DNA from: Podarcis erhardii
Lineage: Eukaryota
Length of the DNA stretch: 64,000 nt
Assembly: GCA_964252035.1 (NCBI GenBank)
Contig: OZ176212.1
Strand: one strand, 5' to 3'
Shown: piece after piece, positions 1 through 64,000 of the stretch
Position numbering within the stretch: position 1 is the first letter of the stretch
Layout of the letters: the number at the start of each line of letters is the position of its first letter
Translations under genes and position numbers: made by a program
The notes under the pieces: generated by a model
Database searches by the model: none
Told to the model about the DNA's origin: nothing
Seen by the model: the letters and a program-made list of their open reading frames with translations, nothing else

Positions 1-2045
1 CCAAAAGCTGCCAAGAGTTGTTTACACCAAGAGCTGAAGCCTAGCCGTGCTAGAGGCTTCAAGGCCGGCCACCTGCAGCAAGTAGAGATAAGAGCTGTGG
101 AGTTGTGTGGGAATGCTGAGACAAGTCCGGTCTCCAAGGCAACTGAGAGAGTTGCATCTACGGAAGCTGTGAAGGTCGTGGGCAAGTCTCCCTGCCGGGG
201 GGAGTCTGTTGCTGTGACAACCAGAGAGGACATTTGCAGAGGACCCAAGGAGGGGGGTAGCGAGGAGATTGTTGCCATGGTGACCCAGGAATGTCAACAA
301 CAAGACTTTCTTACTGTAATAATCAACTCAGGAGCGACAAATACGCTGGTGCCATCTCCTGGTCTTTTAAGAAATTGCAGGACAGTAAAAACTCAGAAGT
401 TTGTGATGATCGCGGATGGAAGCAGAAAATGACTAACAGAGACAGGCTTTTTCTTCTGTCCCTTTCTTAAGCATGAAGTCAAAGCTTTTGCGGCACCCGG
501 TTTAACTAACTGTTTGTTAAGTGTGCATGATTTACTCACTGATGGTTATCATGTGTCTTTTGCAGGTACCAAGTGTGAGTTTTCCAAGGATGGGAAACAC
601 GTGTACACAGTGCAGTCTAAAGACAATTTGTTTGCTGTAAATGTGCCTTTTTCTACAGGAGAGGATGACACTGAAGATGCGAAGGGGAAATGTGTGAATG
701 TGGCGCCCCACCATGGTTGTTCTCATATTTGGCACAGACACTTCGCCCATTTGAATTGGGGATATCTTCAGAAAGCACCAGAGCTGACACAAGGGTGCAA
801 ATTTAATATTTGTGACAATTTTTTAGATTGCAATGCGTGTAAACAGGCAAAAATTGTGACATGCTCCTATCCAAAGTCAGAGAGACAGACCACACAACCC
901 TTTGAATTAATTCGTGCAGATTTGTATGGACCCATGTCAGTTGAGTCACTGGGGGGATCAAAGTACTCTCTGCTTCTGGTTGATGATTTTTCGAGGTCTG
1001 GTTGGACCTTCTCTCTGAGGAAAAAAAAGGGGAGGCGGCTAAAATGATCAGGGATTGGATCACCGCAGTTGAAGTAACCTTTTCCACCAAAGTTCATGGC
1101 TTTCAAAGTGACAGAGGTTCTGAATTCACTGGTTCTGCTTTACAGGATTTCTTTTGGGAGAAGGGGATTAGCCACAGACTGTCCACTCCTTACTCTCCGC
1201 AACAGAATGGGGTTGCGGAGAGACGGAACAGGACGGTGCAGGAAGTTGTGTCTGTGATCCTGTGGGATGCAGGGCTACCCCAAAAGTATTGGTCGGAGGC
1301 TTGGAGATTTGTGGTTCATACGCAGAACAGAGTGTACAACTCTAGTGTAGGAAACACACTGTATTTCTTGCTGCATGGAAAGAAGCCTAAGGTACACTAC
1401 CTCCGTGTGTTTGGTTGTGAGGCCTGGGTGCTTATTCCAAAGGCTCTACGCAAGAAAGGTGAGCCAAAATCTAAAAGAATGATTTTTGTAGGGTATGAGC
1501 CTGGCTCAAAGGCCTGGCGGTTTGCGTACCCAAGTGGAAACCAGTCAAGGTTGGTTATCAGCAATAGCGCTGAGTTCTGTGAACAAGCCGGTTGGAGATG
1601 TCTTCACGCTAATCCAGACGTGATTCCACAGCAGTTCTATGACTCAGACGTTGAGGAGGAAGAGGAACTTGTTGCTGGGGACCATGGTCCAGAGCAACAG
1701 GATCCACCACAGGGACAGAGCCCAAGGCAGGGACAGCTCAGGGTCCCTCAGAGGGGGGAACCTAGAACACCTCCTCAGGCAAGTGTCAAGTCTGAGCCAA
1801 AGAGTGAGCCTTCTTCACCTGCTGGACCAGCTGTAAGGCCCAAGAGGCCCAGCAGGTCAGAGGGGAAGACACTGAAGTTGAAGATGATTTAGCTAGACCC
1901 AGTGAAGCAGCAGGGTCACCAGGAGTCACACTGAGGAGATCAGAAGAGGACAAGGAGGCCTCCTGATCAGTACGATGCATCAGGCGTCTGGGTAGGTTCT
2001 GCCAGATGTGAACCTGAATCCTTCGAGCATGGCTGGGCGCTGAAC
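1..2045 (+). mobile_element. Ty1/Copia LTR retrotransposon pol remnant (protease, GAG-pre-integrase zinc finger, integrase), frameshifted and truncated just before RT
   Basis: ORF 97-432 has a protease-like IINSGATNTL motif (DSGA-type, Asp to Asn). ORF 514-1047 has an HHCC motif (WHRHFAHLN...CNACKQ), ELIRADLYGP and LLLVDDFSR. After a frameshift at the A-run near 1021-1028, ORF 1002-1892 carries FQSDRGSEF and PQQNGVAERRNRT (integrase DDE) and MIFVGY. LRRSERTRRPPDQY-like and EPESF-like linker motifs follow at about 1930-2030, then homology stops. PR-IN-(RT) order is Copia-type. Confidence 0.9.
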
Positions 2046-2060
2046 AATAAAGCAATAAAA

Positions 2061-2219
2061 CTACCGAAGAAAGAGAAAAACAACTACCAGACTTTTAGAA
2101 GACATCTGAAGGCAGCCTTGTTTAAGGAAGCTTTTAATGTTATTGTATTTTAATATTTTGTTGGAAGCCACCCAGAGTGGCGGGGAAAACCCAGCCAGAT
2201 GGGCAGGGTATAAATAAAT

Positions 2220-2250
<31 letters not shown>
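2061..2250 (+). mobile_element. 3' end of a non-LTR retroelement (L2-like) with (TAC)n tail
   Basis: ttagaagacatctgaaggcagcc...ggaagccacccagagtggc...gggtataaataaattt followed by (TAC)n at 2221-2250. It resembles common squamate LINE 3' ends; the family assignment is from memory only. Confidence 0.5.
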
Positions 2251-2252
<2 letters not shown>

Positions 2253-2875
2253 ATGCTTCCTTCCGCAGACAAGCTTTATGGGGATGCTGACTTCATTTGC
2301 CAGCAGGACTTGGCACCTGCCCACACTTCCAAAAGTACCAAAACCTGGTTCAGTGCCCATGGGATTACTGTGCTTGATTGGCCAGCAAACTCTCCTGACC
2401 TGAACCCCATAGAGGATCTATGGGGCATTGCCAAGAGAAAGATGAAAGACATGAGACTGAGCAATGCAGAAGAGCTGAAGGCTGCTATTGAAGCATCCTG
2501 GTCTTCCATAACACCAAAGCATTGTCACAGGCTGATAGCATCCATGCCATGCTGCATTGAGGCAGTAATTGATGCAAAAGGGGTCCAAACCAAGTACTGA
2601 GTACATATGAATGCTTCTACTTCTCAGAGGTCCAATATTGCTCTATTTGCAATTATTGTTTTGCTGGTTTGATTTAATATTCTAATTTTCTGAGCTTGTT
2701 AATTTGGGGTTTTCATCAGCTGTACGCCATAATCATCACAATTATAACAAATAAAGGCTTGACATATCTTGCTTTGCAGGTCATGAGTATCTCATATATT
2801 AGTTTCACCTTTTAAGTTGAATAACTGAAATAAATGAACTTTTCCACAATACTCTAATTTTTCGAGTTTCACCTG
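2251..2875 (+). mobile_element. Tc1/mariner transposon 3' fragment (DDE C-terminus, 3' terminal repeat)
   Basis: ORF 2253-2600 FICQQDLAPAH...WPANSPDLNPIEDLWG is a Tc1 DD34E C-terminal signature. The element ends ...ttcgagtttcacctg followed by TA (2876-2877). Confidence 0.85.
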
Positions 2876-3308
2876 TATACGGAATTGGGCTCGTATCCAA
2901 GAAGGGAAAAACATGTTGACTACCCAAAGTGACCCACTGGTAATTATTCCCCCCTGCTGTTATGTAGTTTACACTAATTGGTGCACCTGACTGAAGCTGT
3001 TCCCAATGGCACTAAAAATGAAGGTATCTGAAAGGAGATGTAGAAGGCAAATAAAATAGAGATGAATGACAATAGGCACACAGGTAGCATTCTGTCAGTT
3101 AGACCTATGATACAAGATCCTTCCCATTTAATGGGGTAGGCTTCAGAGTCTGCTTGGGCAGTCTCTGCTGGCCTTTCAAAGGTCTTCCCTTGATGATGCT
3201 AAATATAAGGTGATGAGTTTCTCTTTATTGACAGGTCTCATCCTATGTAGCCTCTTCATGCCAGGCTGAATGCTAGAGCAAGGCAATGTAGAGAGCAACT
3301 TTACTGCA

Positions 3309-4480
3309 ATGTTGGTGAGTCTGGAGGTGTTGTTATTGCTGCTGCTTGTAGCATGCAAAGTATATACTAATCAGTGCTTGATGAAGGAACCTTGCCCTGT
3401 TCCACATGAGTGGTATCAGCCAGCTGACCTCCTCATTGGTGAGATGACTTCTCAGATCTCCTACAATTTCCGTGAACTATTCTTCAGCGAGCCTCCTTGG
3501 GATATATTTGATGTACCAAAGTAAGGATTTGCTTCTTGTGAGCTTGGCCAGGGGTGCTAAAAGAATAGCTGGAATATAGGGGGGAACAAAATTGTAAATT
3601 GCTAGTGAAAAATAGAAAACTGCAGTTAAAAGGGGGAATATGAGAAGTAATTGGCCAACCTACAAAGAACTGATGGAAGAAAAAGATGATAGGCTAAAAT
3701 TATTATTTTTAAAAAAGAAATCTGAAATCACCTGACACTGGATGCAATATTTCCACTTGAATGAGACCTTCCAAAAAATAAATAAATCAGTTTTTTTCCA
3801 CAGAACCTTCGAGACTTGAAAAAAGATTTGATTTAAATTAAATATAAACCACTCTCTAAAATGTATAGGCTACTCCTTGACTGGGAGGTCAAGGGGGAAG
3901 AAGTCAAATCCGTAATGGTGCAGTAGTCCTGGAACTTTGGCTACAATATCCAAATGGAATCATGGGAGAGGTTTTGGAGGGAAGATATTACCGTATTTTT
4001 TGCACCATAACACTCACTTTTTTCCTCCTAAAAAGTAAGGGGAAATGTCTGTGCGTGCTATGGAGGGAATGCCTACGGGTGGCATGCCTACGGATTTTCC
4101 TCCTATAAAAACTACGTGCGTGTAATGGTCTGGTGCGTGTTATAGAGCGAAAAATACAGTAATTCATGACATGCTATGATTTAAGAGAGAAGTGCATATA
4201 AATGCTCTACAGGTGGTATTTAACACCTGTCAAGCTGTCCAAAATGTTCAGATCTAGGCCAAACACCTGTTGGAAATGCAGGGATAACCAAGAGGAGGCA
4301 AAGTTTAGTGTGCAGATAAAGAATGTAATCTGTTAAGCACAATGACCAGAGGTCATGTTGAATCCAGCTACAAATTCTTATATACAGCAAACACCAACTA
4401 TGGAATGAATGTTTGTTTATTTTTGTTTTTGTTTTTATTTTCTGTTGATTACTTATGTTACATAGTTTTTAAAACCAATA

Positions 4481-4520
<40 letters not shown>

Positions 4521-7500
4521 AAGAAAACTGCATATTGGAATAATATTTTTTTAAAAAACCTGAGAGAATATAAAGCAACAGATTCTACCAGCACTAGTTT
4601 TTANNNNNNNNNNNNNNNNNNNNNNNNNNNNNNNNNNNNNNNNNNNNNNNNNNNNNNNNNNNNNNNNNNNNNNNNNNNNNNNNNNNNNNNNNNNNNNNNN
4701 NNNNNNNNNNNNNNNNNNNNNNNNNNNNNNNNNNNAGGTTTGGACATCATGGTGCGTGCAGCTCTGGAATAGTGCAATGATACTTATCCTGCTATAAAAC
4801 TAACACTAATACTAATGATAAATGGAAAAGAAAATATTGGCATCATAATTATTGTTACATTTTAGGCAAAGGAAGCCAGGGTAGAGGATTATTGCTCTAT
4901 ATCTGCTCGTTGCACTGAGGAATTCCCTTCCAAAAGAGTACTTAACTTTCTTTACAGTGTTGTGACAAAGTACTACCAGCATATCTTGTCCTTGGTGTTT
5001 GCCATCAACGAGATCAATAAGAATCCAATGATCTTGCCCAATTTCACACTTGGGTTCCACATCTTTGACAGCTACTATGATGCAAGGCTAACGTATCATA
5101 CCACTCTTGAGCTGCTCTTCAAATCACAGACGTTTGTCTCCAACTACAGATGTGACACCCGGAAAAAGATCATATCCATCATTGGCGGACTTGGCTCTGA
5201 TGTCTCTTTCCGTATGGCAGACATATTGAGTCTCTACAAGATTCCACAGGTAGGCTTTATACATGGATGGATGGGAGATATTCACAAATTGTATTGTTCT
5301 TTTGGAATGCTGAGAATGATTTTGAAAGATAGAAGAAGGAGAGGAATGGCAGAGAGAAGATTAGTCTTACCTGTTGTTGTTTTTTTAAAAAAAGAACCAG
5401 AACCAGAATAGCATAAAGTAATGCAGCTGAAAGAGGAAGTACAGGATCATGCATTATGCTTTGATGAGACATATGACAGTTCTCCTGAAATTGTATCATA
5501 CTTTGTCAATTTTAGCAAACTGAGCCACGAGGGCCCCTAAGTGTAATTCTTGAAAAATCTGTATGCTTGATCTGCAAATGTTCCTTATTTTCCTAGGCAT
5601 GTGCATTGAGATGCACCAACTAAAATATGTGTACCTTCTCTTTTAGCTCACTTATGGCTCAGTTATCCCAGAGGAAAGAGAGAAGACGAGGATAGCTTCC
5701 TTTTACAGCATGGTCCCAAATGAAGCCCATCAGTACATGGGAATTATTAGCTTGCTTAAACATTTTGGATGGACATGGGTTGGGCTGTTTGCTGTGGATG
5801 ATGATAATGGAGAACATTTTATGCAGGCTCTGGAATGGTTGCTTTCTCAGAATGGGATGTGCTCAGCCTTCACTCAAAAAATCCCCAACCAAAACAATAT
5901 GAATACTATTAATGAGATCAATGATATAGTCTCAGATATTTATCTAGCTTTCACAGAGAGCAAAGCCAATACATTTGTTATTTATGGTGGATCCATGACT
6001 ATTCTGTGGCTAAATACGTATGTATTCCTAGGATTTCCTGGATATAAGGAAGATAGATCGTTTGGAAAGGTGTGGATTGTGACCGCCCAGTTTGAATTTA
6101 CATTGACAGGTTTTGAGAGAGGCACTGATTTTCAGTTATTTGAAGGTGCTCTTTCTTTCAAAATCCACTCCAATGAGATTCAAGGATCCCAGCAATTCCT
6201 TCATACCATAAGACCAGGCTGGGCACAAGGAGATGGTTTTTTCAAAGTATTCTGGGAGCAAGCATTTGACTGTTTATTTCCAGATCCTGAAGAACCACTG
6301 GAGACTGATGGAAAATGTACTGGGAAGGAGAAGCTGGAGCGCCTTCCTAGGTTTGCTTTTGAAATGAGCATGAGTGGCCACAGCTACAGTATCTATAATG
6401 CTGTCTATGTCATAGCACATGCTCTGGAAGACATGTACTTATCTACATCCAAGGACATAGCAATGGCCAGAGGCAAGAGCCTTGAACATCAAGTTCTCCA
6501 GCCATGGAAGGTAATGAAATAATCTTAAATATGTAAACAGATTTGTACTGGGCTAGAGTGGTTCCAATGTTACTCTGCATGGATAATTGATATGATGGTG
6601 TTGTACATCTTACTCATTGGGGGGGATCACGTGTCATAATATCATGGAGCTGGGAGAGACATTGGAACTCATCTAATCCATCACTCAGTGATGAGTGTCA
6701 AACCAGACATGCAATATGGGAAGACCATAAGCAGGATGGTTATTAGTCTGACAAGGGAAGCTGCTCTGTGCCACACAGCAAATGGGTGCCACCCTCCCCT
6801 GGCTGGTAGTGAGTAAGACAAAAGCCAGAGAAGTGTGTGACAGAGCAGGACTAGAAGCAGGCAGAAGCCAGTGAGTGAGAGCCATGTTTGATTTTTGCTA
6901 GAAGCCAAGGCTGTGACTATGGAAGTAGCAAGACCTTCTGGGGAGCTAATGATGTGAGCCCATCCATTTTAAGCTCAGATTGTCTGTTGTTGTTTAGTCG
7001 TGTCCGACTCTTCATGACCCCATGGACCAGAGAACGCCAGGCACTTCTGTCCTCCACTGCCTCCCGCAGTTTGGTCAGACTCATGTTCGTAGCCTCGAGA
7101 ACACCGTCCAACCATCTCATCCTCTGTCATCCCCTTCTTCTTGTGCCCTCAATCTTTCCCAACATCAGGGTCTTTTCCAGGGAGTCTTCTCTTCTCATGA
7201 GGTGGCCAAAGTATTGGAGCCTCAGCTTCATGATCTGTCCTTCCAGTGAGCACTCAGGGCTGATTTCCTTAAGAATGGATACGTTTGATCTTCTTGCAGT
7301 CCATGGGACTCTCAAGAGTCTCCTCCAGCACCACAATTCAAAAGCATCAATTCTTCGGCGATCAGCCTTCTTTATGGTCCAGCTCTCGCTTCCATACATC
7401 ACTACCGGGAAAACCATGGCTTTTACAATACGGACCTTTGTTGGCAAGGTGATGTCTCTGCTTTTTAAGATGTTGTCTAGGTTTGCCATCGCCTTTCTCC

Positions 7501-10500
7501 CAAGGAGCAGGTGTCTTTTAATTTCGTGACTACTGTCACCATCTGCAGTGATCATGGAGCCTAAGGAAGTAAAATCTCTCTCTGCCTCCATTTCTTCCCC
7601 TTCTATTTGCCAGGAGGTGATGGGCCCAGTGGCCATGATCTTCGTTTTTTTGATGTTGAGCTTCAGATTGTCTATATGTGTGAATAAACGATACATCATA
7701 ATAGCACCAGGGTGTCAAACATGCCTCTATCCCACATGAATCCTCACACTGCTCAGAGATTGGTGTAGCATGAAGCAATACAACCATCTGTCTTGGGAGA
7801 TAATGGAGGAGTGTGTCCTTGGGGGTGAAGTCAAACTGTTGGCAGGTTGCAGCTTCTGCTGTGGTTGTAGAGACTGATAAGGGAGAGACATGGTTTGTTG
7901 CAGCTGGGGCAAGTGAAGGTGTTGGGTTGTGCACATATATCAGCATGTAGACTCCAACTTAGCAAATATTTATCCTTGCTTTTAGCCCAAAGTCTGCAAA
8001 GTGTTTATTCTTTGTTTGTTTTTCCCTCTTGTCCAACCAGCTCAACGCATTTTTGCAAGCTACTTCGTTCAACAACTCAGCTGGAGAAACATTGTCCTTC
8101 CACAATAGCAGGGAAATGGAGGGTGGATTTGATGTAATGAATGTGATCACATTTCCGAACAGGTCCTTCCAGAGAGTGAAAGTTGGAACTGTTCTTGAGG
8201 GGAAAGAATTACTCATTAACGAGGAGATAATAACATGGCCCAGGAGCTTCAATCAGGTCTGGATTCTAGGGTATTTTAATGGGTGTGTGTTCTCCATAAG
8301 GGCAGTGCAGGGTACCTGATATTCAACTTCAGGGATGGAGGCGAAGGATGGAGAACCTGAGACAGCCTCCCCACTACCAGACCAGTGTTGCTAGACTGCA
8401 GCTCCCCGGACCATTGGACTCTGGTACCTGGAGCTGAAGAGAGTTGGATCCCCCATGCCTGTTTTAGGTTTCAGCAGAGAAGATATTGATCATCAGGATA
8501 TTCCTGTTGAAGGCTCTTCAGATTTTGAATTTGCCAGATTAACACCCTCCTACATTTTTTTTTATTTTTTGCTTTTGAAACATTCTAACACACACAAGAG
8601 TAAGGAACAGCAGCCGTGCCAGATTTACATATAAGCTAAACAAGCTATAGCTTAGGGCCCCACTCTCTTGGGAGCCCCCCAAAAGTTAAAGGAAAAAAAC
8701 CTGGATGTACATTTCTAAAATATAAGATAAAAAAACAAATAAAATAAAACCTACATACAGCAACAGTGTTTTGTGTTGTGTAGGTTTCTATGATGTAAGT
8801 AAGCCTGCTCACCTACTCCCTAAAATGTCACTGGTTTGCTCATTTCTATATATAGGGTGCCTACATCCTGCTATTTTTAATTATTAGCAGCTTGCATCAT
8901 ATATTTACACCTATTATTATTTCAAGTCATAGCAATTTTCTAGAGACTAGATTATGAGTCTTTGTAAATTGTGTTTCTAAAGGAACTTTTGTTATTGCCA
9001 AAGGCCAATGTGTTTGCATTATTAGGTTTGTTATGAATAAAAAATAATTTCAAGTTAGAGGTTAATAATTATTTCGCTATTAATTTACTTCTTCTTAATT
9101 GTATTTCACTATTAATATACTTCTTCTTAATTGTATTTCGGTTCAACAATTACTTTGATAAAATACGTATTTTATCTAATGCAAATGGCTTTAGATACCT
9201 ATTAGGTCCATAAATTACCATATAGTATATATATGGCATATTACCATATAGCATATATTCAACACAAAAAACACCGACCATTTGCTGTTGACGAAGGACA
9301 GCTGGACATATAAAGGTCCCCATTACGTCCACTAGCTAAAGCCTCATCAAACCTAAATCCGTCACTGAACAGGAGTGAGAGAAATCATTGGGTTGAGTGT
9401 TGCTCCAGTTTCTACCTTCAACCAAACAGTATACTGCAAAACATAAGCTCTGATGTGCTGAGGATTTTTTTTTTTTGTAAATTGTGGCATTCGCATGTAA
9501 CATGCACAACGTTCCAAATTCTTCCATGCCAGTTCATCATGTGTTTATTGTTAGGGTAAATGTGACTATATATTTAAAGGCATCTCTTGTATCTAGTTTA
9601 GGAGGGAAGGTCAAGAAGGAGGCAGGGCTGGAGGCAGAAAGAGAAAGAAGCAAAAGGGGTGGGGGAGACCTGTTGTACATAGTCCTTTAATGAAACTGTT
9701 TCTTATTCAGCTCCTCTGAAAGCTCACCATTAGAGAAAATGACATTTACTGGGTAAATGAGCAGATGGGCATCCTACTAAGCTGTTCTTCAATCTTCATC
9801 TTTATGGGCAGGTGAAGCCTGTTTCTGTGTGTAGTGATTCTTGTCATCCCGGTTATCAGAAAAAAAGGAAAGAAGGAGAGAAATTTTGCTGTCATGATTG
9901 TGCATCATGTCCAGAAGGGAAGATTTCAACACAGAGAGGTAAGTAATGGGACCCTTCTGCCCCTCAAAGATTTCCAGTATTGTCAGTTCACAGCCAGTTG
10001 TTTGTGCTGCCGTAATTTTATTTATGGATTGCATCCCATATGTGATTTTATGTTTTAACCACCCTGAGACCTACAAATATAGGGCAGTATACATATTAAA
10101 TAAATAAATAATCCTATAAAGCATATTGATATGATTTACAACATAATAAGGCAAAGGTAAAGGTACCCCTGCCCGTACGGGCCATCCTTGACAGACTCTA
10201 GGGTTGTGCGCCCATCTCACTTAAGAGGCCGGGGGCCAGCGCTGTCCAGAGACACTTCCGGGTCACGTGGCCAGCGTGACAAAGCTGCATCTGGCCAGCG
10301 CAGCACACAGAAATGCTGTTTACCTTCCCGCCAGTAAGCGGTCCCTATTTATCTACTTGCACCCGGGGGTGCTTTCGAACTGCTAGGTTGGCAGGCGCTG
10401 GGACCGAGCAACGGGAGTGCACCCTGCCATGGGGATTCGAACCGCCAGGCCCTAGGCGCTGAGGCTTTTACCCACAGTGCCACCCACGTCCCATTACAAT

Positions 10501-11543
10501 ATAATAAAACATATCTAAAACAGTTACATATAGAAAAACAGCCAGATATATATATATAAGCATTTTTAAAAGAGAAGGTATATATACACATATGTATTTG
10601 GCACTGAGATGGCAATTCTTCTCATTTTTCAGATATGGATGACTGTTTCAAATGCCCCCAAAAGGAATACCCAAGCAGAGACCAAGATAAATGTATTCCC
10701 AAAACTGTAACCTTTCTGTCTCTTGAAGAACCTTTGGGGATCAGTTTAGCCTCTATTGCTTTTGCTTTTTCCCTGATCACAGTTTCAGTGCTAGGGATTT
10801 TTATTAAGCTGCAAGATACTCCCATAGTCAAAGCCAACAACCGGGACCTCACCTACATTCTCCTGTTCTCTCTCCTGCTCTGCTTCCTCTGTTCTTTACT
10901 CTTTCTTGGAAGACCTAACCAAGTGACCTGCTTTCTCCGTCAGCCTGCTTTTGGCATCATCTTCTCTGTGGCTGTTTCTTGTGTATTAGCCAAAACCATC
11001 ACAGTGGTTGTTGCTTTCGTGGCCACCAAACCAGGGTCTGGCATGAGGAAGTGGGTGGGGAAAAGACTGGCCAACTCCATTGTCCTTTCCTGCTCACTTA
11101 TTCAAGCAGGCATTTGTGTGGTGTGCTTAGCAATCTCTCCTCCATTCCCAGATCTGGACATGGAGTCCTTAACTGGACAGATCATAGTGGAATGCAATGA
11201 AGGTTCTGCCATCATGTTTTATCTTGTCCTGTGTTACCTGGGATTTCTAGCCATCATCAGCTTCACTGTGGCTTTCATTGCCAGGACCTTGCCGGATGCT
11301 TTCAATGAAGCCAAGTTCATCACCTTCAGTATGTTGATTTTTTGCAGTGTTTGGTTTTCCTTTGTTCCAACCTACCTGAGCACCAAGGGGAAATACATGG
11401 TAGCTGTGGAGATTTTCTCCATCATAGCCTCCAGTCTTGGGTTGCTGGTCTGTATCTTTTCCCCAAAATGCTACATTATTGTGTTGAGGCCTGATCTAAA
11501 CACCAAGGAGCAGCTAACAAGGAGAAAGAATCAGCGAATTTAA
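3309..11543 (+). CDS. Vmn2r: Vomeronasal type-2 receptor gene 1 (class C GPCR), six exons, about 873 aa, apparently intact
   Basis: Exons 3309-3520, 4958-5249, 5647-6510, 8041-8256, 9812-9938, 10633-11543, all GT-AG with matching phases; total 2622 nt. Features: signal peptide, VFT ([22 protein letters not shown]; MVPNEAHQY; HFGWTWVG), Cys-rich domain (CHPGYQKK...FCCHDC), 7TM (TPIVKANN; [14 protein letters not shown]). Family-level call only. Confidence 0.93.
3620..4290 (+). mobile_element. Degenerate L1/Tx1 ORF2 C-terminal fragment in V2R1 intron 1, split by a MITE
   Basis: Translations such as [22 protein letters not shown] and [16 protein letters not shown]...CWKC match the C-terminus of the L1 ORF2s at 34073-36034 and 60784-61527. 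Ends are approximate. Confidence 0.7.
3991..4159. mobile_element. Tc1/pogo-type MITE
   Basis: Imperfect terminal inverted repeats (ccgtattttttgcaccataa / ttatagagcgaaaaatacag) flanked by TA on both sides. Confidence 0.65.
4604..4735. other. Assembly gap (132 N) in V2R1 intron 1
   Basis: Run of N, next to a (GT)n microsatellite at about 4484-4514. Confidence 0.99.
6986..7662 (-). mobile_element. 5'-truncated RTE/BovB LINE in V2R1 intron 3
   Basis: Minus-strand ORF 7127-7699 ([11 protein letters not shown]...[20 protein letters not shown]...[10 protein letters not shown]) is an RTE RT C-terminus. (CAA)n-type tail. Target-site duplication tcagattgtct at 6975-6985 and 7663-7673. Confidence 0.92.
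10150..10492 (-). mobile_element. Sauria SINE
   Basis: (AAAGGT)n on + equals the (ACCTTT)n tail; body ...ctatttatctacttgcac...gctttcgaactgctaggttggcagg... is typical of Sauria SINE. Confidence 0.8.
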
Positions 11544-11665
11544 AGTCATATGCATCTTCAATTGAACGGGCCTCTTGAAGGAGTGAGTTTGAAATACAAC
11601 AGGTGCAGAGTGTAATGTTCTGTTGTGAATGCTGTGTAGGAAACAGCAGGTACATACTGTGCTTA

Positions 11666-12021
11666 AAAAGGTAAAAGTAAAGGACCTCTGACAGTTAAGT
11701 CCAGTCACAAATAACTCTGGGGTTGCGACGCTCATCTTGCTTTACAGGCCGAGTGAGCCAACATTTGTCCGCAGACAGTTTTTCCAGGCCATGTGGCCAG
11801 CATGACTAAGCTTCTGGCGAAACCAGAGCAGTGCACAGAAATGCCGTTTACCTTCCTGCCGGAGTGGTACCTAATTATCCAATTGCACTTTGACGTGCTT
11901 TCGAACTGCTAGGTTGGCAGGAGCTTGGAAGGAGCAATGGGAGCTCACAACGTCACGGGGATTTGGACCGCCGAACTTCCGATTGGCAAGCCCTAGGCTC
12001 AGTGGTTTAGACCACAGCACC
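11666..12021 (-). mobile_element. Sauria SINE
   Basis: aaaggtaaaagtaaagg tail and gtgctttcgaactgctaggttggcagg core shared with 10150-10492. Confidence 0.8.
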
Positions 12022-12095
12022 AAATAACACTTTGATGCATGGTCCTTTTCAACTCTTCAATTGTTTCATTCTATCTTACATAGCTCTGAAAGATT

Positions 12096-12264
12096 CAGTG
12101 GTGTAGCGTGGGTTGTCAGCACCCGGGGCAAGGCAAGTAATTTGCGCCCCCTAACCCATGGATTTGCACCCCCTAACCCATGGATTTGCGCCCCCTAACC
12201 CTAACCCCCAGATGTTGCGCCCAGTGCGGCCGGCCCCCCCAGCACCCCGCACGCTACGCCACTG
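12096..12264. mobile_element. hAT-type MITE
   Basis: TIRs cagtggtgtagcgtg / cacgctacgccactg; near-identical 8-bp flanks gaaagatt / taaagatt; internal 21-bp tandem repeats. Confidence 0.75.
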
Positions 12265-12415
12265 TAAAGATTCATAGCTGAGATGTTCTCCTTAAACTGC
12301 AAGGTTACTGGTCTCTGCAGCCACCATGGTTGCTGTGACTCTCCCATGGTTTGACCTCACTCCTGGAGTTGCACCTCATTGTCTCTCAAGATAGCTGGAT
12401 GCCAGCAACAACAAT

Positions 12416-12468
12416 GGACTAGATGACCCTTTGGGTCCCTTCCAGCTCTACAATGTTGTGATTCTATT
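12416..12468 (+). mobile_element. CR1 LINE 3' terminal fragment
   Basis: ggactagatgaccctttgggtcccttccagctctac...gtgattcta resembles the conserved CR1 3' end. Confidence 0.55.
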
Positions 12469-13826
12469 CATTTCCAGCCTGGATAGGGGATTAATAAATT
12501 CACACCATCCATTTCTAATCCCATTTTCTTGTGCTGCAAATTCTCCATCATGCCCACGACCCAGTAGTGGGCCCTGACCCACCAACTGTAGACCAGTATC
12601 TTACAAAACTGCATTTCCATTTATCATCACTGAATTTCTGTCCTGGGACCATTTTGTGAAGGAGATTAAAAGTATGTTAATATGAGAAATTAAATGAATG
12701 AATGAATGAATGAATGAATGAATGAATATTGTGCTGGTTTTGATATTCTAAAAATGAGTTCTTTAGAAATAGCTTCTTCAGCAATTAAGAAACGAGTATA
12801 GGAAACTCTCTTGGGGAGTCCATATGTCAAGGGAAGCACACAGTGCTTGTGTTCAAGGGTCCATCTGTTGTCTTACAGTTGATGCCACAAGCCAGCTTGC
12901 TCACCTGTCTCTTTTGTTTCTCTCATGGTAAATGGAGTTTTGCTCCCAGCCCACCTTTTGATGGATGAGGAAAGTTTTAAGACCTGGTTTGGGGGAGATA
13001 TATTTCTGCTTTGGAAGTTCAGGTGAAAGGGTGCAGAGCTCAATGGTAGAGCAGAGTGCATGCTGTTCAGCAAAGGCTGCCAGGACCAATTGCTTGCATC
13101 TCTAAGAAGAGCTTGTAATGCTCCTGCCTGAACTCCTGGAGAGCCAATGCCTATCTGGATGGACAATGTTGAGCTAAATGGACAAATGGCCTGACTTGGT
13201 ATGTGGCATCTTCCAAAGTAACCTAGGTCTTAAATGGGCACTGACTCCCAAAGTCATACTACTAGTGTATTATGCTATTTCAGCTGACTCTTATTAGGCA
13301 GAAATTATTAAAGAAGTTTTAATTACCTGAACCTGTGACTTGATTAGGAAGCAGCTAAAACTTCTATCAACAGAGGAATAATTATCTCACAGTGAAAGGA
13401 ACTTTGAACCTGGCTTATACCTTATGCATTGGTATATTCTACAATGACTAAGAGTAAATCTCCAGGAATTGAGACAGGAGAAATTCCCAGCCCTATCTGG
13501 AGCCATGGAAGATTGAATCTTGAACCGTCTTTTTGCCAAGCAGATGCTCTGCCATTGAACTGTGGCCCTTTCTGATCCTGATTTAGCATATCAGTGATGT
13601 GGACAATAGGGAAATAGGAAACTGCATTATGCTGAATCAGCCCACTGGACTATCTAGATCAGCACTGTTGATACTGAGTGTCAGTAACTCTCTAGGTTTT
13701 CAGGATGGAGTTCAGGAAATTAAGAACTATCCCTCTTTCAGTTGGAACACCTCTTTCAACACCCATTTCAATGCTGTAGGCAAGATCAGCAAATAGTAGA
13801 CCACATTCACGCTACGTATATGAATC

Positions 13827-14072
13827 CAAGAAGAAGAAGAAGAGTTTGGATTTGATATCCCACCTTTCACTCTCTTTAAGGAGTCTCAAAGTGGCTAACA
13901 TTTTCCTTTCCCTTCCTCCCCCACAACCTCTGTGAGGTGAGTGGGGCTGAGAGACTTCAAAGAAGTGTGACTGGCCCAAGTTCACCCAGCAGCTGCATGT
14001 GGAGGAGCGGAGACACGAACCCGATTCCCCAGATTATGAGACTACCGCTCTTAACCACTACACCACACTGGC
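13827..14072 (-). mobile_element. tRNA-derived SINE with (CTT)n tail
   Basis: Reverse strand begins gccagtgtggtgtagtggttaagag (A-box-like), has a B-box-like gggttcgtgtctcc, and ends in a (ctt)n tail. Confidence 0.7.
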
Positions 14073-15009
14073 TCCACACTGGCTCTCACTAAGAGTGACT
14101 GTCACTATCCCCTAGCAAGAAACAGCAAAAACAGATTTCAGCAGATCAAAATGTTCATTGCCACTAAACATTTAAAGCACTGTTATGCCACTTTAAACTT
14201 CCATGGTTTCCCCCAAAGAATCTTGGGAACTGTAGTATTTAAGGAGTACTGAGAACTGTTAAGAGACCCCTATTTCCCACTCAGAACTACATTTCCTAGA
14301 TTACCTGTGAAAGAGGGATTGTAGCTTTGCGAAGGGAATAGGGGGTCTTGAAACAGCACCCTTCACAAACTGCAGTTACCAGGATTCTTTGAGGGAATCC
14401 ATGGCTGTGTAAAGTGATATATTACTCCTTTAAATGTATGGTGCAGATGGAGCCAGAAAGTGGGATGGGGGGGATAAGAAAGTCCCAACTATTCAAAGTT
14501 CAAAGACCCTTCTATCTGTATTCATCTCCAACTCATCTCCCATGTGGCCTCCGATTAGGGTGACAATAGACACACCTGATACCAATTGCCTTTCAGCACT
14601 AGAGCTCAGAGGAGGTAATTATATCTCTCTACAATTATCCACATCATAATAATTAGTTCAGTGCAACTTTGGTTTTCCAGAAGACACTAGAAACAACATT
14701 AATAAGTAATTCAGAAAGTGTCTATAAAACCTTCCTTTTGTGACATTTAGAGCTGGGATGAAGGCAAGAGCCCAGTAGGGCTCTGTCAGATTGAACTGAG
14801 ACAGCTTCCCACACTCAGCACCTTTAATTATATGCTTCTGGCTTCAAATCTATGTGTGCTTCCTGTCATTCAAACCTTGCTTTTCCATGTTTCTTTTTGC
14901 ATTGTATATTGGAAGTGTGTGTTGGTATCAATTGTCAGCTTATTTTAAGACTGATACTGGTGCCAGTGGTGATACCATAGGTGGACACAGGAGGATCGGC
15001 TCAAAAGAA

Positions 15010-15497
15010 ATGTTTTTCTCAAAAATGATCACACTTCTTCTTCTGGTGCTGCTGCTTCTCCCTCTGAAGGAGTGCAAAATAGATGCCATGAAGTGTCCTG
15101 GAATGGACTCCTTCCCTGTTCCCCATGAGTGGCATCGTCTTGGAACCCTCCTCATTGGTGGGATTGCCTCTCAGATACTTTATATTTCTCCCAAACTTTC
15201 CTTCCAGGTATATCCTTCTCAGGAGCTGGGCTTTGAGTTTCCGATGTAAGGACCCCCTCTTTACATCTCATATCATTCAAGCCGGGAAATGTAGGGTTTG
15301 TAAAATACATCAACATCTACCTCAGCATATTTCTTTATTGCACAGTCATTAACACTTTCCAATTTTTACATTTGCAGTTTGTCTAACTATTTATCTGCCT
15401 ATCTACATATATGCTTAGAGTTCTTTGTCTAGTGTCTCTAGAGGGGAAAGTGGTTGTGGTGAACCATATTGAGTGGCATCAGGAAAAAAATGGGGAG

Positions 15498-15541
<44 letters not shown>

Positions 15542-18500
15542 GCTTCCTGGAAACTATGAAGAGAAAGTCAGCACAGTGGATAAAACTGATTTATAACTGT
15601 TCCACATTGGGGCCTGGGAAAACTAAGAATAACCCATTCACCCAGTGGCAACTCCATATGATTTTCTTTTTAAGAAAAACACTCCCTCCCTGATGAAAAA
15701 TGCTACAATTGTTTTCCAAATTCAACTACATTTAAGAGGTCGATTTTCAACCTATCAGAGAAGAACTGGTCATTAATTCATCATAAAGCATTCACTTTAC
15801 ATCAATAAGTTCTTAGCTTCAGTTCCTGGGAACTGCTAGCATGGTTGACAGAAAAACATTGGATAGCTACTTTTGGATAGCTACACAAATACATCATATA
15901 TTATGCCATCTATCCGTGGCTATACCTGCACTACATACTTAAAGTTTGTTCATACCACTTTGAACAGTCTTGGGTTCTTCCAAACCATCCTGGGAACTGT
16001 AGCTGCTTAGTGACACAATTCAAGTGAGTTTTAATAAACAATCCCTCTTTCCAGGGAACTGTGGGAATTGTATCTCTGTGACAGGATTAGGGTCTCCCAA
16101 CAATTCTTGGCACCCTTAACAAATTCCAGTTCCCTTATGTCTCTGTGGGAAACCATTAAAGGTAAAATGTGGGTGTAGTCTGTCTGTCTATCTGTCTGTC
16201 ATTACATGGCATATATATTTCCAGATAGTGCCTCTTTTCAGTTGCCATTCACTTTTTCCCCACTGCCATTTCTCTTTGCTTTATCCTCCCTTCTGTTTCC
16301 AGTAACTTTTGAAGCTCCTGACTATAGTTCTTTTTGCAGCCATAATGATGGGTTTTGACAACAGTGGAGAAGCATTATTATACTATATTTACATAGGAGT
16401 ATTTCAAAATGTTGGTTGGGTTGTGCAAACCAGCATGGTCCTTGAGCACCAACAAAACCATTGTGCACAGTGCAGAACTCCTTTTTGAAAGGACATATAA
16501 CTCTATTTGCAGCATGGTGACCAAGTTCTACCAGCACATCCTGGCTTTGGCATTTGCCATCAATGAAATCAATGAGAACCCTAAGATTTTGCCCAATGTC
16601 ACACTTGGGTTCCACATCTACGACAGCTACTATCAGGAGAAGATATTCCACCGCACTATTCTAGACTTGCTCTTCAAATCAGACCGGTTTGTCCCCAACT
16701 ATGCATGTGGCACCCAGAAGAACTTAGTAGCCATTATTGGGGCACTTGGCTCTGATATCTCCTTCCACATGGCAGATATCTTAGTCCTCTACAAGATCCC
16801 ACAGGTAACGAGGGGCTGGAGTTTGCACTAATATTATAATTGATGCATGTTTTCTAATACTGAGGGTGATTATGTGGTTATGATGGGAGAGGAAAACGAA
16901 CTAGAAAGTATTTTCTGTATAATATCTGAAGTTCCAAATCAGAATGAGAATGACTTCTGAAAGTTTGGTGAACATTTCAAAGGGCAGAGTTAGGTGATTC
17001 TAGCAGATTCTTTTTAAACAAATCATGTCCATTGTTCAGACATTACATGGGGTGTTAGGAGAGGGGTAGTGCCTCTGATGAGGGACATGTCATGCTTCTC
17101 TTGGGGTAGTTAGAGTCCCCACCCTTTGGTCTCCACCCTGCACTCAGCTCTCACCTGTGGCTCCTAGAAGGTGTCAGTATGCAACAGCGGCCACAACCAA
17201 GAATGCCTTCAACTGACTGGCTAAGTCAGGTGAGGGTAGCTGATAGGTCTCAAACCACCAGTGACTGGAGGACTTCAACCTGCAAGGGAAGACAGGCTCT
17301 GGCAGATTGAGAGGACGAGAGCAATAATGGATCCAACAGCCAAGAAGGCAGTTTCTGCACATGCTGTAGGAGGAAGTGAGGAGCAGATGGGGCTTGTCAA
17401 CCTGGGAAGGTAGCCCATCTAGGACAAGGAAAACTCTGGTCCTAAAACTCCACTGCCTTGTTTGATATCTTTCTGAGAAGAAAAGGCTACACAAATCAAG
17501 AGTGGAGTCGCTAAGACAGTTGGATGGTGTTTTGCATGCCTTCTGCAGTCAAGCTGGTGCCAAACATATTGATCTGCTTTCTTTTGGACCACATTGGTGA
17601 GGTCTTGTCATCTGGGCAGCCCAGGACCCACGAACACACTGCCCAGGCTTGTGCCCCAGGAAGGTCATTTCGCTGCTGCTAATGCGGTGTTTCAACATCT
17701 CCTCAGGAGAAGAGGCACCAACTCCAGGGCCCCTGGGGGTCTCAACTCCCACAAAATATTTTCTGTGGCTGCGCAGCCTCTGCCCCCCTTTGGGAGTCAG
17801 TACTCCCAAAGTGCTGACTCCCCCCTCCTGCTAGCTGTACCCACAGCCAAACAGAAGGAGGTTGCAGTCGGGCAAAATTCTGAGGCACTAAATCACCAAA
17901 CTTTGGTCTGACTGAGCTTTCTGCCACAGAGTTGTTGAAGTTAACACTGCAAAATTAGAAACTCTCTGTAAAAAGGAACTCAAACAAAAATGCACTCAAG
18001 TATGCCTAGTAACAAAGCTCTAAAATATTTGCATTTTTAAAAAATTGTTTAGCTTACATACGGAGCATTTGCCCCAGAAAAGGGCAATACAAAACAGGTC
18101 CGTTCCTTTTACCACATGGCACCCAGTGAAAACCAGCAGTACACAGGAATTATTCTTCTGCTTCAGCATTTTGGGTGGACCTGGGTTGGGCTCTTTGCTG
18201 TGGATGATGACAGTGGAGACCATTTCTTGCAGATCATAGAGCCCCTGTTTTCTCAGAATAAAATTTGTTCAGCTTTCATTCAAAGAATCCCAAACCAGGG
18301 GGATTTCCTTTCCTTAGATGAATTTGTTGATATGGGATGGAGTATTAACGTGCCTTTCATGGAGAGCAAAGCCAAAGCATTTGTCACTTATGGTGAAACT
18401 ATGACCTTCATGTGGTTGACCACCATTGTAGCTTTTTTAATCCCCGACTTGGGGAAAAACACATCTGCTGGAAGAGTGTGGATTATGACAGCTCAGATAG

Positions 18501-19073
18501 ATTTTTCTGTAACATTCATTTTAAGGAGATGGAACTTTCAAATATTTGATGGCACAATATCATTTGCAATTCACTCGAATGAGCCTCATGGGTTCCGCAC
18601 ATATATCCAGAACAAAAAAAATTATCCTCCCAAAGAAGATGGATTTTTCAAGGTTTTCTGGGAGCAGGCATTTGAATGTTCTTTTCCAAATCCCAGGTTG
18701 CCAGCAAAGTTGAGCATAACATGTACTGGAGAAGAGAGACTGGAGAGCCTTCCCAGGTCTGTGTTTGAAATGAGCATGACTGGCCACAGTTACAATGTCT
18801 ATAATGCTGTCTATGCCATAGCTTATGCGCTGCATGCCATGGAATCCTCTTGGATCAAATACAGAGCAGTGATGGGGTTTGCAAGGCTTGACCTTCGCAG
18901 TGTTCAACCTTGGCAGGTAATATTTCCTCAGTGAAATGGCTTCATTATAATGAAGTAATCAGCATGAAATGAAAGAGCATGTCTCATCAATGTAGTGATT
19001 CATTTCTTGTTGTCATTCTTATTGGCTTGTGCCCAAAGGACCTTATAACAATGTTCTTCACTCTTGGGTCCTC

Positions 19074-19114
<41 letters not shown>

Positions 19115-22100
19115 CATGCACATATGAAAAATTTGAATAGCAAAAATTTGAACACCAAAAAAGGACACTCCACTATTTTTCCCTGTTTTGTTCCCACCAG
19201 CTCCACCAATTTCTTCAAGGCATTTCATTTAACAACTCAGCTGGAGAAAATGTGTCTTTAAATGATTGTGGGGAATTAATAGCCAGCTTTGATATCATGA
19301 GCATGGACCTATTCCCAAACAATTCCTTCCTTAAAATGAAAGTTGGAATGGTGAATCTGAATGCTGGTGAAGGGAAACAGTTCATCATTAATGATAAATT
19401 CATTGTGTGGCACAGGAGCTTTAATCAGGTGTGGATTCTTCAATACTCTGGGCAAGAACTCCAGTATCAGTCTAGACGATTCAGGATAGGTGACTGGGGT
19501 GGAGGTGGGGCTAAAAGTTTCCTTTACTATCTAACTTTACCATGTACTGATCCCATGATAGAGTTACTGGCACCTATTGCATTCTAGAACTAAAGGGAGG
19601 TGGTATATTAATGGAGCAAATAAATGAAAGCAAGTTGATATGCTCTGTACAAGTAACAACATGCTAAATGGGAATATTTACCAGGCCCTTTTCAACTTGG
19701 GTAGGGCTGAGCAGGAGAAAGATAAACCCTGAGTGAGGTGGGGGGGGTGCTCGCCGGGGGGGGGATTCATAGTGGTAACTGAAATGAATTTTTGGTACTG
19801 TAGTTTTATTGTTTGTTTTTATTTTTGTTGCTGGCTTTTCACTTTCATTTTTAACCACCCTGAAGGCACTGTTGATTGGGTATGATATAAAGATGTCATT
19901 ATAGTAACAGGAATAGAATGAATCCTGAAATCACAAATAACATTTATCAAAAGCCACAGAAAAAAGATGTTCCTTCAGCCTGCAATGAAACCTCTATAAT
20001 GAATGTTCCAGGGGAGGAAGTTCCACAATTGAGTGGCTTCCACGGAGAATGCTGTTTCCCAAGCCAACATTCCCCCCCCCCCCCACTTCTGAGTACAGTG
20101 GTACCTCGGGTTACATACGCTTCAGGTTACAGACTCCGCTAACCAAGAAATATTACCTCGGGTTAAGAACTTTGGTTCAGGATGAGAACAGAAATCATGC
20201 TCCGGCGGAGCGGCAGCAGCAGGAGGCCCCATTAGCTAAAGTAGTGCTTCAGGTTAAGAACAGTTTCAGGTTAAGAACGGAGCTCCAGAACGAATTAAGT
20301 ACTTTACCCGAGGTACCACTGTACAGTGACAATGCCCAAGAGGCCCCTGCTTCTGATCTTAATACCCGAGAGTTCTGTAAAGAAGCAGATAGTGTTGCCT
20401 ATGATGTTTGGAGCTTTTGACACACCTTAAATGCAGCCCAGAGATGAACTGGCAATCCATGCAGCTGTTTTAGAAATAGGGATTCTACTGGCTGTTGCAT
20501 TTTGGATCAGGTGGCATATCATTTCAGGAGTTCAGCCTACACTCGAGTAGGACCCTGGCAGAGACACATGCCCGACTGGCATGTTCCCTCTCTCCTGGTC
20601 GATCGTTCGGGAGCTTCAGAAGCTTTCTTCAGCCCAAACATCACAGCGCCTGATGCCACCCGACACTGGTACACTTAGGGATTCACAGAGTCTGCGCAGT
20701 TGCATAACAGGCCTCAGCAACTCAGCATTTTGGCTAATCTACTTTATTTATAATACACACAGAAATCTTCAAGGGCAGCCCCATAAAGATTGCATTGCAG
20801 CTATCCAATATGGAAGTAACATAGTCAATTAATTTCGCTGTAAAATGGGGCAGTAGTTGGCCAACCAGCCATAACTGAAAATAAGCACTCACTGCTAGCC
20901 ACCATGGCCACCTAGACCTCAAATGACAAAGTTGGATCCAGGAGTACCATCAAGTAAATAACCTGCTCCTTCTAGGGGAGTGCAACTCCATTCAAGACTG
21001 GCCATCTTCCCTTCTCCATAACCAGAGAACTTGGAACACATAACACCTCCACCTCTCTCTCTCTCTGAATTCAGTTATATGAATGGCCAAAATGAATAAA
21101 AATGCCACATTAATTTTGGGGGAGGGAGTTATATGGCTGCATCCATGCTATTTTGTAGGAGAAGACCTGAGTGGGGGGAATCCTGTAGCACTGTGGAGCA
21201 AAATGGCTCTGGATCAGTAAATGATTATTCTAGCATCACTGCTGCTTTTTTCCTGAGATAGCAAAATCCAACATCCCAAAATATGAAAAACATTTAACGC
21301 CTCACCCAATAAATTCCCTCTCTACCTTTGCTGCTTGATAGTGAATCTGTGAAGGTCACACCCTCCAACATGCCCAGAAGGAAAACCAGGATGTGCGTCT
21401 TTTGGGCCACGCTCCTTGGTGAGCCAGGTAAGATGTACAAGAGCATGGTGCCCAAAAATGCACATCTTTCAAGGCCATGGTCTCGTGGGAGCCAAAACAG
21501 GACATCCCAGGAGCCAATCAGAAGCTAGGATAGCTTCTGTAATTTTCAAGATGTCCCATTTTAAATGGGATAGTTGAGGGGTATGTAAAGTGAGATTCCC
21601 AGCTTCCTTCTAGTATACTATTTTCTTGTTTCTTTGCCTGCCAGCAAATCAATGGTTGAATGTGTTTGTGGTTGAATATGTTTATGTGTATAAATGGAAA
21701 CTTTAATAAATATCATTTTTTTAAAAAATGAAGATTCTCCCCTGCCCCTGGTGCCCTACACACAATTTTTCCAACTCCAATCTCTCTTCATTGCTCTGAA
21801 TAGGTGATGCCTATTTCTGTATGCAGTGATTCCTGCCCTCCTGGTTATCAGAAGAAAAAGAAAGAAGGGGAGAAGTTTTGCTGCTATGATTGTGCTCCCT
21901 GCCCAGAAGGGAAAATATCGGACCAAAAAGGTAGGTGATGCACTTCACCAATTATTCTAGCCAACAATTTGCCATTTGTGTGTGTGTTTTGAGCACTTTT
22001 GCAAATACTCAGGAAGAAAAGGTAACATAAAGATTGGCTACACTGGCCATTTTCCAAATTGCAGGATCTGATTCTGCCTATTCAAGCCAATGGAGGCTTT

Positions 22101-23345
22101 GTATTTCGGTTAAGCTGAGCTGGAACCTCCAGCCCCCCAAATTACAGAAATCATTTTTCCACTGAAGTCTGTTGGGTTAAGAGCATGTTCAACAGTGGGT
22201 TCACTTTTGCCCTGTTCTTATCATTTTTTGACAGTGTCAGGCAGAAATGTCAATAGGATGTTCTGGGCCCAGTGCACTGATGCTGGATTGGTCTCTTGGC
22301 CAACTCCCTGCAGCAAAAGTAGGATACAAATATAATAATAAGATGACAGAATGACCAACAAATCCCACATTGAACAGAGTTCTAAGAATGAGACTCAATT
22401 TACATAGAAATTGGCACAATGACGGATCCTTTCTTTTTTTCAGACATGGATGAATGCTTTAAATGCCCAGATGATCAATATCCAAGCCAGAGTAGAGACA
22501 GATGCATCTCCAAAGTTATGACATATCTATCTTATGAAGAATATTTGGGGATCAGTTTTAGTTTGGTTTCTGTTTCTCTTTCATTCACCACAGCTTTTGT
22601 GCTACGAATTTTCATCAAGAACAGAGATACCCCTATAGTCAAAGCCAACAATCGGGACATCAGCTACATTCTCCTTGTCTCCCTCCTCCTCTGCTTCCTC
22701 TGTTCTTTGCTGTTTCTTGGAAGACCTACGAAGGTGACCTGCATTCTCCGTCAAACTACTTTTGGCATTGTCTTCTCTGTAGCTGTTTCTTGTTTGCTGG
22801 CCAAAACCGTGACGGTAGTTGTTGCCTTCATGGCCACAAAGCCAGGGTCAAGCATGAGGAAATTGGTGGGCAAAAAACTGACCAACTCCATTGTCTTTTC
22901 CTGTTCTCTTATTCAAGTAGGAATCTGTGTAGTGTGGCTGGCAACCTCTCCTCCATTCCCAGATGTGGACCTGCAATCCCAGGCTACAGAGATCATAGTT
23001 GAATGCAACGAAGGTTCTGTCCTCATGTTTTATCTTGTCCTGGGCTACATGGGCCTTCTAGCCATCATCAGCTTCAATGTAGCTTTCCTGGCCAGGAAGT
23101 TGCCGGACACTTTCAACGAGGCCAAATTTATCACTTTCAGCATGTTGCTCTTTTGCAGTGTTTGGCTGTCCTTTGTCCCTACCTACCTGAGCACCAAGGG
23201 GAAATATATGGTAGCAGTAGAGATCTTCTCTATCTTAGCCTCTAGTGCTGGGCTCTTGGGTTGTATCTTTGGACCTAAATGTTACATTATTCTGCTGAAG
23301 CCTAAGCTGAACATTAAGGAACAACAGATAAAGAAAAATTATTAA
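15010..23345 (+). CDS. Vmn2r: Vomeronasal type-2 receptor gene 2, six exons, about 882 aa, apparently intact
   Basis: Exons 15010-15245, 16513-16804, 18053-18916, 19201-19428, 21804-21930, 22444-23345; GT-AG with compatible phases; total 2649 nt, open throughout. Same VFT, Cys-rich and 7TM motifs as gene 1. Start could also be the ATG at 15025. Confidence 0.93.
20096..20321. mobile_element. Tigger/pogo-type MITE
   Basis: TIR cagtggtacctcgggt / acccgaggtaccactg with TA flanks; same family as 32462-32719 and 54235-54460. Confidence 0.85.
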
Positions 23346-24027
23346 ATTATGTCATAATATGATTTAATTATCATTATATTTCATTATATTATAATTACCA
23401 TTATCATTATATTTTATTATATTATAATGCTAATTTGATATTAATTTTGCATTTCTTGTTAGGTGTTTGTGGCAATGGAAGCTGTGGACCTCCCATATCA
23501 CTTAGTTCAGGATATAATACCAGCTGATTCATTTCATTTTTGTCACATATCTGAACAAATTCAAGAAATAAAAGTATTATTTAATAATGAAGGCTAAGAC
23601 TGTTCATTTTCAACTTTTGCAACCAAACTGAAAAACAAAAGAAGCAGGGAGAGAAATTTATCAGGCTACATTTTAAAATACAACAATAAGTGCAGTTTCA
23701 AAATTTACAATTAAAAAGTGCACATATTAGCCACATTGTTTTGGGTGGGATGCCTGAGAGAAGGGGACAAATGGGGGAGGTGGGGGAAGCACACTGTCAC
23801 TGAACAGATGTTTAGCATTGGAACAGAAAGATCTTGGAATAGTTCACTGCAGGCTGGAGCTTGGCCAAAGAATGGCAGCTGTGGATCATTGATATTTCCC
23901 TTCCTTTATGCATCTGTTCTGTACCATGCCTTTCTGGTTTGTGGCTCTTTGATGCCATCTCTTGTTAGGATTTGCCACCAAATGGAAGGGTTTTTGTCTG
24001 AGGTCTACTGGGATCTCTCTCACTGCG

Positions 24028-24481
24028 AATCTTGTACAGTAATAGAAAGCTGTGTCTTCTGATTTCAGGTGGTTCATTTGCAGATAGAAGATGTAGGGGT
24101 CCTTAGAGGCTGTGAATCGCCCTCAGAGTGTAGGGGAATAATAATCAGTGTGACCATAGCGTACATAATGCACAAGCCATTCCAATCTTTCTCCAGGTTT
24201 TTGTTGGACCCAGCCCATCCAGTACTTGTCAGTATCAAATCCAGTGACTGCACAGGTCAACTTATGGGATTCTCCAGGTTTCTTCAATGCTAAAGATTCT
24301 GAATGGGTCAGAATTCTCTGTGTGAGGCCACCTGGAATGAAGGAAAAAGGAAGAAGAAATAGCTGTCATACAAAAGCTCATTATAAAACCCAGACTGAGT
24401 GAAGGAAGGAATAAAATGAAAGCCCAACACACATGAGGAAGAGGCAGTGAGTGCAATAAGCATGGACAAGAAAAACCGCAT
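24028..24481 (-). pseudogene. IGHV: IGHV-type V segment V1 (pseudogene)
   Basis: Leader 24433-24481 (MRFFLSMLIALTASSS) and V exon 24028-24331 with an in-frame TGA before GRFTAS. Heptamer mutated to CGCAGTG (24021-24027), 23-bp spacer, nonamer ACAAAAACC (23989-23997). Confidence 0.88.
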
Positions 24482-24830
24482 ACTGGAACGATGGACTGGA
24501 TTTCAAAAGGACCCTGTGTGCCTTGTCAGGAAGTCTATGAGAGGCTTAAGTAGGAACTCATCATTCTCATGGCTTTGCATAAATCGGTGAGCATTGGAAG
24601 AGGGTGTCTTAATAAGATCCAAATTTCCCATATACTTTTCTAATGCATGCCTAAAACAATTGTGACATAGATATGATTACATGCACCTCAACAAATGTAA
24701 GAAACCCATACGATTACTTGAATGACAATAATATATTTATCACTCTGTGTTACCCTGCACTCCTAAGGGGATATGTGAGGAAGAAAAACAGTTCATCTGT
24801 TTTATCCAGGTCTTGCTGACTGTATTCATC

Positions 24831-24880
<50 letters not shown>

Positions 24881-25359
24881 CACCCTTCACCAAGAGATCA
24901 CAGACCGGCTTACAGAGTAAAACACAAGCATGTGATATGATAATATCTCACTGGAAATAATATGAGGGAAATAAATGGCTTTGATTTATACAAGGTGCAT
25001 AGAACATGGCACAGAAGCTGGGAACTCTGAAAGTGTTGAATCCATTTGTTCCATTCCCCACAGTGGATGACAGAGTAATCTGATTTGGCATATTCTTCTC
25101 TAAGGATGGATATTTCTCACACCCAGAAACATTCTTAAGACCCCACATTGAAGAAATTTGCAAAAATTAAGTTTCAAACCCTAAAATGGCACACCTTACC
25201 CCAACATCCAATTTCAACAAAGGTTTTAGAGAATAAGAACATAGAGAATAATTAGCTTGCCAACATGGCCAAATGGGACTGGGAATACTTTCCATTCACT
25301 TCACTTCAAATTTGAAGTGTGCTAAAACCTCCCATTCTCCACTCTCAGTCAGCCATTTA

Positions 25360-25800
25360 TTCAATGATGCCATCACCTTCAGCATGTTGATGTTTTGCTG
25401 TGTTTGGCTTTGTTTTAACCTACCTAAGTTGTTGTTGTTGTTGTTTAGTTGTTTAGTCGTGTCCAACTCTTCATGACCCCATGGACCAGAGCACGCCAGG
25501 CACTCGTGCCTTCCACTGCCTCCCGCAGTTTGGTCAAACTCATGTTGGTAGCTTCAAGAACACTGTCCAACAATCTTGTCCTCTGTCGTCCCCTTCTCCT
25601 AGTGCAATCAATCTTTCCCAGCATCAGGGTCTTTTCCAGGGAGTCTTTTCTTCTCTAAGTACCAAGGGAAAATACATGGTAGCTGTGGAGATTTTATTGA
25701 CCTCCAGTGCTGAGTTACTGGGTTGTATGTCTCCCCCCCACACAAAATGCTACATTATTGTGCTTGTCCCACATTTTGATCTCAAAGAAGCAGCTACTTA
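25360..25800 (+). pseudogene. Vmn2r: Degenerate V2R exon-6 (TM6-TM7) remnant interrupted by a BovB fragment
   Basis: FNDA-ITFSMLMFCCVWLCF... then (after the insertion) [13 protein letters not shown]...SSAELLGC...KCYIIVL; contains indels. Confidence 0.85.
25429..25655 (-). mobile_element. Short RTE/BovB 3' fragment
   Basis: (CAA)n tail, near-identical to 6986-7200; (c)taag duplicated at 25424-25428 and 25655-25659. Confidence 0.85.
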
Positions 25801-26396
25801 GGAAAGGGAACAAAGGAGCATTAGTGTATCCACCATGGTCGGCAAAGGGTCAAAGCATGAGGAGGAAGGGATGAAAAGAAGTAGAGAGAGCAGGGAATAA
25901 AAGTGTGAGGAAGAGTAGAGGGGAGGGAACTGTGGAAAGTTGGGGAAAGAGGAATTGCTTGGATCTGAGGGGTGAGGAACAGAAGACTGTAAAATAGAAG
26001 AATGCAAGAGAGAAGAGAACTGTTCATTTATATGAGGGAGAGGGAAAGAAGAGAAAGAATGGTGCCTTTATCAACCTCTGATTACTGCAGGTGGCGAGGA
26101 AGGATTTTATGTACAATTGGGAGTGTAGAAATGAGAGGACAGGGTACTAGTTGTGGAAATATGGTGGGCACAGAGGAATTGACTGCCTTGAATATTTCAG
26201 AACTGCTGTTTTCAACTGGAACAGGAAAACTGGAGCAATTCACTGTAGGTAGAGGATATGCCAAAGAATGAAGGCTGTGTTCTGTAACTTGCTTTTCTAG
26301 TTTGTGGCCCTTTGCTGCCCCCTCTGGCAATTTGTCACCAAATCAAAGGCAGTGAAGGGTTTTTGTCTGAGGTCTACTGCGATCTCACTCACTGTG

Positions 26397-26849
26397 CTTC
26401 TCGCACAGTAATAGACAGCCGTGTCTTCTGCTTTCAGGTTGTTCATTTGCAGATAGAGGTTGGAGCTGTCCGCTGAGGCTGTGAATCGCCCTTGAATTGT
26501 AGGGGAATAATAATTGGTGCCAAGTGTATAGTACTCAGCAAGCCATTCCATTCCTTTTCCAGGTTTTTGCCGGACCCACTCCATAACACTTCTATTAACA
26601 TCAAATCCAGTGACAGCACAGGTGACTTTATGGGATTCTCCAGGTTTCTTCAATACTGGGTCTGACTGCGTCAGAACTATCTGTGTGAGGGCACCTGGAA
26701 TTGCATGTGAGAAACAGATGAGATAGAAAAAGTAACAGCCCCCATGAAAGGCACATTTAATGAAGGAAGGAATAAGATGTAGATGTAAAGTTCAACGCAC
26801 ATGAGGAAGAGGCAGCCAGTGCAATGAGCATTGGCAATAAAGATGGCAT
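26397..26849 (-). CDS. IGHV: IGHV-type V segment V2 (apparently functional)
   Basis: Leader 26801-26849 and V exon 26397-26694 are open ([22 protein letters not shown]...WVRQKPGKG...EYYTLGTNYYSP...YYCAR). RSS: CACAGTG 26390-26396, 23 bp, ACAAAAACC 26358-26366. Confidence 0.92.
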
Positions 26850-27224
26850 AGTGATGCAATGCTCTGGCTCTGAAAGGGACTTAATGTGCTGTCCCAGGAA
26901 GTCTGGGTAAGAAGTGAGGCTTTGAAGGTTTAAGTAGGACACCCAATGTCTTGTAGCTTTGCATAAATCAGTGAGCATAAGAAGGGAGAGTATTAATATG
27001 GAATCCAAACTCCACACATCCTGCCTTCTCATCAAGTGTGCACTTAAAACATCTATGCCATAGATTCTATGCATGCACATTACCAAATTATCAAACCCAA
27101 ATTGTTACCTATATTAGATGATCTATGAAATCTTTGTATATGTTTTTAATAATAAAACAGATTGGGATTTTAAAAGGAAAAAATAAAACAATATATGTTT
27201 TAGACCGATCTGAATGGACTAAGG

Positions 27225-27470
27225 ATTGATCCTGACCCAACTCCACTGGCTGCCAATAAGTTTCTGGGCCCAATTCAAAGTGCTGATGCTGGTCTATAAA
27301 GCCTCATGGCTCATGACCTCAATGAGTTACCGACCATCTCTCCCATATGAACCGACCTTGTTCCTGTGCCTGTCACCCAAGGCCATTCTCTTTGTCTCCT
27401 CTCCCTGAGAGGTTTTGGAGAGTGACAACATGAAATGGGCTTTTTCTTTGGTGGCTCCTCATCTGTGGAA
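27225..27470 (+). mobile_element. L2-like LINE ORF2 C-terminal fragment, part of the duplicated inter-V spacer
   Basis: LTQLHWLPISFWAQFKVLMLVYKA motif; paralogous copies at about 27800, 32810, 38690 and 44690. Confidence 0.6.
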
Positions 27471-29335
27471 TAGCTCCATCATTGCAGGTCTTTGGGTGCC
27501 TGGTGAACTGACTCCCCTGAATCTATCAACATAGGCCTAGAGATCTGCATAAGAGGGCCTTAACTAAACATCCACTATTGCAGCCTAATGTGTGCCTTCA
27601 GTCTACAACAGCACAAAATGTCATGAGAAAAACTGCACTAGAAAAACTGTCTTCCTAGACATTGGTAAAGGAAAATATATTTGGTCTTGGAAGGAAGCTG
27701 AGAAGCTCTCTGGGAGAAAGGCACAGGTGGGGGAAATGAGGGAAGGGACTGTCTCAAAACTGTCACAATATATGCTTCAGACTAATCTGAATGGACTAAG
27801 GATTGATCCTGGCCCAACTGCACTGGATGCCAATTACTTTCTGGGCCCAATTCAAAGTGCTGGTGCTGATCTATAATGCCTCATTGAGGCATCTAATCAT
27901 AAGCCTGCATTTTTATCAAAGCTTCTATATTTTGATCAGGGCCTGAATTTTAAAATGAGCTTAAAGATTTTCAAATGTTTCATGCCAGGCAGAAGACTAA
28001 AAAACCTTGGCAATGTTTTTTCTCCTAGACAAGGGGGCCCCCTGATTTATAGCAGAAAACAATTCTCAAAGTCGTAAAAAAGGGAATTACAGGCTGAGAG
28101 CGAGGACACTGACCTTGCATGTTACAGAAGATAAAAAAAGGCTGAGAAAACATAAAATTAAGAATGGGTAAATAGTACAATAATACCATGTGCCTCCCAG
28201 TAAAATGAGCCATATCTTCTTCTTAAGGTTAAAAGGCCAAGAGCAAATGGAAAAGAAAAGCAACTGGTCTGGCTGGAAGAAAGAGAGCATTTTTGGGAAA
28301 GTCTTTTCTAAAGCTGTTTCTTTCTTAAACTGAGATCCTTTTAAGATTTCTTTTCCTTTTAAAAGGCTACCTATGATAATGTATGAAATATATTAGCTTA
28401 AATGTAATTATGCAAAGGATTTAAGAAATGCTAGATTCTTATTTCATAGAGTCATATTGCAGTAGGAGACCAGAAGGGCAAATGAGCCCAGCCTCCTGCC
28501 AGACAGGAGACGCCATCGGGCGCTCCTGATATATGGTTGTCAGGCCTTTTTGTTTAGAAACCTTCAAATGAAGGAGATCTTTCAATGTTGATGTGAACTC
28601 AAGATCCTTGACATCTGTTTAAGATAGAAGTTCAAGATAAAAATTTAAGATTAACCATTTGTTTTGGAAGGCAATAGGGCAAGGAGGGCAAGAGGTGAGC
28701 TGGTAATTAAGATTCCTTGTTGAGACACATGTAAGATATATTACTACTTATTTGTCATTTATAGATAGCTCTTTGTGTCCCATAAAAGGGCAAGGAAATG
28801 GGTGTATCTTTTGTGATTGGTTCTAGCAAACAGCCAATAGGAATTTCAACTAGGCTGATTGGACAGAGGCAGCCAAAGGAGGAGCAAAGGGGCTGGATTA
28901 AGGAAATATAAGTGCTGGCCAGAATGGCAGGAGGCCAGGCCAGAGCTTGGTAACCATGTACCACTGTGCCTCTCATTTATTTGTCTGACAAATAAATTAC
29001 TATTTTAATTTCTCTATTGCTGCGTTGAATATTTCATTCCAGCTAAGCGTTAACCACAAGCAGGGTGCTACATCATGGCTCAGGACCTCAAGGCCTGTCC
29101 CATAGGAAGCAATCTAGTCCCTGTGCTTGTCAAAGAGCTTTTTTTTTTTTTTTTTTTGCGGCTGACAATATTAAAGCACCTCATTGCAGACTGGAGTGTG
29201 GCCAATAAATGAAATCGGTGGACCATTAATCATTTATGGTTTGTGGCTTTCTAGTTTCTTGCCTTTGCTGCTCCCTCTGGTTATTTGTCACAAAATGAAA
29301 TGCAGTGAGTGGTTTTTGGGATCTCACTCACTGTA

Positions 29336-29788
29336 CTTCTCGCACAGTAATAGACAGCCGTGTCTTCTGCTTTCAGGTTGTTTATTTGCAGATAGAAGTT
29401 GGAGCTGTCATTTGAGGCTGTGGATCGCCCTTGAATTGTAGGGGAATAATAAGTGTTCCCAGCATAATAGTAGTAAACAAGCCATTGCAACCCTTTTCTA
29501 GGTTTTTGTCAGACCCATTCCATATAGTACTTATCAACATCAAACCCAGTGACAGGACAGGTGAGTTTGTGAGATTCTCCAGGTTTCTTTAGAACTGGAT
29601 CCGACTGGGTCAGAACAATTTGTGTGAGAGTGCCTGGAATAGGAAGGAAGGAAAAATAGCTGAAATGGGAAAAGCAACAGCCCACAGTTATCACATGAAA
29701 CTCACAATGAATTAAGGGAGGGAAAAGACCTCAACATACATGAGAAAGATGCAGACAGCGCAATGAGCACTGGCAGTAAAAACAGCAT
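29336..29788 (-). pseudogene. IGHV: IGHV-type V segment V3 (pseudogene)
   Basis: Leader 29740-29788 and exon 29336-29633 with WV-TGA (CGA to TGA). Heptamer TACAGTG; a 14-nt deletion shortens the spacer to 9 bp. Confidence 0.9.
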
Positions 29789-30326
29789 AATGGTGGGATA
29801 GTCTGGATCTAAAAGAGACATAATGTGCCATTGCAGGAAGTCGGTGTGAGGTATGAGCCTTTGAAGGCTTAAGAAGGACACTCCTTTTTGCACCTTTGCA
29901 TAAATCAGCAAATATAAGAAGGGTGGAAGCAGTACAATATGGAACCATATCTCTTGCCTTTTCATCAAGTATGTTTTTAAAACATCTATGCCAGGGATTA
30001 TATAGAATGCTTATCAACAAAGGTATCAAACTCGATAGGTAACACATGTAATCTACAAAATGATTTTTAAAAATTGAACAGTAGATATAGAAAAATAAAT
30101 AAATACATATATGTATCAGTCTGGTTCAAATGGAATAAAAATTGAGACTAGGTCCCTCCTTCCAGTAATGTTCTGACCTTGCTGTTTTTCCTAGAACAGC
30201 CATTTGGGGATCCTTATGCCTGACTTAGATGCTCCAGGCTCAGTTCAGCCAGCTGGATTCCTGCTGCACCTGGGCAGCTCTGGTAGGATGACATGTCTGA
30301 GGTCTAGTGGGATCTCACTCACTGTG

Positions 30327-30782
30327 TCTCTCGCACAGTAATAGACAGCCGTGTCTTCTGCTTTCAGGTTGTTCATTTGCAGATAGAAGTTGGAGCTGTC
30401 CTTAGAGGCTATGAATCGCCCTTGGATTGTAGGGGAATAATAATCAGTGCTCCCAGGTTTGTAGTAGTGAAGAAGCCATTCCAATCCTTTTCCAGGTTTT
30501 TGTCGAACCCAGCCCATATAGTAGCTGTTAACATCAAACCCAGTGACAGCACAGGTGAGTTTATGGGATTCTCCAGGTTTCTTCAGTACTGGATCCGACT
30601 GAGTCAGAACAATTTGTGTGAGGGTGCCTAGAATAGGAAGGCAGGGGGAAAAGCTGAAATAGGAAAAGCAACAGCCCAAAGTAATCAGATGGAACTCACA
30701 ATGAATTAATGAAGGAAAAAGACCTCAACATACATGGGAAAGAGGCAGCCAAGGCAATGAGCACTGGCAGTAAAGACAGCAT
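30327..30782 (-). CDS. IGHV: IGHV-type V segment V4: open reading frame, RSS nonamer lost
   Basis: Leader 30734-30782 and exon 30327-30627 are open. Heptamer CACAGTG 30320-30326 and the 23-bp spacer are intact, but the nonamer position reads ACATGTCAT because of a deletion. Near-identical to V9. Confidence 0.88.
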
Positions 30783-31039
30783 AATGGTGGGATAGTCTGG
30801 ATCAGAAAGAGACTTAATGTGCCGTTGCAGGAAGTCTGGGTGCAGCGTGAGACTTTTAAGCCTGAAGAGGGAGACTACTTTTTGCAGCTTTGCATAAATC
30901 AACGAATATAAGAGGGGAGGAACCAATATAATATGCAACCATATCTCTTGTCTTTTCATCAAGTGTGCATTTAAAGCATCTATGCTACAGATTACATAGA
31001 ATGTTTGTAAACAAAGTTTTAAAACTCGATGGGTAACAT

Positions 31040-31178
31040 TGTTGTTGTTGTTTGTTGTTTAGTCGTTTAGTCGTGTCTGACTCTTCGTGACCCCATGAAA
31101 CAGAGCACCCCAGGCACTCCTGTCTTCCACTGCCTCCCGCAGTTTGGTCAGACTCATGTTTGTAGCTTCGAGAACATA
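31040..31178 (-). mobile_element. Very short RTE/BovB 3' fragment
   Basis: (CAA)n tail; ggtaacat duplicated at 31032-31039 and 31179-31186; empty-site paralog at about 47750. Confidence 0.8.
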
Positions 31179-31324
31179 GGTAACATAGGTAATCTACAAA
31201 ATGATTTTTTTTAAAAAAGGGAAAAAAAAGAACAGTAGATTTTGTTAAATTATGAAAAAAGAATATAGTTATCAGTCTGGTTCAAATGGAATAAAAATTT
31301 TGACTAGTTTCCCCATTAATGCAT

Positions 31325-31759
31325 TGTAATGGTTTTAAGGGGTTGCTCGTGCGTAAGTTACCGCCACTCCTGGCTAGCTAGCCTGGTTAAACCTGTTCTG
31401 GCTGGACAGCCCTTCACTTCGTGGCTGTTCAGTCGCTAGCAGAATCCGTCAGTGGGCGTTTCTTGAACCTCTTCCAGCAAAGAAGTTCTTTGACGCCAAG
31501 TCTATGCCTACTTTCCCTGCGCGGAAGTCTTCTGCGCAGGGTGGGTGTGGGTAGCGGAGGACCCGTGCTCTCCCCGCTGGTCTCCAGCGAAGAGTCTTGG
31601 AGCCCCCTTGCCTATTCTCCCATCTGCCCTCCTCTATTCCTGGTGTTACGCGGATTTCCTTCCCCAGCCGAAGAGTTCCCTCTCTCCCTGCTTGCCCCTT
31701 CTCTGGCATCGCTTGGGAGCTCTGCCTCCACTCCTGGCTCCAATGTCAGTTCCCTGACA
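31325..31759. mobile_element. Solo LTR (435 bp)
   Basis: TG...CA termini (tgtaatgg...ccctgaca) with a perfect 5-bp duplication tgcat (31320-31324, 31760-31764). Absent at the paralogous site near 47870-47900. Confidence 0.85.
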
Positions 31760-31911
31760 TGCATTGTCCAGACCTTGCCATGTCCCCTAAAACTACCTTT
31801 GGGGGTAGATCCTCCAGCCTCTGTTCAGCCACCTGGATTAATGTTGCATCCAGACAGCTCAGGTAGGATGACATTTCTCCAACTGAGAGGATTTGGGTGA
31901 GACACTTGAAG

Positions 31912-32189
31912 GGACCCACTCTATAACATTTCTATTAACATCAAATCCAGTAATAGCACAGGTGAGTTTATGGGATTCTCCAGGTTTCTTCAATACTGGG
32001 TCCAACTGCATCAGAACTATCTGTGTGAGGGCACCTGGAATTGGAAACGGGAAATAGATGAGATAGAAAAAGCAGCAGCCCACATGAGATCCACAATAAA
32101 GGAAGGAAGGAATAAGATGTAGATGTAAAGTTCAACGCACCTGAGGAAGAGGCAGCCAGTGCAATGAGCATTGACAATAAAGATGGCAT
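31912..32189 (-). pseudogene. IGHV: IGHV-type V segment V5 (3'-truncated after the FR2 Trp)
   Basis: Leader 32141-32189; exon from 32034 reads [22 protein letters not shown]...NRNVIEWV and then joins flanking DNA. No FR3 or RSS. Confidence 0.88.
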
Positions 32190-32461
32190 AGTGATACAAT
32201 TCTCTGGCTCTGAAAAGGACTTAATATGCTGTCTGTGTGAGAAGTGAGACTTTGAAGACTTAGGTAGGACACCCAAAGTCTTGTAGCTTTGCATAAATCA
32301 GTGAGCATAAGAAGGGAGAGTATTAATATGGAATCCAAATTCTACACACCCTGCCTTCTCATCAAGTGTGCACTTAAAATATCTATGCCATAGATTCTAT
32401 GCATGCACATTATCAAATTCTCAAACCCACCCTATATTAGATAATCCATGAAATCTTTGTA

Positions 32462-32719
32462 CAGTGGTATCTTGGGTTAAGTACGTAGTTCGTTCCGGAG
32501 GTCTGTTCTTAACCTGAAACTGTTCTTAACCTGAAGCACCACTTTAGCTAATGGGGCCTCCCACCGCTGCCGCGCCGCTGGAGGACAATTTCTGTTCTCA
32601 ACCTGAAGCAAAGTTCTTAACCCAAGGTACTATTTCTGGCTTAGAGGAGTCTGTAACCTGAAGCATCTGTAACCTGAAGCGTATGCAACCTGAAGCGTAT
32701 GTAATCCGAGGTACCACTG
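32462..32719. mobile_element. Tigger/pogo-type MITE
   Basis: TIRs cagtggta.../...taccactg; TA duplicated relative to the empty paralogous site ctttgTAtatgttttt (for example about 27133 and 38595). Confidence 0.88.
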
Positions 32720-33166
32720 TATATGTTTTTAATGATAAAACAGTAGGGGACTTTAAAAGGATAAAAGAAAACAATATATGTTTCAGACTAATCTGAATGG
32801 ACTAAGGATTCATCGTGGCCGAACTGCACTGGCAGCCAATTAGTTTCTGGGCCTAATGCAAAGTGCTGATGCTGATCTATAATGCCTCATGGCTTAGGAC
32901 CTCAAGGCCTTAAGGACTACATCTCCCATATGAACCAACCTATTCCCTGTGCTTGTCACAGAGCTGTTCTTTTGCATCTGACAATATTAGAGCAACTCAT
33001 TGCAGACTGGAGCATGATCAAAAAATGAAATTGGTGGACCATCAGTCATTTCTGGTTTGTGGCTTTCTGGTTTGTTGCCCTTTGCTGCTGCCTCTGGTTA
33101 TTTGTCACAAAATGAAATGCAGTGAAGGGTTTTTGTCTGAGGACTAGTGGCATCTCACTCACTGTG

Positions 33167-33622
33167 CGTCTCGCACAGTAATAGACAGCCGTGTCTTCTG
33201 CTTTCAGGTTGTTCATTTGCAGATAGAAGTTGGAGCTGTCCATTGAGGCTGTAAATCACCCTTGGATTGTAGGGGAATAATCTTGCCTGCATCAAACTTT
33301 TTTGTAGCGAACAAGCCATTCCAATCCTTTTCCAGGTTTTTGTCAGACCCACACCATAACATATCCATTAACATCAAATCCAGTAACAGCACAGGTGAGT
33401 TTGTGAGATTCTCCAGGTTTCTTCAGTACTGAATCTGACTGGGTCAGAACAATTTGGGTGAGGGTACCTAGAATAGGAAGGCAGGAAAAATAGCTCAAAT
33501 AGGAAAAGCAACAGCCTACAGTTATCACATGAAACCCACAATGAATTAAGGAAGGAAAAAGACCTTGACATACATGGGAAAGAAGCAGCCAGGGCAATGA
33601 GCACTGGCAGTAAAGAAACCAT
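33167..33622 (-). pseudogene. IGHV: IGHV-type V segment V6 (pseudogene with intact RSS)
   Basis: Leader 33574-33622 and exon 33167-33467 with WV-TGA, a disrupted CDR2 and a second TGA at GRF. RSS: CACAGTG 33160-33166, 23 bp, ACAAAAACC 33128-33136. Confidence 0.9.
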
Positions 33623-33785
33623 AATGGTGGGATAGTCTGGATGAGAAAGAGACGTAATGTGCTGTGGCAGGAAGTCTGGGTGGGGTGTGAGGCTTTGAAG
33701 GCTTAAGGGGGACACTCCTTTTCGAGGTTTTGCATAAATCAGTGATTATAAGAAGGGAATATATTAATATGGAACCATATCTCTT

Positions 33786-36700
33786 TTTATATATATATAT
33801 ATTTATTCAATTTTTAAAACACATAATTAAAAGACAAACACATCACAAAACATAAACAAACATAAACAAATCAGACATAAATAAATTCATAGTCTTATTT
33901 TCCTGTAACTTCTTTCAATCGACTTCCCCATACCTCCCTTTCGCTGCATCCTTATTTTAAAAAGAATTTTTTAGCAACCCTTTAGTCAAATTGCTCATTT
34001 AAATCCCTTCATTAAATTCCCATAAATTTGTTGATTACAGCTGTAATTCTCTGTTTCTTACCCCTTGACATCTTAACACTCATCAATTTTACAACAGTTT
34101 TTAAGGTATATTTTAAATTTCTTCCAGTCTTCTTCCACTGCCTCTTTCCCCTGGTCACGAATTCTGCCGGTCATCTCTGCCAGTCCCATGAAGTCAATCA
34201 CCTTTGTCTGCCATTCTTCAAGAGTAGGTAGTTCTTGCATCTTCCAATACTTTGCCAGAAGAATTCTTGCTGCAGTAGTAGCATACATAAAGAAAGTCCT
34301 ATCCTTCTTTGGCACCAATTGGCCAACCATGCCCAGGAGAAAAGCCTCTGGTTTCTTAGTAAATGTCCATTTAAGGACTTTCTTAATTTCATTATAGATC
34401 ATTTCCCAGAATGCTTTCACCCTCGGGCAGGTCCACCATAGGTGATAAAAGGTACCTTCATTCTCATTACATTTCCAACATTTATTATTGGGCAAATGGT
34501 AAATTTTTGCAAGCTTGACTGGGGTCATGTACCACCTGTAAATCATTTTCATTATATTTTCTTTTAAGGCATTACATGCCGTGAACTTAACACCAGTGGT
34601 CCATAACTGTTCCCAGTCAGCAAACATAATGTCATGACCGATATCCTGTGCCCATTTAATCATAGCTGATTTCACCGTTTCCTCCTGTGTATTCCATTTA
34701 AGCAGCAAATTATACATACTTGACAGATTCTTAGTATTGGGATCTAACAGTTCCGTTTCTAACTTTGACCTCTCCTTCTGGAATCCTATTTTCCTGTCCT
34801 CTTTAAATGTCTCATTTATCTGGTAGTAATGCAACCAATCTCGAACTTTGGACTTTAGTTTTTCATAACTCTGAAGCTTGACCCTTTCACCTTCATATTC
34901 TAAGATTTCACAATATTTTGGCCATTTAGAATCCATATTAAGTTTTTTCACCCCCTTGGCTTCCATTGGTGACAACCACCTGGGAGTTTTAGTTTCCAAT
35001 AGATCTTTGTATCTGCTCCAAACATTATATAATGCTTTTCTAACAATATGATTTTTAAAACCTTTGTACACCATTGCCTTGTTATACCATAAGTATGCAT
35101 GCCAACCAAAACAATTATCATATCCTTCCAAATCTAAGATGTCTGTGTTCTCAAGAAGTAGCCAGTCTTTCAGCCAGCAGAAAACTGCTGCTTCGTAATA
35201 TAATCTTAAGTCCGGCAGAGCAAACCCCCCTCTATCTTTTGCATCAGTTAAAATCTTAAACTTTATTCTGGGCTTTTTGCCCTGCCAGACAAATTTTGAT
35301 ATATCTTTCTGCCACCTCTTGAAACAATCCATCTTGTCCAGAATTTGTAAGGTCTGAAACAAAAATAACATTCTAGGCAATACATTCATCTTGATAGTAG
35401 CAATTCGACCTAACAAGGACAGTTTCAACCTTGACCATGTTTCTAAATCTTTCTTTACTTCTGACCAACATTTTTCATAATTGTCTTTAAATAAGTTCAC
35501 ATTCTTAGATGTTAAGTTTACCCCCAGGTATTTCACTTTCTTCGTTATCTCCAAACCTGTTTCACTCTGAAACCTCTCTCTTTCTTCCATTGTTAAGTTT
35601 TTCTCCAAAACCTTTGTTTTCTGTTTATTCAATTTAAATCCTGCTACTTGACCAAATATTTCAATTAGTTCTAACACTCTTTTAGTACTAGTGTCTGGCT
35701 GTTGCAGAGTCAAAACTAGGTCATCTGCAAATGCTCTTAATTTATAATATCTAGCTCCGACCTGAATTCCTTTAACCAACTGATCCCTTCTAATCATATT
35801 TAACAAAACCTCCAGGACTGATATAAAGAGTAGAGGGGATATTGGGCAACCATGTCGTGTACCTTTTTCTATAGATATTTCTTCCGTTACCACATTATTT
35901 ACAATTAACTTTGCTTTTTGTTCTGAATATATTGCACCTATACCGTTTTCAAAACCATGGCCTACCCCCATCCCTTGGAGATTCTTTTCCATAAAACTCC
36001 AGCAAATGTTGTCAAAGGCTTTCTCCGCATCCACGAAAATTTAAACAGCCTTTCTATTAATGTCAACTTCTAACAGCTCCAAAATATCGATAATGTTCCT
36101 CACATTAGCTGACATATATCTCCCTGGGAGAAAGCCAGTTTGGTCCTTATGAATCTCCCCTAATAACACTCTCTTCAATCTTTTTGCCAAAATGTCTGCA
36201 AAAATTTTATAATCCACATTGAGTAAAGATATAGGGCGGTAGTTTTTAACCTGGTTTTTTTCAGTCTCTGTTTTCGGTATAAGCGAGATGAAAGCCTCTT
36301 TCCACGATTCAGGTGCCTTTTTCCCCTCCATAATTTCATTACAAACTTCCTTTAATGGTTGTATTAACCAATCCTTCAGCATTTTGTAGTAACTGGCAGT
36401 CAAGCCATCTGGTCCTGGTGATTTTCCCAGTTGCATATTCTGGATGGCACCCTCTATCTCTTGTTCTGTTATTTTCTCATTCAGGATCCTTTTATTTTGT
36501 TCTGAAATTTTTGGTAATCCGTAATTTCTAAGAAATTCTTCAATTTCTTGTTCGTTTACTGGCCCTTGTGTATATAATTTCCTGAAAAAACTTTGAAAAC
36601 AATTACTTATCTCGTTGGGTTTGTAAATAGTCTTTCCCTCCATCTCTAAACTCGTCACTGTATTCAGTTTCTGCCTCTTTTTTAGTTGCCATGACAAAAG

Positions 36701-36872
36701 TTTCCCACATTTATCTGCAGATTCAAATGTTTTTTGTCTCATTTGCTTTATTTTCCATTCTATTTCTTGATTCATCAATTCCATATATTGCATCTGATAG
36801 TACTTTATCTCTCTCAAGATCTCTTGGGACTTTGCTAGCGTCCCAGATTATTCTTTTCTCCACGTCTGTTCT
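33786..36872 (-). mobile_element. 5'-truncated L1/Tx1-clade LINE (ORF2 RT and C-terminal Cys domain) inserted upstream of V6
   Basis: ORFs 36041-36817 and 34073-36034 are in the same frame, separated by one TAA. Motifs: KSPGPDG, YRPISLLNVDYKI, DAEKAFD, HGCPISP, FADD, CWKC. 11-bp TSD ccatatctctt at 33775-33785 and 36873-36883. Confidence 0.95.
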
Positions 36873-37859
36873 CCATATCTCTTGCATTTTCATCAAGTGT
36901 GTTTTTAAAACATCTATGCCACAGATTATAGAAGATCCATACTAACAAACGTTTCAAATTAGAAGGTTAACATAGTTAATCTACAAAATGATTTTTTTAA
37001 AAAATAGGACAGTAGATATGGTTAATAAAAGAAGAATATGTATGTCAGTCTGGTTCAAATGGAATAAAAATTGAGATTAGGTCCCTCCTTCCAGTAATAT
37101 CCTGACCTTGCAATTTTCCCTAGAACACCCATTTGGGGATCCTTATGCTAGCCTTAGGTGCCGCAGGCTCAGTTCAGCCACCTGGATTCCTGCTGCAGCT
37201 GGGAACCTCAAATAGAAGAGCATGTCTCCAGCTGAGTGGATTTGGGTAATGCATTCCATTGCGACCCCATTCATCCAAGTGTCCTCTGCTCCAGGACAGC
37301 CAGCTAAAAAGCACTTATACACACCTCCAATCAATCCATGTCCAATGTTCTTACCAATTGGGATAAATGCCTCAATTTAGAATGTTTGATGAAGGAGTAA
37401 TGTCTTTTGCAATTGCTGAAAAGACAATAAAGGTGTTTGTCTAACACACAATGGGGAGGAGTTGCAAAGGGCAGGAGCAGCTACACTAAATGACCAATCT
37501 TGCATTGTGCAGAATGGACATCTTCATTGGTTGGTATCAGTAGGGTTAAGGTTATGTCCTAGCTCCCTTCAATCAACCTACATAGGCCTACAAAACTGCA
37601 TCCGAAGGCCTTAACAGAACATCCACAACTGCAGTGGGTTCAGTTTCCAACAGCACAAATTATCATGTAAAAAACCTTTCTAGAAAAACTGCCTTCCTAG
37701 ACATCGTTAAAGGAAAATATATTTTGTCTTAGAAGGAATTGGTGGAGCATTGATCATTTCTGGCTTGTGGCCCTTTGCTGCCCCCTCTGGTTATTTGTCA
37801 CAAAATAAAATGCAGTGAAGGGTTTTTGTCTGAGGTCTAGTGGGATCTCACTCACTGTG

Positions 37860-38312
37860 CTTCTTGCACAGTAATAGACAGCCGTGTCTTCTGCTCTCAG
37901 GTTGTTCATTTGCAGATAGAGGTTGGAGCTGTCCGTTGAGGCTGTGAATCGCCCTTGGATTGTAGGGGAATAAAAATTGGTCCCAGGTGTATAGTACTCA
38001 GCAAGCCATTCCAATCCTTTTCCAGGTTTTTGCCGGACCCACCACATAATATTGTTGTTAACATCAAATCCAGTAACAGCACAGGTGAGTTTATGGGATT
38101 CTCCAGGTTTCTTCAATACTGGGTCTGACTGCGTCAGAACTATCTGTGTGAGGGCACCTGGAATTGCAAGTGAGAAATAGATGAGATAGAAAAAGTAACA
38201 GCCCCCATGAAACCCACATTAAATGAAGGAAGGAATAAGATGTAGATGTAAAGTTCAACACACATGAGGAAGAGGCAGCCAGTGCAATGAGCACTGGCAA
38301 TAAAGACAGCAT
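37860..38312 (-). CDS. IGHV: IGHV-type V segment V7 (apparently functional)
   Basis: Leader 38264-38312 and exon 37860-38157 are open (…NNNIMWWVRQ…EYYTPGTNFYSP…YYCAR). RSS: CACAGTG 37853-37859, 23 bp, ACAAAAACC 37821-37829. Confidence 0.93.
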
Positions 38313-38687
38313 AGTGATGCAATGCTCTGGCTCTGAAAGGGACTTAATGTGCTGTTCCAGGAAGTCTGTGTGAGAAGTGAGGCTTTGAAGGCTTAAGTAG
38401 GACACCCAATGTCTTGTAGCTTTGCATAAATCAGTGAGCATAAGAAGGAAAACTATTAATATGGAATCCAAACTCCACACATCCTGCCTTCTCATCAAGT
38501 GTGCACTTAAAACATCTATGCCATAGATTCTATGCATGCACATTAACAAAATGATCAAACCCAAATTGCTACCTATATTAGATGATCCATGAAATCTTTG
38601 TATATGTTTTTAATGATAAAACAGTAGGGGATTTTAAAAGGAAAAAATAAAACAATATATGTTTCAGACCGATCTGAATGGACTAAG

Positions 38688-39225
38688 GATTGATCCTGAC
38701 CCAACTCCACTGGCTGTCAATAAGTTTCTGGGCCCAATTCAAAGTGCTGATGGTGGTCTATAAAGCCTCATGGCTCATGACCTCAATGAGTTACCGACCA
38801 TCTCTCCCATATGAACCGACCTTGTCCCTGTGCCTGTCACCCAAGGCCATTCTCTTTGTCTCCTCTCCCTGAGAGGTTTTGGAGAGTGACAACATGAAAT
38901 GGGCTTTTTTCTTTGGTGGCTCCTCATCTGTGGAATAGCTCCATCATTGCAGGTCTTTGGGTGCCTGGTGAACGCATTCCTCCTTACCCAGGCCTTCAGC
39001 TATTAAATAATCTATGGCGTGTTAAAAGTCTGTGTGATGGAGACTGTTATTTTGATCATTTTCTTATTATGCTTTGTAATATTATGCACTGCATCATGTT
39101 TTTTATTATGTTTTGTAAATTATGTTCTTAATGTTGCATACAGGCCTGTGATCTTTGGATAAAATCCTGTATATAAATTAAATAAATTATTATTATTATT
39201 ATTACTATTGCTATTCTTATTATCA
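38688..39225 (+). mobile_element. L2-like LINE 3' fragment with (TTA)n tail
   Basis: LTQLHWLSISFWAQFKVL motif, PHLWNS motif and ttatta tail; 5' part paralogous to 27225-27470. Confidence 0.55.
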
Positions 39226-39716
39226 TTATCTGTAGGATTTATGTAACTGCAAAGCTCCCCACATTTAATCTACTTAGTATCCAATCTTAATGAACACAAA
39301 TTTATAAGAAGGCCCAAACAGAATGCACACAAATACAGTCTGTTGACAAAAATGCTTCACTGCCTTTGATTTGGTGACTAATTGCCAGAGGGGGTACCAA
39401 AGATGCACAAACCAGTAAAACTTGTTGCAGAACGGATGTATAAAGCTGAGAAATTATAAATGCCCAACAGCTGCAATTCTTTAGCCTAGGTTCTGCCTGC
39501 AGTAAGTTGTTCCACATCTTTCTTGTTCCAATACAAAAGGTAAGTTCTGAGACAATCCTCTCCCCCCACTTCCCATCTTTGATTTTTTTTTTTTAACTTC
39601 CTTCCAGAAATGGCCCCTGTTCCTTTACAAATATTGAGGAAGGCAGAAGTTCCCCAGGTGCAACTTTTCATATGAAATTTTGTGTTGTTGGAGACTGAAT
39701 GCTTTCATCAGACTTT

Positions 39717-39773
39717 CTAGTGGGATCTCACTCACTGTGATTCTCACACAGTAACAGACAGCCATATCTTCTG
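39717..39773 (-). pseudogene. V-segment 3' remnant with heptamer only
   Basis: Minus strand reads EDMAVCYCVR then CACAGTG (39733-39739) and part of the family spacer (agtgagatcccactag). No nonamer and no upstream V. Confidence 0.75.
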
Positions 39774-40510
39774 GACTCTATTGTTTTTTAAGCGATTTAG
39801 CAATTGCTGCAAAAAATAATAGAGAAGTTGCCTGTCTGATATATAAAGGTGAGGATTTGCAAACGTCAGGAGCCACCACACTAAAGAACCAATTTAACAT
39901 TGTGCAGAATGGACATCTTCATTGGTTGGTATCTGCAGGGGTTAGTGTGCATGCACACGAAAGCTCATACCAATGACTAACTTAGTTGGTGTCTAAGGTG
40001 CTACTGAAAGGATTTTTTCTATTTATTTATTTATTTATTTTTGTTTTGATTGCAGGAGTTAGGTTATGTCCTGCCTCCCCTGAATCTATCAACATAAGCC
40101 TACAGATCTGCATAAGAAGGCCTTAACTAAAAATCCACTATTGCAGCCTAATGTGTGCTTTCAGTCTACAACAGCACAAAATGTCATGAGAAAAACTGCA
40201 CTAGAAAAACTGTCTTCCTAGACATTGGTAAAGGAAAATATATTTTGTCTTGGAAGGAAGCTGACAAGCTCTCTGGGAGAAAGGCACAGGTGGGGGAAAT
40301 GAGGGAAGGGACTGTCTCAAAACTGTTATTTTGCATCAGAAAATATTAGTGTAACTCATTGCAGACTGGAATGTGGCCAATAAATTAAATCGTTGGACCA
40401 TTGATCATTTCTGATTTGTTGCCCTTTGCTGCCCCCTCTGGTTATTTGTCACAAAATGAAATGCAGTGAAGGGTTTTTGTCTGAGGTCTAGTGGGATCTC
40501 ACTCACTGTG

Positions 40511-40970
40511 TCTCTCGCACAGTAATAGACTGCTGTGTCTTCTGCTTTCAGGTTGTTCATTTGCAGATAGAAGTTTGAGCTGTCCGTTGAGGCTGTGAAT
40601 CGCCCTTGGATTGTAGGGGAATACTCCTGACTGCTCCAACCTTTATTATAACGAACAAGCCATTCCAATCCTTTTCCAGGTTTTTGTCGGACCCAACCCA
40701 TAGTGTAGCTGTTAACATTAAACCCAGTGACAGCACAGGCGAGTTTGTGAGATTCTCCAGGTTTCTTCAGTACTGGATCCGACTGAGTCAGAACAATTTG
40801 TGTGCGGGTGCCTGGAATAGGAAGGGAGGAAATATAGCTGAAATAGGAGAAGCAACATCCCCCAGTTATCACATGAAACTCACAATGAATAAATTAAGGA
40901 AGGGAAAAGATCTCAGCATACATGGGAAAAAAGCAGCCAATGCAGTGAGCGCTGGCAGTAAAGACAGCAT
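40511..40970 (-). CDS. IGHV: IGHV-type V segment V8 (apparently functional)
   Basis: Leader 40922-40970 and exon 40511-40811 are open (…[10 protein letters not shown]…[13 protein letters not shown]…YYCARD). RSS: CACAGTG 40504-40510, 23 bp, ACAAAAACC 40472-40480. Confidence 0.93.
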
Positions 40971-42035
40971 AGTGGTGGGATAGTCTGGATCAGAAAGAGG
41001 CGTAATGTGCTGTTGCAGGAAGTCTGGGTGATGTGTGAGGCTTTGAAGGTTTAAGGGGGACACTCCTTTTTTGAGGTTTTGCATAAATCAGTGATTATAA
41101 GAAGGGAGTATATTAATATGGAACCATATCTCATGCCTTTTCATCAAGTGTGTTTTTAAAACATCTATGCCAGGGATTATATAGAATGCTTATCGACAAA
41201 GGTATCAAACTCAATAGGTAACACAGAGAATCTACAAAATGATTTTAAAAAATTGAACAGTAGATATAGCAAAATAAATAAATACATTTATGTATCAGTC
41301 TGGTTCAAATGGAATAAAAATTGAGACTAGGTCCCTCCTTCCAGTAATGTTCTGACCTTGCTGTTTTTCCTAGAACAGCCATTTGGGGATCCTTATGCCT
41401 GACTTAGATGCTCCAGGCTCAGTTCAGCCAGCTGGATTCCTGCTGCACCTGGGCAGCTCTGGTAGGATGACATGTCTCCAGCTGAGTGGATTTGGGTGAT
41501 GCACTCCATTGTGACCCCATTCATCCAAGTGTCCTCTGCTCCAGGACAGCCAACTAAAAAGCACTGTAGGGGTTAGGTTATGTCCTACCTCTCCTCAATC
41601 AATCTACCTAGGCCTACAAATCTGCTCCAGAAGGCCTTAACAGAACATCCACAACCACAGCCTAATGAGTGGGCTTCAAACAGCACAAAAGATCATGAGA
41701 AAAACTACACTAGAAAAACTGCCTTCCTGGACATTGTTAAAGGAAAATATCTTTTGCCCTAGAAGGAAGCTGACAAGCTCTCTCAAAGAAAGGCACAGGT
41801 GGGGGAAATGTGGGGAGGGCACTGTCTCAGAGCTGTTCTTTTGTAGCAGACAAAATTAGAGCAACTCATTGCAGATTGGAGCCTGGTCAAAAAATGAAAT
41901 CTGTGGACCATCAGTCATTTCTGGTTTGTGGCTTTCTGATTTGTTGCCCTTTGCTGCCTCCTGTGCTTATTTCTCACAAAATGAAATGCAGTGAAGGGTT
42001 TTTGTCTGAGGTCTAGTGCGATCTCACTCACTGTG

Positions 42036-42491
42036 TCTCTCGCACAGTAATAGACAGCCGTGTCTTCTGCTTTCAGGTTGTTCATTTGCAGATAGAAGTT
42101 GGAGTTGTCCTTAGTGGCTATGAATCGCCCTTGGATTGTAGGGGAATAATAATCAGTGCTCCCAGGTTTGTGGTAGTGAACAAGCCATTCCAATCCTTTT
42201 CCAGGTTTTTGTCGAACCCAGCCCATATAGTAGCTGTTAACATCAAACCCAGTGACAGCACAGGTGAGTTTATGGGATTCTCCAGGTTTCTTCAGTATTG
42301 GATCCGACTGAGTCAGAACAATTTGTGTGAGGGTGCCTGGAATGGGAAGGCAGGGGGGAAAGCTGAAATAGGAAAAGCAACAGCCCAAAGTTATCACATG
42401 GAACTCACAATGAATTAAGGAAGGAAAAAGACCTCAACATACATGGGAAAGAGGTAGCCAAGGCAATGAGCACTGGCAGTAAAGACAACAT
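42036..42491 (-). CDS. IGHV: IGHV-type V segment V9 (apparently functional)
   Basis: Leader 42443-42491 and exon 42036-42336 are open. RSS: CACAGTG 42029-42035, 23 bp, ACAAAAACC 41997-42005. Confidence 0.93.
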
Positions 42492-43288
42492 AATGGCGGG
42501 ATAGTCTGGATCAGAAAGAGACTTAATGTGCCATTGCAGGAAGTCTGGGTGGGGTGTGAGACTTTTAAGCCTGAAGAGGGAGACTACTTTTTGCAGCTTT
42601 GCATAAATCAACGAATATAAGAGGGGAGGAACCAATATAATATGCAACCATATCTCTTGTCTTTTCATCAAGTGTGCATTTAAAGCATCTATACCACAGA
42701 TTACATAGACTGCTTGTAAACAAAGGTATAAAACTCGATGGGTAACATATGTAATCTACAAAATGATTTTTTTTTTAAAAAAAAAAAGAACAGTAGATTT
42801 TGTTTGTTGATGAAGGAGCAATGTCTTTAGCAGTTGCTGCCCAGATAACAGAGGAAATTCCTGTCTGATATATAATGGTGAGGAGTAGCAAAGGGCAGGA
42901 GCTGCCTCACTATGGGACCAATTTTGCATTGTGCAGAATGGACATCTTCATTGGTTGGTATCTGTAGGGGTTAGGTTATGTCCTATCCCCCCTCAATCAA
43001 CCTACCTAGGCCTACAAATCTGCATGTGAAGGCCTTAATAGAACATCCACAACTGCAGCCTAATGAGTGGATTCAGTTTCCAACAGCACAAAAGATCATC
43101 CGACAATATTAATCCACCTCACTGCAGACTGGAGTGTGGCCAATAAATTAAATTGGTGGACCATTGATCATTTCTGGTCTGTGGCTTTCTGGTTTGTTGC
43201 TCTTTGCTGCCCCCTGTGGTTATTTCTCACAAAATGAGATGCAGTGAAGGGTTTTTATGTGAGGTCTAGTGGGATCTCACTCAGTATG

Positions 43289-43722
43289 TCTCTTGAACAG
43301 TGATAGACTGCCGTGTCTTCTGCTTTCAGGTTGTTTATTTGCAGATAGATGTTGGAGCTGTCTGTTGAGGCTGTGAATTGCCCTTGGATTGTAGGCATAT
43401 AATATTGACTGCTCCAAGCTTTATTGTAATCAACGAGCCATTCCAATCCTTTCCCAGGTTTTTGCCGGACCCACTCCATAACAATTCTATTAACATCAAA
43501 TCCAGTAACAGCACAGGTGACCTCATGGGATTCTCCAGGTTTCTTCAATACTGGGTCCAACTGCGTCAGAACTATCTCTGTGAGGGCACCTGGAATTGGA
43601 AGTGAAAAATAGATGAGATAGAAAAAGCAACAGCCCACATGAAACCCACATTAAATGAAGGAAGGAATAAGATGTAGATGTAAAGTTCCACGCACAATGA
43701 GCACTGGCAATAAAGACGGCAT
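43289..43722 (-). pseudogene. IGHV: IGHV-type V segment V10 (pseudogene)
   Basis: V exon 43289-43589 is open, but the leader (43696-43722) has lost 22 nt, which changes the splice phase. Heptamer CATACTG, nonamer ATAAAAACC; FR3 ends YHCSRD. Confidence 0.88.
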
Positions 43723-43869
43723 AGTGATGCAGTGCTCTGGCTCCGAAAGGGACTTAATGTGCTGTTCCAGGAACTCTGTGTGAGAAGTGAGGCTTTAAAA
43801 GCTTAAGTAGGACACCCAATGTCTTGTAGCTTTGCATAAATCAGTGAGCATAAGAAGGGAAACTATTAA

Positions 43870-44358
43870 AGGGCAAAGGGCAACAAACCAGAAAGCCACA
43901 AACCAGAAATGATCAAAGGTCCACCAATTTAATTTATTGGCTACACTCCAGTCTTCAGCGAGGGGGATTAATATTGTCGGATGTAAAAGAGATGCTCTGA
44001 GACAGTGCCCTCCCCACATTTCCCCCACCTGCGCCTTTCCCTGAGAGAGCTTGTCAGCTTCCTTCCAAGACAAAAGATATTTTCCTTTAACAATGTCTAG
44101 GAAGGCAGTTTTTCTAGTATGGTATTTTTCATCATCTTTTGTGCTGTTGGAAACTGAACCCACTCATTAGGCTGCAGTTGTGGATGTTCTATTAAGGCCT
44201 TCACAAGCAGATTTGTAGGCCTAGGTAGGTTGATTGAGGGGGGATAGGACATAACCTAACCCCTACAGATACCAACCAATAAATATGTCCATTCTACACT
44301 ATGTTGAAATGGTCCTTTAGTGTGGCGGCTCCTGCCCTTTGCAACTCCTCACCATTAT
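43870..44358 (+). repeat. Inverted copy of the inter-V spacer (about 490 bp)
   Basis: Reverse complement of the spacer motifs found elsewhere (ataatggtgaggag...ggttaggttatgtcc...ttctggtttgtggctttctggtttgttgccc). Flanked by a direct duplication of the V promoter region (43775-43869 vs 44361-44453). Confidence 0.8.
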
Positions 44359-45051
44359 AAGTCTGTGTGAGAAGTGAGGCTTTCAAAGCTTAAGTAGGAC
44401 GCCCAATGCCTTGATTTGCATAAATCAGTGAGCATAAGAAAGGAAACTATTAATATGGAATCCAAATTCCACACATCCTGCCTTCTCATCAAGTGTGCAC
44501 TTAAAACATCTATGCCATAGATTCTATGCATGCACATTAACAAAATTTTCAAACCCAAATTGCTACGCATATTACATGATCCATGAAATCTTTGTATATG
44601 TTTTTAATGATAAAACAGTAGGGGATTTTAAGAAGAAAAAAGAAAACAATATATGTTTCAGACTAATCTGAATAAACTAATGATTCATCGTGGCCTAACT
44701 GCACTCTGGCTGCCAATTAGTTTCTGGGACCAATTCAAAGTGCTGGTGCTGATCTATAATGCCTCATGGCTTAGGACCTCAAGGCCTTAAGGACTACCTC
44801 TCCCATATGAACCAACTTAGTCCCTGTGCTAACAGAGCTGTCACAGAGCTGTTCTTTCGCATCTGACAATATTAGAGCAACTCACTGCAGACCGGAGCAT
44901 GGTCAAAAAATGAAATCGGTGGACCACCAGTCATTTCTGGTTTGTGACTTTCTGGTTTGTTGCCCTTTGCTGCCACCTCTGGTTATATTTCACAGGATGA
45001 AATGCAGCTAAGTGTTTTTGTCTGAGCTCTAGTGGGATCTCACTCACTGTG

Positions 45052-45511
45052 TGTCTCGCACAGTAATAGACTGCTGTGTCTTCTGCTTTCAGGTTGTTCA
45101 TTTGTAGATAAAAGTTTGAGCTGTCTGTTGAGGCTGTGACTCGCCCTTGGATTGAAGGGGAATATCTATAATCGTTCCCAGCTTTATAATAGAGAACAAG
45201 CCATTCCAGTCCTTTTCCTGGTTTTTGTCGGACCCAGGCCATATAGTAGCTGTTAACATTAAACCCAGTGACAGCACAGGTGAGTTTATTAGATTCTCCA
45301 GGTTTCTTCAGTACTGGATCTGACTGGGTCAAAACAATTTGGGTGAGGGTGCCTGGAATAGGAAGGAAGGGAAAATAGCTGAAATAGGAGAAGCAACAGC
45401 CCACAGTTATCACATGAAACTCAAAATGAATGAATTAAGGAAGGGAAAAGATCTCAACATACATGGGAAAGCAGCAACCAGTGCAATGAGCACTGGCAGT
45501 GAAGTCAGCAT
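45052..45511 (-). CDS. IGHV: IGHV-type V segment V11 (apparently functional)
   Basis: Leader 45463-45511 and exon 45052-45352 are open (…[22 protein letters not shown]…YYCARH). RSS: CACAGTG 45045-45051, 23 bp, ACAAAAACA 45013-45021. Confidence 0.9.
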
Positions 45512-46655
45512 AATGGTGGGATAGTCTGGATCAGAAAGAGGCGTAATGTGCTGTTGCAGGAAGTCCGGGTGGGGTGTGAGGCTTTGAAGGCTTAAGGGGG
45601 ACACTCCTTTTTGCAGCTTTGCATAAATCAGCGAATATAAGAAGGGGTTATATTATGATGGAATCATATCTCTGGCCTTTAAGTGTGCACTTAAAACATC
45701 TATGCCACAGATTCTAAAGAATGCGTACTAACCAACGTTTCAGACTAGAAGGGTAACACAGGTAATCTACAAAATGATTTTAAAAAAATGAACAGTAGAT
45801 ATTGCAAAATAAATAAATATATATATGTATCAGACTGGTTCGAATGGAATAAAAATTGAAACTAGGTTCCTCCTTCCAGTAATGTCCTTATCATGCAATT
45901 TTCCCTAGAAAAGCCATTTGTGAGATCCTTATGCCAGCCTTAGATGCTCCAGCCTCAGTTCAGCCAGCTGGATTCCTGCTGCACCTGGGCAGCTCTGGTA
46001 GGATGACATTTCTCCAGCTGATTGGATTTGGGTAATGCATTCCATTGCGACCCCATTCATCCAAGTGTCCTCTACTCCAGGACAGCCAGCTAAAAAGCAC
46101 TTCTATACACCTCCAATCAATCCATGTCCAATGTTCTTACCAGTTGGGATAAATGCCTCAATTTAGAATGTTTGATGAAGGAGTAATGTCTTTAGCAATT
46201 GCTGAAAAGACAGTAGAGAAGGTGTTTGTCTGATACAAAATGGTGAGGAGTTGCAAAGGGCAGGAGCTGCCCCACCATGGGACCAATTTTACATTGTGCA
46301 GAATGGACATCTTCATTGGTTGGTATCTGTAGGGGTTAGGTTATGTCCTACCTCCCCTCAATCAACCTACCTAGGCCTACAAATCTGCATGTGAAGGCCT
46401 TAATAGAACATCCACAACTGCAGCCTAATGAGTGGATTCAGTTTCCAACAGCACAAAAGATCATCCGACAATATTAATCCACCTCACTGCAGACTGGAGT
46501 GTGGCCAATAAATTAAATTGGTGGACCATTGATCATTTCTGGTCTGTGGCTTTCTGGTTTGTTGCTCTTTGCTGCCCCCTGTGGTTATTTCTCACAAAAT
46601 GAGATGCAGTGAAGGGTTTTTTTATGTGAGGTCTAGTGGGATCTCACTCAGTATG

Positions 46656-46957
46656 TCTCTTGGACAGTGATAGACTGCCGTGTCTTCTGCTTTCAGGTTG
46701 TTTATTTGCAGATAGATGTTGGAGCTGTCCGTTTGAGGCTGTGAATCGCCCTTGGATTGTAGGGGAATATCTATAATCGCTCCCAACTTTATAGTAGTGA
46801 ACAAGCCATTCCAATCCTTTTCCAGGTTTTTGTCGGAACCAGTCCATAGCGTAGCTGTTAACATTAAACCCAGTGACAGGACAGGAGAGTTTGTTAGATT
46901 CTCTAGGTTTCTTTAGAACTGGATCCGACTGGGTCAGAACAATTTGTGTACGGATGC
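46656..46957 (-). pseudogene. IGHV: IGHV-type V segment V12 (leaderless, frameshifted)
   Basis: 1-nt insertion after FTAS; heptamer CATACTG (46649-46655). Leader and octamer region are deleted, so the intron joins upstream DNA at about 47057. Confidence 0.88.
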
Positions 46958-47156
46958 CTGGAATAGGAACACAGGAAAAAGAGCTGAAATAGGAAAAGCA
47001 ACAGCCCACAGTTGTCACATGAAACTCACAATGAATGAAATAAGGAAGGGAAAAGACAGTGAATATAAGAGGGGAGGAGCCAATATAATATGGAACCATA
47101 TCTCTCGTCTTTTCGTCAAGTGTGCATTTAAAGCATCAATGCCACAGATTTCATAC

Positions 47157-47730
47157 AATGCTCATCAGAGATTATATTTTCTGAGAATCCTCCGGAAAAA
47201 ACAATCTCTCAAAGGATCTGTTGATGGCAATTTACCATTGCACTGTGGAGAGGGTACTAACTTATGATCTGTGTGTGTGGTTTGGGAGCTGCACGGCCAG
47301 GGAAAAAAGAATGCTATCCTGGGTTGTAAAGACTGCAGAGAGAATAATTGGGTGCACTCTTCCCATCTTAGATCAAATCTATGCTGCCAGGTGTCATAAG
47401 AAAGTGGGCAGAGATAGCGCAGGATAGTACACACCCCAGAAATGATCTCTTTCAGCTTCTGCCTTCTGGAAGAAGGTATAGGGTTATAAAGGCCAGGACT
47501 AGCCGCCTGAGAAACAGTTTGTATGCAAATGCAATTCTGATTCTAAATAAAATGGGGTTTTAGAGTTTTTAGGGGTTTTTAAATATTTTATGTAGTTTTG
47601 TAGTCGTTTTATGTAGTTTTGTAGTAGTTTTATGTAGTTTTGTAGTAGTTTTTCAATTTCATTGTTCCACATGGGACAATGACAATAAAGATATCATTAT
47701 CGTTATCATTATAGTTATCGTTATCATTAT
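47157..47730 (+). mobile_element. Rex1/Babar-like LINE 3' fragment
   Basis: AHQRLYFLRILRK, CTVERVLTY...CVWFGSC and HPRNDLFQLLPSGRRYR motifs across frameshifted ORFs; (atcatt/atcgtt)n tail. Confidence 0.75.
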
Positions 47731-47967
47731 CCACAAAGGTATCAAACTCGATGGGTAACATAGGTAATTTACAAAAAAATAAATAAATTAAGAACAGTAG
47801 ATTTTGTTAAATAATGAAAAAAAGAATATATGTATCAGACTGGTTCAAAAGGAATAAAGATTGAGACTAGTTCCTGCCTTCCCATCTTGTCCTGATCTTG
47901 CCATGTCCCCTAGAAGAGACATTTGGGGGTCCTTATACCAGCTATTGATCCTCCAGTCTCAGTTTAG

Positions 47968-48321
47968 CCCCTTGGATTGTAGAGTAGCAGTATTTGCTCC
48001 CAACACTATAGTAGTGAAGAGGCCATTCCAAGCTTTTCCCAGGTTTTTGCTGGACGCAGTCCATATAGTAGTGTTTAATATCAAATCCTATGACAGCACA
48101 GGTGGGATCCTTCAGGTTTCTTCAATACTAGATCCGACTCTATCAGTACAACCTGTGTGAGGGCACCTGGAATGGGAACAGGAAAGATGAGATAGAAAAG
48201 GCAAGAGCCTCTAATTATGACATGAAAAGCACATTGGGTGAGGGCAAGAATAAGATGTAAAGCCATACATACACAAGAATGAAGCCACTAGTGCAGTGAA
48301 CATTGGCAATAAAGACCACGT
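47968..48321 (-). pseudogene. IGHV: IGHV-type V segment V13 (degenerate, 3'-truncated)
   Basis: Leader 48273-48321 starts ACG. Exon from 48166 reads QVVLIESDLVLKKP, has a deletion in FR1 and ends at IQG. No RSS. Confidence 0.8.
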
Positions 48322-50560
48322 AATGATGTGATGGTCTGGCTCTTAAAGGGACTTAATGCGTCATTCCAGGCATTATGTGTGAAGTGAGAGGTGTGATCCT
48401 AAGGCCTGAAGCAAGAAGTCCAAGTTCTTGTGACTTTGCATATATCAGTGAGCATAAGAAGGGAGATTATTACTATTGGATCATTATCAACGATAAGTAA
48501 CATAACCTTTTTTTAAAAAAATATGGACAGTAGACAGTGGTTTTTAAAAGATAAAAAGAACAACAATATATGTATCTATCTATTCTAAGTTGCACTCATG
48601 AGACTGGGGTATAGAGAGTTCACCTGTCCCTTCAAAAGACCCATATGCTCTTGGGGTTGAACTTTTTTTAAAACAAAAACAAAACACACATTTCTGTCTT
48701 ATTGGAAACAACAGGAAATGAGTTGAGCTCCGCAGTTCCCAATCAGTAGCTGTTGTTGTCTGGAAGGTGTTAGGGGACTGGGAAGGTGTAGGATCCCTCA
48801 TCTCCATACCCTACAATGGAGGAGAAGGGGACTCTGACTTGGCATCAGCTTCTCTGAGGATGGAGAATCAACTTTCCCTTGGAGAGGAAGGTCTGATTAT
48901 TCCTAGGGGCCCTTGGGAACACAAAAATACAAAAGGGGGGGACCCACAACCTTGCAGAGAGTTATTCTTGTGTTGAAGTGAGTACAAATTCTATTAATCT
49001 TTGTCTTCAGTTAAAATAGCTCCTTAGGGGGCAATCCTGTGACAAAGGCTACTAGGGTTAACAAGTTAGGATCTGGTGGATCTTCAGAGATGTTAAGTTC
49101 TCAAATCCAGTTCAGATGAAGATATTCTGATTTAATTTTATCATCTCGTCTCAGCAGAAGCTGGCTGAGCTGCGACCAGTGTAAGTCCCCCAAAAGTGAC
49201 ATGGCAAGGATGTGACTGGACACGGGGGACTTAAGTAACTCTGCTCAGTCCAGTCACGTGAACTGGCAAAAGGGGTAGAACTGTCTCCAAGTACCACAAA
49301 TACTTCACGAGAGGAGATAGCACTCCCATTGTGACATTTCTGATAGTCCAGGCACAGACAGGCTGCCATTCTGCCTGCCAGGTAAAAAATTGGGGCAAGC
49401 AGACAGGGACTGGTGAAGGAGGGTGGGGACAAGCCAGGATGGCGATGTTGAGTAAAATGAGAGTACTGTAATATAAAAATTGAATTTTCAGAATGAAAAG
49501 TGACAAATGAAGATGGTAGACATAAAAAGTATAAAACAATTATTTAACAAATGATAAACCACATGCCACCACCCCAAAAAAAAATTGTGGGGGGAGATTA
49601 AGAAAGGAACAAAGAATCACCCCACCCACACAGAAAGAGGACCAAAAAATCTAATCAAAAGACCACCAGGATGACTGGTCCTTTCAAAGTGAGTGAGTCA
49701 ATCATTCTTTCATGGAGGAGAAAAATGCAGGAAAGTGGGATTGTCTGGCACCCTTGGAAATTAAATTTCCCAGATAATGTAGACAACTTGATGGAGCACT
49801 CAGTATAAGAACTAGATGGAACACTCAGAATAAGACAGCTTTCTATGTTCCCTCAATTCTGTCCTGTAGGAAAATCTCAGGGTCCGTCTTCTGTTGTATA
49901 TTTTGTGTGTCTGTGTAAAATGCAGTTCTCAAAATTCTTCACAGAGGTATATAATTGAAATATTTCTGAGTGGAAATATTCCATCCTTCTTTCTGTCTTC
50001 TCCTTTGGGTTGGGCTTAGCTGTCCTACTGGTGTTTTTTGGGTTGTTGTTTTTTGCTGTGATCACCTGAACCTCCATCCCAGTTACTGTTGCACTAACAA
50101 AACAAGTTGCGGGGTGGGGGTGGGGAGAGCAAAACACATGTCATCCCTTAGAAACCAAACTCCTCGCCAGGGGTAATTACCTCCTCTGTAATTATCTGGC
50201 TCACTGTCATTCATTTTCCTTGGCAAATCTCCACGAACTTTCTGGAAGGGAGTAGGAAAAACAACCTAGAAGTAGCTCAATAAATCCCACCAATTTTGTC
50301 ATTGAGAGGTGGGATTGAGGGCAAGAGGAAACCAGGATTCCACCAGTTTCATTCCACAGCCCTGTTATCACACGTACCATCTGATTTGATTTGTTTTGCA
50401 AGCGTATAGATATTAAGTTTAAAGGTGATATTCTTCTCTTCACCAATCACATTGGCAGAGTCAGCTATATCCTGATGTGCATTGTTTGACTAGGGTAGTG
50501 TCAGGAATAAGGCTGCAGATAGACACAGCAGCATCTTCATCTAGAGAAAATTGCTGTCAG

Positions 50561-53500
50561 ATGGTGGTGTTAGTGGTGTTTCTGCTTCTGCTGCCCCACA
50601 TGGTGTGCAAAGTAGATACCCTGAAATGTCCAACAAATGACCCCCTTCCTGTTCCCCATGAATGGTATGAGCCTGGGGACCTCCTCATTGGTGCCATCTC
50701 TTCTCAGATCATCTTCTTTTTCCCTGAAGTGTCCTTCGAACAACATCCTTCTAATGATTTGGGCTTCGATCTTCCAAGGTAAGATACCTTCCATCCCATA
50801 TCAGGTAAGACAGATTAGAAATTGTAAGAAATAGACACCTATAAGCAATATGTCAACATCAGACATCTCTATTCAGTTATTTACATTTCTTAAATTTCGT
50901 CCTTCAGTCCCAAATGGGGCATTGTGGTGTTGGAGGACAAATTGTCATTCATTATCCATGTCAATGTGATCCATCGTTTTAATTTATTTTATCCCCTCCC
51001 CCCACCCACATTTCTTCCATCTTCCCCATAACCAACCGTCTTTTTCTATAGTTCTCAAGCATTGTTGAGTTTGTTCTGCTAATTCCCCCCCCAAAAAATG
51101 GTGGTGGGAACTTGATGGTCTTGCATGGCTGAATTAGACTGCTTTACAGAAAGCCTGAACAGAAATGTATTGTGACAAAACAATTTCTTTTGCTTTAGAA
51201 TTCTCCACTGAAAGAAAATGTAACTCTCATTGCAGTGTAGTGACAAAGTCTTACCAGCATGCCTTGGCCTTGACATTTGCTGTAAACGAGGTCAACAAGA
51301 ACCCAAAAATCTTGCCCAATGTCACACTTGGGTTCCACATCTGTGACAGCTACTATGATGCAAGGATGACCTACCGCACCACTCTGGACCAGCTCTTCAA
51401 TTCACATAGATTTATCCCCAACTACAAATGTGGCACTCAGAAAAAACTCATAGCTGTCATTGGGGGAATGAGCTCTGATATTTCTTTCCACATGGCAAAC
51501 ATCTTAACTCTCTACAAGATTCCACAGGTAACATCTGTTCATGGAGAAGATATGCTCACCTCTTGTCATCCTGTTACTGCCTTTGTGGTTCAGGAAGAGG
51601 CTGAAAATGACTTGCAGAAAAACAAAGCCTTATTGGATATTGAAAAAGCAAGACCCAACTTTTCCAAGAGTAGGACCCCTTCTTTTGCATGTAATTAAAT
51701 CCCTGAGTTATAAAAGCTTCTATAAGCACCCAGGACAGCTCTGGCACCACTTTCATTTCTGTGCAAAGATTCTGGAAAGGTAAGTGAGGGGTTTTTGCCC
51801 ACCACAAATTGCAACCCATCTCTAAACTATCTGTACATTTTCTTTCAGCTCACATTTGGCTCATTTGCCCCAGAGGAAAGTAGCACAAAGAATTCCCCTT
51901 CCTTTTACCACATGGTCCCAAGCGAAACCCATCAGTACAGTGGGATTATCCAGTTGCTTCAACATTTTGGATGGACCTGGGTTGGGCTCCTAGCTGCTGC
52001 TGATGACAGTGGAGACCACTTCTTGCAGATCCTGGAGCCACTGCTTTCTCAGCACGGGATATGTTCAGCTTTCACAGAAAGGCTCCAGAAACAAGGACGA
52101 TTCATTTCCCTTGATATTCTGAGCGATATGGCATCAAACATTTATCATTCTTTCATGGATAGAAAAGCTAGAGCAATTATTATCTATGGTGAAAGCATGA
52201 CCCTTCTGTGGCTGAGCACTTTAGTGCCAATAGCAGATCTGGAATATGAAAGAAATATATCTGTTGGGAAGGTCTGGATTACAACAGCCCAGATTGATTT
52301 TTCAGTAACAGGCTTTATAACACGTAGTAATTTTCAAATATTCCAGGGGGCTATTTCTTTTGCTATACATGCAAGTGGACATCCAGGATTCCAGGCTTAT
52401 CTTCACAACATAAAACCTTATTGGAGACGAGGAGATGGTTTTCTCCAAGGATTTTGGGAACAAGCATTTGGATGTACATTTTCCAATCCCAGCATAACAC
52501 TGGAGGTAGATAGACCATGTATTGGACAGGAGAGGCTGGAGAGTCTTCCTGGACCTGTTTTCGAAATGGACATGACAGGTCACAGTTACAGTGTCTATAA
52601 TGCTGTCTATGCTGTGGCACATGCTTTGCATTCGAGGAACTCATCTACATTGAAAGATAGAGTGATGGTGGGGAGGAAAAGTTCTGAATTTCAAGATCTC
52701 CAGCCTTGGCAGGTAATGTTGTCACCACAGAATGTCTTCATTGCCAGGAATGCATTCATACATAGAGAAAAAAAACATCAAAATGTGTCCTCCTTGAATA
52801 CCTGTAGAAATTATGCACATATTAATGACTGAGAAAGCCATGGGGGTTCACATTTCTACCTATACGTGGAGCATGGGAAAAGTGAGCTGCAAATTTCTAG
52901 TCTTTCACCACTGCAATAGTGTTACTTGCCTCACCCGCTCTGTCAGTGAGTAATTTGGGGGCTGATTTGCACATCTCTCCAGCCATCAAGCCACCCAATA
53001 GTGTGGGAAGACCTGATCACCTGTTATGTCAGCCATCTGGGAATGCTTTGCTTCATTGGGTGAGAATGGATACATAGCCGTTTTTCACCTATGATGTACT
53101 AACTTGGAGAAAACTCTTATTTGAAGACCATCATCTGTATGTAGCTTCATGCCATGCAGATAGAATGTGAGTAGAGGGGGAAGAAAAATGAAAACAACAT
53201 TTGGTGAACCTGCTAAGGCATCTTGGACATCAGAGGATGGTTTCATCAAAGCTTCTCCTGAAAGGACAGGAGACTAGAAGAGATGGGGACAAGATCTATG
53301 CAGGGTCTTGGTGGCGCACCCATACTAAGCTTCAAGGTCTCGTTATATATTTGATGTGGGCAGACCTTTCCCAGCACATCAGTTATTTTAAACTAATGTC
53401 TCCTTTCCCCCTCTCAATTAGCTCCACCAATTTCTTCAAGGCACTTCATTTAACAATGCTGCTGGGGAAACAGTGACTTTTAATAATAAAGGGGAATTGC

Positions 53501-56500
53501 TTGCAGGATTTGATTTAACCAATATGGTCATATTTCCAAACATCTCCTTTCTTCGAGTAAAGGTGGGACAAGTGAATCCCAATGCCTTTGAGGGGAAAGA
53601 ATTCACCATCAATGAATCATCAATTGTGTGGAGCAGAAATTTTAACCAGGTTGTGTATTCTTGGGCATATGGGTGTGTGTTTGTGCAGCAGAATGGATGA
53701 TATTGGGGCTGTATGCTTCCTTTGGTGAAGCCTACAACAACTCTTACATTCCCATTATCACCTATCCCAATAACACATTTGTATACTAAACAGCTCCAGT
53801 GCTGGTTCACAAAAATGTTAACATACAGAATGCAAGCGATAATTCCACACATTAAATCACAACAGCAAAAACTCCATCTAAAATCTGTATGAACACATAA
53901 ACAGTTTAAGGACAACATGAAACTGTCCAAAGGAAACTTGGTGGGAAATGCTGAAGCACCAGAAGGGAGAGAACAGTAAGGTATTCAAGAAGATGCTTAC
54001 TGTTAATATTGTTTGGGCAAAGCAAAACTCTTTGGAGAGGAGAATCAATAAGTGGGGTGCCACCACCAAGTAGGCCCTCTCCTCTGCTTCATTTTATTAG
54101 CTGGGACAGGGTCATGGGAAAGGGCCTGCAAAGAATGATTATCTAAGCAACCTGGAGGGGGGGGAGTAATTTAGGGCTTTAACAGTTAAACACTGAAAAT
54201 GGATTGTGAACAGCTCTACCAAGATCAGTCTGTACAGTGGTACCTCGGGTTAAGTACTTAATTCATTCCGGAGGTCCGTTCTTAACCTGAAACTGTTCTT
54301 AACCTGAAGCACCACTTTAGCTAATGGGGCCTCCTGCTGCCGCCGTGCCGCCAAAGCCCAATTTCTGTACTTATCCTGAAGCAAAGTTCTTAACCTGAAG
54401 CACAATTTCTGGGTTAGCGGAGTCTGTAACCTGAAGCGTATGTAACCCGAGGTACCACTGTATCAATAAAATGTGAAACTGCCAATAGCATGATATCATT
54501 TTGCAAATTTATGGTGTGTCCACACTAAGAATATTGTGTGCATTTATAATGCACATAGTGATGGCTACCCATTTAAATAGTTTGAAGTGGGATTAGACAG
54601 ATTCATGGAGGATATGACTTTCAATCTGCTAAACATGTTGGCTTTGTTCTACTAACAGTGTTAGAAGCAGTGTGTCTTTGGATTTATGCTGCTGTTAATC
54701 ATAAGTGAGGAGAGTGTTGTTGCATTCAGGTCTTGCTTGTGGTCTTCTCATGGGCATCCAAGTGGCTACCATGCAAACATGATGCTGGTTTAGATGGGAC
54801 TTTGCCCTGACCTTGAAGGACTCTTATTAAGTGAAAAATATATATGTTGCTCACAACTATTTTGTACAGAAGTGAAGCACTCATGAAGAATAAAATTTTG
54901 TTGGGCTGTGGGAAAGTCTGAAGAAAGTTGTTTATGGTCACCAACAAACTGGTCAAAACAGTTCCTATTGGATAAAGTACCTGTGGAGCAGTTAATGTCA
55001 TTTCATTAATTGTTAGGTTGCCTTCAACCAATGGCATTTGCCGCCATGATTAGGAAAGAACTAGCTAAATCATGCCATCAGCCATGTTTTGCATTATTCT
55101 GTGCTGACTGATCAATTGTTTCCTTGTATAGCAGTTATTGAACAAAAACATTCTGAATTTATCTGATTGTCCTGTTTATTGATAGGTACCTCCTGTTTCT
55201 GTCTGCAGTGCCTCCTGCCGCCCTGGCTATCAGAAGAAAAAGAAGGAGGGGGAGAAATTTTGCTGCTACGACTGTGCTCAGTGCGCAGAAGGGAAGATTT
55301 CACACCGAAAGGGTGGGTGATGTATTGCTGCAAATATGACCAGTGTAAATGGAGATTAAATTTCATGCAATATATCTTACAGGTAAAAGATTAATGGAAT
55401 GTGACTACATATGCACATTGGGATTTTCATAGGTCAAGGTTAGTTTACACAGTCCAGAGTCATCAAGTGATGGGGGGGGGGAATGCTAAAAGCTATGGTA
55501 AATGCATGTGTGAACCACCCCTTTGCTGAAGAATTGGGAACTTGGTTGTACCAAGGACAATAAATGACTCAAAATTGTATTTTCCTGTATTTTCCTTTAT
55601 ACAGTATGAAGATGTGTTGTCTAAAAAAAGAAAAGCTCTCCAATCCCTTTAAAAGAGATGGATGAATCTTAAATTCAGTTTGCCACATCACATCAATCTC
55701 AAATTACTATTTTTTCCTAACATTTTATAAGAATTTTTTTTTTTGTGTGTGTGTGTGTGTGTAGTATTTATGTTTGATATTTTAGTGGTATTTTCCTCTG
55801 TTACTTGGAAATGTTAATTAACATAGATGCAGATGGTGAACAAGGATAAGCAGAAGAATAGTTAGATAATACTAAAATGCCTTTCTTCAAGACCAGCTCT
55901 CACACTGGGAACTAAGGGTCAGAGACTGCCAGGTCAAAGATCCATGGGACAAAAGAAAAACCTCAGTCAACAACAGAATAAGCATAGTTATGTGAGCAAC
56001 ATTTTTTTTTCCCCATCAGACATGGATGACTGTTTCAGATGCCCAGAAAACGAGTATCCGAACAAAGATCAAGAAAGATGCCTCCCCAAGATTATAAATT
56101 TTCTCTCTTTTGAAGAACCTTTGGGGATCAGCTTTGCTATGGTTGCTGCTTTTTTAGCAGTGATCACAGCTTTAGTGTTTGTGATTTTTATTAGACACAA
56201 AGATACTCCCATAGTCAAAGCCAACAACCGGGATGTCACCTATACCCTGCTCATCTCTCTGTTGCTCTGCTTCCTCTGCTCATTATTGTTTCTTGGACAA
56301 CCAAGTAAGGCGACCTGCTTTCTCCGTCAATCTGCTTTCGGCACCATCTTCTCAGTCGCTGTTTCCTGTGTGTTGGCCAAAACTGTCACTGTGATTCTCG
56401 CTTTCATGGCTACAAAACCAGGTTCCAACATGAGGAAGTGGGTGGGTAGAAGACTGACCAACTCCATTGTCTTCTCCTGCTCTCTTATTCAAGCAGGTAT

Positions 56501-56921
56501 CTGTGTAGTGTGGCTCGCTATCTCTCCCCCATTCCCAGACTTTGACATGGTATCATTAACCAAAATCATAGTAGCCAAATGCAATGAAGGTTCTGTCACC
56601 ATGTTTTATCTTGTCCTGGGCTACATGGGACTGTTGTCTATCATTAGTTTCACAGTGGCTTTTCTAGTAAGGAAACTGCCAGACACTTTCAATGAAGCCA
56701 AGTTCATCACCTTCAGCATGTTGGTGTTTTGCAGTGTTTGGTTGTGCTTTGTCCCAACCTACCTGAGCACCAAGGGGAAATACATGGTGGCTGTGGAGAT
56801 CTTCTCTATATTGGCCTCCAGTGCTGGGCTACTGGGCTGTATATTTTCCCCAAAATGCTACATTATTCTGCTGAGGCCTGACATGAACAGCAGGGAGCAG
56901 CTAATAAAGAGGAAAATATAG
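50561..56921 (+). CDS. Vmn2r: Vomeronasal type-2 receptor gene 3, six exons, about 876 aa, apparently intact
   Basis: Exons 50561-50778, 51236-51527, 51849-52712, 53422-53649, 55186-55312, 56020-56921; GT-AG with compatible phases; total 2631 nt. Internal exon sizes (292/864/228/127) are identical to gene 2. Confidence 0.93.
54235..54460. mobile_element. Tigger/pogo-type MITE
   Basis: TIR cagtggtacctcgggtt / aacccgaggtaccactg with TA flanks. Confidence 0.88.
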
Positions 56922-57851
56922 AGCATCAACTGCCCTTTTATATATATTCCCAATGTGGTATTAATGGAATGGATATCATGGGGCTTATTCAAGACTTCTG
57001 CTTGGGTTGTTACTATATATGCAAATAGATTTTGTTTTGTTCATACATCCTAAGTAACCTAAACCAATATGTGAAAAGTTTATATAACTGAGAAGTGAAG
57101 AATAAAATCTCTCGTTTATTCTTGTTCAGAAACCGATTTATTTTCTTTTTGTTCTGATGTTCTACTACAGGAAGTTCAAATTAGATAACCGGTGCTTTTT
57201 TCCTGGTTTCTAATATTCCTGTTGCATTTGGGACTGCAGCTTTTTAAATAAATAAACAACCATGCCATGCTAAATTTCATTCATGCCAGTGTGATACAAC
57301 ATCAGATAACATTGGGAACCACCATTTAAGTGCATGCAAGGTTCTGTTGCTTTATCATTCAATCAAGAACAAAAAGTGGTATTTCAGAATTCTTCCCTAA
57401 ATTTCATCACATTATGTAATCCATTAATACAGTGGGAAAATTATAGCTCAAATCTGCCACAATCTTCTGAGCTAACAGAGTTGCAAACATGCAAATAGAC
57501 ATTTCATGGAAGCAATCAATATAGGAATGAGTACTAAACAACAACAAGATTCTCCTTGATTACCAGAATTGAATTTTGCACTGTATAAAAGATCACATAA
57601 GAAGTGGAACTTAGCAGGAAATGAATTGCTGGAGAAATAGAATAAAGTGGTGTCTGAATGTAGCCTAGGCTTACTCTGAGTGTTCCATTTTGAACAATAG
57701 ACATGCCTCATTTGTGTCAACAAAATCCATACAATTTATCTTTCCTCTCCACACTTCTTCATATAGTATTTTGCGGCTGCAGCTGAACCAGTCCAGACAA
57801 CTGGCAAAGGAAGGTTTTTGTCTGGCTTCAGATTCACTTCCTTTCACTGTG

Positions 57852-58298
57852 TCTCTTGTACAGTAATAAACAGCAGTGTCCTCTGATTTCAAACTATTCA
57901 TTTGCAGATACAGCATGTTTGAAGGGTTGTCTCTGGAGATGGTGAAACGCCCTTTCACTGAGTCTGCATAATATTGTTGGTTACCACCAGGCCATATTAT
58001 TGCAACCCATTCCAGTCCTTTTCCAGGAGCCTGTCGCACCCAGTTCATTTCATAGCTGCTGAAGGTGAATCCAGAAGCTCGACAGGAGAGGCGGAGGGAC
58101 TCTCCAGGCTTTTTGACATCCCCTCCAGACTCTACCAGCTGGACTGCTGATTGGACACCTAGAAAAGGAGGAAAGCCATATTTAAAAGATCTGCTACATA
58201 TGAAGCCCTACATTATACTAGTCATCTTTGTTCAAAGAAGGAATAAAATTACCTCCCAAAACTGCTGAAACAAAAAGAAACTGAAGCCAAAGTGTCAT
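57852..58298 (-). CDS. IGHV: Conventional clan-III-like IGHV segment V14 (apparently functional)
   Basis: 46-nt leader 58253-58298 ([15 protein letters not shown]). Exon 57852-58158 reads [49 protein letters not shown]...[16 protein letters not shown]...YYCTRD. RSS: CACAGTG 57845-57851, 23 bp, ACAAAAACC 57813-57821. Confidence 0.95.
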
Positions 58299-58392
58299 GT
58301 TTGTCTCCTGATTTTGCTCTGAGAGGAACTGACTGGAAAGTGGTTCAGCAGTTCTACCTCTGGCTGTAGGCTGGGCAGAGAGTGTGCTGCTG

Positions 58393-58424
58393 CTTTAAAG
58401 AGGAAGCTGCCTCTGCATTTACAT
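58393..58424 (-). promoter_or_regulatory. VH promoter elements of V14: octamer variant ATGTAAAT and TATA-like TTTAAA
   Basis: atttacat at 58417-58424, about 120 bp upstream of the ATG, and ctttaaag at 58393-58400. Repeated at +817 and +1634. Confidence 0.6.
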
Positions 58425-58670
58425 GCAGCTCAGGATAAAAGAGCAACGCAGGTCTTTGACTGAGCAGATCTGTTTAGCCTTATACCAAACATACGACTTA
58501 CAGACACTACTTTTCAGGGACAGTCCCAGATTTACTGTTTAAAAGTGATCCCTATTGTAAGAGAGTTGTTGCTGCCAAGCTAGTAGAGATAACGCTCCAG
58601 GCACACAGCCATTTCTGCCTTGTTGATTTATTACTAAAAGTTCAAAGCAGTTACAAGAGTTCAAACAAAC

Positions 58671-59013
58671 TCTTTTGAAGAACCTTTGGGGATCAGCTTT
58701 GCTATGGTTGCTGCTTTTTTAGCAGTGATCACAGCTTTAGTGCTTGTGATTTTTATTAGATACAAAGATACTCCCATAGTCAAAGCCAACAACCGGGATG
58801 TCACCTATACCCTGCTCATCTCTCTGTTGCTCTGCTTCCTCTGCTCATTATTGTTTCTCGGACAACCAAGTAAGGCGACCTGCTTTCTCCGTCAATCTGC
58901 TTTCGGCACCATCTTCTCAGTCGCTGTTTCCTGTGTGTTGGCCAAAACTGTCACTGTGATTCTCGCTTTCATGGCTACAAAACCAGGTTCCAACATGAGG
59001 AAGTGGGTGGGTA
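58671..59013 (+). pseudogene. Vmn2r: V2R exon-6 fragment copy 1 (TM1-TM3)
   Basis: [11 protein letters not shown]...[10 protein letters not shown]...NMRKWVG, copied from gene 3 exon 6; no upstream exons. Confidence 0.92.
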
Positions 59014-59487
59014 CATATGAAGCCCTACATTATACTAGTCATCTTTGTTCAAAGAAGGAATAAAATTACCTCCCAAAACTGCTGAAACAAAAAGAAACTG
59101 AAGCCAAAGTGTCATGTTTGTCTCCTGATTTTGCTCTGAGAGGAACTGACTGGAAAGTGGTTCAGCAGTTCTACCTCTGGCTGTAGGCTGGGCAGAGAGT
59201 GTGCTGCTGCTTTAAAGAGGAAGCTGCCTCTGCATTTACATGCAGCTCAGGATAAAAGAGCAACGCAGGTCTTTGACTGAGCAGATCTGTTTAGCCTTAT
59301 ACCAAACATACGACTTACAGACACTACTTTTCAGGGACAGTCCCAGATTTACTGTTTAAAAGTGATCCCTATTGTAAGAGAGTTGTTGCTGCCAAGCTAG
59401 TAGAGATAACGCTCCAGGCACACAGCCATTTCTGCCTTGTTGATTTATTACTAAAAGTTCAAAGCAGTTACAAGAGTTCAAACAAAC

Positions 59488-59830
59488 TCTTTTGAAGAAC
59501 CTTTGGGGATCAGCTTTGCTATGGTTGCTGCTTTTTTAGCAGTGATCACAGCTTTAGTGCTTGTGATTTTTATTAGATACAAAGATACTCCCATAGTCAA
59601 AGCCAACAACCGGGATGTCACCTATACCCTGCTCATCTCTCTGTTGCTCTGCTTCCTCTGCTCATTATTGTTTCTCGGACAACCAAGTAAGGTGACCTGC
59701 TTTCTCCGTCAATCTGCTTTCGGCACCATCTTCTCAGTCGCTGTTTCCTGTGTGTTGGCCAAAACTGTCACTGTGATTCTCGCTTTCATGGCTACAAAAC
59801 CAGGTTCCAACATGAGGAAGTGGGTGGGTA
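59488..59830 (+). pseudogene. Vmn2r: V2R exon-6 fragment copy 2 (TM1-TM3)
   Basis: Same as copy 1 except one visible substitution (KATC to KVTC). Confidence 0.92.
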
Positions 59831-60469
59831 CATATGAAGCCCTACATTATACTAGTCATCTTTGTTCAAAGAAGGAATAAAATTACCTCCCAAAACTGCT
59901 GAAACAAAAAGAAACTGAAGCCAAAGTGTCATGTTTGTCTCCTGATTTTGCTCTGAGAGGAACTGACTGGAAAGTGGTTCAGCAGTTCTACCTCTGGCTG
60001 TAGGCTGGGCAGAGAGTGTGCTGCTGCTTTAAAGAGGAAGCTGCCTCTGCATTTACATGCAGCTCAGGATAAAAGAGCAACACTGGTCTTTGACTGAGCA
60101 GATCTGTTTAGCCTTATACCAAACATACGACTTACAGACACTACTTTTCAGGGACAGTCCCAGATTTACTGTTTAAAAGCGATCCCTATTGTAAGAGAGT
60201 TGTTGCTGCCAAGCTAGTAGAGATAACGCTCCAGGCACACAGCCATTTCTGCCTTGTTGATTTATTACTAAAAGTTCAAAGCAGTTACAAGAGTTCAAAC
60301 AAACGTGTCCATGCTTACATGCTTAACTCAGTCAGATTTCTGAGATTCTCGACTGAAGATTTGTGACGTCTTTTTGCCCAGCATGCCCATCGGTGCAGGG
60401 CACTCCTCCTACTTCCTTTGTTCTGTGAGTAGCTAGTTCTGGGGACTGGTTGCCCCCTCCCTATTTCTT

Positions 60470-62150
60470 TCTTTTTTTTTTCTCAGATGAAGTATATATT
60501 TTTTATATATATATAATTTTTTTAATGATTTTCCAATTTTTAAAACAAAATAGCATACAAACATCGACAAACAAAAACATACAAACAAGTATAATTTCAT
60601 ATCCTCATTTTCATAAGCCTTCTTTCTCGGACTTCCCCATACCTCACCCTTACTGCATCCTTGTTTTACAGTTTTTCAGCAACCCTTTACTCCAATTAAA
60701 TTATAACTTATTCTTTCTCAGTTTCATCTTAATTCATCAAACAGTTTCAGCTGTAATTCTGCATCTTCCTTTCCCTTGACATTTTAGCACTCATCAATTT
60801 TATAACAGTTCTTAAGATAAGCTTTAAATTTCTTCCAATCTTCCTCCACCGTCTCTTTCTCTTGGTCACGGATTCTGCCAGTCATTTCTGCCAATCCCAT
60901 AAAGTCAATCACTTTCGTCTGCCATTCTTCCAGTGTAGGTAATTCTTGTGTCTTCCAATACTTTGCTAGAAGAATCCTTGCCGCTGTGGTAGCGTACATA
61001 AAAAAAGTCTTGTCCTTTCTTGACACCAATTGGCCGACCATGCCCAAAAGAAATGCCTCTGGTTTCTTATGAAAAGTACATTTAAGTACCTTCTTAATTT
61101 CATTATAAATCATTTCCCAAAAGGCTTTAATCTTTGGGCAGGTCCACCAAAGGTGAAAGAAGATACCTTCAGTCTCATTACATTTCCAGCATTTATTATT
61201 GGGCAAATGGTAAATCTTCGCAAGCTTGACTGGGGTCATGTACCACCTATAAATCATTTTCATAATATTTTCTTTTAAGGCATTACATGCCGTAAATTTA
61301 ATGCCGGTGGTCCATAACTGTTCCCAGTCAGCAAACATAATGTCATGACCAATGTCCTGTGCCCATTTAATCATAGCTGATTTAACTGTCTCATCTATTG
61401 TATTCCACTTCAGCAACAAATTATACATTCTTGATAAATTCTTAGTATTGGGTTCTAACAATTCTGTTTCTAATTTCGATTTCTCCACCTGGAAACCAAT
61501 TTTCCTGTCTTGTTTAAAGGTCTCCATTATTTGATAATAATGGAGCCAGTCTCATACCTTGGACTTTATTTTCTCAAAACTCTGTAGTTTAAATTTACCA
61601 CTTTCTTGCTCTAAGATTTCAAAATATTTTGGCCATTTAGATTCCATATTAAGTTTCTTCACCTCCTTGGCCTCCATTGGTGATAACCACCTAGGAGTTT
61701 TATTTTCCAACAAGTCCTTATATCGAATCCAAACATTGTATAATGCTTTCCTAACAATATGGCTTTTAAAACCTTTATGAACTTTAACCTTGTCATACCA
61801 TATATATGCATGCCAACCAAATCTATTGTCAAATCCTTCCAAGTCCAGAATATCTGTGTTCTCAAGAAGTAGCCAGTCTTTCAACCAGCAGAAAGCTGCC
61901 GATTCATAGTACAGTCTTAAGTCCGGCAGGGCAAACCCCCCTCTATCTTTTGTGTCAGCTAATATCTTAAATTTTATTCTGGGCTTTTTGCCCTGCCAGA
62001 CAAATCTAGTTATATTTTTCTGCCACTTCTTGAAACAGTCTAGTTTGTCCACAATTTGTAATGTCTGAAACAAAAATAACATTCTAGGCAATACATTCAT
62101 TTTGATCACAGCAATTCGACCTAACAAGGAAAGCTTCAAATTCGATCATA
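60470..62150 (-). mobile_element. 5'-truncated L1/Tx1-clade LINE, same family as 33786-36872
   Basis: ORFs 61552-62139 and 60784-61527 are in frame, separated by one TGA (CGA in the other copy). A-rich tail. 20-bp TSD ttgccccctccctatttctt at 60450-60469 and 62151-62170. Confidence 0.95.
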
Positions 62151-62519
62151 TTGCCCCCTCCCTATTTCTTCCTCTGAGTCAGATGACAGACTGCTAATGA
62201 GCTCTTTAGACTCTCGGTAATTACCTCTCACCCCCCTCATCTCTCTAGCCATCTCCCTTTCCCTGACACCTATTCCTTATTTGATCCCAGAATGTTCCAC
62301 TTTTCCTTAGGACATCCCTATTTTCATCAGAGAAATGTTGGAAGGTGTGGACTTGGGACCAGGCCCATACAGAGGTTAAGTGAGTCCTGGGGTGGAAGTC
62401 TTGTTAGAATAAAATTATCAACTCAAACAAAAATGAATTGGTCCCTGGCACCCACCATACCTGTTGTTTCTAAGGGAATCCCAATGCAGCATCTCAACAT
62501 CCGCCTATCAGTTCAACAT

Positions 62520-62625
62520 TTATCTATCTATCATCTATCTATCTATCTATCTATTTATCTATCTATCATCTATCTATCTATCTATCATCTATCTATCTAT
62601 CTTTCTATCATCTATAATCTAACTA
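62520..62625. repeat. (TATC)n microsatellite
   Basis: Direct reading. Other microsatellites: (GAAT)n about 12695-12725, (AAT)n about 15499-15540, (GT)n about 19077-19110, (ATT)n about 24830-24878. Confidence 0.9.
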
Positions 62626-63433
62626 TCTATTTTAAAAAATTATATACTGCCCTTCATCATAAAATCTCAGGATGGTTCACAAGATAGAAGCACAAATAAA
62701 TGATCCAAACAGAAGCAAAAAACCAGTAATCCCCCCCTCCCACAAAAACGTCTACAAGGCTGTATAATATCCATTAGTCAAGGACCTGGTTGAAGCCAAT
62801 GTGAGCCATCCTGTAATTTTCAGATGAGGGGTGGAGTAGAAAAATAAAAATGAGAGTGATCTTGATTTATCCCAGCTATGCTCAATTCTGAGGGTTCAGG
62901 CATCATGTCAGAAAATGGTCTGTTTTATTTCCAACCAAATTAACATGACTATCCCCTTCTGTCCATTACACTGATGGTGTGCCAGGAACAATAAGTCCTA
63001 CATTGCGTCATATACACACAAAGCAGGAAAGTGGGACTGCAAAGTTGGAAACAGGGACACTCTGGAGCAAAGTGGATTGAAACAGTCCACCTCTCTCTCC
63101 CTGAAAGTGGCTAACATGCTGCTGCAACATCTATCTACCTGCCATGGCAATTTGCCTCACCTCACCTAGGAACAGATGCACTCTGTATGCCCACCTGCAC
63201 TTTCCCTTTCAGGATCAAGGGGAATAGAGGTGGCATTGCCTGCCTCTCCTGCTGTGCTTTCCTGAAGATTCTGACTATTCAATGTGGGGGAAAGAAGCCT
63301 GAATTAGGTGGAGCCTTGGTCTCAAAAGTCCAAATATCTTCTAGTGTCCTGACTCATGTCCCTGCTCCTTGTTTCCACCATCAGTTGTGTCCTACAGGAA
63401 CAAACTGGAGCACTGCCATGAGCAAGAAGAGGC

Positions 63434-63461
63434 TGTTTTTGCCAGACTTCCTCTCACTGTG
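63434..63461 (-). other. 12-RSS of V15: CACAGTG - agaggaagtctg (12 bp) - GCAAAAACA
   Basis: Heptamer 63455-63461, spacer 63443-63454, nonamer 63434-63442. No nonamer-like sequence at the 23-bp position (63423-63431 reads CTCTTCTTG on -). Confidence 0.85.
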
Positions 63462-63923
63462 TAAGCTTGCACAGTAATACATAGCTGTGTCCTCTGCTTT
63501 CAGATTGTTCATTTGCAGATACAGCATGGCTGATGGGTTGTCCCTGGAGATGGTGAAGCGTCCTGTCACAGAGTTGTCATAGTATATTTCTCCACTATCA
63601 TAGCGTATCCATGCCACCCATTCCAGTCCCTTCCCAGCAGCCTGTCGCACCCAGCTCATCCAGTAGCTGCTGAAATCGAAGCCAGAAGCTCGACAAGAGA
63701 GGCGTAGAGACTCTCCAGGTCTTTTGGTGTCGCCTCCTGATACCTCCAGTTGGTACTGTGATTGAATACCTGTAAAGCAAGAGATATTATAAAGTGCTAA
63801 TCTTATTGATTCATGACTAATCAATAAACTGCAAGTGTGTCCTTCCATGCTGGAGGATTATTAATTGTAATATTGACCTCTGAAGACTGCCAGGAAACAA
63901 ACTAATTGAAGTAAAGGAATCAT
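63462..63923 (-). CDS. IGHV: Clan-III-like IGHV segment V15, intact reading frame, with a 12-bp-spacer RSS
   Basis: 46-nt leader 63878-63923 ([15 protein letters not shown]) with GT donor. Exon 63462-63769 reads [99 protein letters not shown]. Confidence 0.93.
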
Positions 63924-64000
63924 TCCTTTTGCTTGCTTTGGGAAAAGTTGCTTGGAATGGGATGTCAATCACACAGTGCTTGTGGTTCTGGATGGAGCTG

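Follow-up and report, generated by a model that had tools for sequence, protein, structure and literature searches.

Antigen-receptor loci are usually portrayed as pure V-D-J-C arrays, the textbook exception being the trypsinogen genes of the TRB locus. When V(D)J joining is deletional, a lymphocyte loses from the rearranged allele the genes located between the used V segment and D-J. In mammals, olfactory receptor clusters adjoin the TRA/TRD locus, and V2R (vomeronasal type-2 receptor) genes are expressed as one or few genes per neuron. The window analysed here, that is the whole 64-kb stretch of Podarcis erhardii DNA, shares with the TRA/TRD region a chemoreceptor cluster next to an antigen-receptor V array; however, the olfactory receptors are single-exon class A receptors lying beside the array, whereas the V2Rs of the window are six-exon class C receptors located between V segments.

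The closest precedent is TRB, in which the unrelated trypsinogen family (8 in human, 20 in mouse, and 5 in cattle) is found among and downstream of the V segments with conserved synteny (PMC2685407). As in TRB, non-antigen-receptor genes of the window lie between V segments in an arrangement conserved across species; in contrast, the window is of IgH type, belongs to a squamate, and hosts chemoreceptor guests at several places of the V array and on the opposite strand. The IGHV regions of Anolis and snakes were described as conventional translocon arrays with several VH families (bioRxiv 10.1101/002618). They resemble the window in having recent tandem duplications that do not extend beyond the V region and in the mixture of functional genes and pseudogenes, but their description reports no non-Ig genes among the VH, while the window contains three intact V2Rs and V2R debris in 64 kb. 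These V2Rs have the features of the squamate V2R repertoire, namely six-exon class C genes with ANF_receptor, NCD3G, and 7tm_3 domains. In the searched text of two papers on the repertoire and chromosomal organisation of squamate V2Rs, the terms "immunoglobulin heavy" (PMC3590772) and "immunoglobulin" (PMC12400810) have zero occurrences; no paper describing VH/V2R interleaving was found in the literature, and this arrangement is apparently undescribed in squamates.

Organisation of the window

Two gene families alternate across the window on opposite strands (Table 1). The minus strand carries 16 VH-type stretches, all in the same orientation, detected by tblastn with VH queries derived from the window, and on the plus strand there are three V2R genes of six exons each, together with a single V2R relic and two pieces of exon 6; the Pfam domains found are V-set, ANF_receptor, and 7tm_3. 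The order proposed in the initial annotation (V2R1, V2R2, a V, the V2R relic, 12–13 V, V2R3, a V, V2R fragments, a V) is reproduced by the tblastn VH matches and by V2R exon homology, the 16 stretches corresponding to the 15 originally listed plus one tiny fragment. The alternation on opposite strands is real and, as originally stated, functional-looking members are present in both families. No D, J, or C gene was detected within the 64-kb window.

Table 1. Coordinates, strand, and state of the features of the window.
Feature	Position	Strand	Description
V2R1	3309..11543	+	Intact, six exons (3309-3520, 4958-5249, 5647-6510, 8041-8256, 9812-9938, 10633-11543); CDS 2622 nt
V2R2	15010..23345	+	Intact, six exons (15010-15245, 16513-16804, 18053-18916, 19201-19428, 21804-21930, 22444-23345); CDS 2649 nt
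Va	23919-24347 (unit 23919..24587)	-	VH pseudogene, some 0.6 kb past the stop codon of V2R2; in-frame TGA; leader 24433-24481; octamer-like element 24580; heptamer CGCAGTG with perfect nonamer
V2R relic	25360-25789	+	3' part of exon 6, between Va and Vb
Vb	26282-26740 (unit 26358..26971)	-	Functional-looking; open V exon; octamer-like element 26964; leader 26801-26849; perfect 23-RSS, heptamer start 26396
Vc	29233-29694 (unit 29233-29788)	-	Stop codons; RSS damaged
Vd	30293-30688 (unit 30293-30782)	-	V exon open; heptamer kept, nonamer lost
Ve	31916-32083 (unit 31916-32189)	-	Truncated, ends after CDR1
Vf	33049-33528 (unit 33049-33622)	-	Three stops; RSS perfect
LINE reverse-transcriptase ORFs	34073..36817	-	Inserted in the VH array, outside both gene families; related copy at 60500-62152
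Vg	37757-38206 (unit 37757..38434)	-	Functional-looking; leader 38264-38312; perfect 23-RSS, heptamer 37859
Vh	39694-39771	-	78-nt VH FR3 fragment
Vi-Vl block	40408..45631	-	
Vi	40408-40872	-	Leader 40922-40970; perfect RSS at 40510
Vj	41918-42397	-	Leader 42443-42491; V exon 42036-42336; perfect RSS at 42035
Vk	43171-43638	-	V exon open; leader with 22-nt deletion; heptamer CATACTG
Vl	44934-45413	-	Leader 45463-45511; heptamer 45051; nonamer ACAAAAACA (8/9)
Vm-Vn block	46536..48321	-	
Vm	46536-47018	-	Pseudogene; frameshift; heptamer CATACTG; 5' part replaced
Vn	47945-48221	-	Pseudogene; truncated; start codon lost
V2R3	50561..56921	+	Intact, six exons (50561-50778, 51236-51527, 51849-52712, 53422-53649, 55186-55312, 56020-56921); CDS 2631 nt
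Vo	57812-58198 (unit 57813..58431)	-	Intact clan-III VH; V exon 57852-58158; octamer-like ATGTAAAT 58424; 46-nt leader 58252-58297; perfect 23-RSS, heptamer 57851
Tandem repeat	58195..60304	.	Period 817 bp, 99.7% identity
V2R exon-6 pieces	58670-59013, 59487-59830	+	Two pieces of 344 nt
Vp	63384-63848 (unit 63384..63923)	-	Clan-III VH; V exon open; 46-nt leader; promoter region cut by window end

The identity of the V segments as genuine IgH-type germline V genes, already claimed in the initial annotation, is supported by concordant domain, leader, and recombination signal sequence (RSS) evidence. The heavy-chain hallmarks Cys23, WVRQ.PGKGLEW, and YYC are present, the Pfam V-set domain is matched at 4e-16, the solved structures most similar to the VH in PDB are variable domains of antibody heavy chains and VHH, and the named database matches include "Immunoglobulin heavy variable", "Ig heavy chain V-III region", and "HV323". 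The tblastn E-values range from 1e-20 to 1e-111, with the exception of the short fragments Ve (5e-22) and Vh (4e-4). The leader, searched for as a short L-part1 exon that ends in phase 1 and is separated by an intron of about 80–100 nt from the V exon, measures 49 nt in the main family; in Vo and Vp its length is 46 nt. GT donor, AG acceptor, and frame are preserved; the same leader splice is found in a P. lilfordi gene model (P0001). Nearly all VH units have, about 110–130 nt upstream of the leader ATG, a putative promoter element that matches the octamer consensus ATGCAAAT at 7/8 positions and is conserved as ATGCAAAG or ATGCAAAA (in Vo as ATGTAAAT).

A perfect CACAGTG-23-ACAAAAACC RSS occurs in 6–7 segments, including Vb, Vf, Vg, Vi, Vj, and Vo, and Vl has an 8/9 nonamer; by our own estimate from sequence length, about 3e-5 perfect 16-base matches at fixed spacing are expected by chance per 128 kb. 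In Vp the heptamer and nonamer are 12 bp apart (CACAGTG-12-GCAAAAACA), as if 11 bp had been deleted in comparison with Vo. Of the 16 stretches, six are functional-looking VH (Vb, Vg, Vi, Vj, Vl, and Vo), in which an open V exon is preceded by a split leader and an octamer-like putative promoter element and is followed by a consensus 23-bp RSS; three more are open segments with atypical signals, and seven are pseudogenes or fragments. P0039, a database protein belonging to the same VH family, represents a rearranged V-D-J whose sequence ends in WGQGTLVTVTT. The NCBI label "M1-specific T cell receptor beta chain-like", attached to P. lilfordi VH models, is a misnomer; the VH are closer to heavy-chain V domains than to those of light chains or TCR.

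The three V2R genes are intact, as initially annotated: exon lengths are 212–236, 292, 864, 216–228, 127, and 902–911 nt, all junctions are GT-AG, the intron phases are 2/0/0/0/1 in each gene, and there is no in-frame stop. Domain searches carried out exon by exon gave E-values between 1e-16 and 1e-27 for ANF_receptor and between 1e-83 and 4e-87 for 7tm_3 (1e-21 and 8e-83 in V2R1); the cysteine-rich domain is read in exon 5, NCD3G being annotated on homologues. The best matches are squamate V2R models with 70–99% identity; in particular, V2R1 exon 6 shares 99.3% identity with a P. muralis V2R model and 95.3% with a Zootoca model. The best named matches of V2R2 are "vomeronasal type-2 receptor 26-like" and, among the best 120 matches of its exon 6, every specifically named one is "vomeronasal type-2 receptor 26(-like)", mostly squamate. 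The exon-6 tree places the window genes within squamate V2Rs, and their nearest kin are V2Rs rather than CaSR, taste T1R, or GPRC6A. V2R2 exon 6 is under purifying selection, with a dN/dS of 0.10 relative to the P. lilfordi orthologue (14 synonymous and 5 non-synonymous differences); this value denotes a selected gene and is silent on the site of expression.

Conservation and duplication history

An assembly artefact, in which V2R and VH clusters were joined by a chimeric contig or by collapsed repeats, could find a basis in the assembler-prone sequence of the window, namely the N gap at 4604-4735 and the 99.7% tandem repeat. However, the gap (132 N) falls within intron 1 of V2R1, bounded by the donor of exon 1 (3520) and the acceptor of exon 2 (4958), is crossed by no reading frame, and lies away from any V2R/VH family boundary. 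Moreover, the region 21896-27507 is collinear, with 93–97% identity, with P. lilfordi OX395138.1 (44.94 Mb), an independent assembly in which V2R2 exon 6, a pseudo-VH, the V2R relic (L001 17283-17429), and a VH follow one another at the orthologous place; the V2R3-Vo stretch was found in sequencing runs of several related species, and VH-V2R adjacency recurs in three more assemblies from other families. Misassembly, which the initial annotation had indicated as a possible refutation of the interleaving, is consequently unlikely, and the artefact reading is largely refuted and highly improbable. Continuity at the gap matters solely for the joining of V2R1 exon 1 to exons 2–6.

In the skink Tiliqua a V2R is located amid five VH of several families, with the VH on the opposite strand; in Gekko kuhli six VH with 23-RSS are followed by a V2R on the opposite strand; in the amphisbaenian Rhineura the VH-V2R distance is 8.6 kb and one V2R shares the strand of the VH. 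In these three genera the spacing does not exceed about 10 kb. No adjacency was found within ±10 kb in the sampled snakes Crotalus, Naja, and Liasis, in Elgaria, in Eublepharis, and in two turtles, absences that are uninformative. As lacertids share the arrangement with an amphisbaenian, a skink, and a gecko, it was probably inherited rather than newly formed and dates to early squamates, the term "squamate-wide" referring to four families. The exon-6 tree gives no resolution either way on whether the VH-adjacent V2Rs constitute one old lineage.

The proposal that the two families have merged and expand together is not supported. The V2R1-3 paralogues are old, with exon dS of 0.6–1.2 and unalignable introns, and an orthologue of V2R1 already exists in Zootoca; the VH units are instead recent, being 78–97% identical over 0.7–1.2 kb (maximum 96.6%; 95% over 1.2 kb between Vg and Vb), and were duplicated without any V2R. 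No composite V2R and VH duplication unit occurs in the window, where mixing is limited to the dead V2R relic and to the 344-nt exon-6 patch. In the tandem repeat, three copies of a 476-bp VH 5' flank (putative promoter and leader) alternate with the two V2R pieces, both 99% identical to V2R3 exon 6 (56105-56448). The VH array is subject to fast turnover by tandem duplication and decay, with V2R genes persisting under purifying selection.

Interpretation of the co-residence

The window is probably a lacertid germline IgH V region in which V2R genes are long-term residents and the two families work independently; the arrangement is real and conserved, and the co-residence is probably passive. 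In B-lineage cells the VH segments, all pointing to lower coordinates, would be joined by RAG to linked downstream D-J via deletion, looping out the intervening DNA, V2R genes included, on that allele; this loss, which presupposes D-J-C toward lower coordinates, would occur because joining is deletional and all V have the same orientation. The V2R genes, for their part, would be read off the other strand in vomeronasal neurons, as ordinary six-exon receptor genes, so that the families would co-occupy the DNA with functional coupling lacking.

The VH could also constitute a secondary or orphon group that was brought into a V2R cluster, devoid of any link to D-J-C and never rearranged, with the true IgH elsewhere. 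The lack of D, J, or C genes in the window, the 10/16 VH stretches that are pseudogenes, fragments, or have atypical signals, and the numerous V2R genes carried on the same chromosome by related species are in agreement with this origin, which is nevertheless unlikely: in six segments the frame is open and the putative promoter element, the splice sites of the leader, and a consensus 23-RSS are all preserved, and 6–7 RSS are perfect, where decay is expected if unused, the top three P. lilfordi VH matches (3/3) are on one chromosome, the Tiliqua V2R lies amid VH of different families as in a main IGHV region, and a protein with rearranged V-D-J belongs to the same VH family. A different possibility is that two stochastic, allelically excluded families share chromatin or loop architecture and that selection keeps their interleaving and opposite strands; for example, antisense transcription from V2R promoters may run through the VH, or a common silencing domain may be reused in neurons and pro-B cells. 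The interleaving with mostly opposite orientation in four long-separated squamate families and the constraint on V2R2 in place would fit such coupling, which is rendered quite improbable by the Rhineura V2R on the same strand as the VH and by the trypsinogen genes of mammalian TRB, whose synteny is conserved with no coupling proposed (PMC2685407), so that conservation alone is no proof of function. It is likewise improbable that V2Rs, already housed in the IgH V region of the last ancestor shared by all living squamates, have a co-residence that is used, with one domain switched between neuronal choice and pro-B accessibility; in that event the promoters of the opposite-strand V2Rs might contribute antisense transcripts, or domain boundaries shaping VH usage.

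With respect to the trypsinogen genes of TRB, the probably passive co-residence described here represents a second such case, in another locus and lineage, with intact, constrained chemoreceptor genes scattered through an IgH V array. Squamate V2R and IGHV counts and locus limits need both families to be considered. Should the VH array have no linkage to D-J-C, it would represent an orphon cluster in an unusually good state of preservation, itself needing explanation; if the co-residence were used, squamates would be a natural system with two stochastic, allelically exclusive choice mechanisms on one DNA stretch. In B cells, each V(D)J deletion from the region should discard V2R genes, and the locus offers a natural test of whether a chemoreceptor cluster in heterochromatin can share DNA with a V domain accessible to recombination without interference.

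Anatomy and reality of the interleaving

Two gene families share the window on opposite strands: all 16 VH-like stretches (Va-Vp, in coordinate order) lie on the minus strand, and three vomeronasal type-2 receptor (V2R) genes, V2R1-V2R3, with six exons each, lie on the plus strand. The top protein matches of the window come from Podarcis. The V2R exons were defined by exon homology, the conserved 127-nt exon 5, frame translations and junction sequences; every junction is GT-AG, the intron phases are 2/0/0/0/1 in the three genes, and ANF_receptor and 7tm_3 domains were found with Pfam. V2R searches were run exon by exon and, among the best 120 matches of V2R2 exon 6, all the specifically named ones are "vomeronasal type-2 receptor 26(-like)". 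The N gap of the window falls in V2R1 intron 1, where no reading frame spans it; continuity across it matters only for the joining of exon 1 to exons 2-6, and the phases on either side are compatible, as in V2R2 and V2R3. The microsatellite and A-run preceding the gap may have caused the assembly break.

Features of the window, in coordinate order, followed by the VH segments grouped by status
Feature	Position	Strand	Description
Span given for both fragments below	97-2600		Ty1/copia-like and Tc1/mariner-type
Ty1/copia-like retrotransposon fragment	514-1892		gag-pre-integrase, integrase core and retroviral SH3-like domains
Tc1/mariner-type fragment	2253-2600		DDE_3 transposase; just upstream of V2R1
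V2R1	3309-11543	plus	CDS 2622 nt, no stop codons
(TG)n microsatellite and A-run	4485-4603		directly before the N gap
N gap	4604-4735		132 N; between intron 1 donor 3520 and acceptor 4958
V2R1 exon 4	8041-8256	plus	216 nt vs 228 nt in V2R2 and V2R3; in-frame, four codons
V2R2	15010-23345	plus	CDS 2649 nt, no stop codons
V2R exon-6 relic	25360-25789		between Va and Vb
RSS-like 12-spacer motifs	30697, 33537, 42406	plus	CACAATG-12-AAAAAGACC
LINE copy	34073-36817	minus	reverse-transcriptase ORF; mid-VH array
V2R3	50561-56921	plus	CDS 2631 nt, no stop codons
Tandem repeat	58195-60304		period 817 bp, 99.7% identity
V2R exon-6 pieces	58670-59013, 59487-59830		344 nt each, 99% identical to V2R3 exon 6
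LINE copy	60500-62152	minus	reverse-transcriptase ORF; between tandem repeat and Vp
Vp RSS	63423-63461	minus	CACAGTG-12-GCAAAAACA; V exon intact
Vb, Vg, Vi, Vj, Vl, Vo		minus	functional-looking by sequence
Vd		minus	V exon open, nonamer lost (atypical signal)
Vk		minus	V exon open, heptamer CATACTG, 22-nt leader deletion (atypical signals)
Vp		minus	V exon open, RSS spacer 12 bp (atypical signal)
Va, Vc, Vf, Vm		minus	stops or frameshift
Ve, Vn		minus	fragments
Vh	39694-39771	minus	fragment, 78-nt piece

The interleaving described in the initial annotation is confirmed as real by the collinearity of part of the window with an independent assembly of Podarcis lilfordi. The top VH match is a P. 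lilfordi protein (96%) located on a 53.85-Mb chromosome, and 20 kb of flanking DNA from this species (L001, OX395138.1:44936322-44956787) contain a VH array, a V2R relic, a pseudo-VH and, on the other strand, a V2R exon 6, collinear with window positions 21896-27507 at a DNA identity of 93-97%. L001 belongs to a related species that was assembled independently, which makes a chimeric join in the window very unlikely. The V2R3-Vo stretch is present in sequencing runs of six related organisms from eight studies (best share 0.73). The tandem repeat, an 817-bp repeat of the Vo 5' flank, comprises three copies of the promoter-plus-leader flank of Vo, with the two V2R exon-6 pieces between them and V2R3 exon 6 itself 2 kb away; this structure reflects either an assembly problem or a templated patch that arose recently and was then duplicated. 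The two LINE copies of the window are related, being 82.6% identical over 1.67 kb.

Identity and status of the VH segments

Pfam assigns a V-set domain to the VH stretches, and antibody heavy-chain variable domains are their top solved-structure matches. The anatomy conserved in the main family, taken from an alignment of its 13 units, includes an octamer-like element, which reads ATGCAAAG or ATGCAAAA. The leader exon is 49 nt long, has a GT donor and ends in phase 1; a short intron closing in an AG acceptor separates it from the V exon, which carries YYCAR and a further 12-letter hallmark. The 3' signal has CACAGTG as its heptamer and ACAAAAACC as its nonamer, spaced 23 bp apart. The inferred leader splice is exactly that of the P. 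lilfordi VH gene model P0001. Vo and Vp form a clan-III-like family with leaders of 46 nt. A scan of the window for recombination signals (RSS) returned seven perfect 23-bp signals and one with an 8/9 nonamer, the chance expectation for a perfect match in such an amount of sequence being, by our own estimate, ~3e-5. Functional-looking members are present in both families, as had been proposed, with six VH complete by sequence and three V2R genes devoid of stops.

Aligned by eye with that of Vo, the 12-bp spacer of Vp looks like a 23-bp spacer that has lost 11 bp; joining of Vp to a D segment would violate the 12/23 rule, and direct joining to a 23-RSS partner would be permitted.

In NCBI, the P. 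lilfordi VH models carry the name "M1-specific T cell receptor beta chain-like"; their sequence, their RSS type and their PDB matches identify them as immunoglobulin heavy-chain V genes. A new squamate T cell receptor chain was rejected, the window segments being VH and the squamate "epsilon" V genes being TRAV/TRBV-like (bioRxiv 10.1101/2023.09.04.556186); the VH-delta of a TRD locus was also discarded, TRD being absent from squamates according to the same work. The plus-strand 12-spacer motifs were considered as D segments and not accepted, owing to their weak nonamers and to their position at equivalent places beside Vd, Vf and Vj, within paralogous copies of one repeat unit; they are most likely a by-product of this unit.

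Adjacency in squamates and tempo of the two families

In Gekko kuhli (L003, CM122952.1, 60.18 Mb), found from the VH side, six VH of the same family, 3/6 with a perfect 23-RSS, are followed by V2R exon 6 and exon 4 on the opposite strand. Tiliqua scincoides and Rhineura floridana were found from the V2R side, through the closest relatives of V2R2; the Tiliqua V2R (L007; homologous chromosome CM068528.1, around 131 Mb) has two VH to one side and three to the other, which belong to different families and all lie on the strand opposite to the V2R, and the Rhineura V2R (L006) has a VH 8.6 kb upstream. Since the window, L001, L003, L006 and L007 all show it, VH-V2R adjacency is common to lacertids, an amphisbaenian, a skink and a gecko. 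Together these groups span nearly the whole squamate crown group.

Within ±10 kb, the VH flanks of Crotalus, Naja and Eretmochelys contained VH only and the V2R flanks of Eublepharis, Elgaria, Liasis and Emys V2R only, weak negatives resting on one 20-30 kb sample per species. In the Naja naja sample (L004, SOZL01000099.1), a retroviral gag ORF (Gag_p10, Gag_p24) at 19138-20322 lies 1.5 kb from a VH.

The two families differ in tempo. V2R paralogues have dS values of 0.6-1.2 in exons 3 and 6, and outside the exons their sole alignable part is a ~230-bp repeat that V2R2 and V2R3 share in intron 4. V2R1 has orthologues in Zootoca at 95% and in P. muralis at 99%, in a comparison whose V2R queries came from V2R1 and V2R2 and from which window positions 56687-56722 were left out. 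V2R2 is a constrained gene: between its exon 6 and that of the P. lilfordi orthologue there are 14 synonymous and 5 non-synonymous changes (dN/dS 0.10). VH units are instead 78-97% identical over 0.7-1.2 kb, with Vb/Vg reaching 95.4% over 1217 bp and Vd/Vj 96.6%, a divergence comparable to or younger than that between species, and none of their duplications includes a V2R. The VH array therefore turns over fast around old V2R residents, V2R dS being high and the VH duplications recent and V2R-free; from the V2R relic and the exon-6 patch it can be concluded only that V2R sequence is sometimes damaged or copied in the course of this turnover. In the exon-6 protein tree, in which X replaced the residues from 56687-56722, V2R1-V2R3 group with the V2Rs that neighbour VH in Rhineura, Tiliqua and Gekko, all within a single broad clade of squamates (support 92), and VH-adjacent V2Rs are not recovered as an exclusive lineage.

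The initial annotation had proposed that the two families merged and expand together. This interpretation holds in part. Its interleaving is real and conserved; the joint expansion is not supported, the V2R paralogues standing at dS 0.6-1.2 and the VH units being up to 97% identical and duplicated without any V2R. The co-residence is old, and probably passive, rather than a recent merger with joint expansion.

Precedents and predicted consequences of V(D)J recombination

The nearest precedent is the TRB locus, where trypsinogen genes (8 in human, 20 in mouse, 5 in cattle) are found with conserved synteny (PMC2685407); as in the window, a foreign multigene family is embedded in an antigen-receptor V region. 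For reptile IGH loci, VH duplications only are mentioned in the description consulted (bioRxiv 10.1101/002618). V2R is not mentioned in the VGP survey of immunoglobulin loci, no occurrence of "immunoglobulin heavy" was listed for the squamate V2R papers retrieved, and "immunoglobulin" is not mentioned in a rattlesnake chemoreceptor paper (PMC12400810). Across literature joining vomeronasal or V2R with IGHV, the IgH locus or squamates, of incomplete coverage, the arrangement was not found described and is provisionally regarded as undescribed.

No D, J or C genes were found in the 64-kb window. Between an orphon cluster and a working IGHV region the latter is favoured, because six VH are complete with consensus signals, because VH of several families surround the Tiliqua V2R, and because the database protein P0039 is a rearranged V-D-J of the same VH family as the window. 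That the region alternates between two regulatory regimes is speculation.

In a conventional translocon IgH locus, D, J and C lie in the direction in which the V segments point, and RAG-mediated joining in that direction is deletional. All V segments of the window point to lower coordinates. If they are linked to D-J-C there, somatic deletion of V2R genes would follow established V(D)J mechanics: joining of Vo or Vp would delete V2R3, and, whichever V of the window were joined, V2R1 and V2R2 would be lost from the allele concerned.
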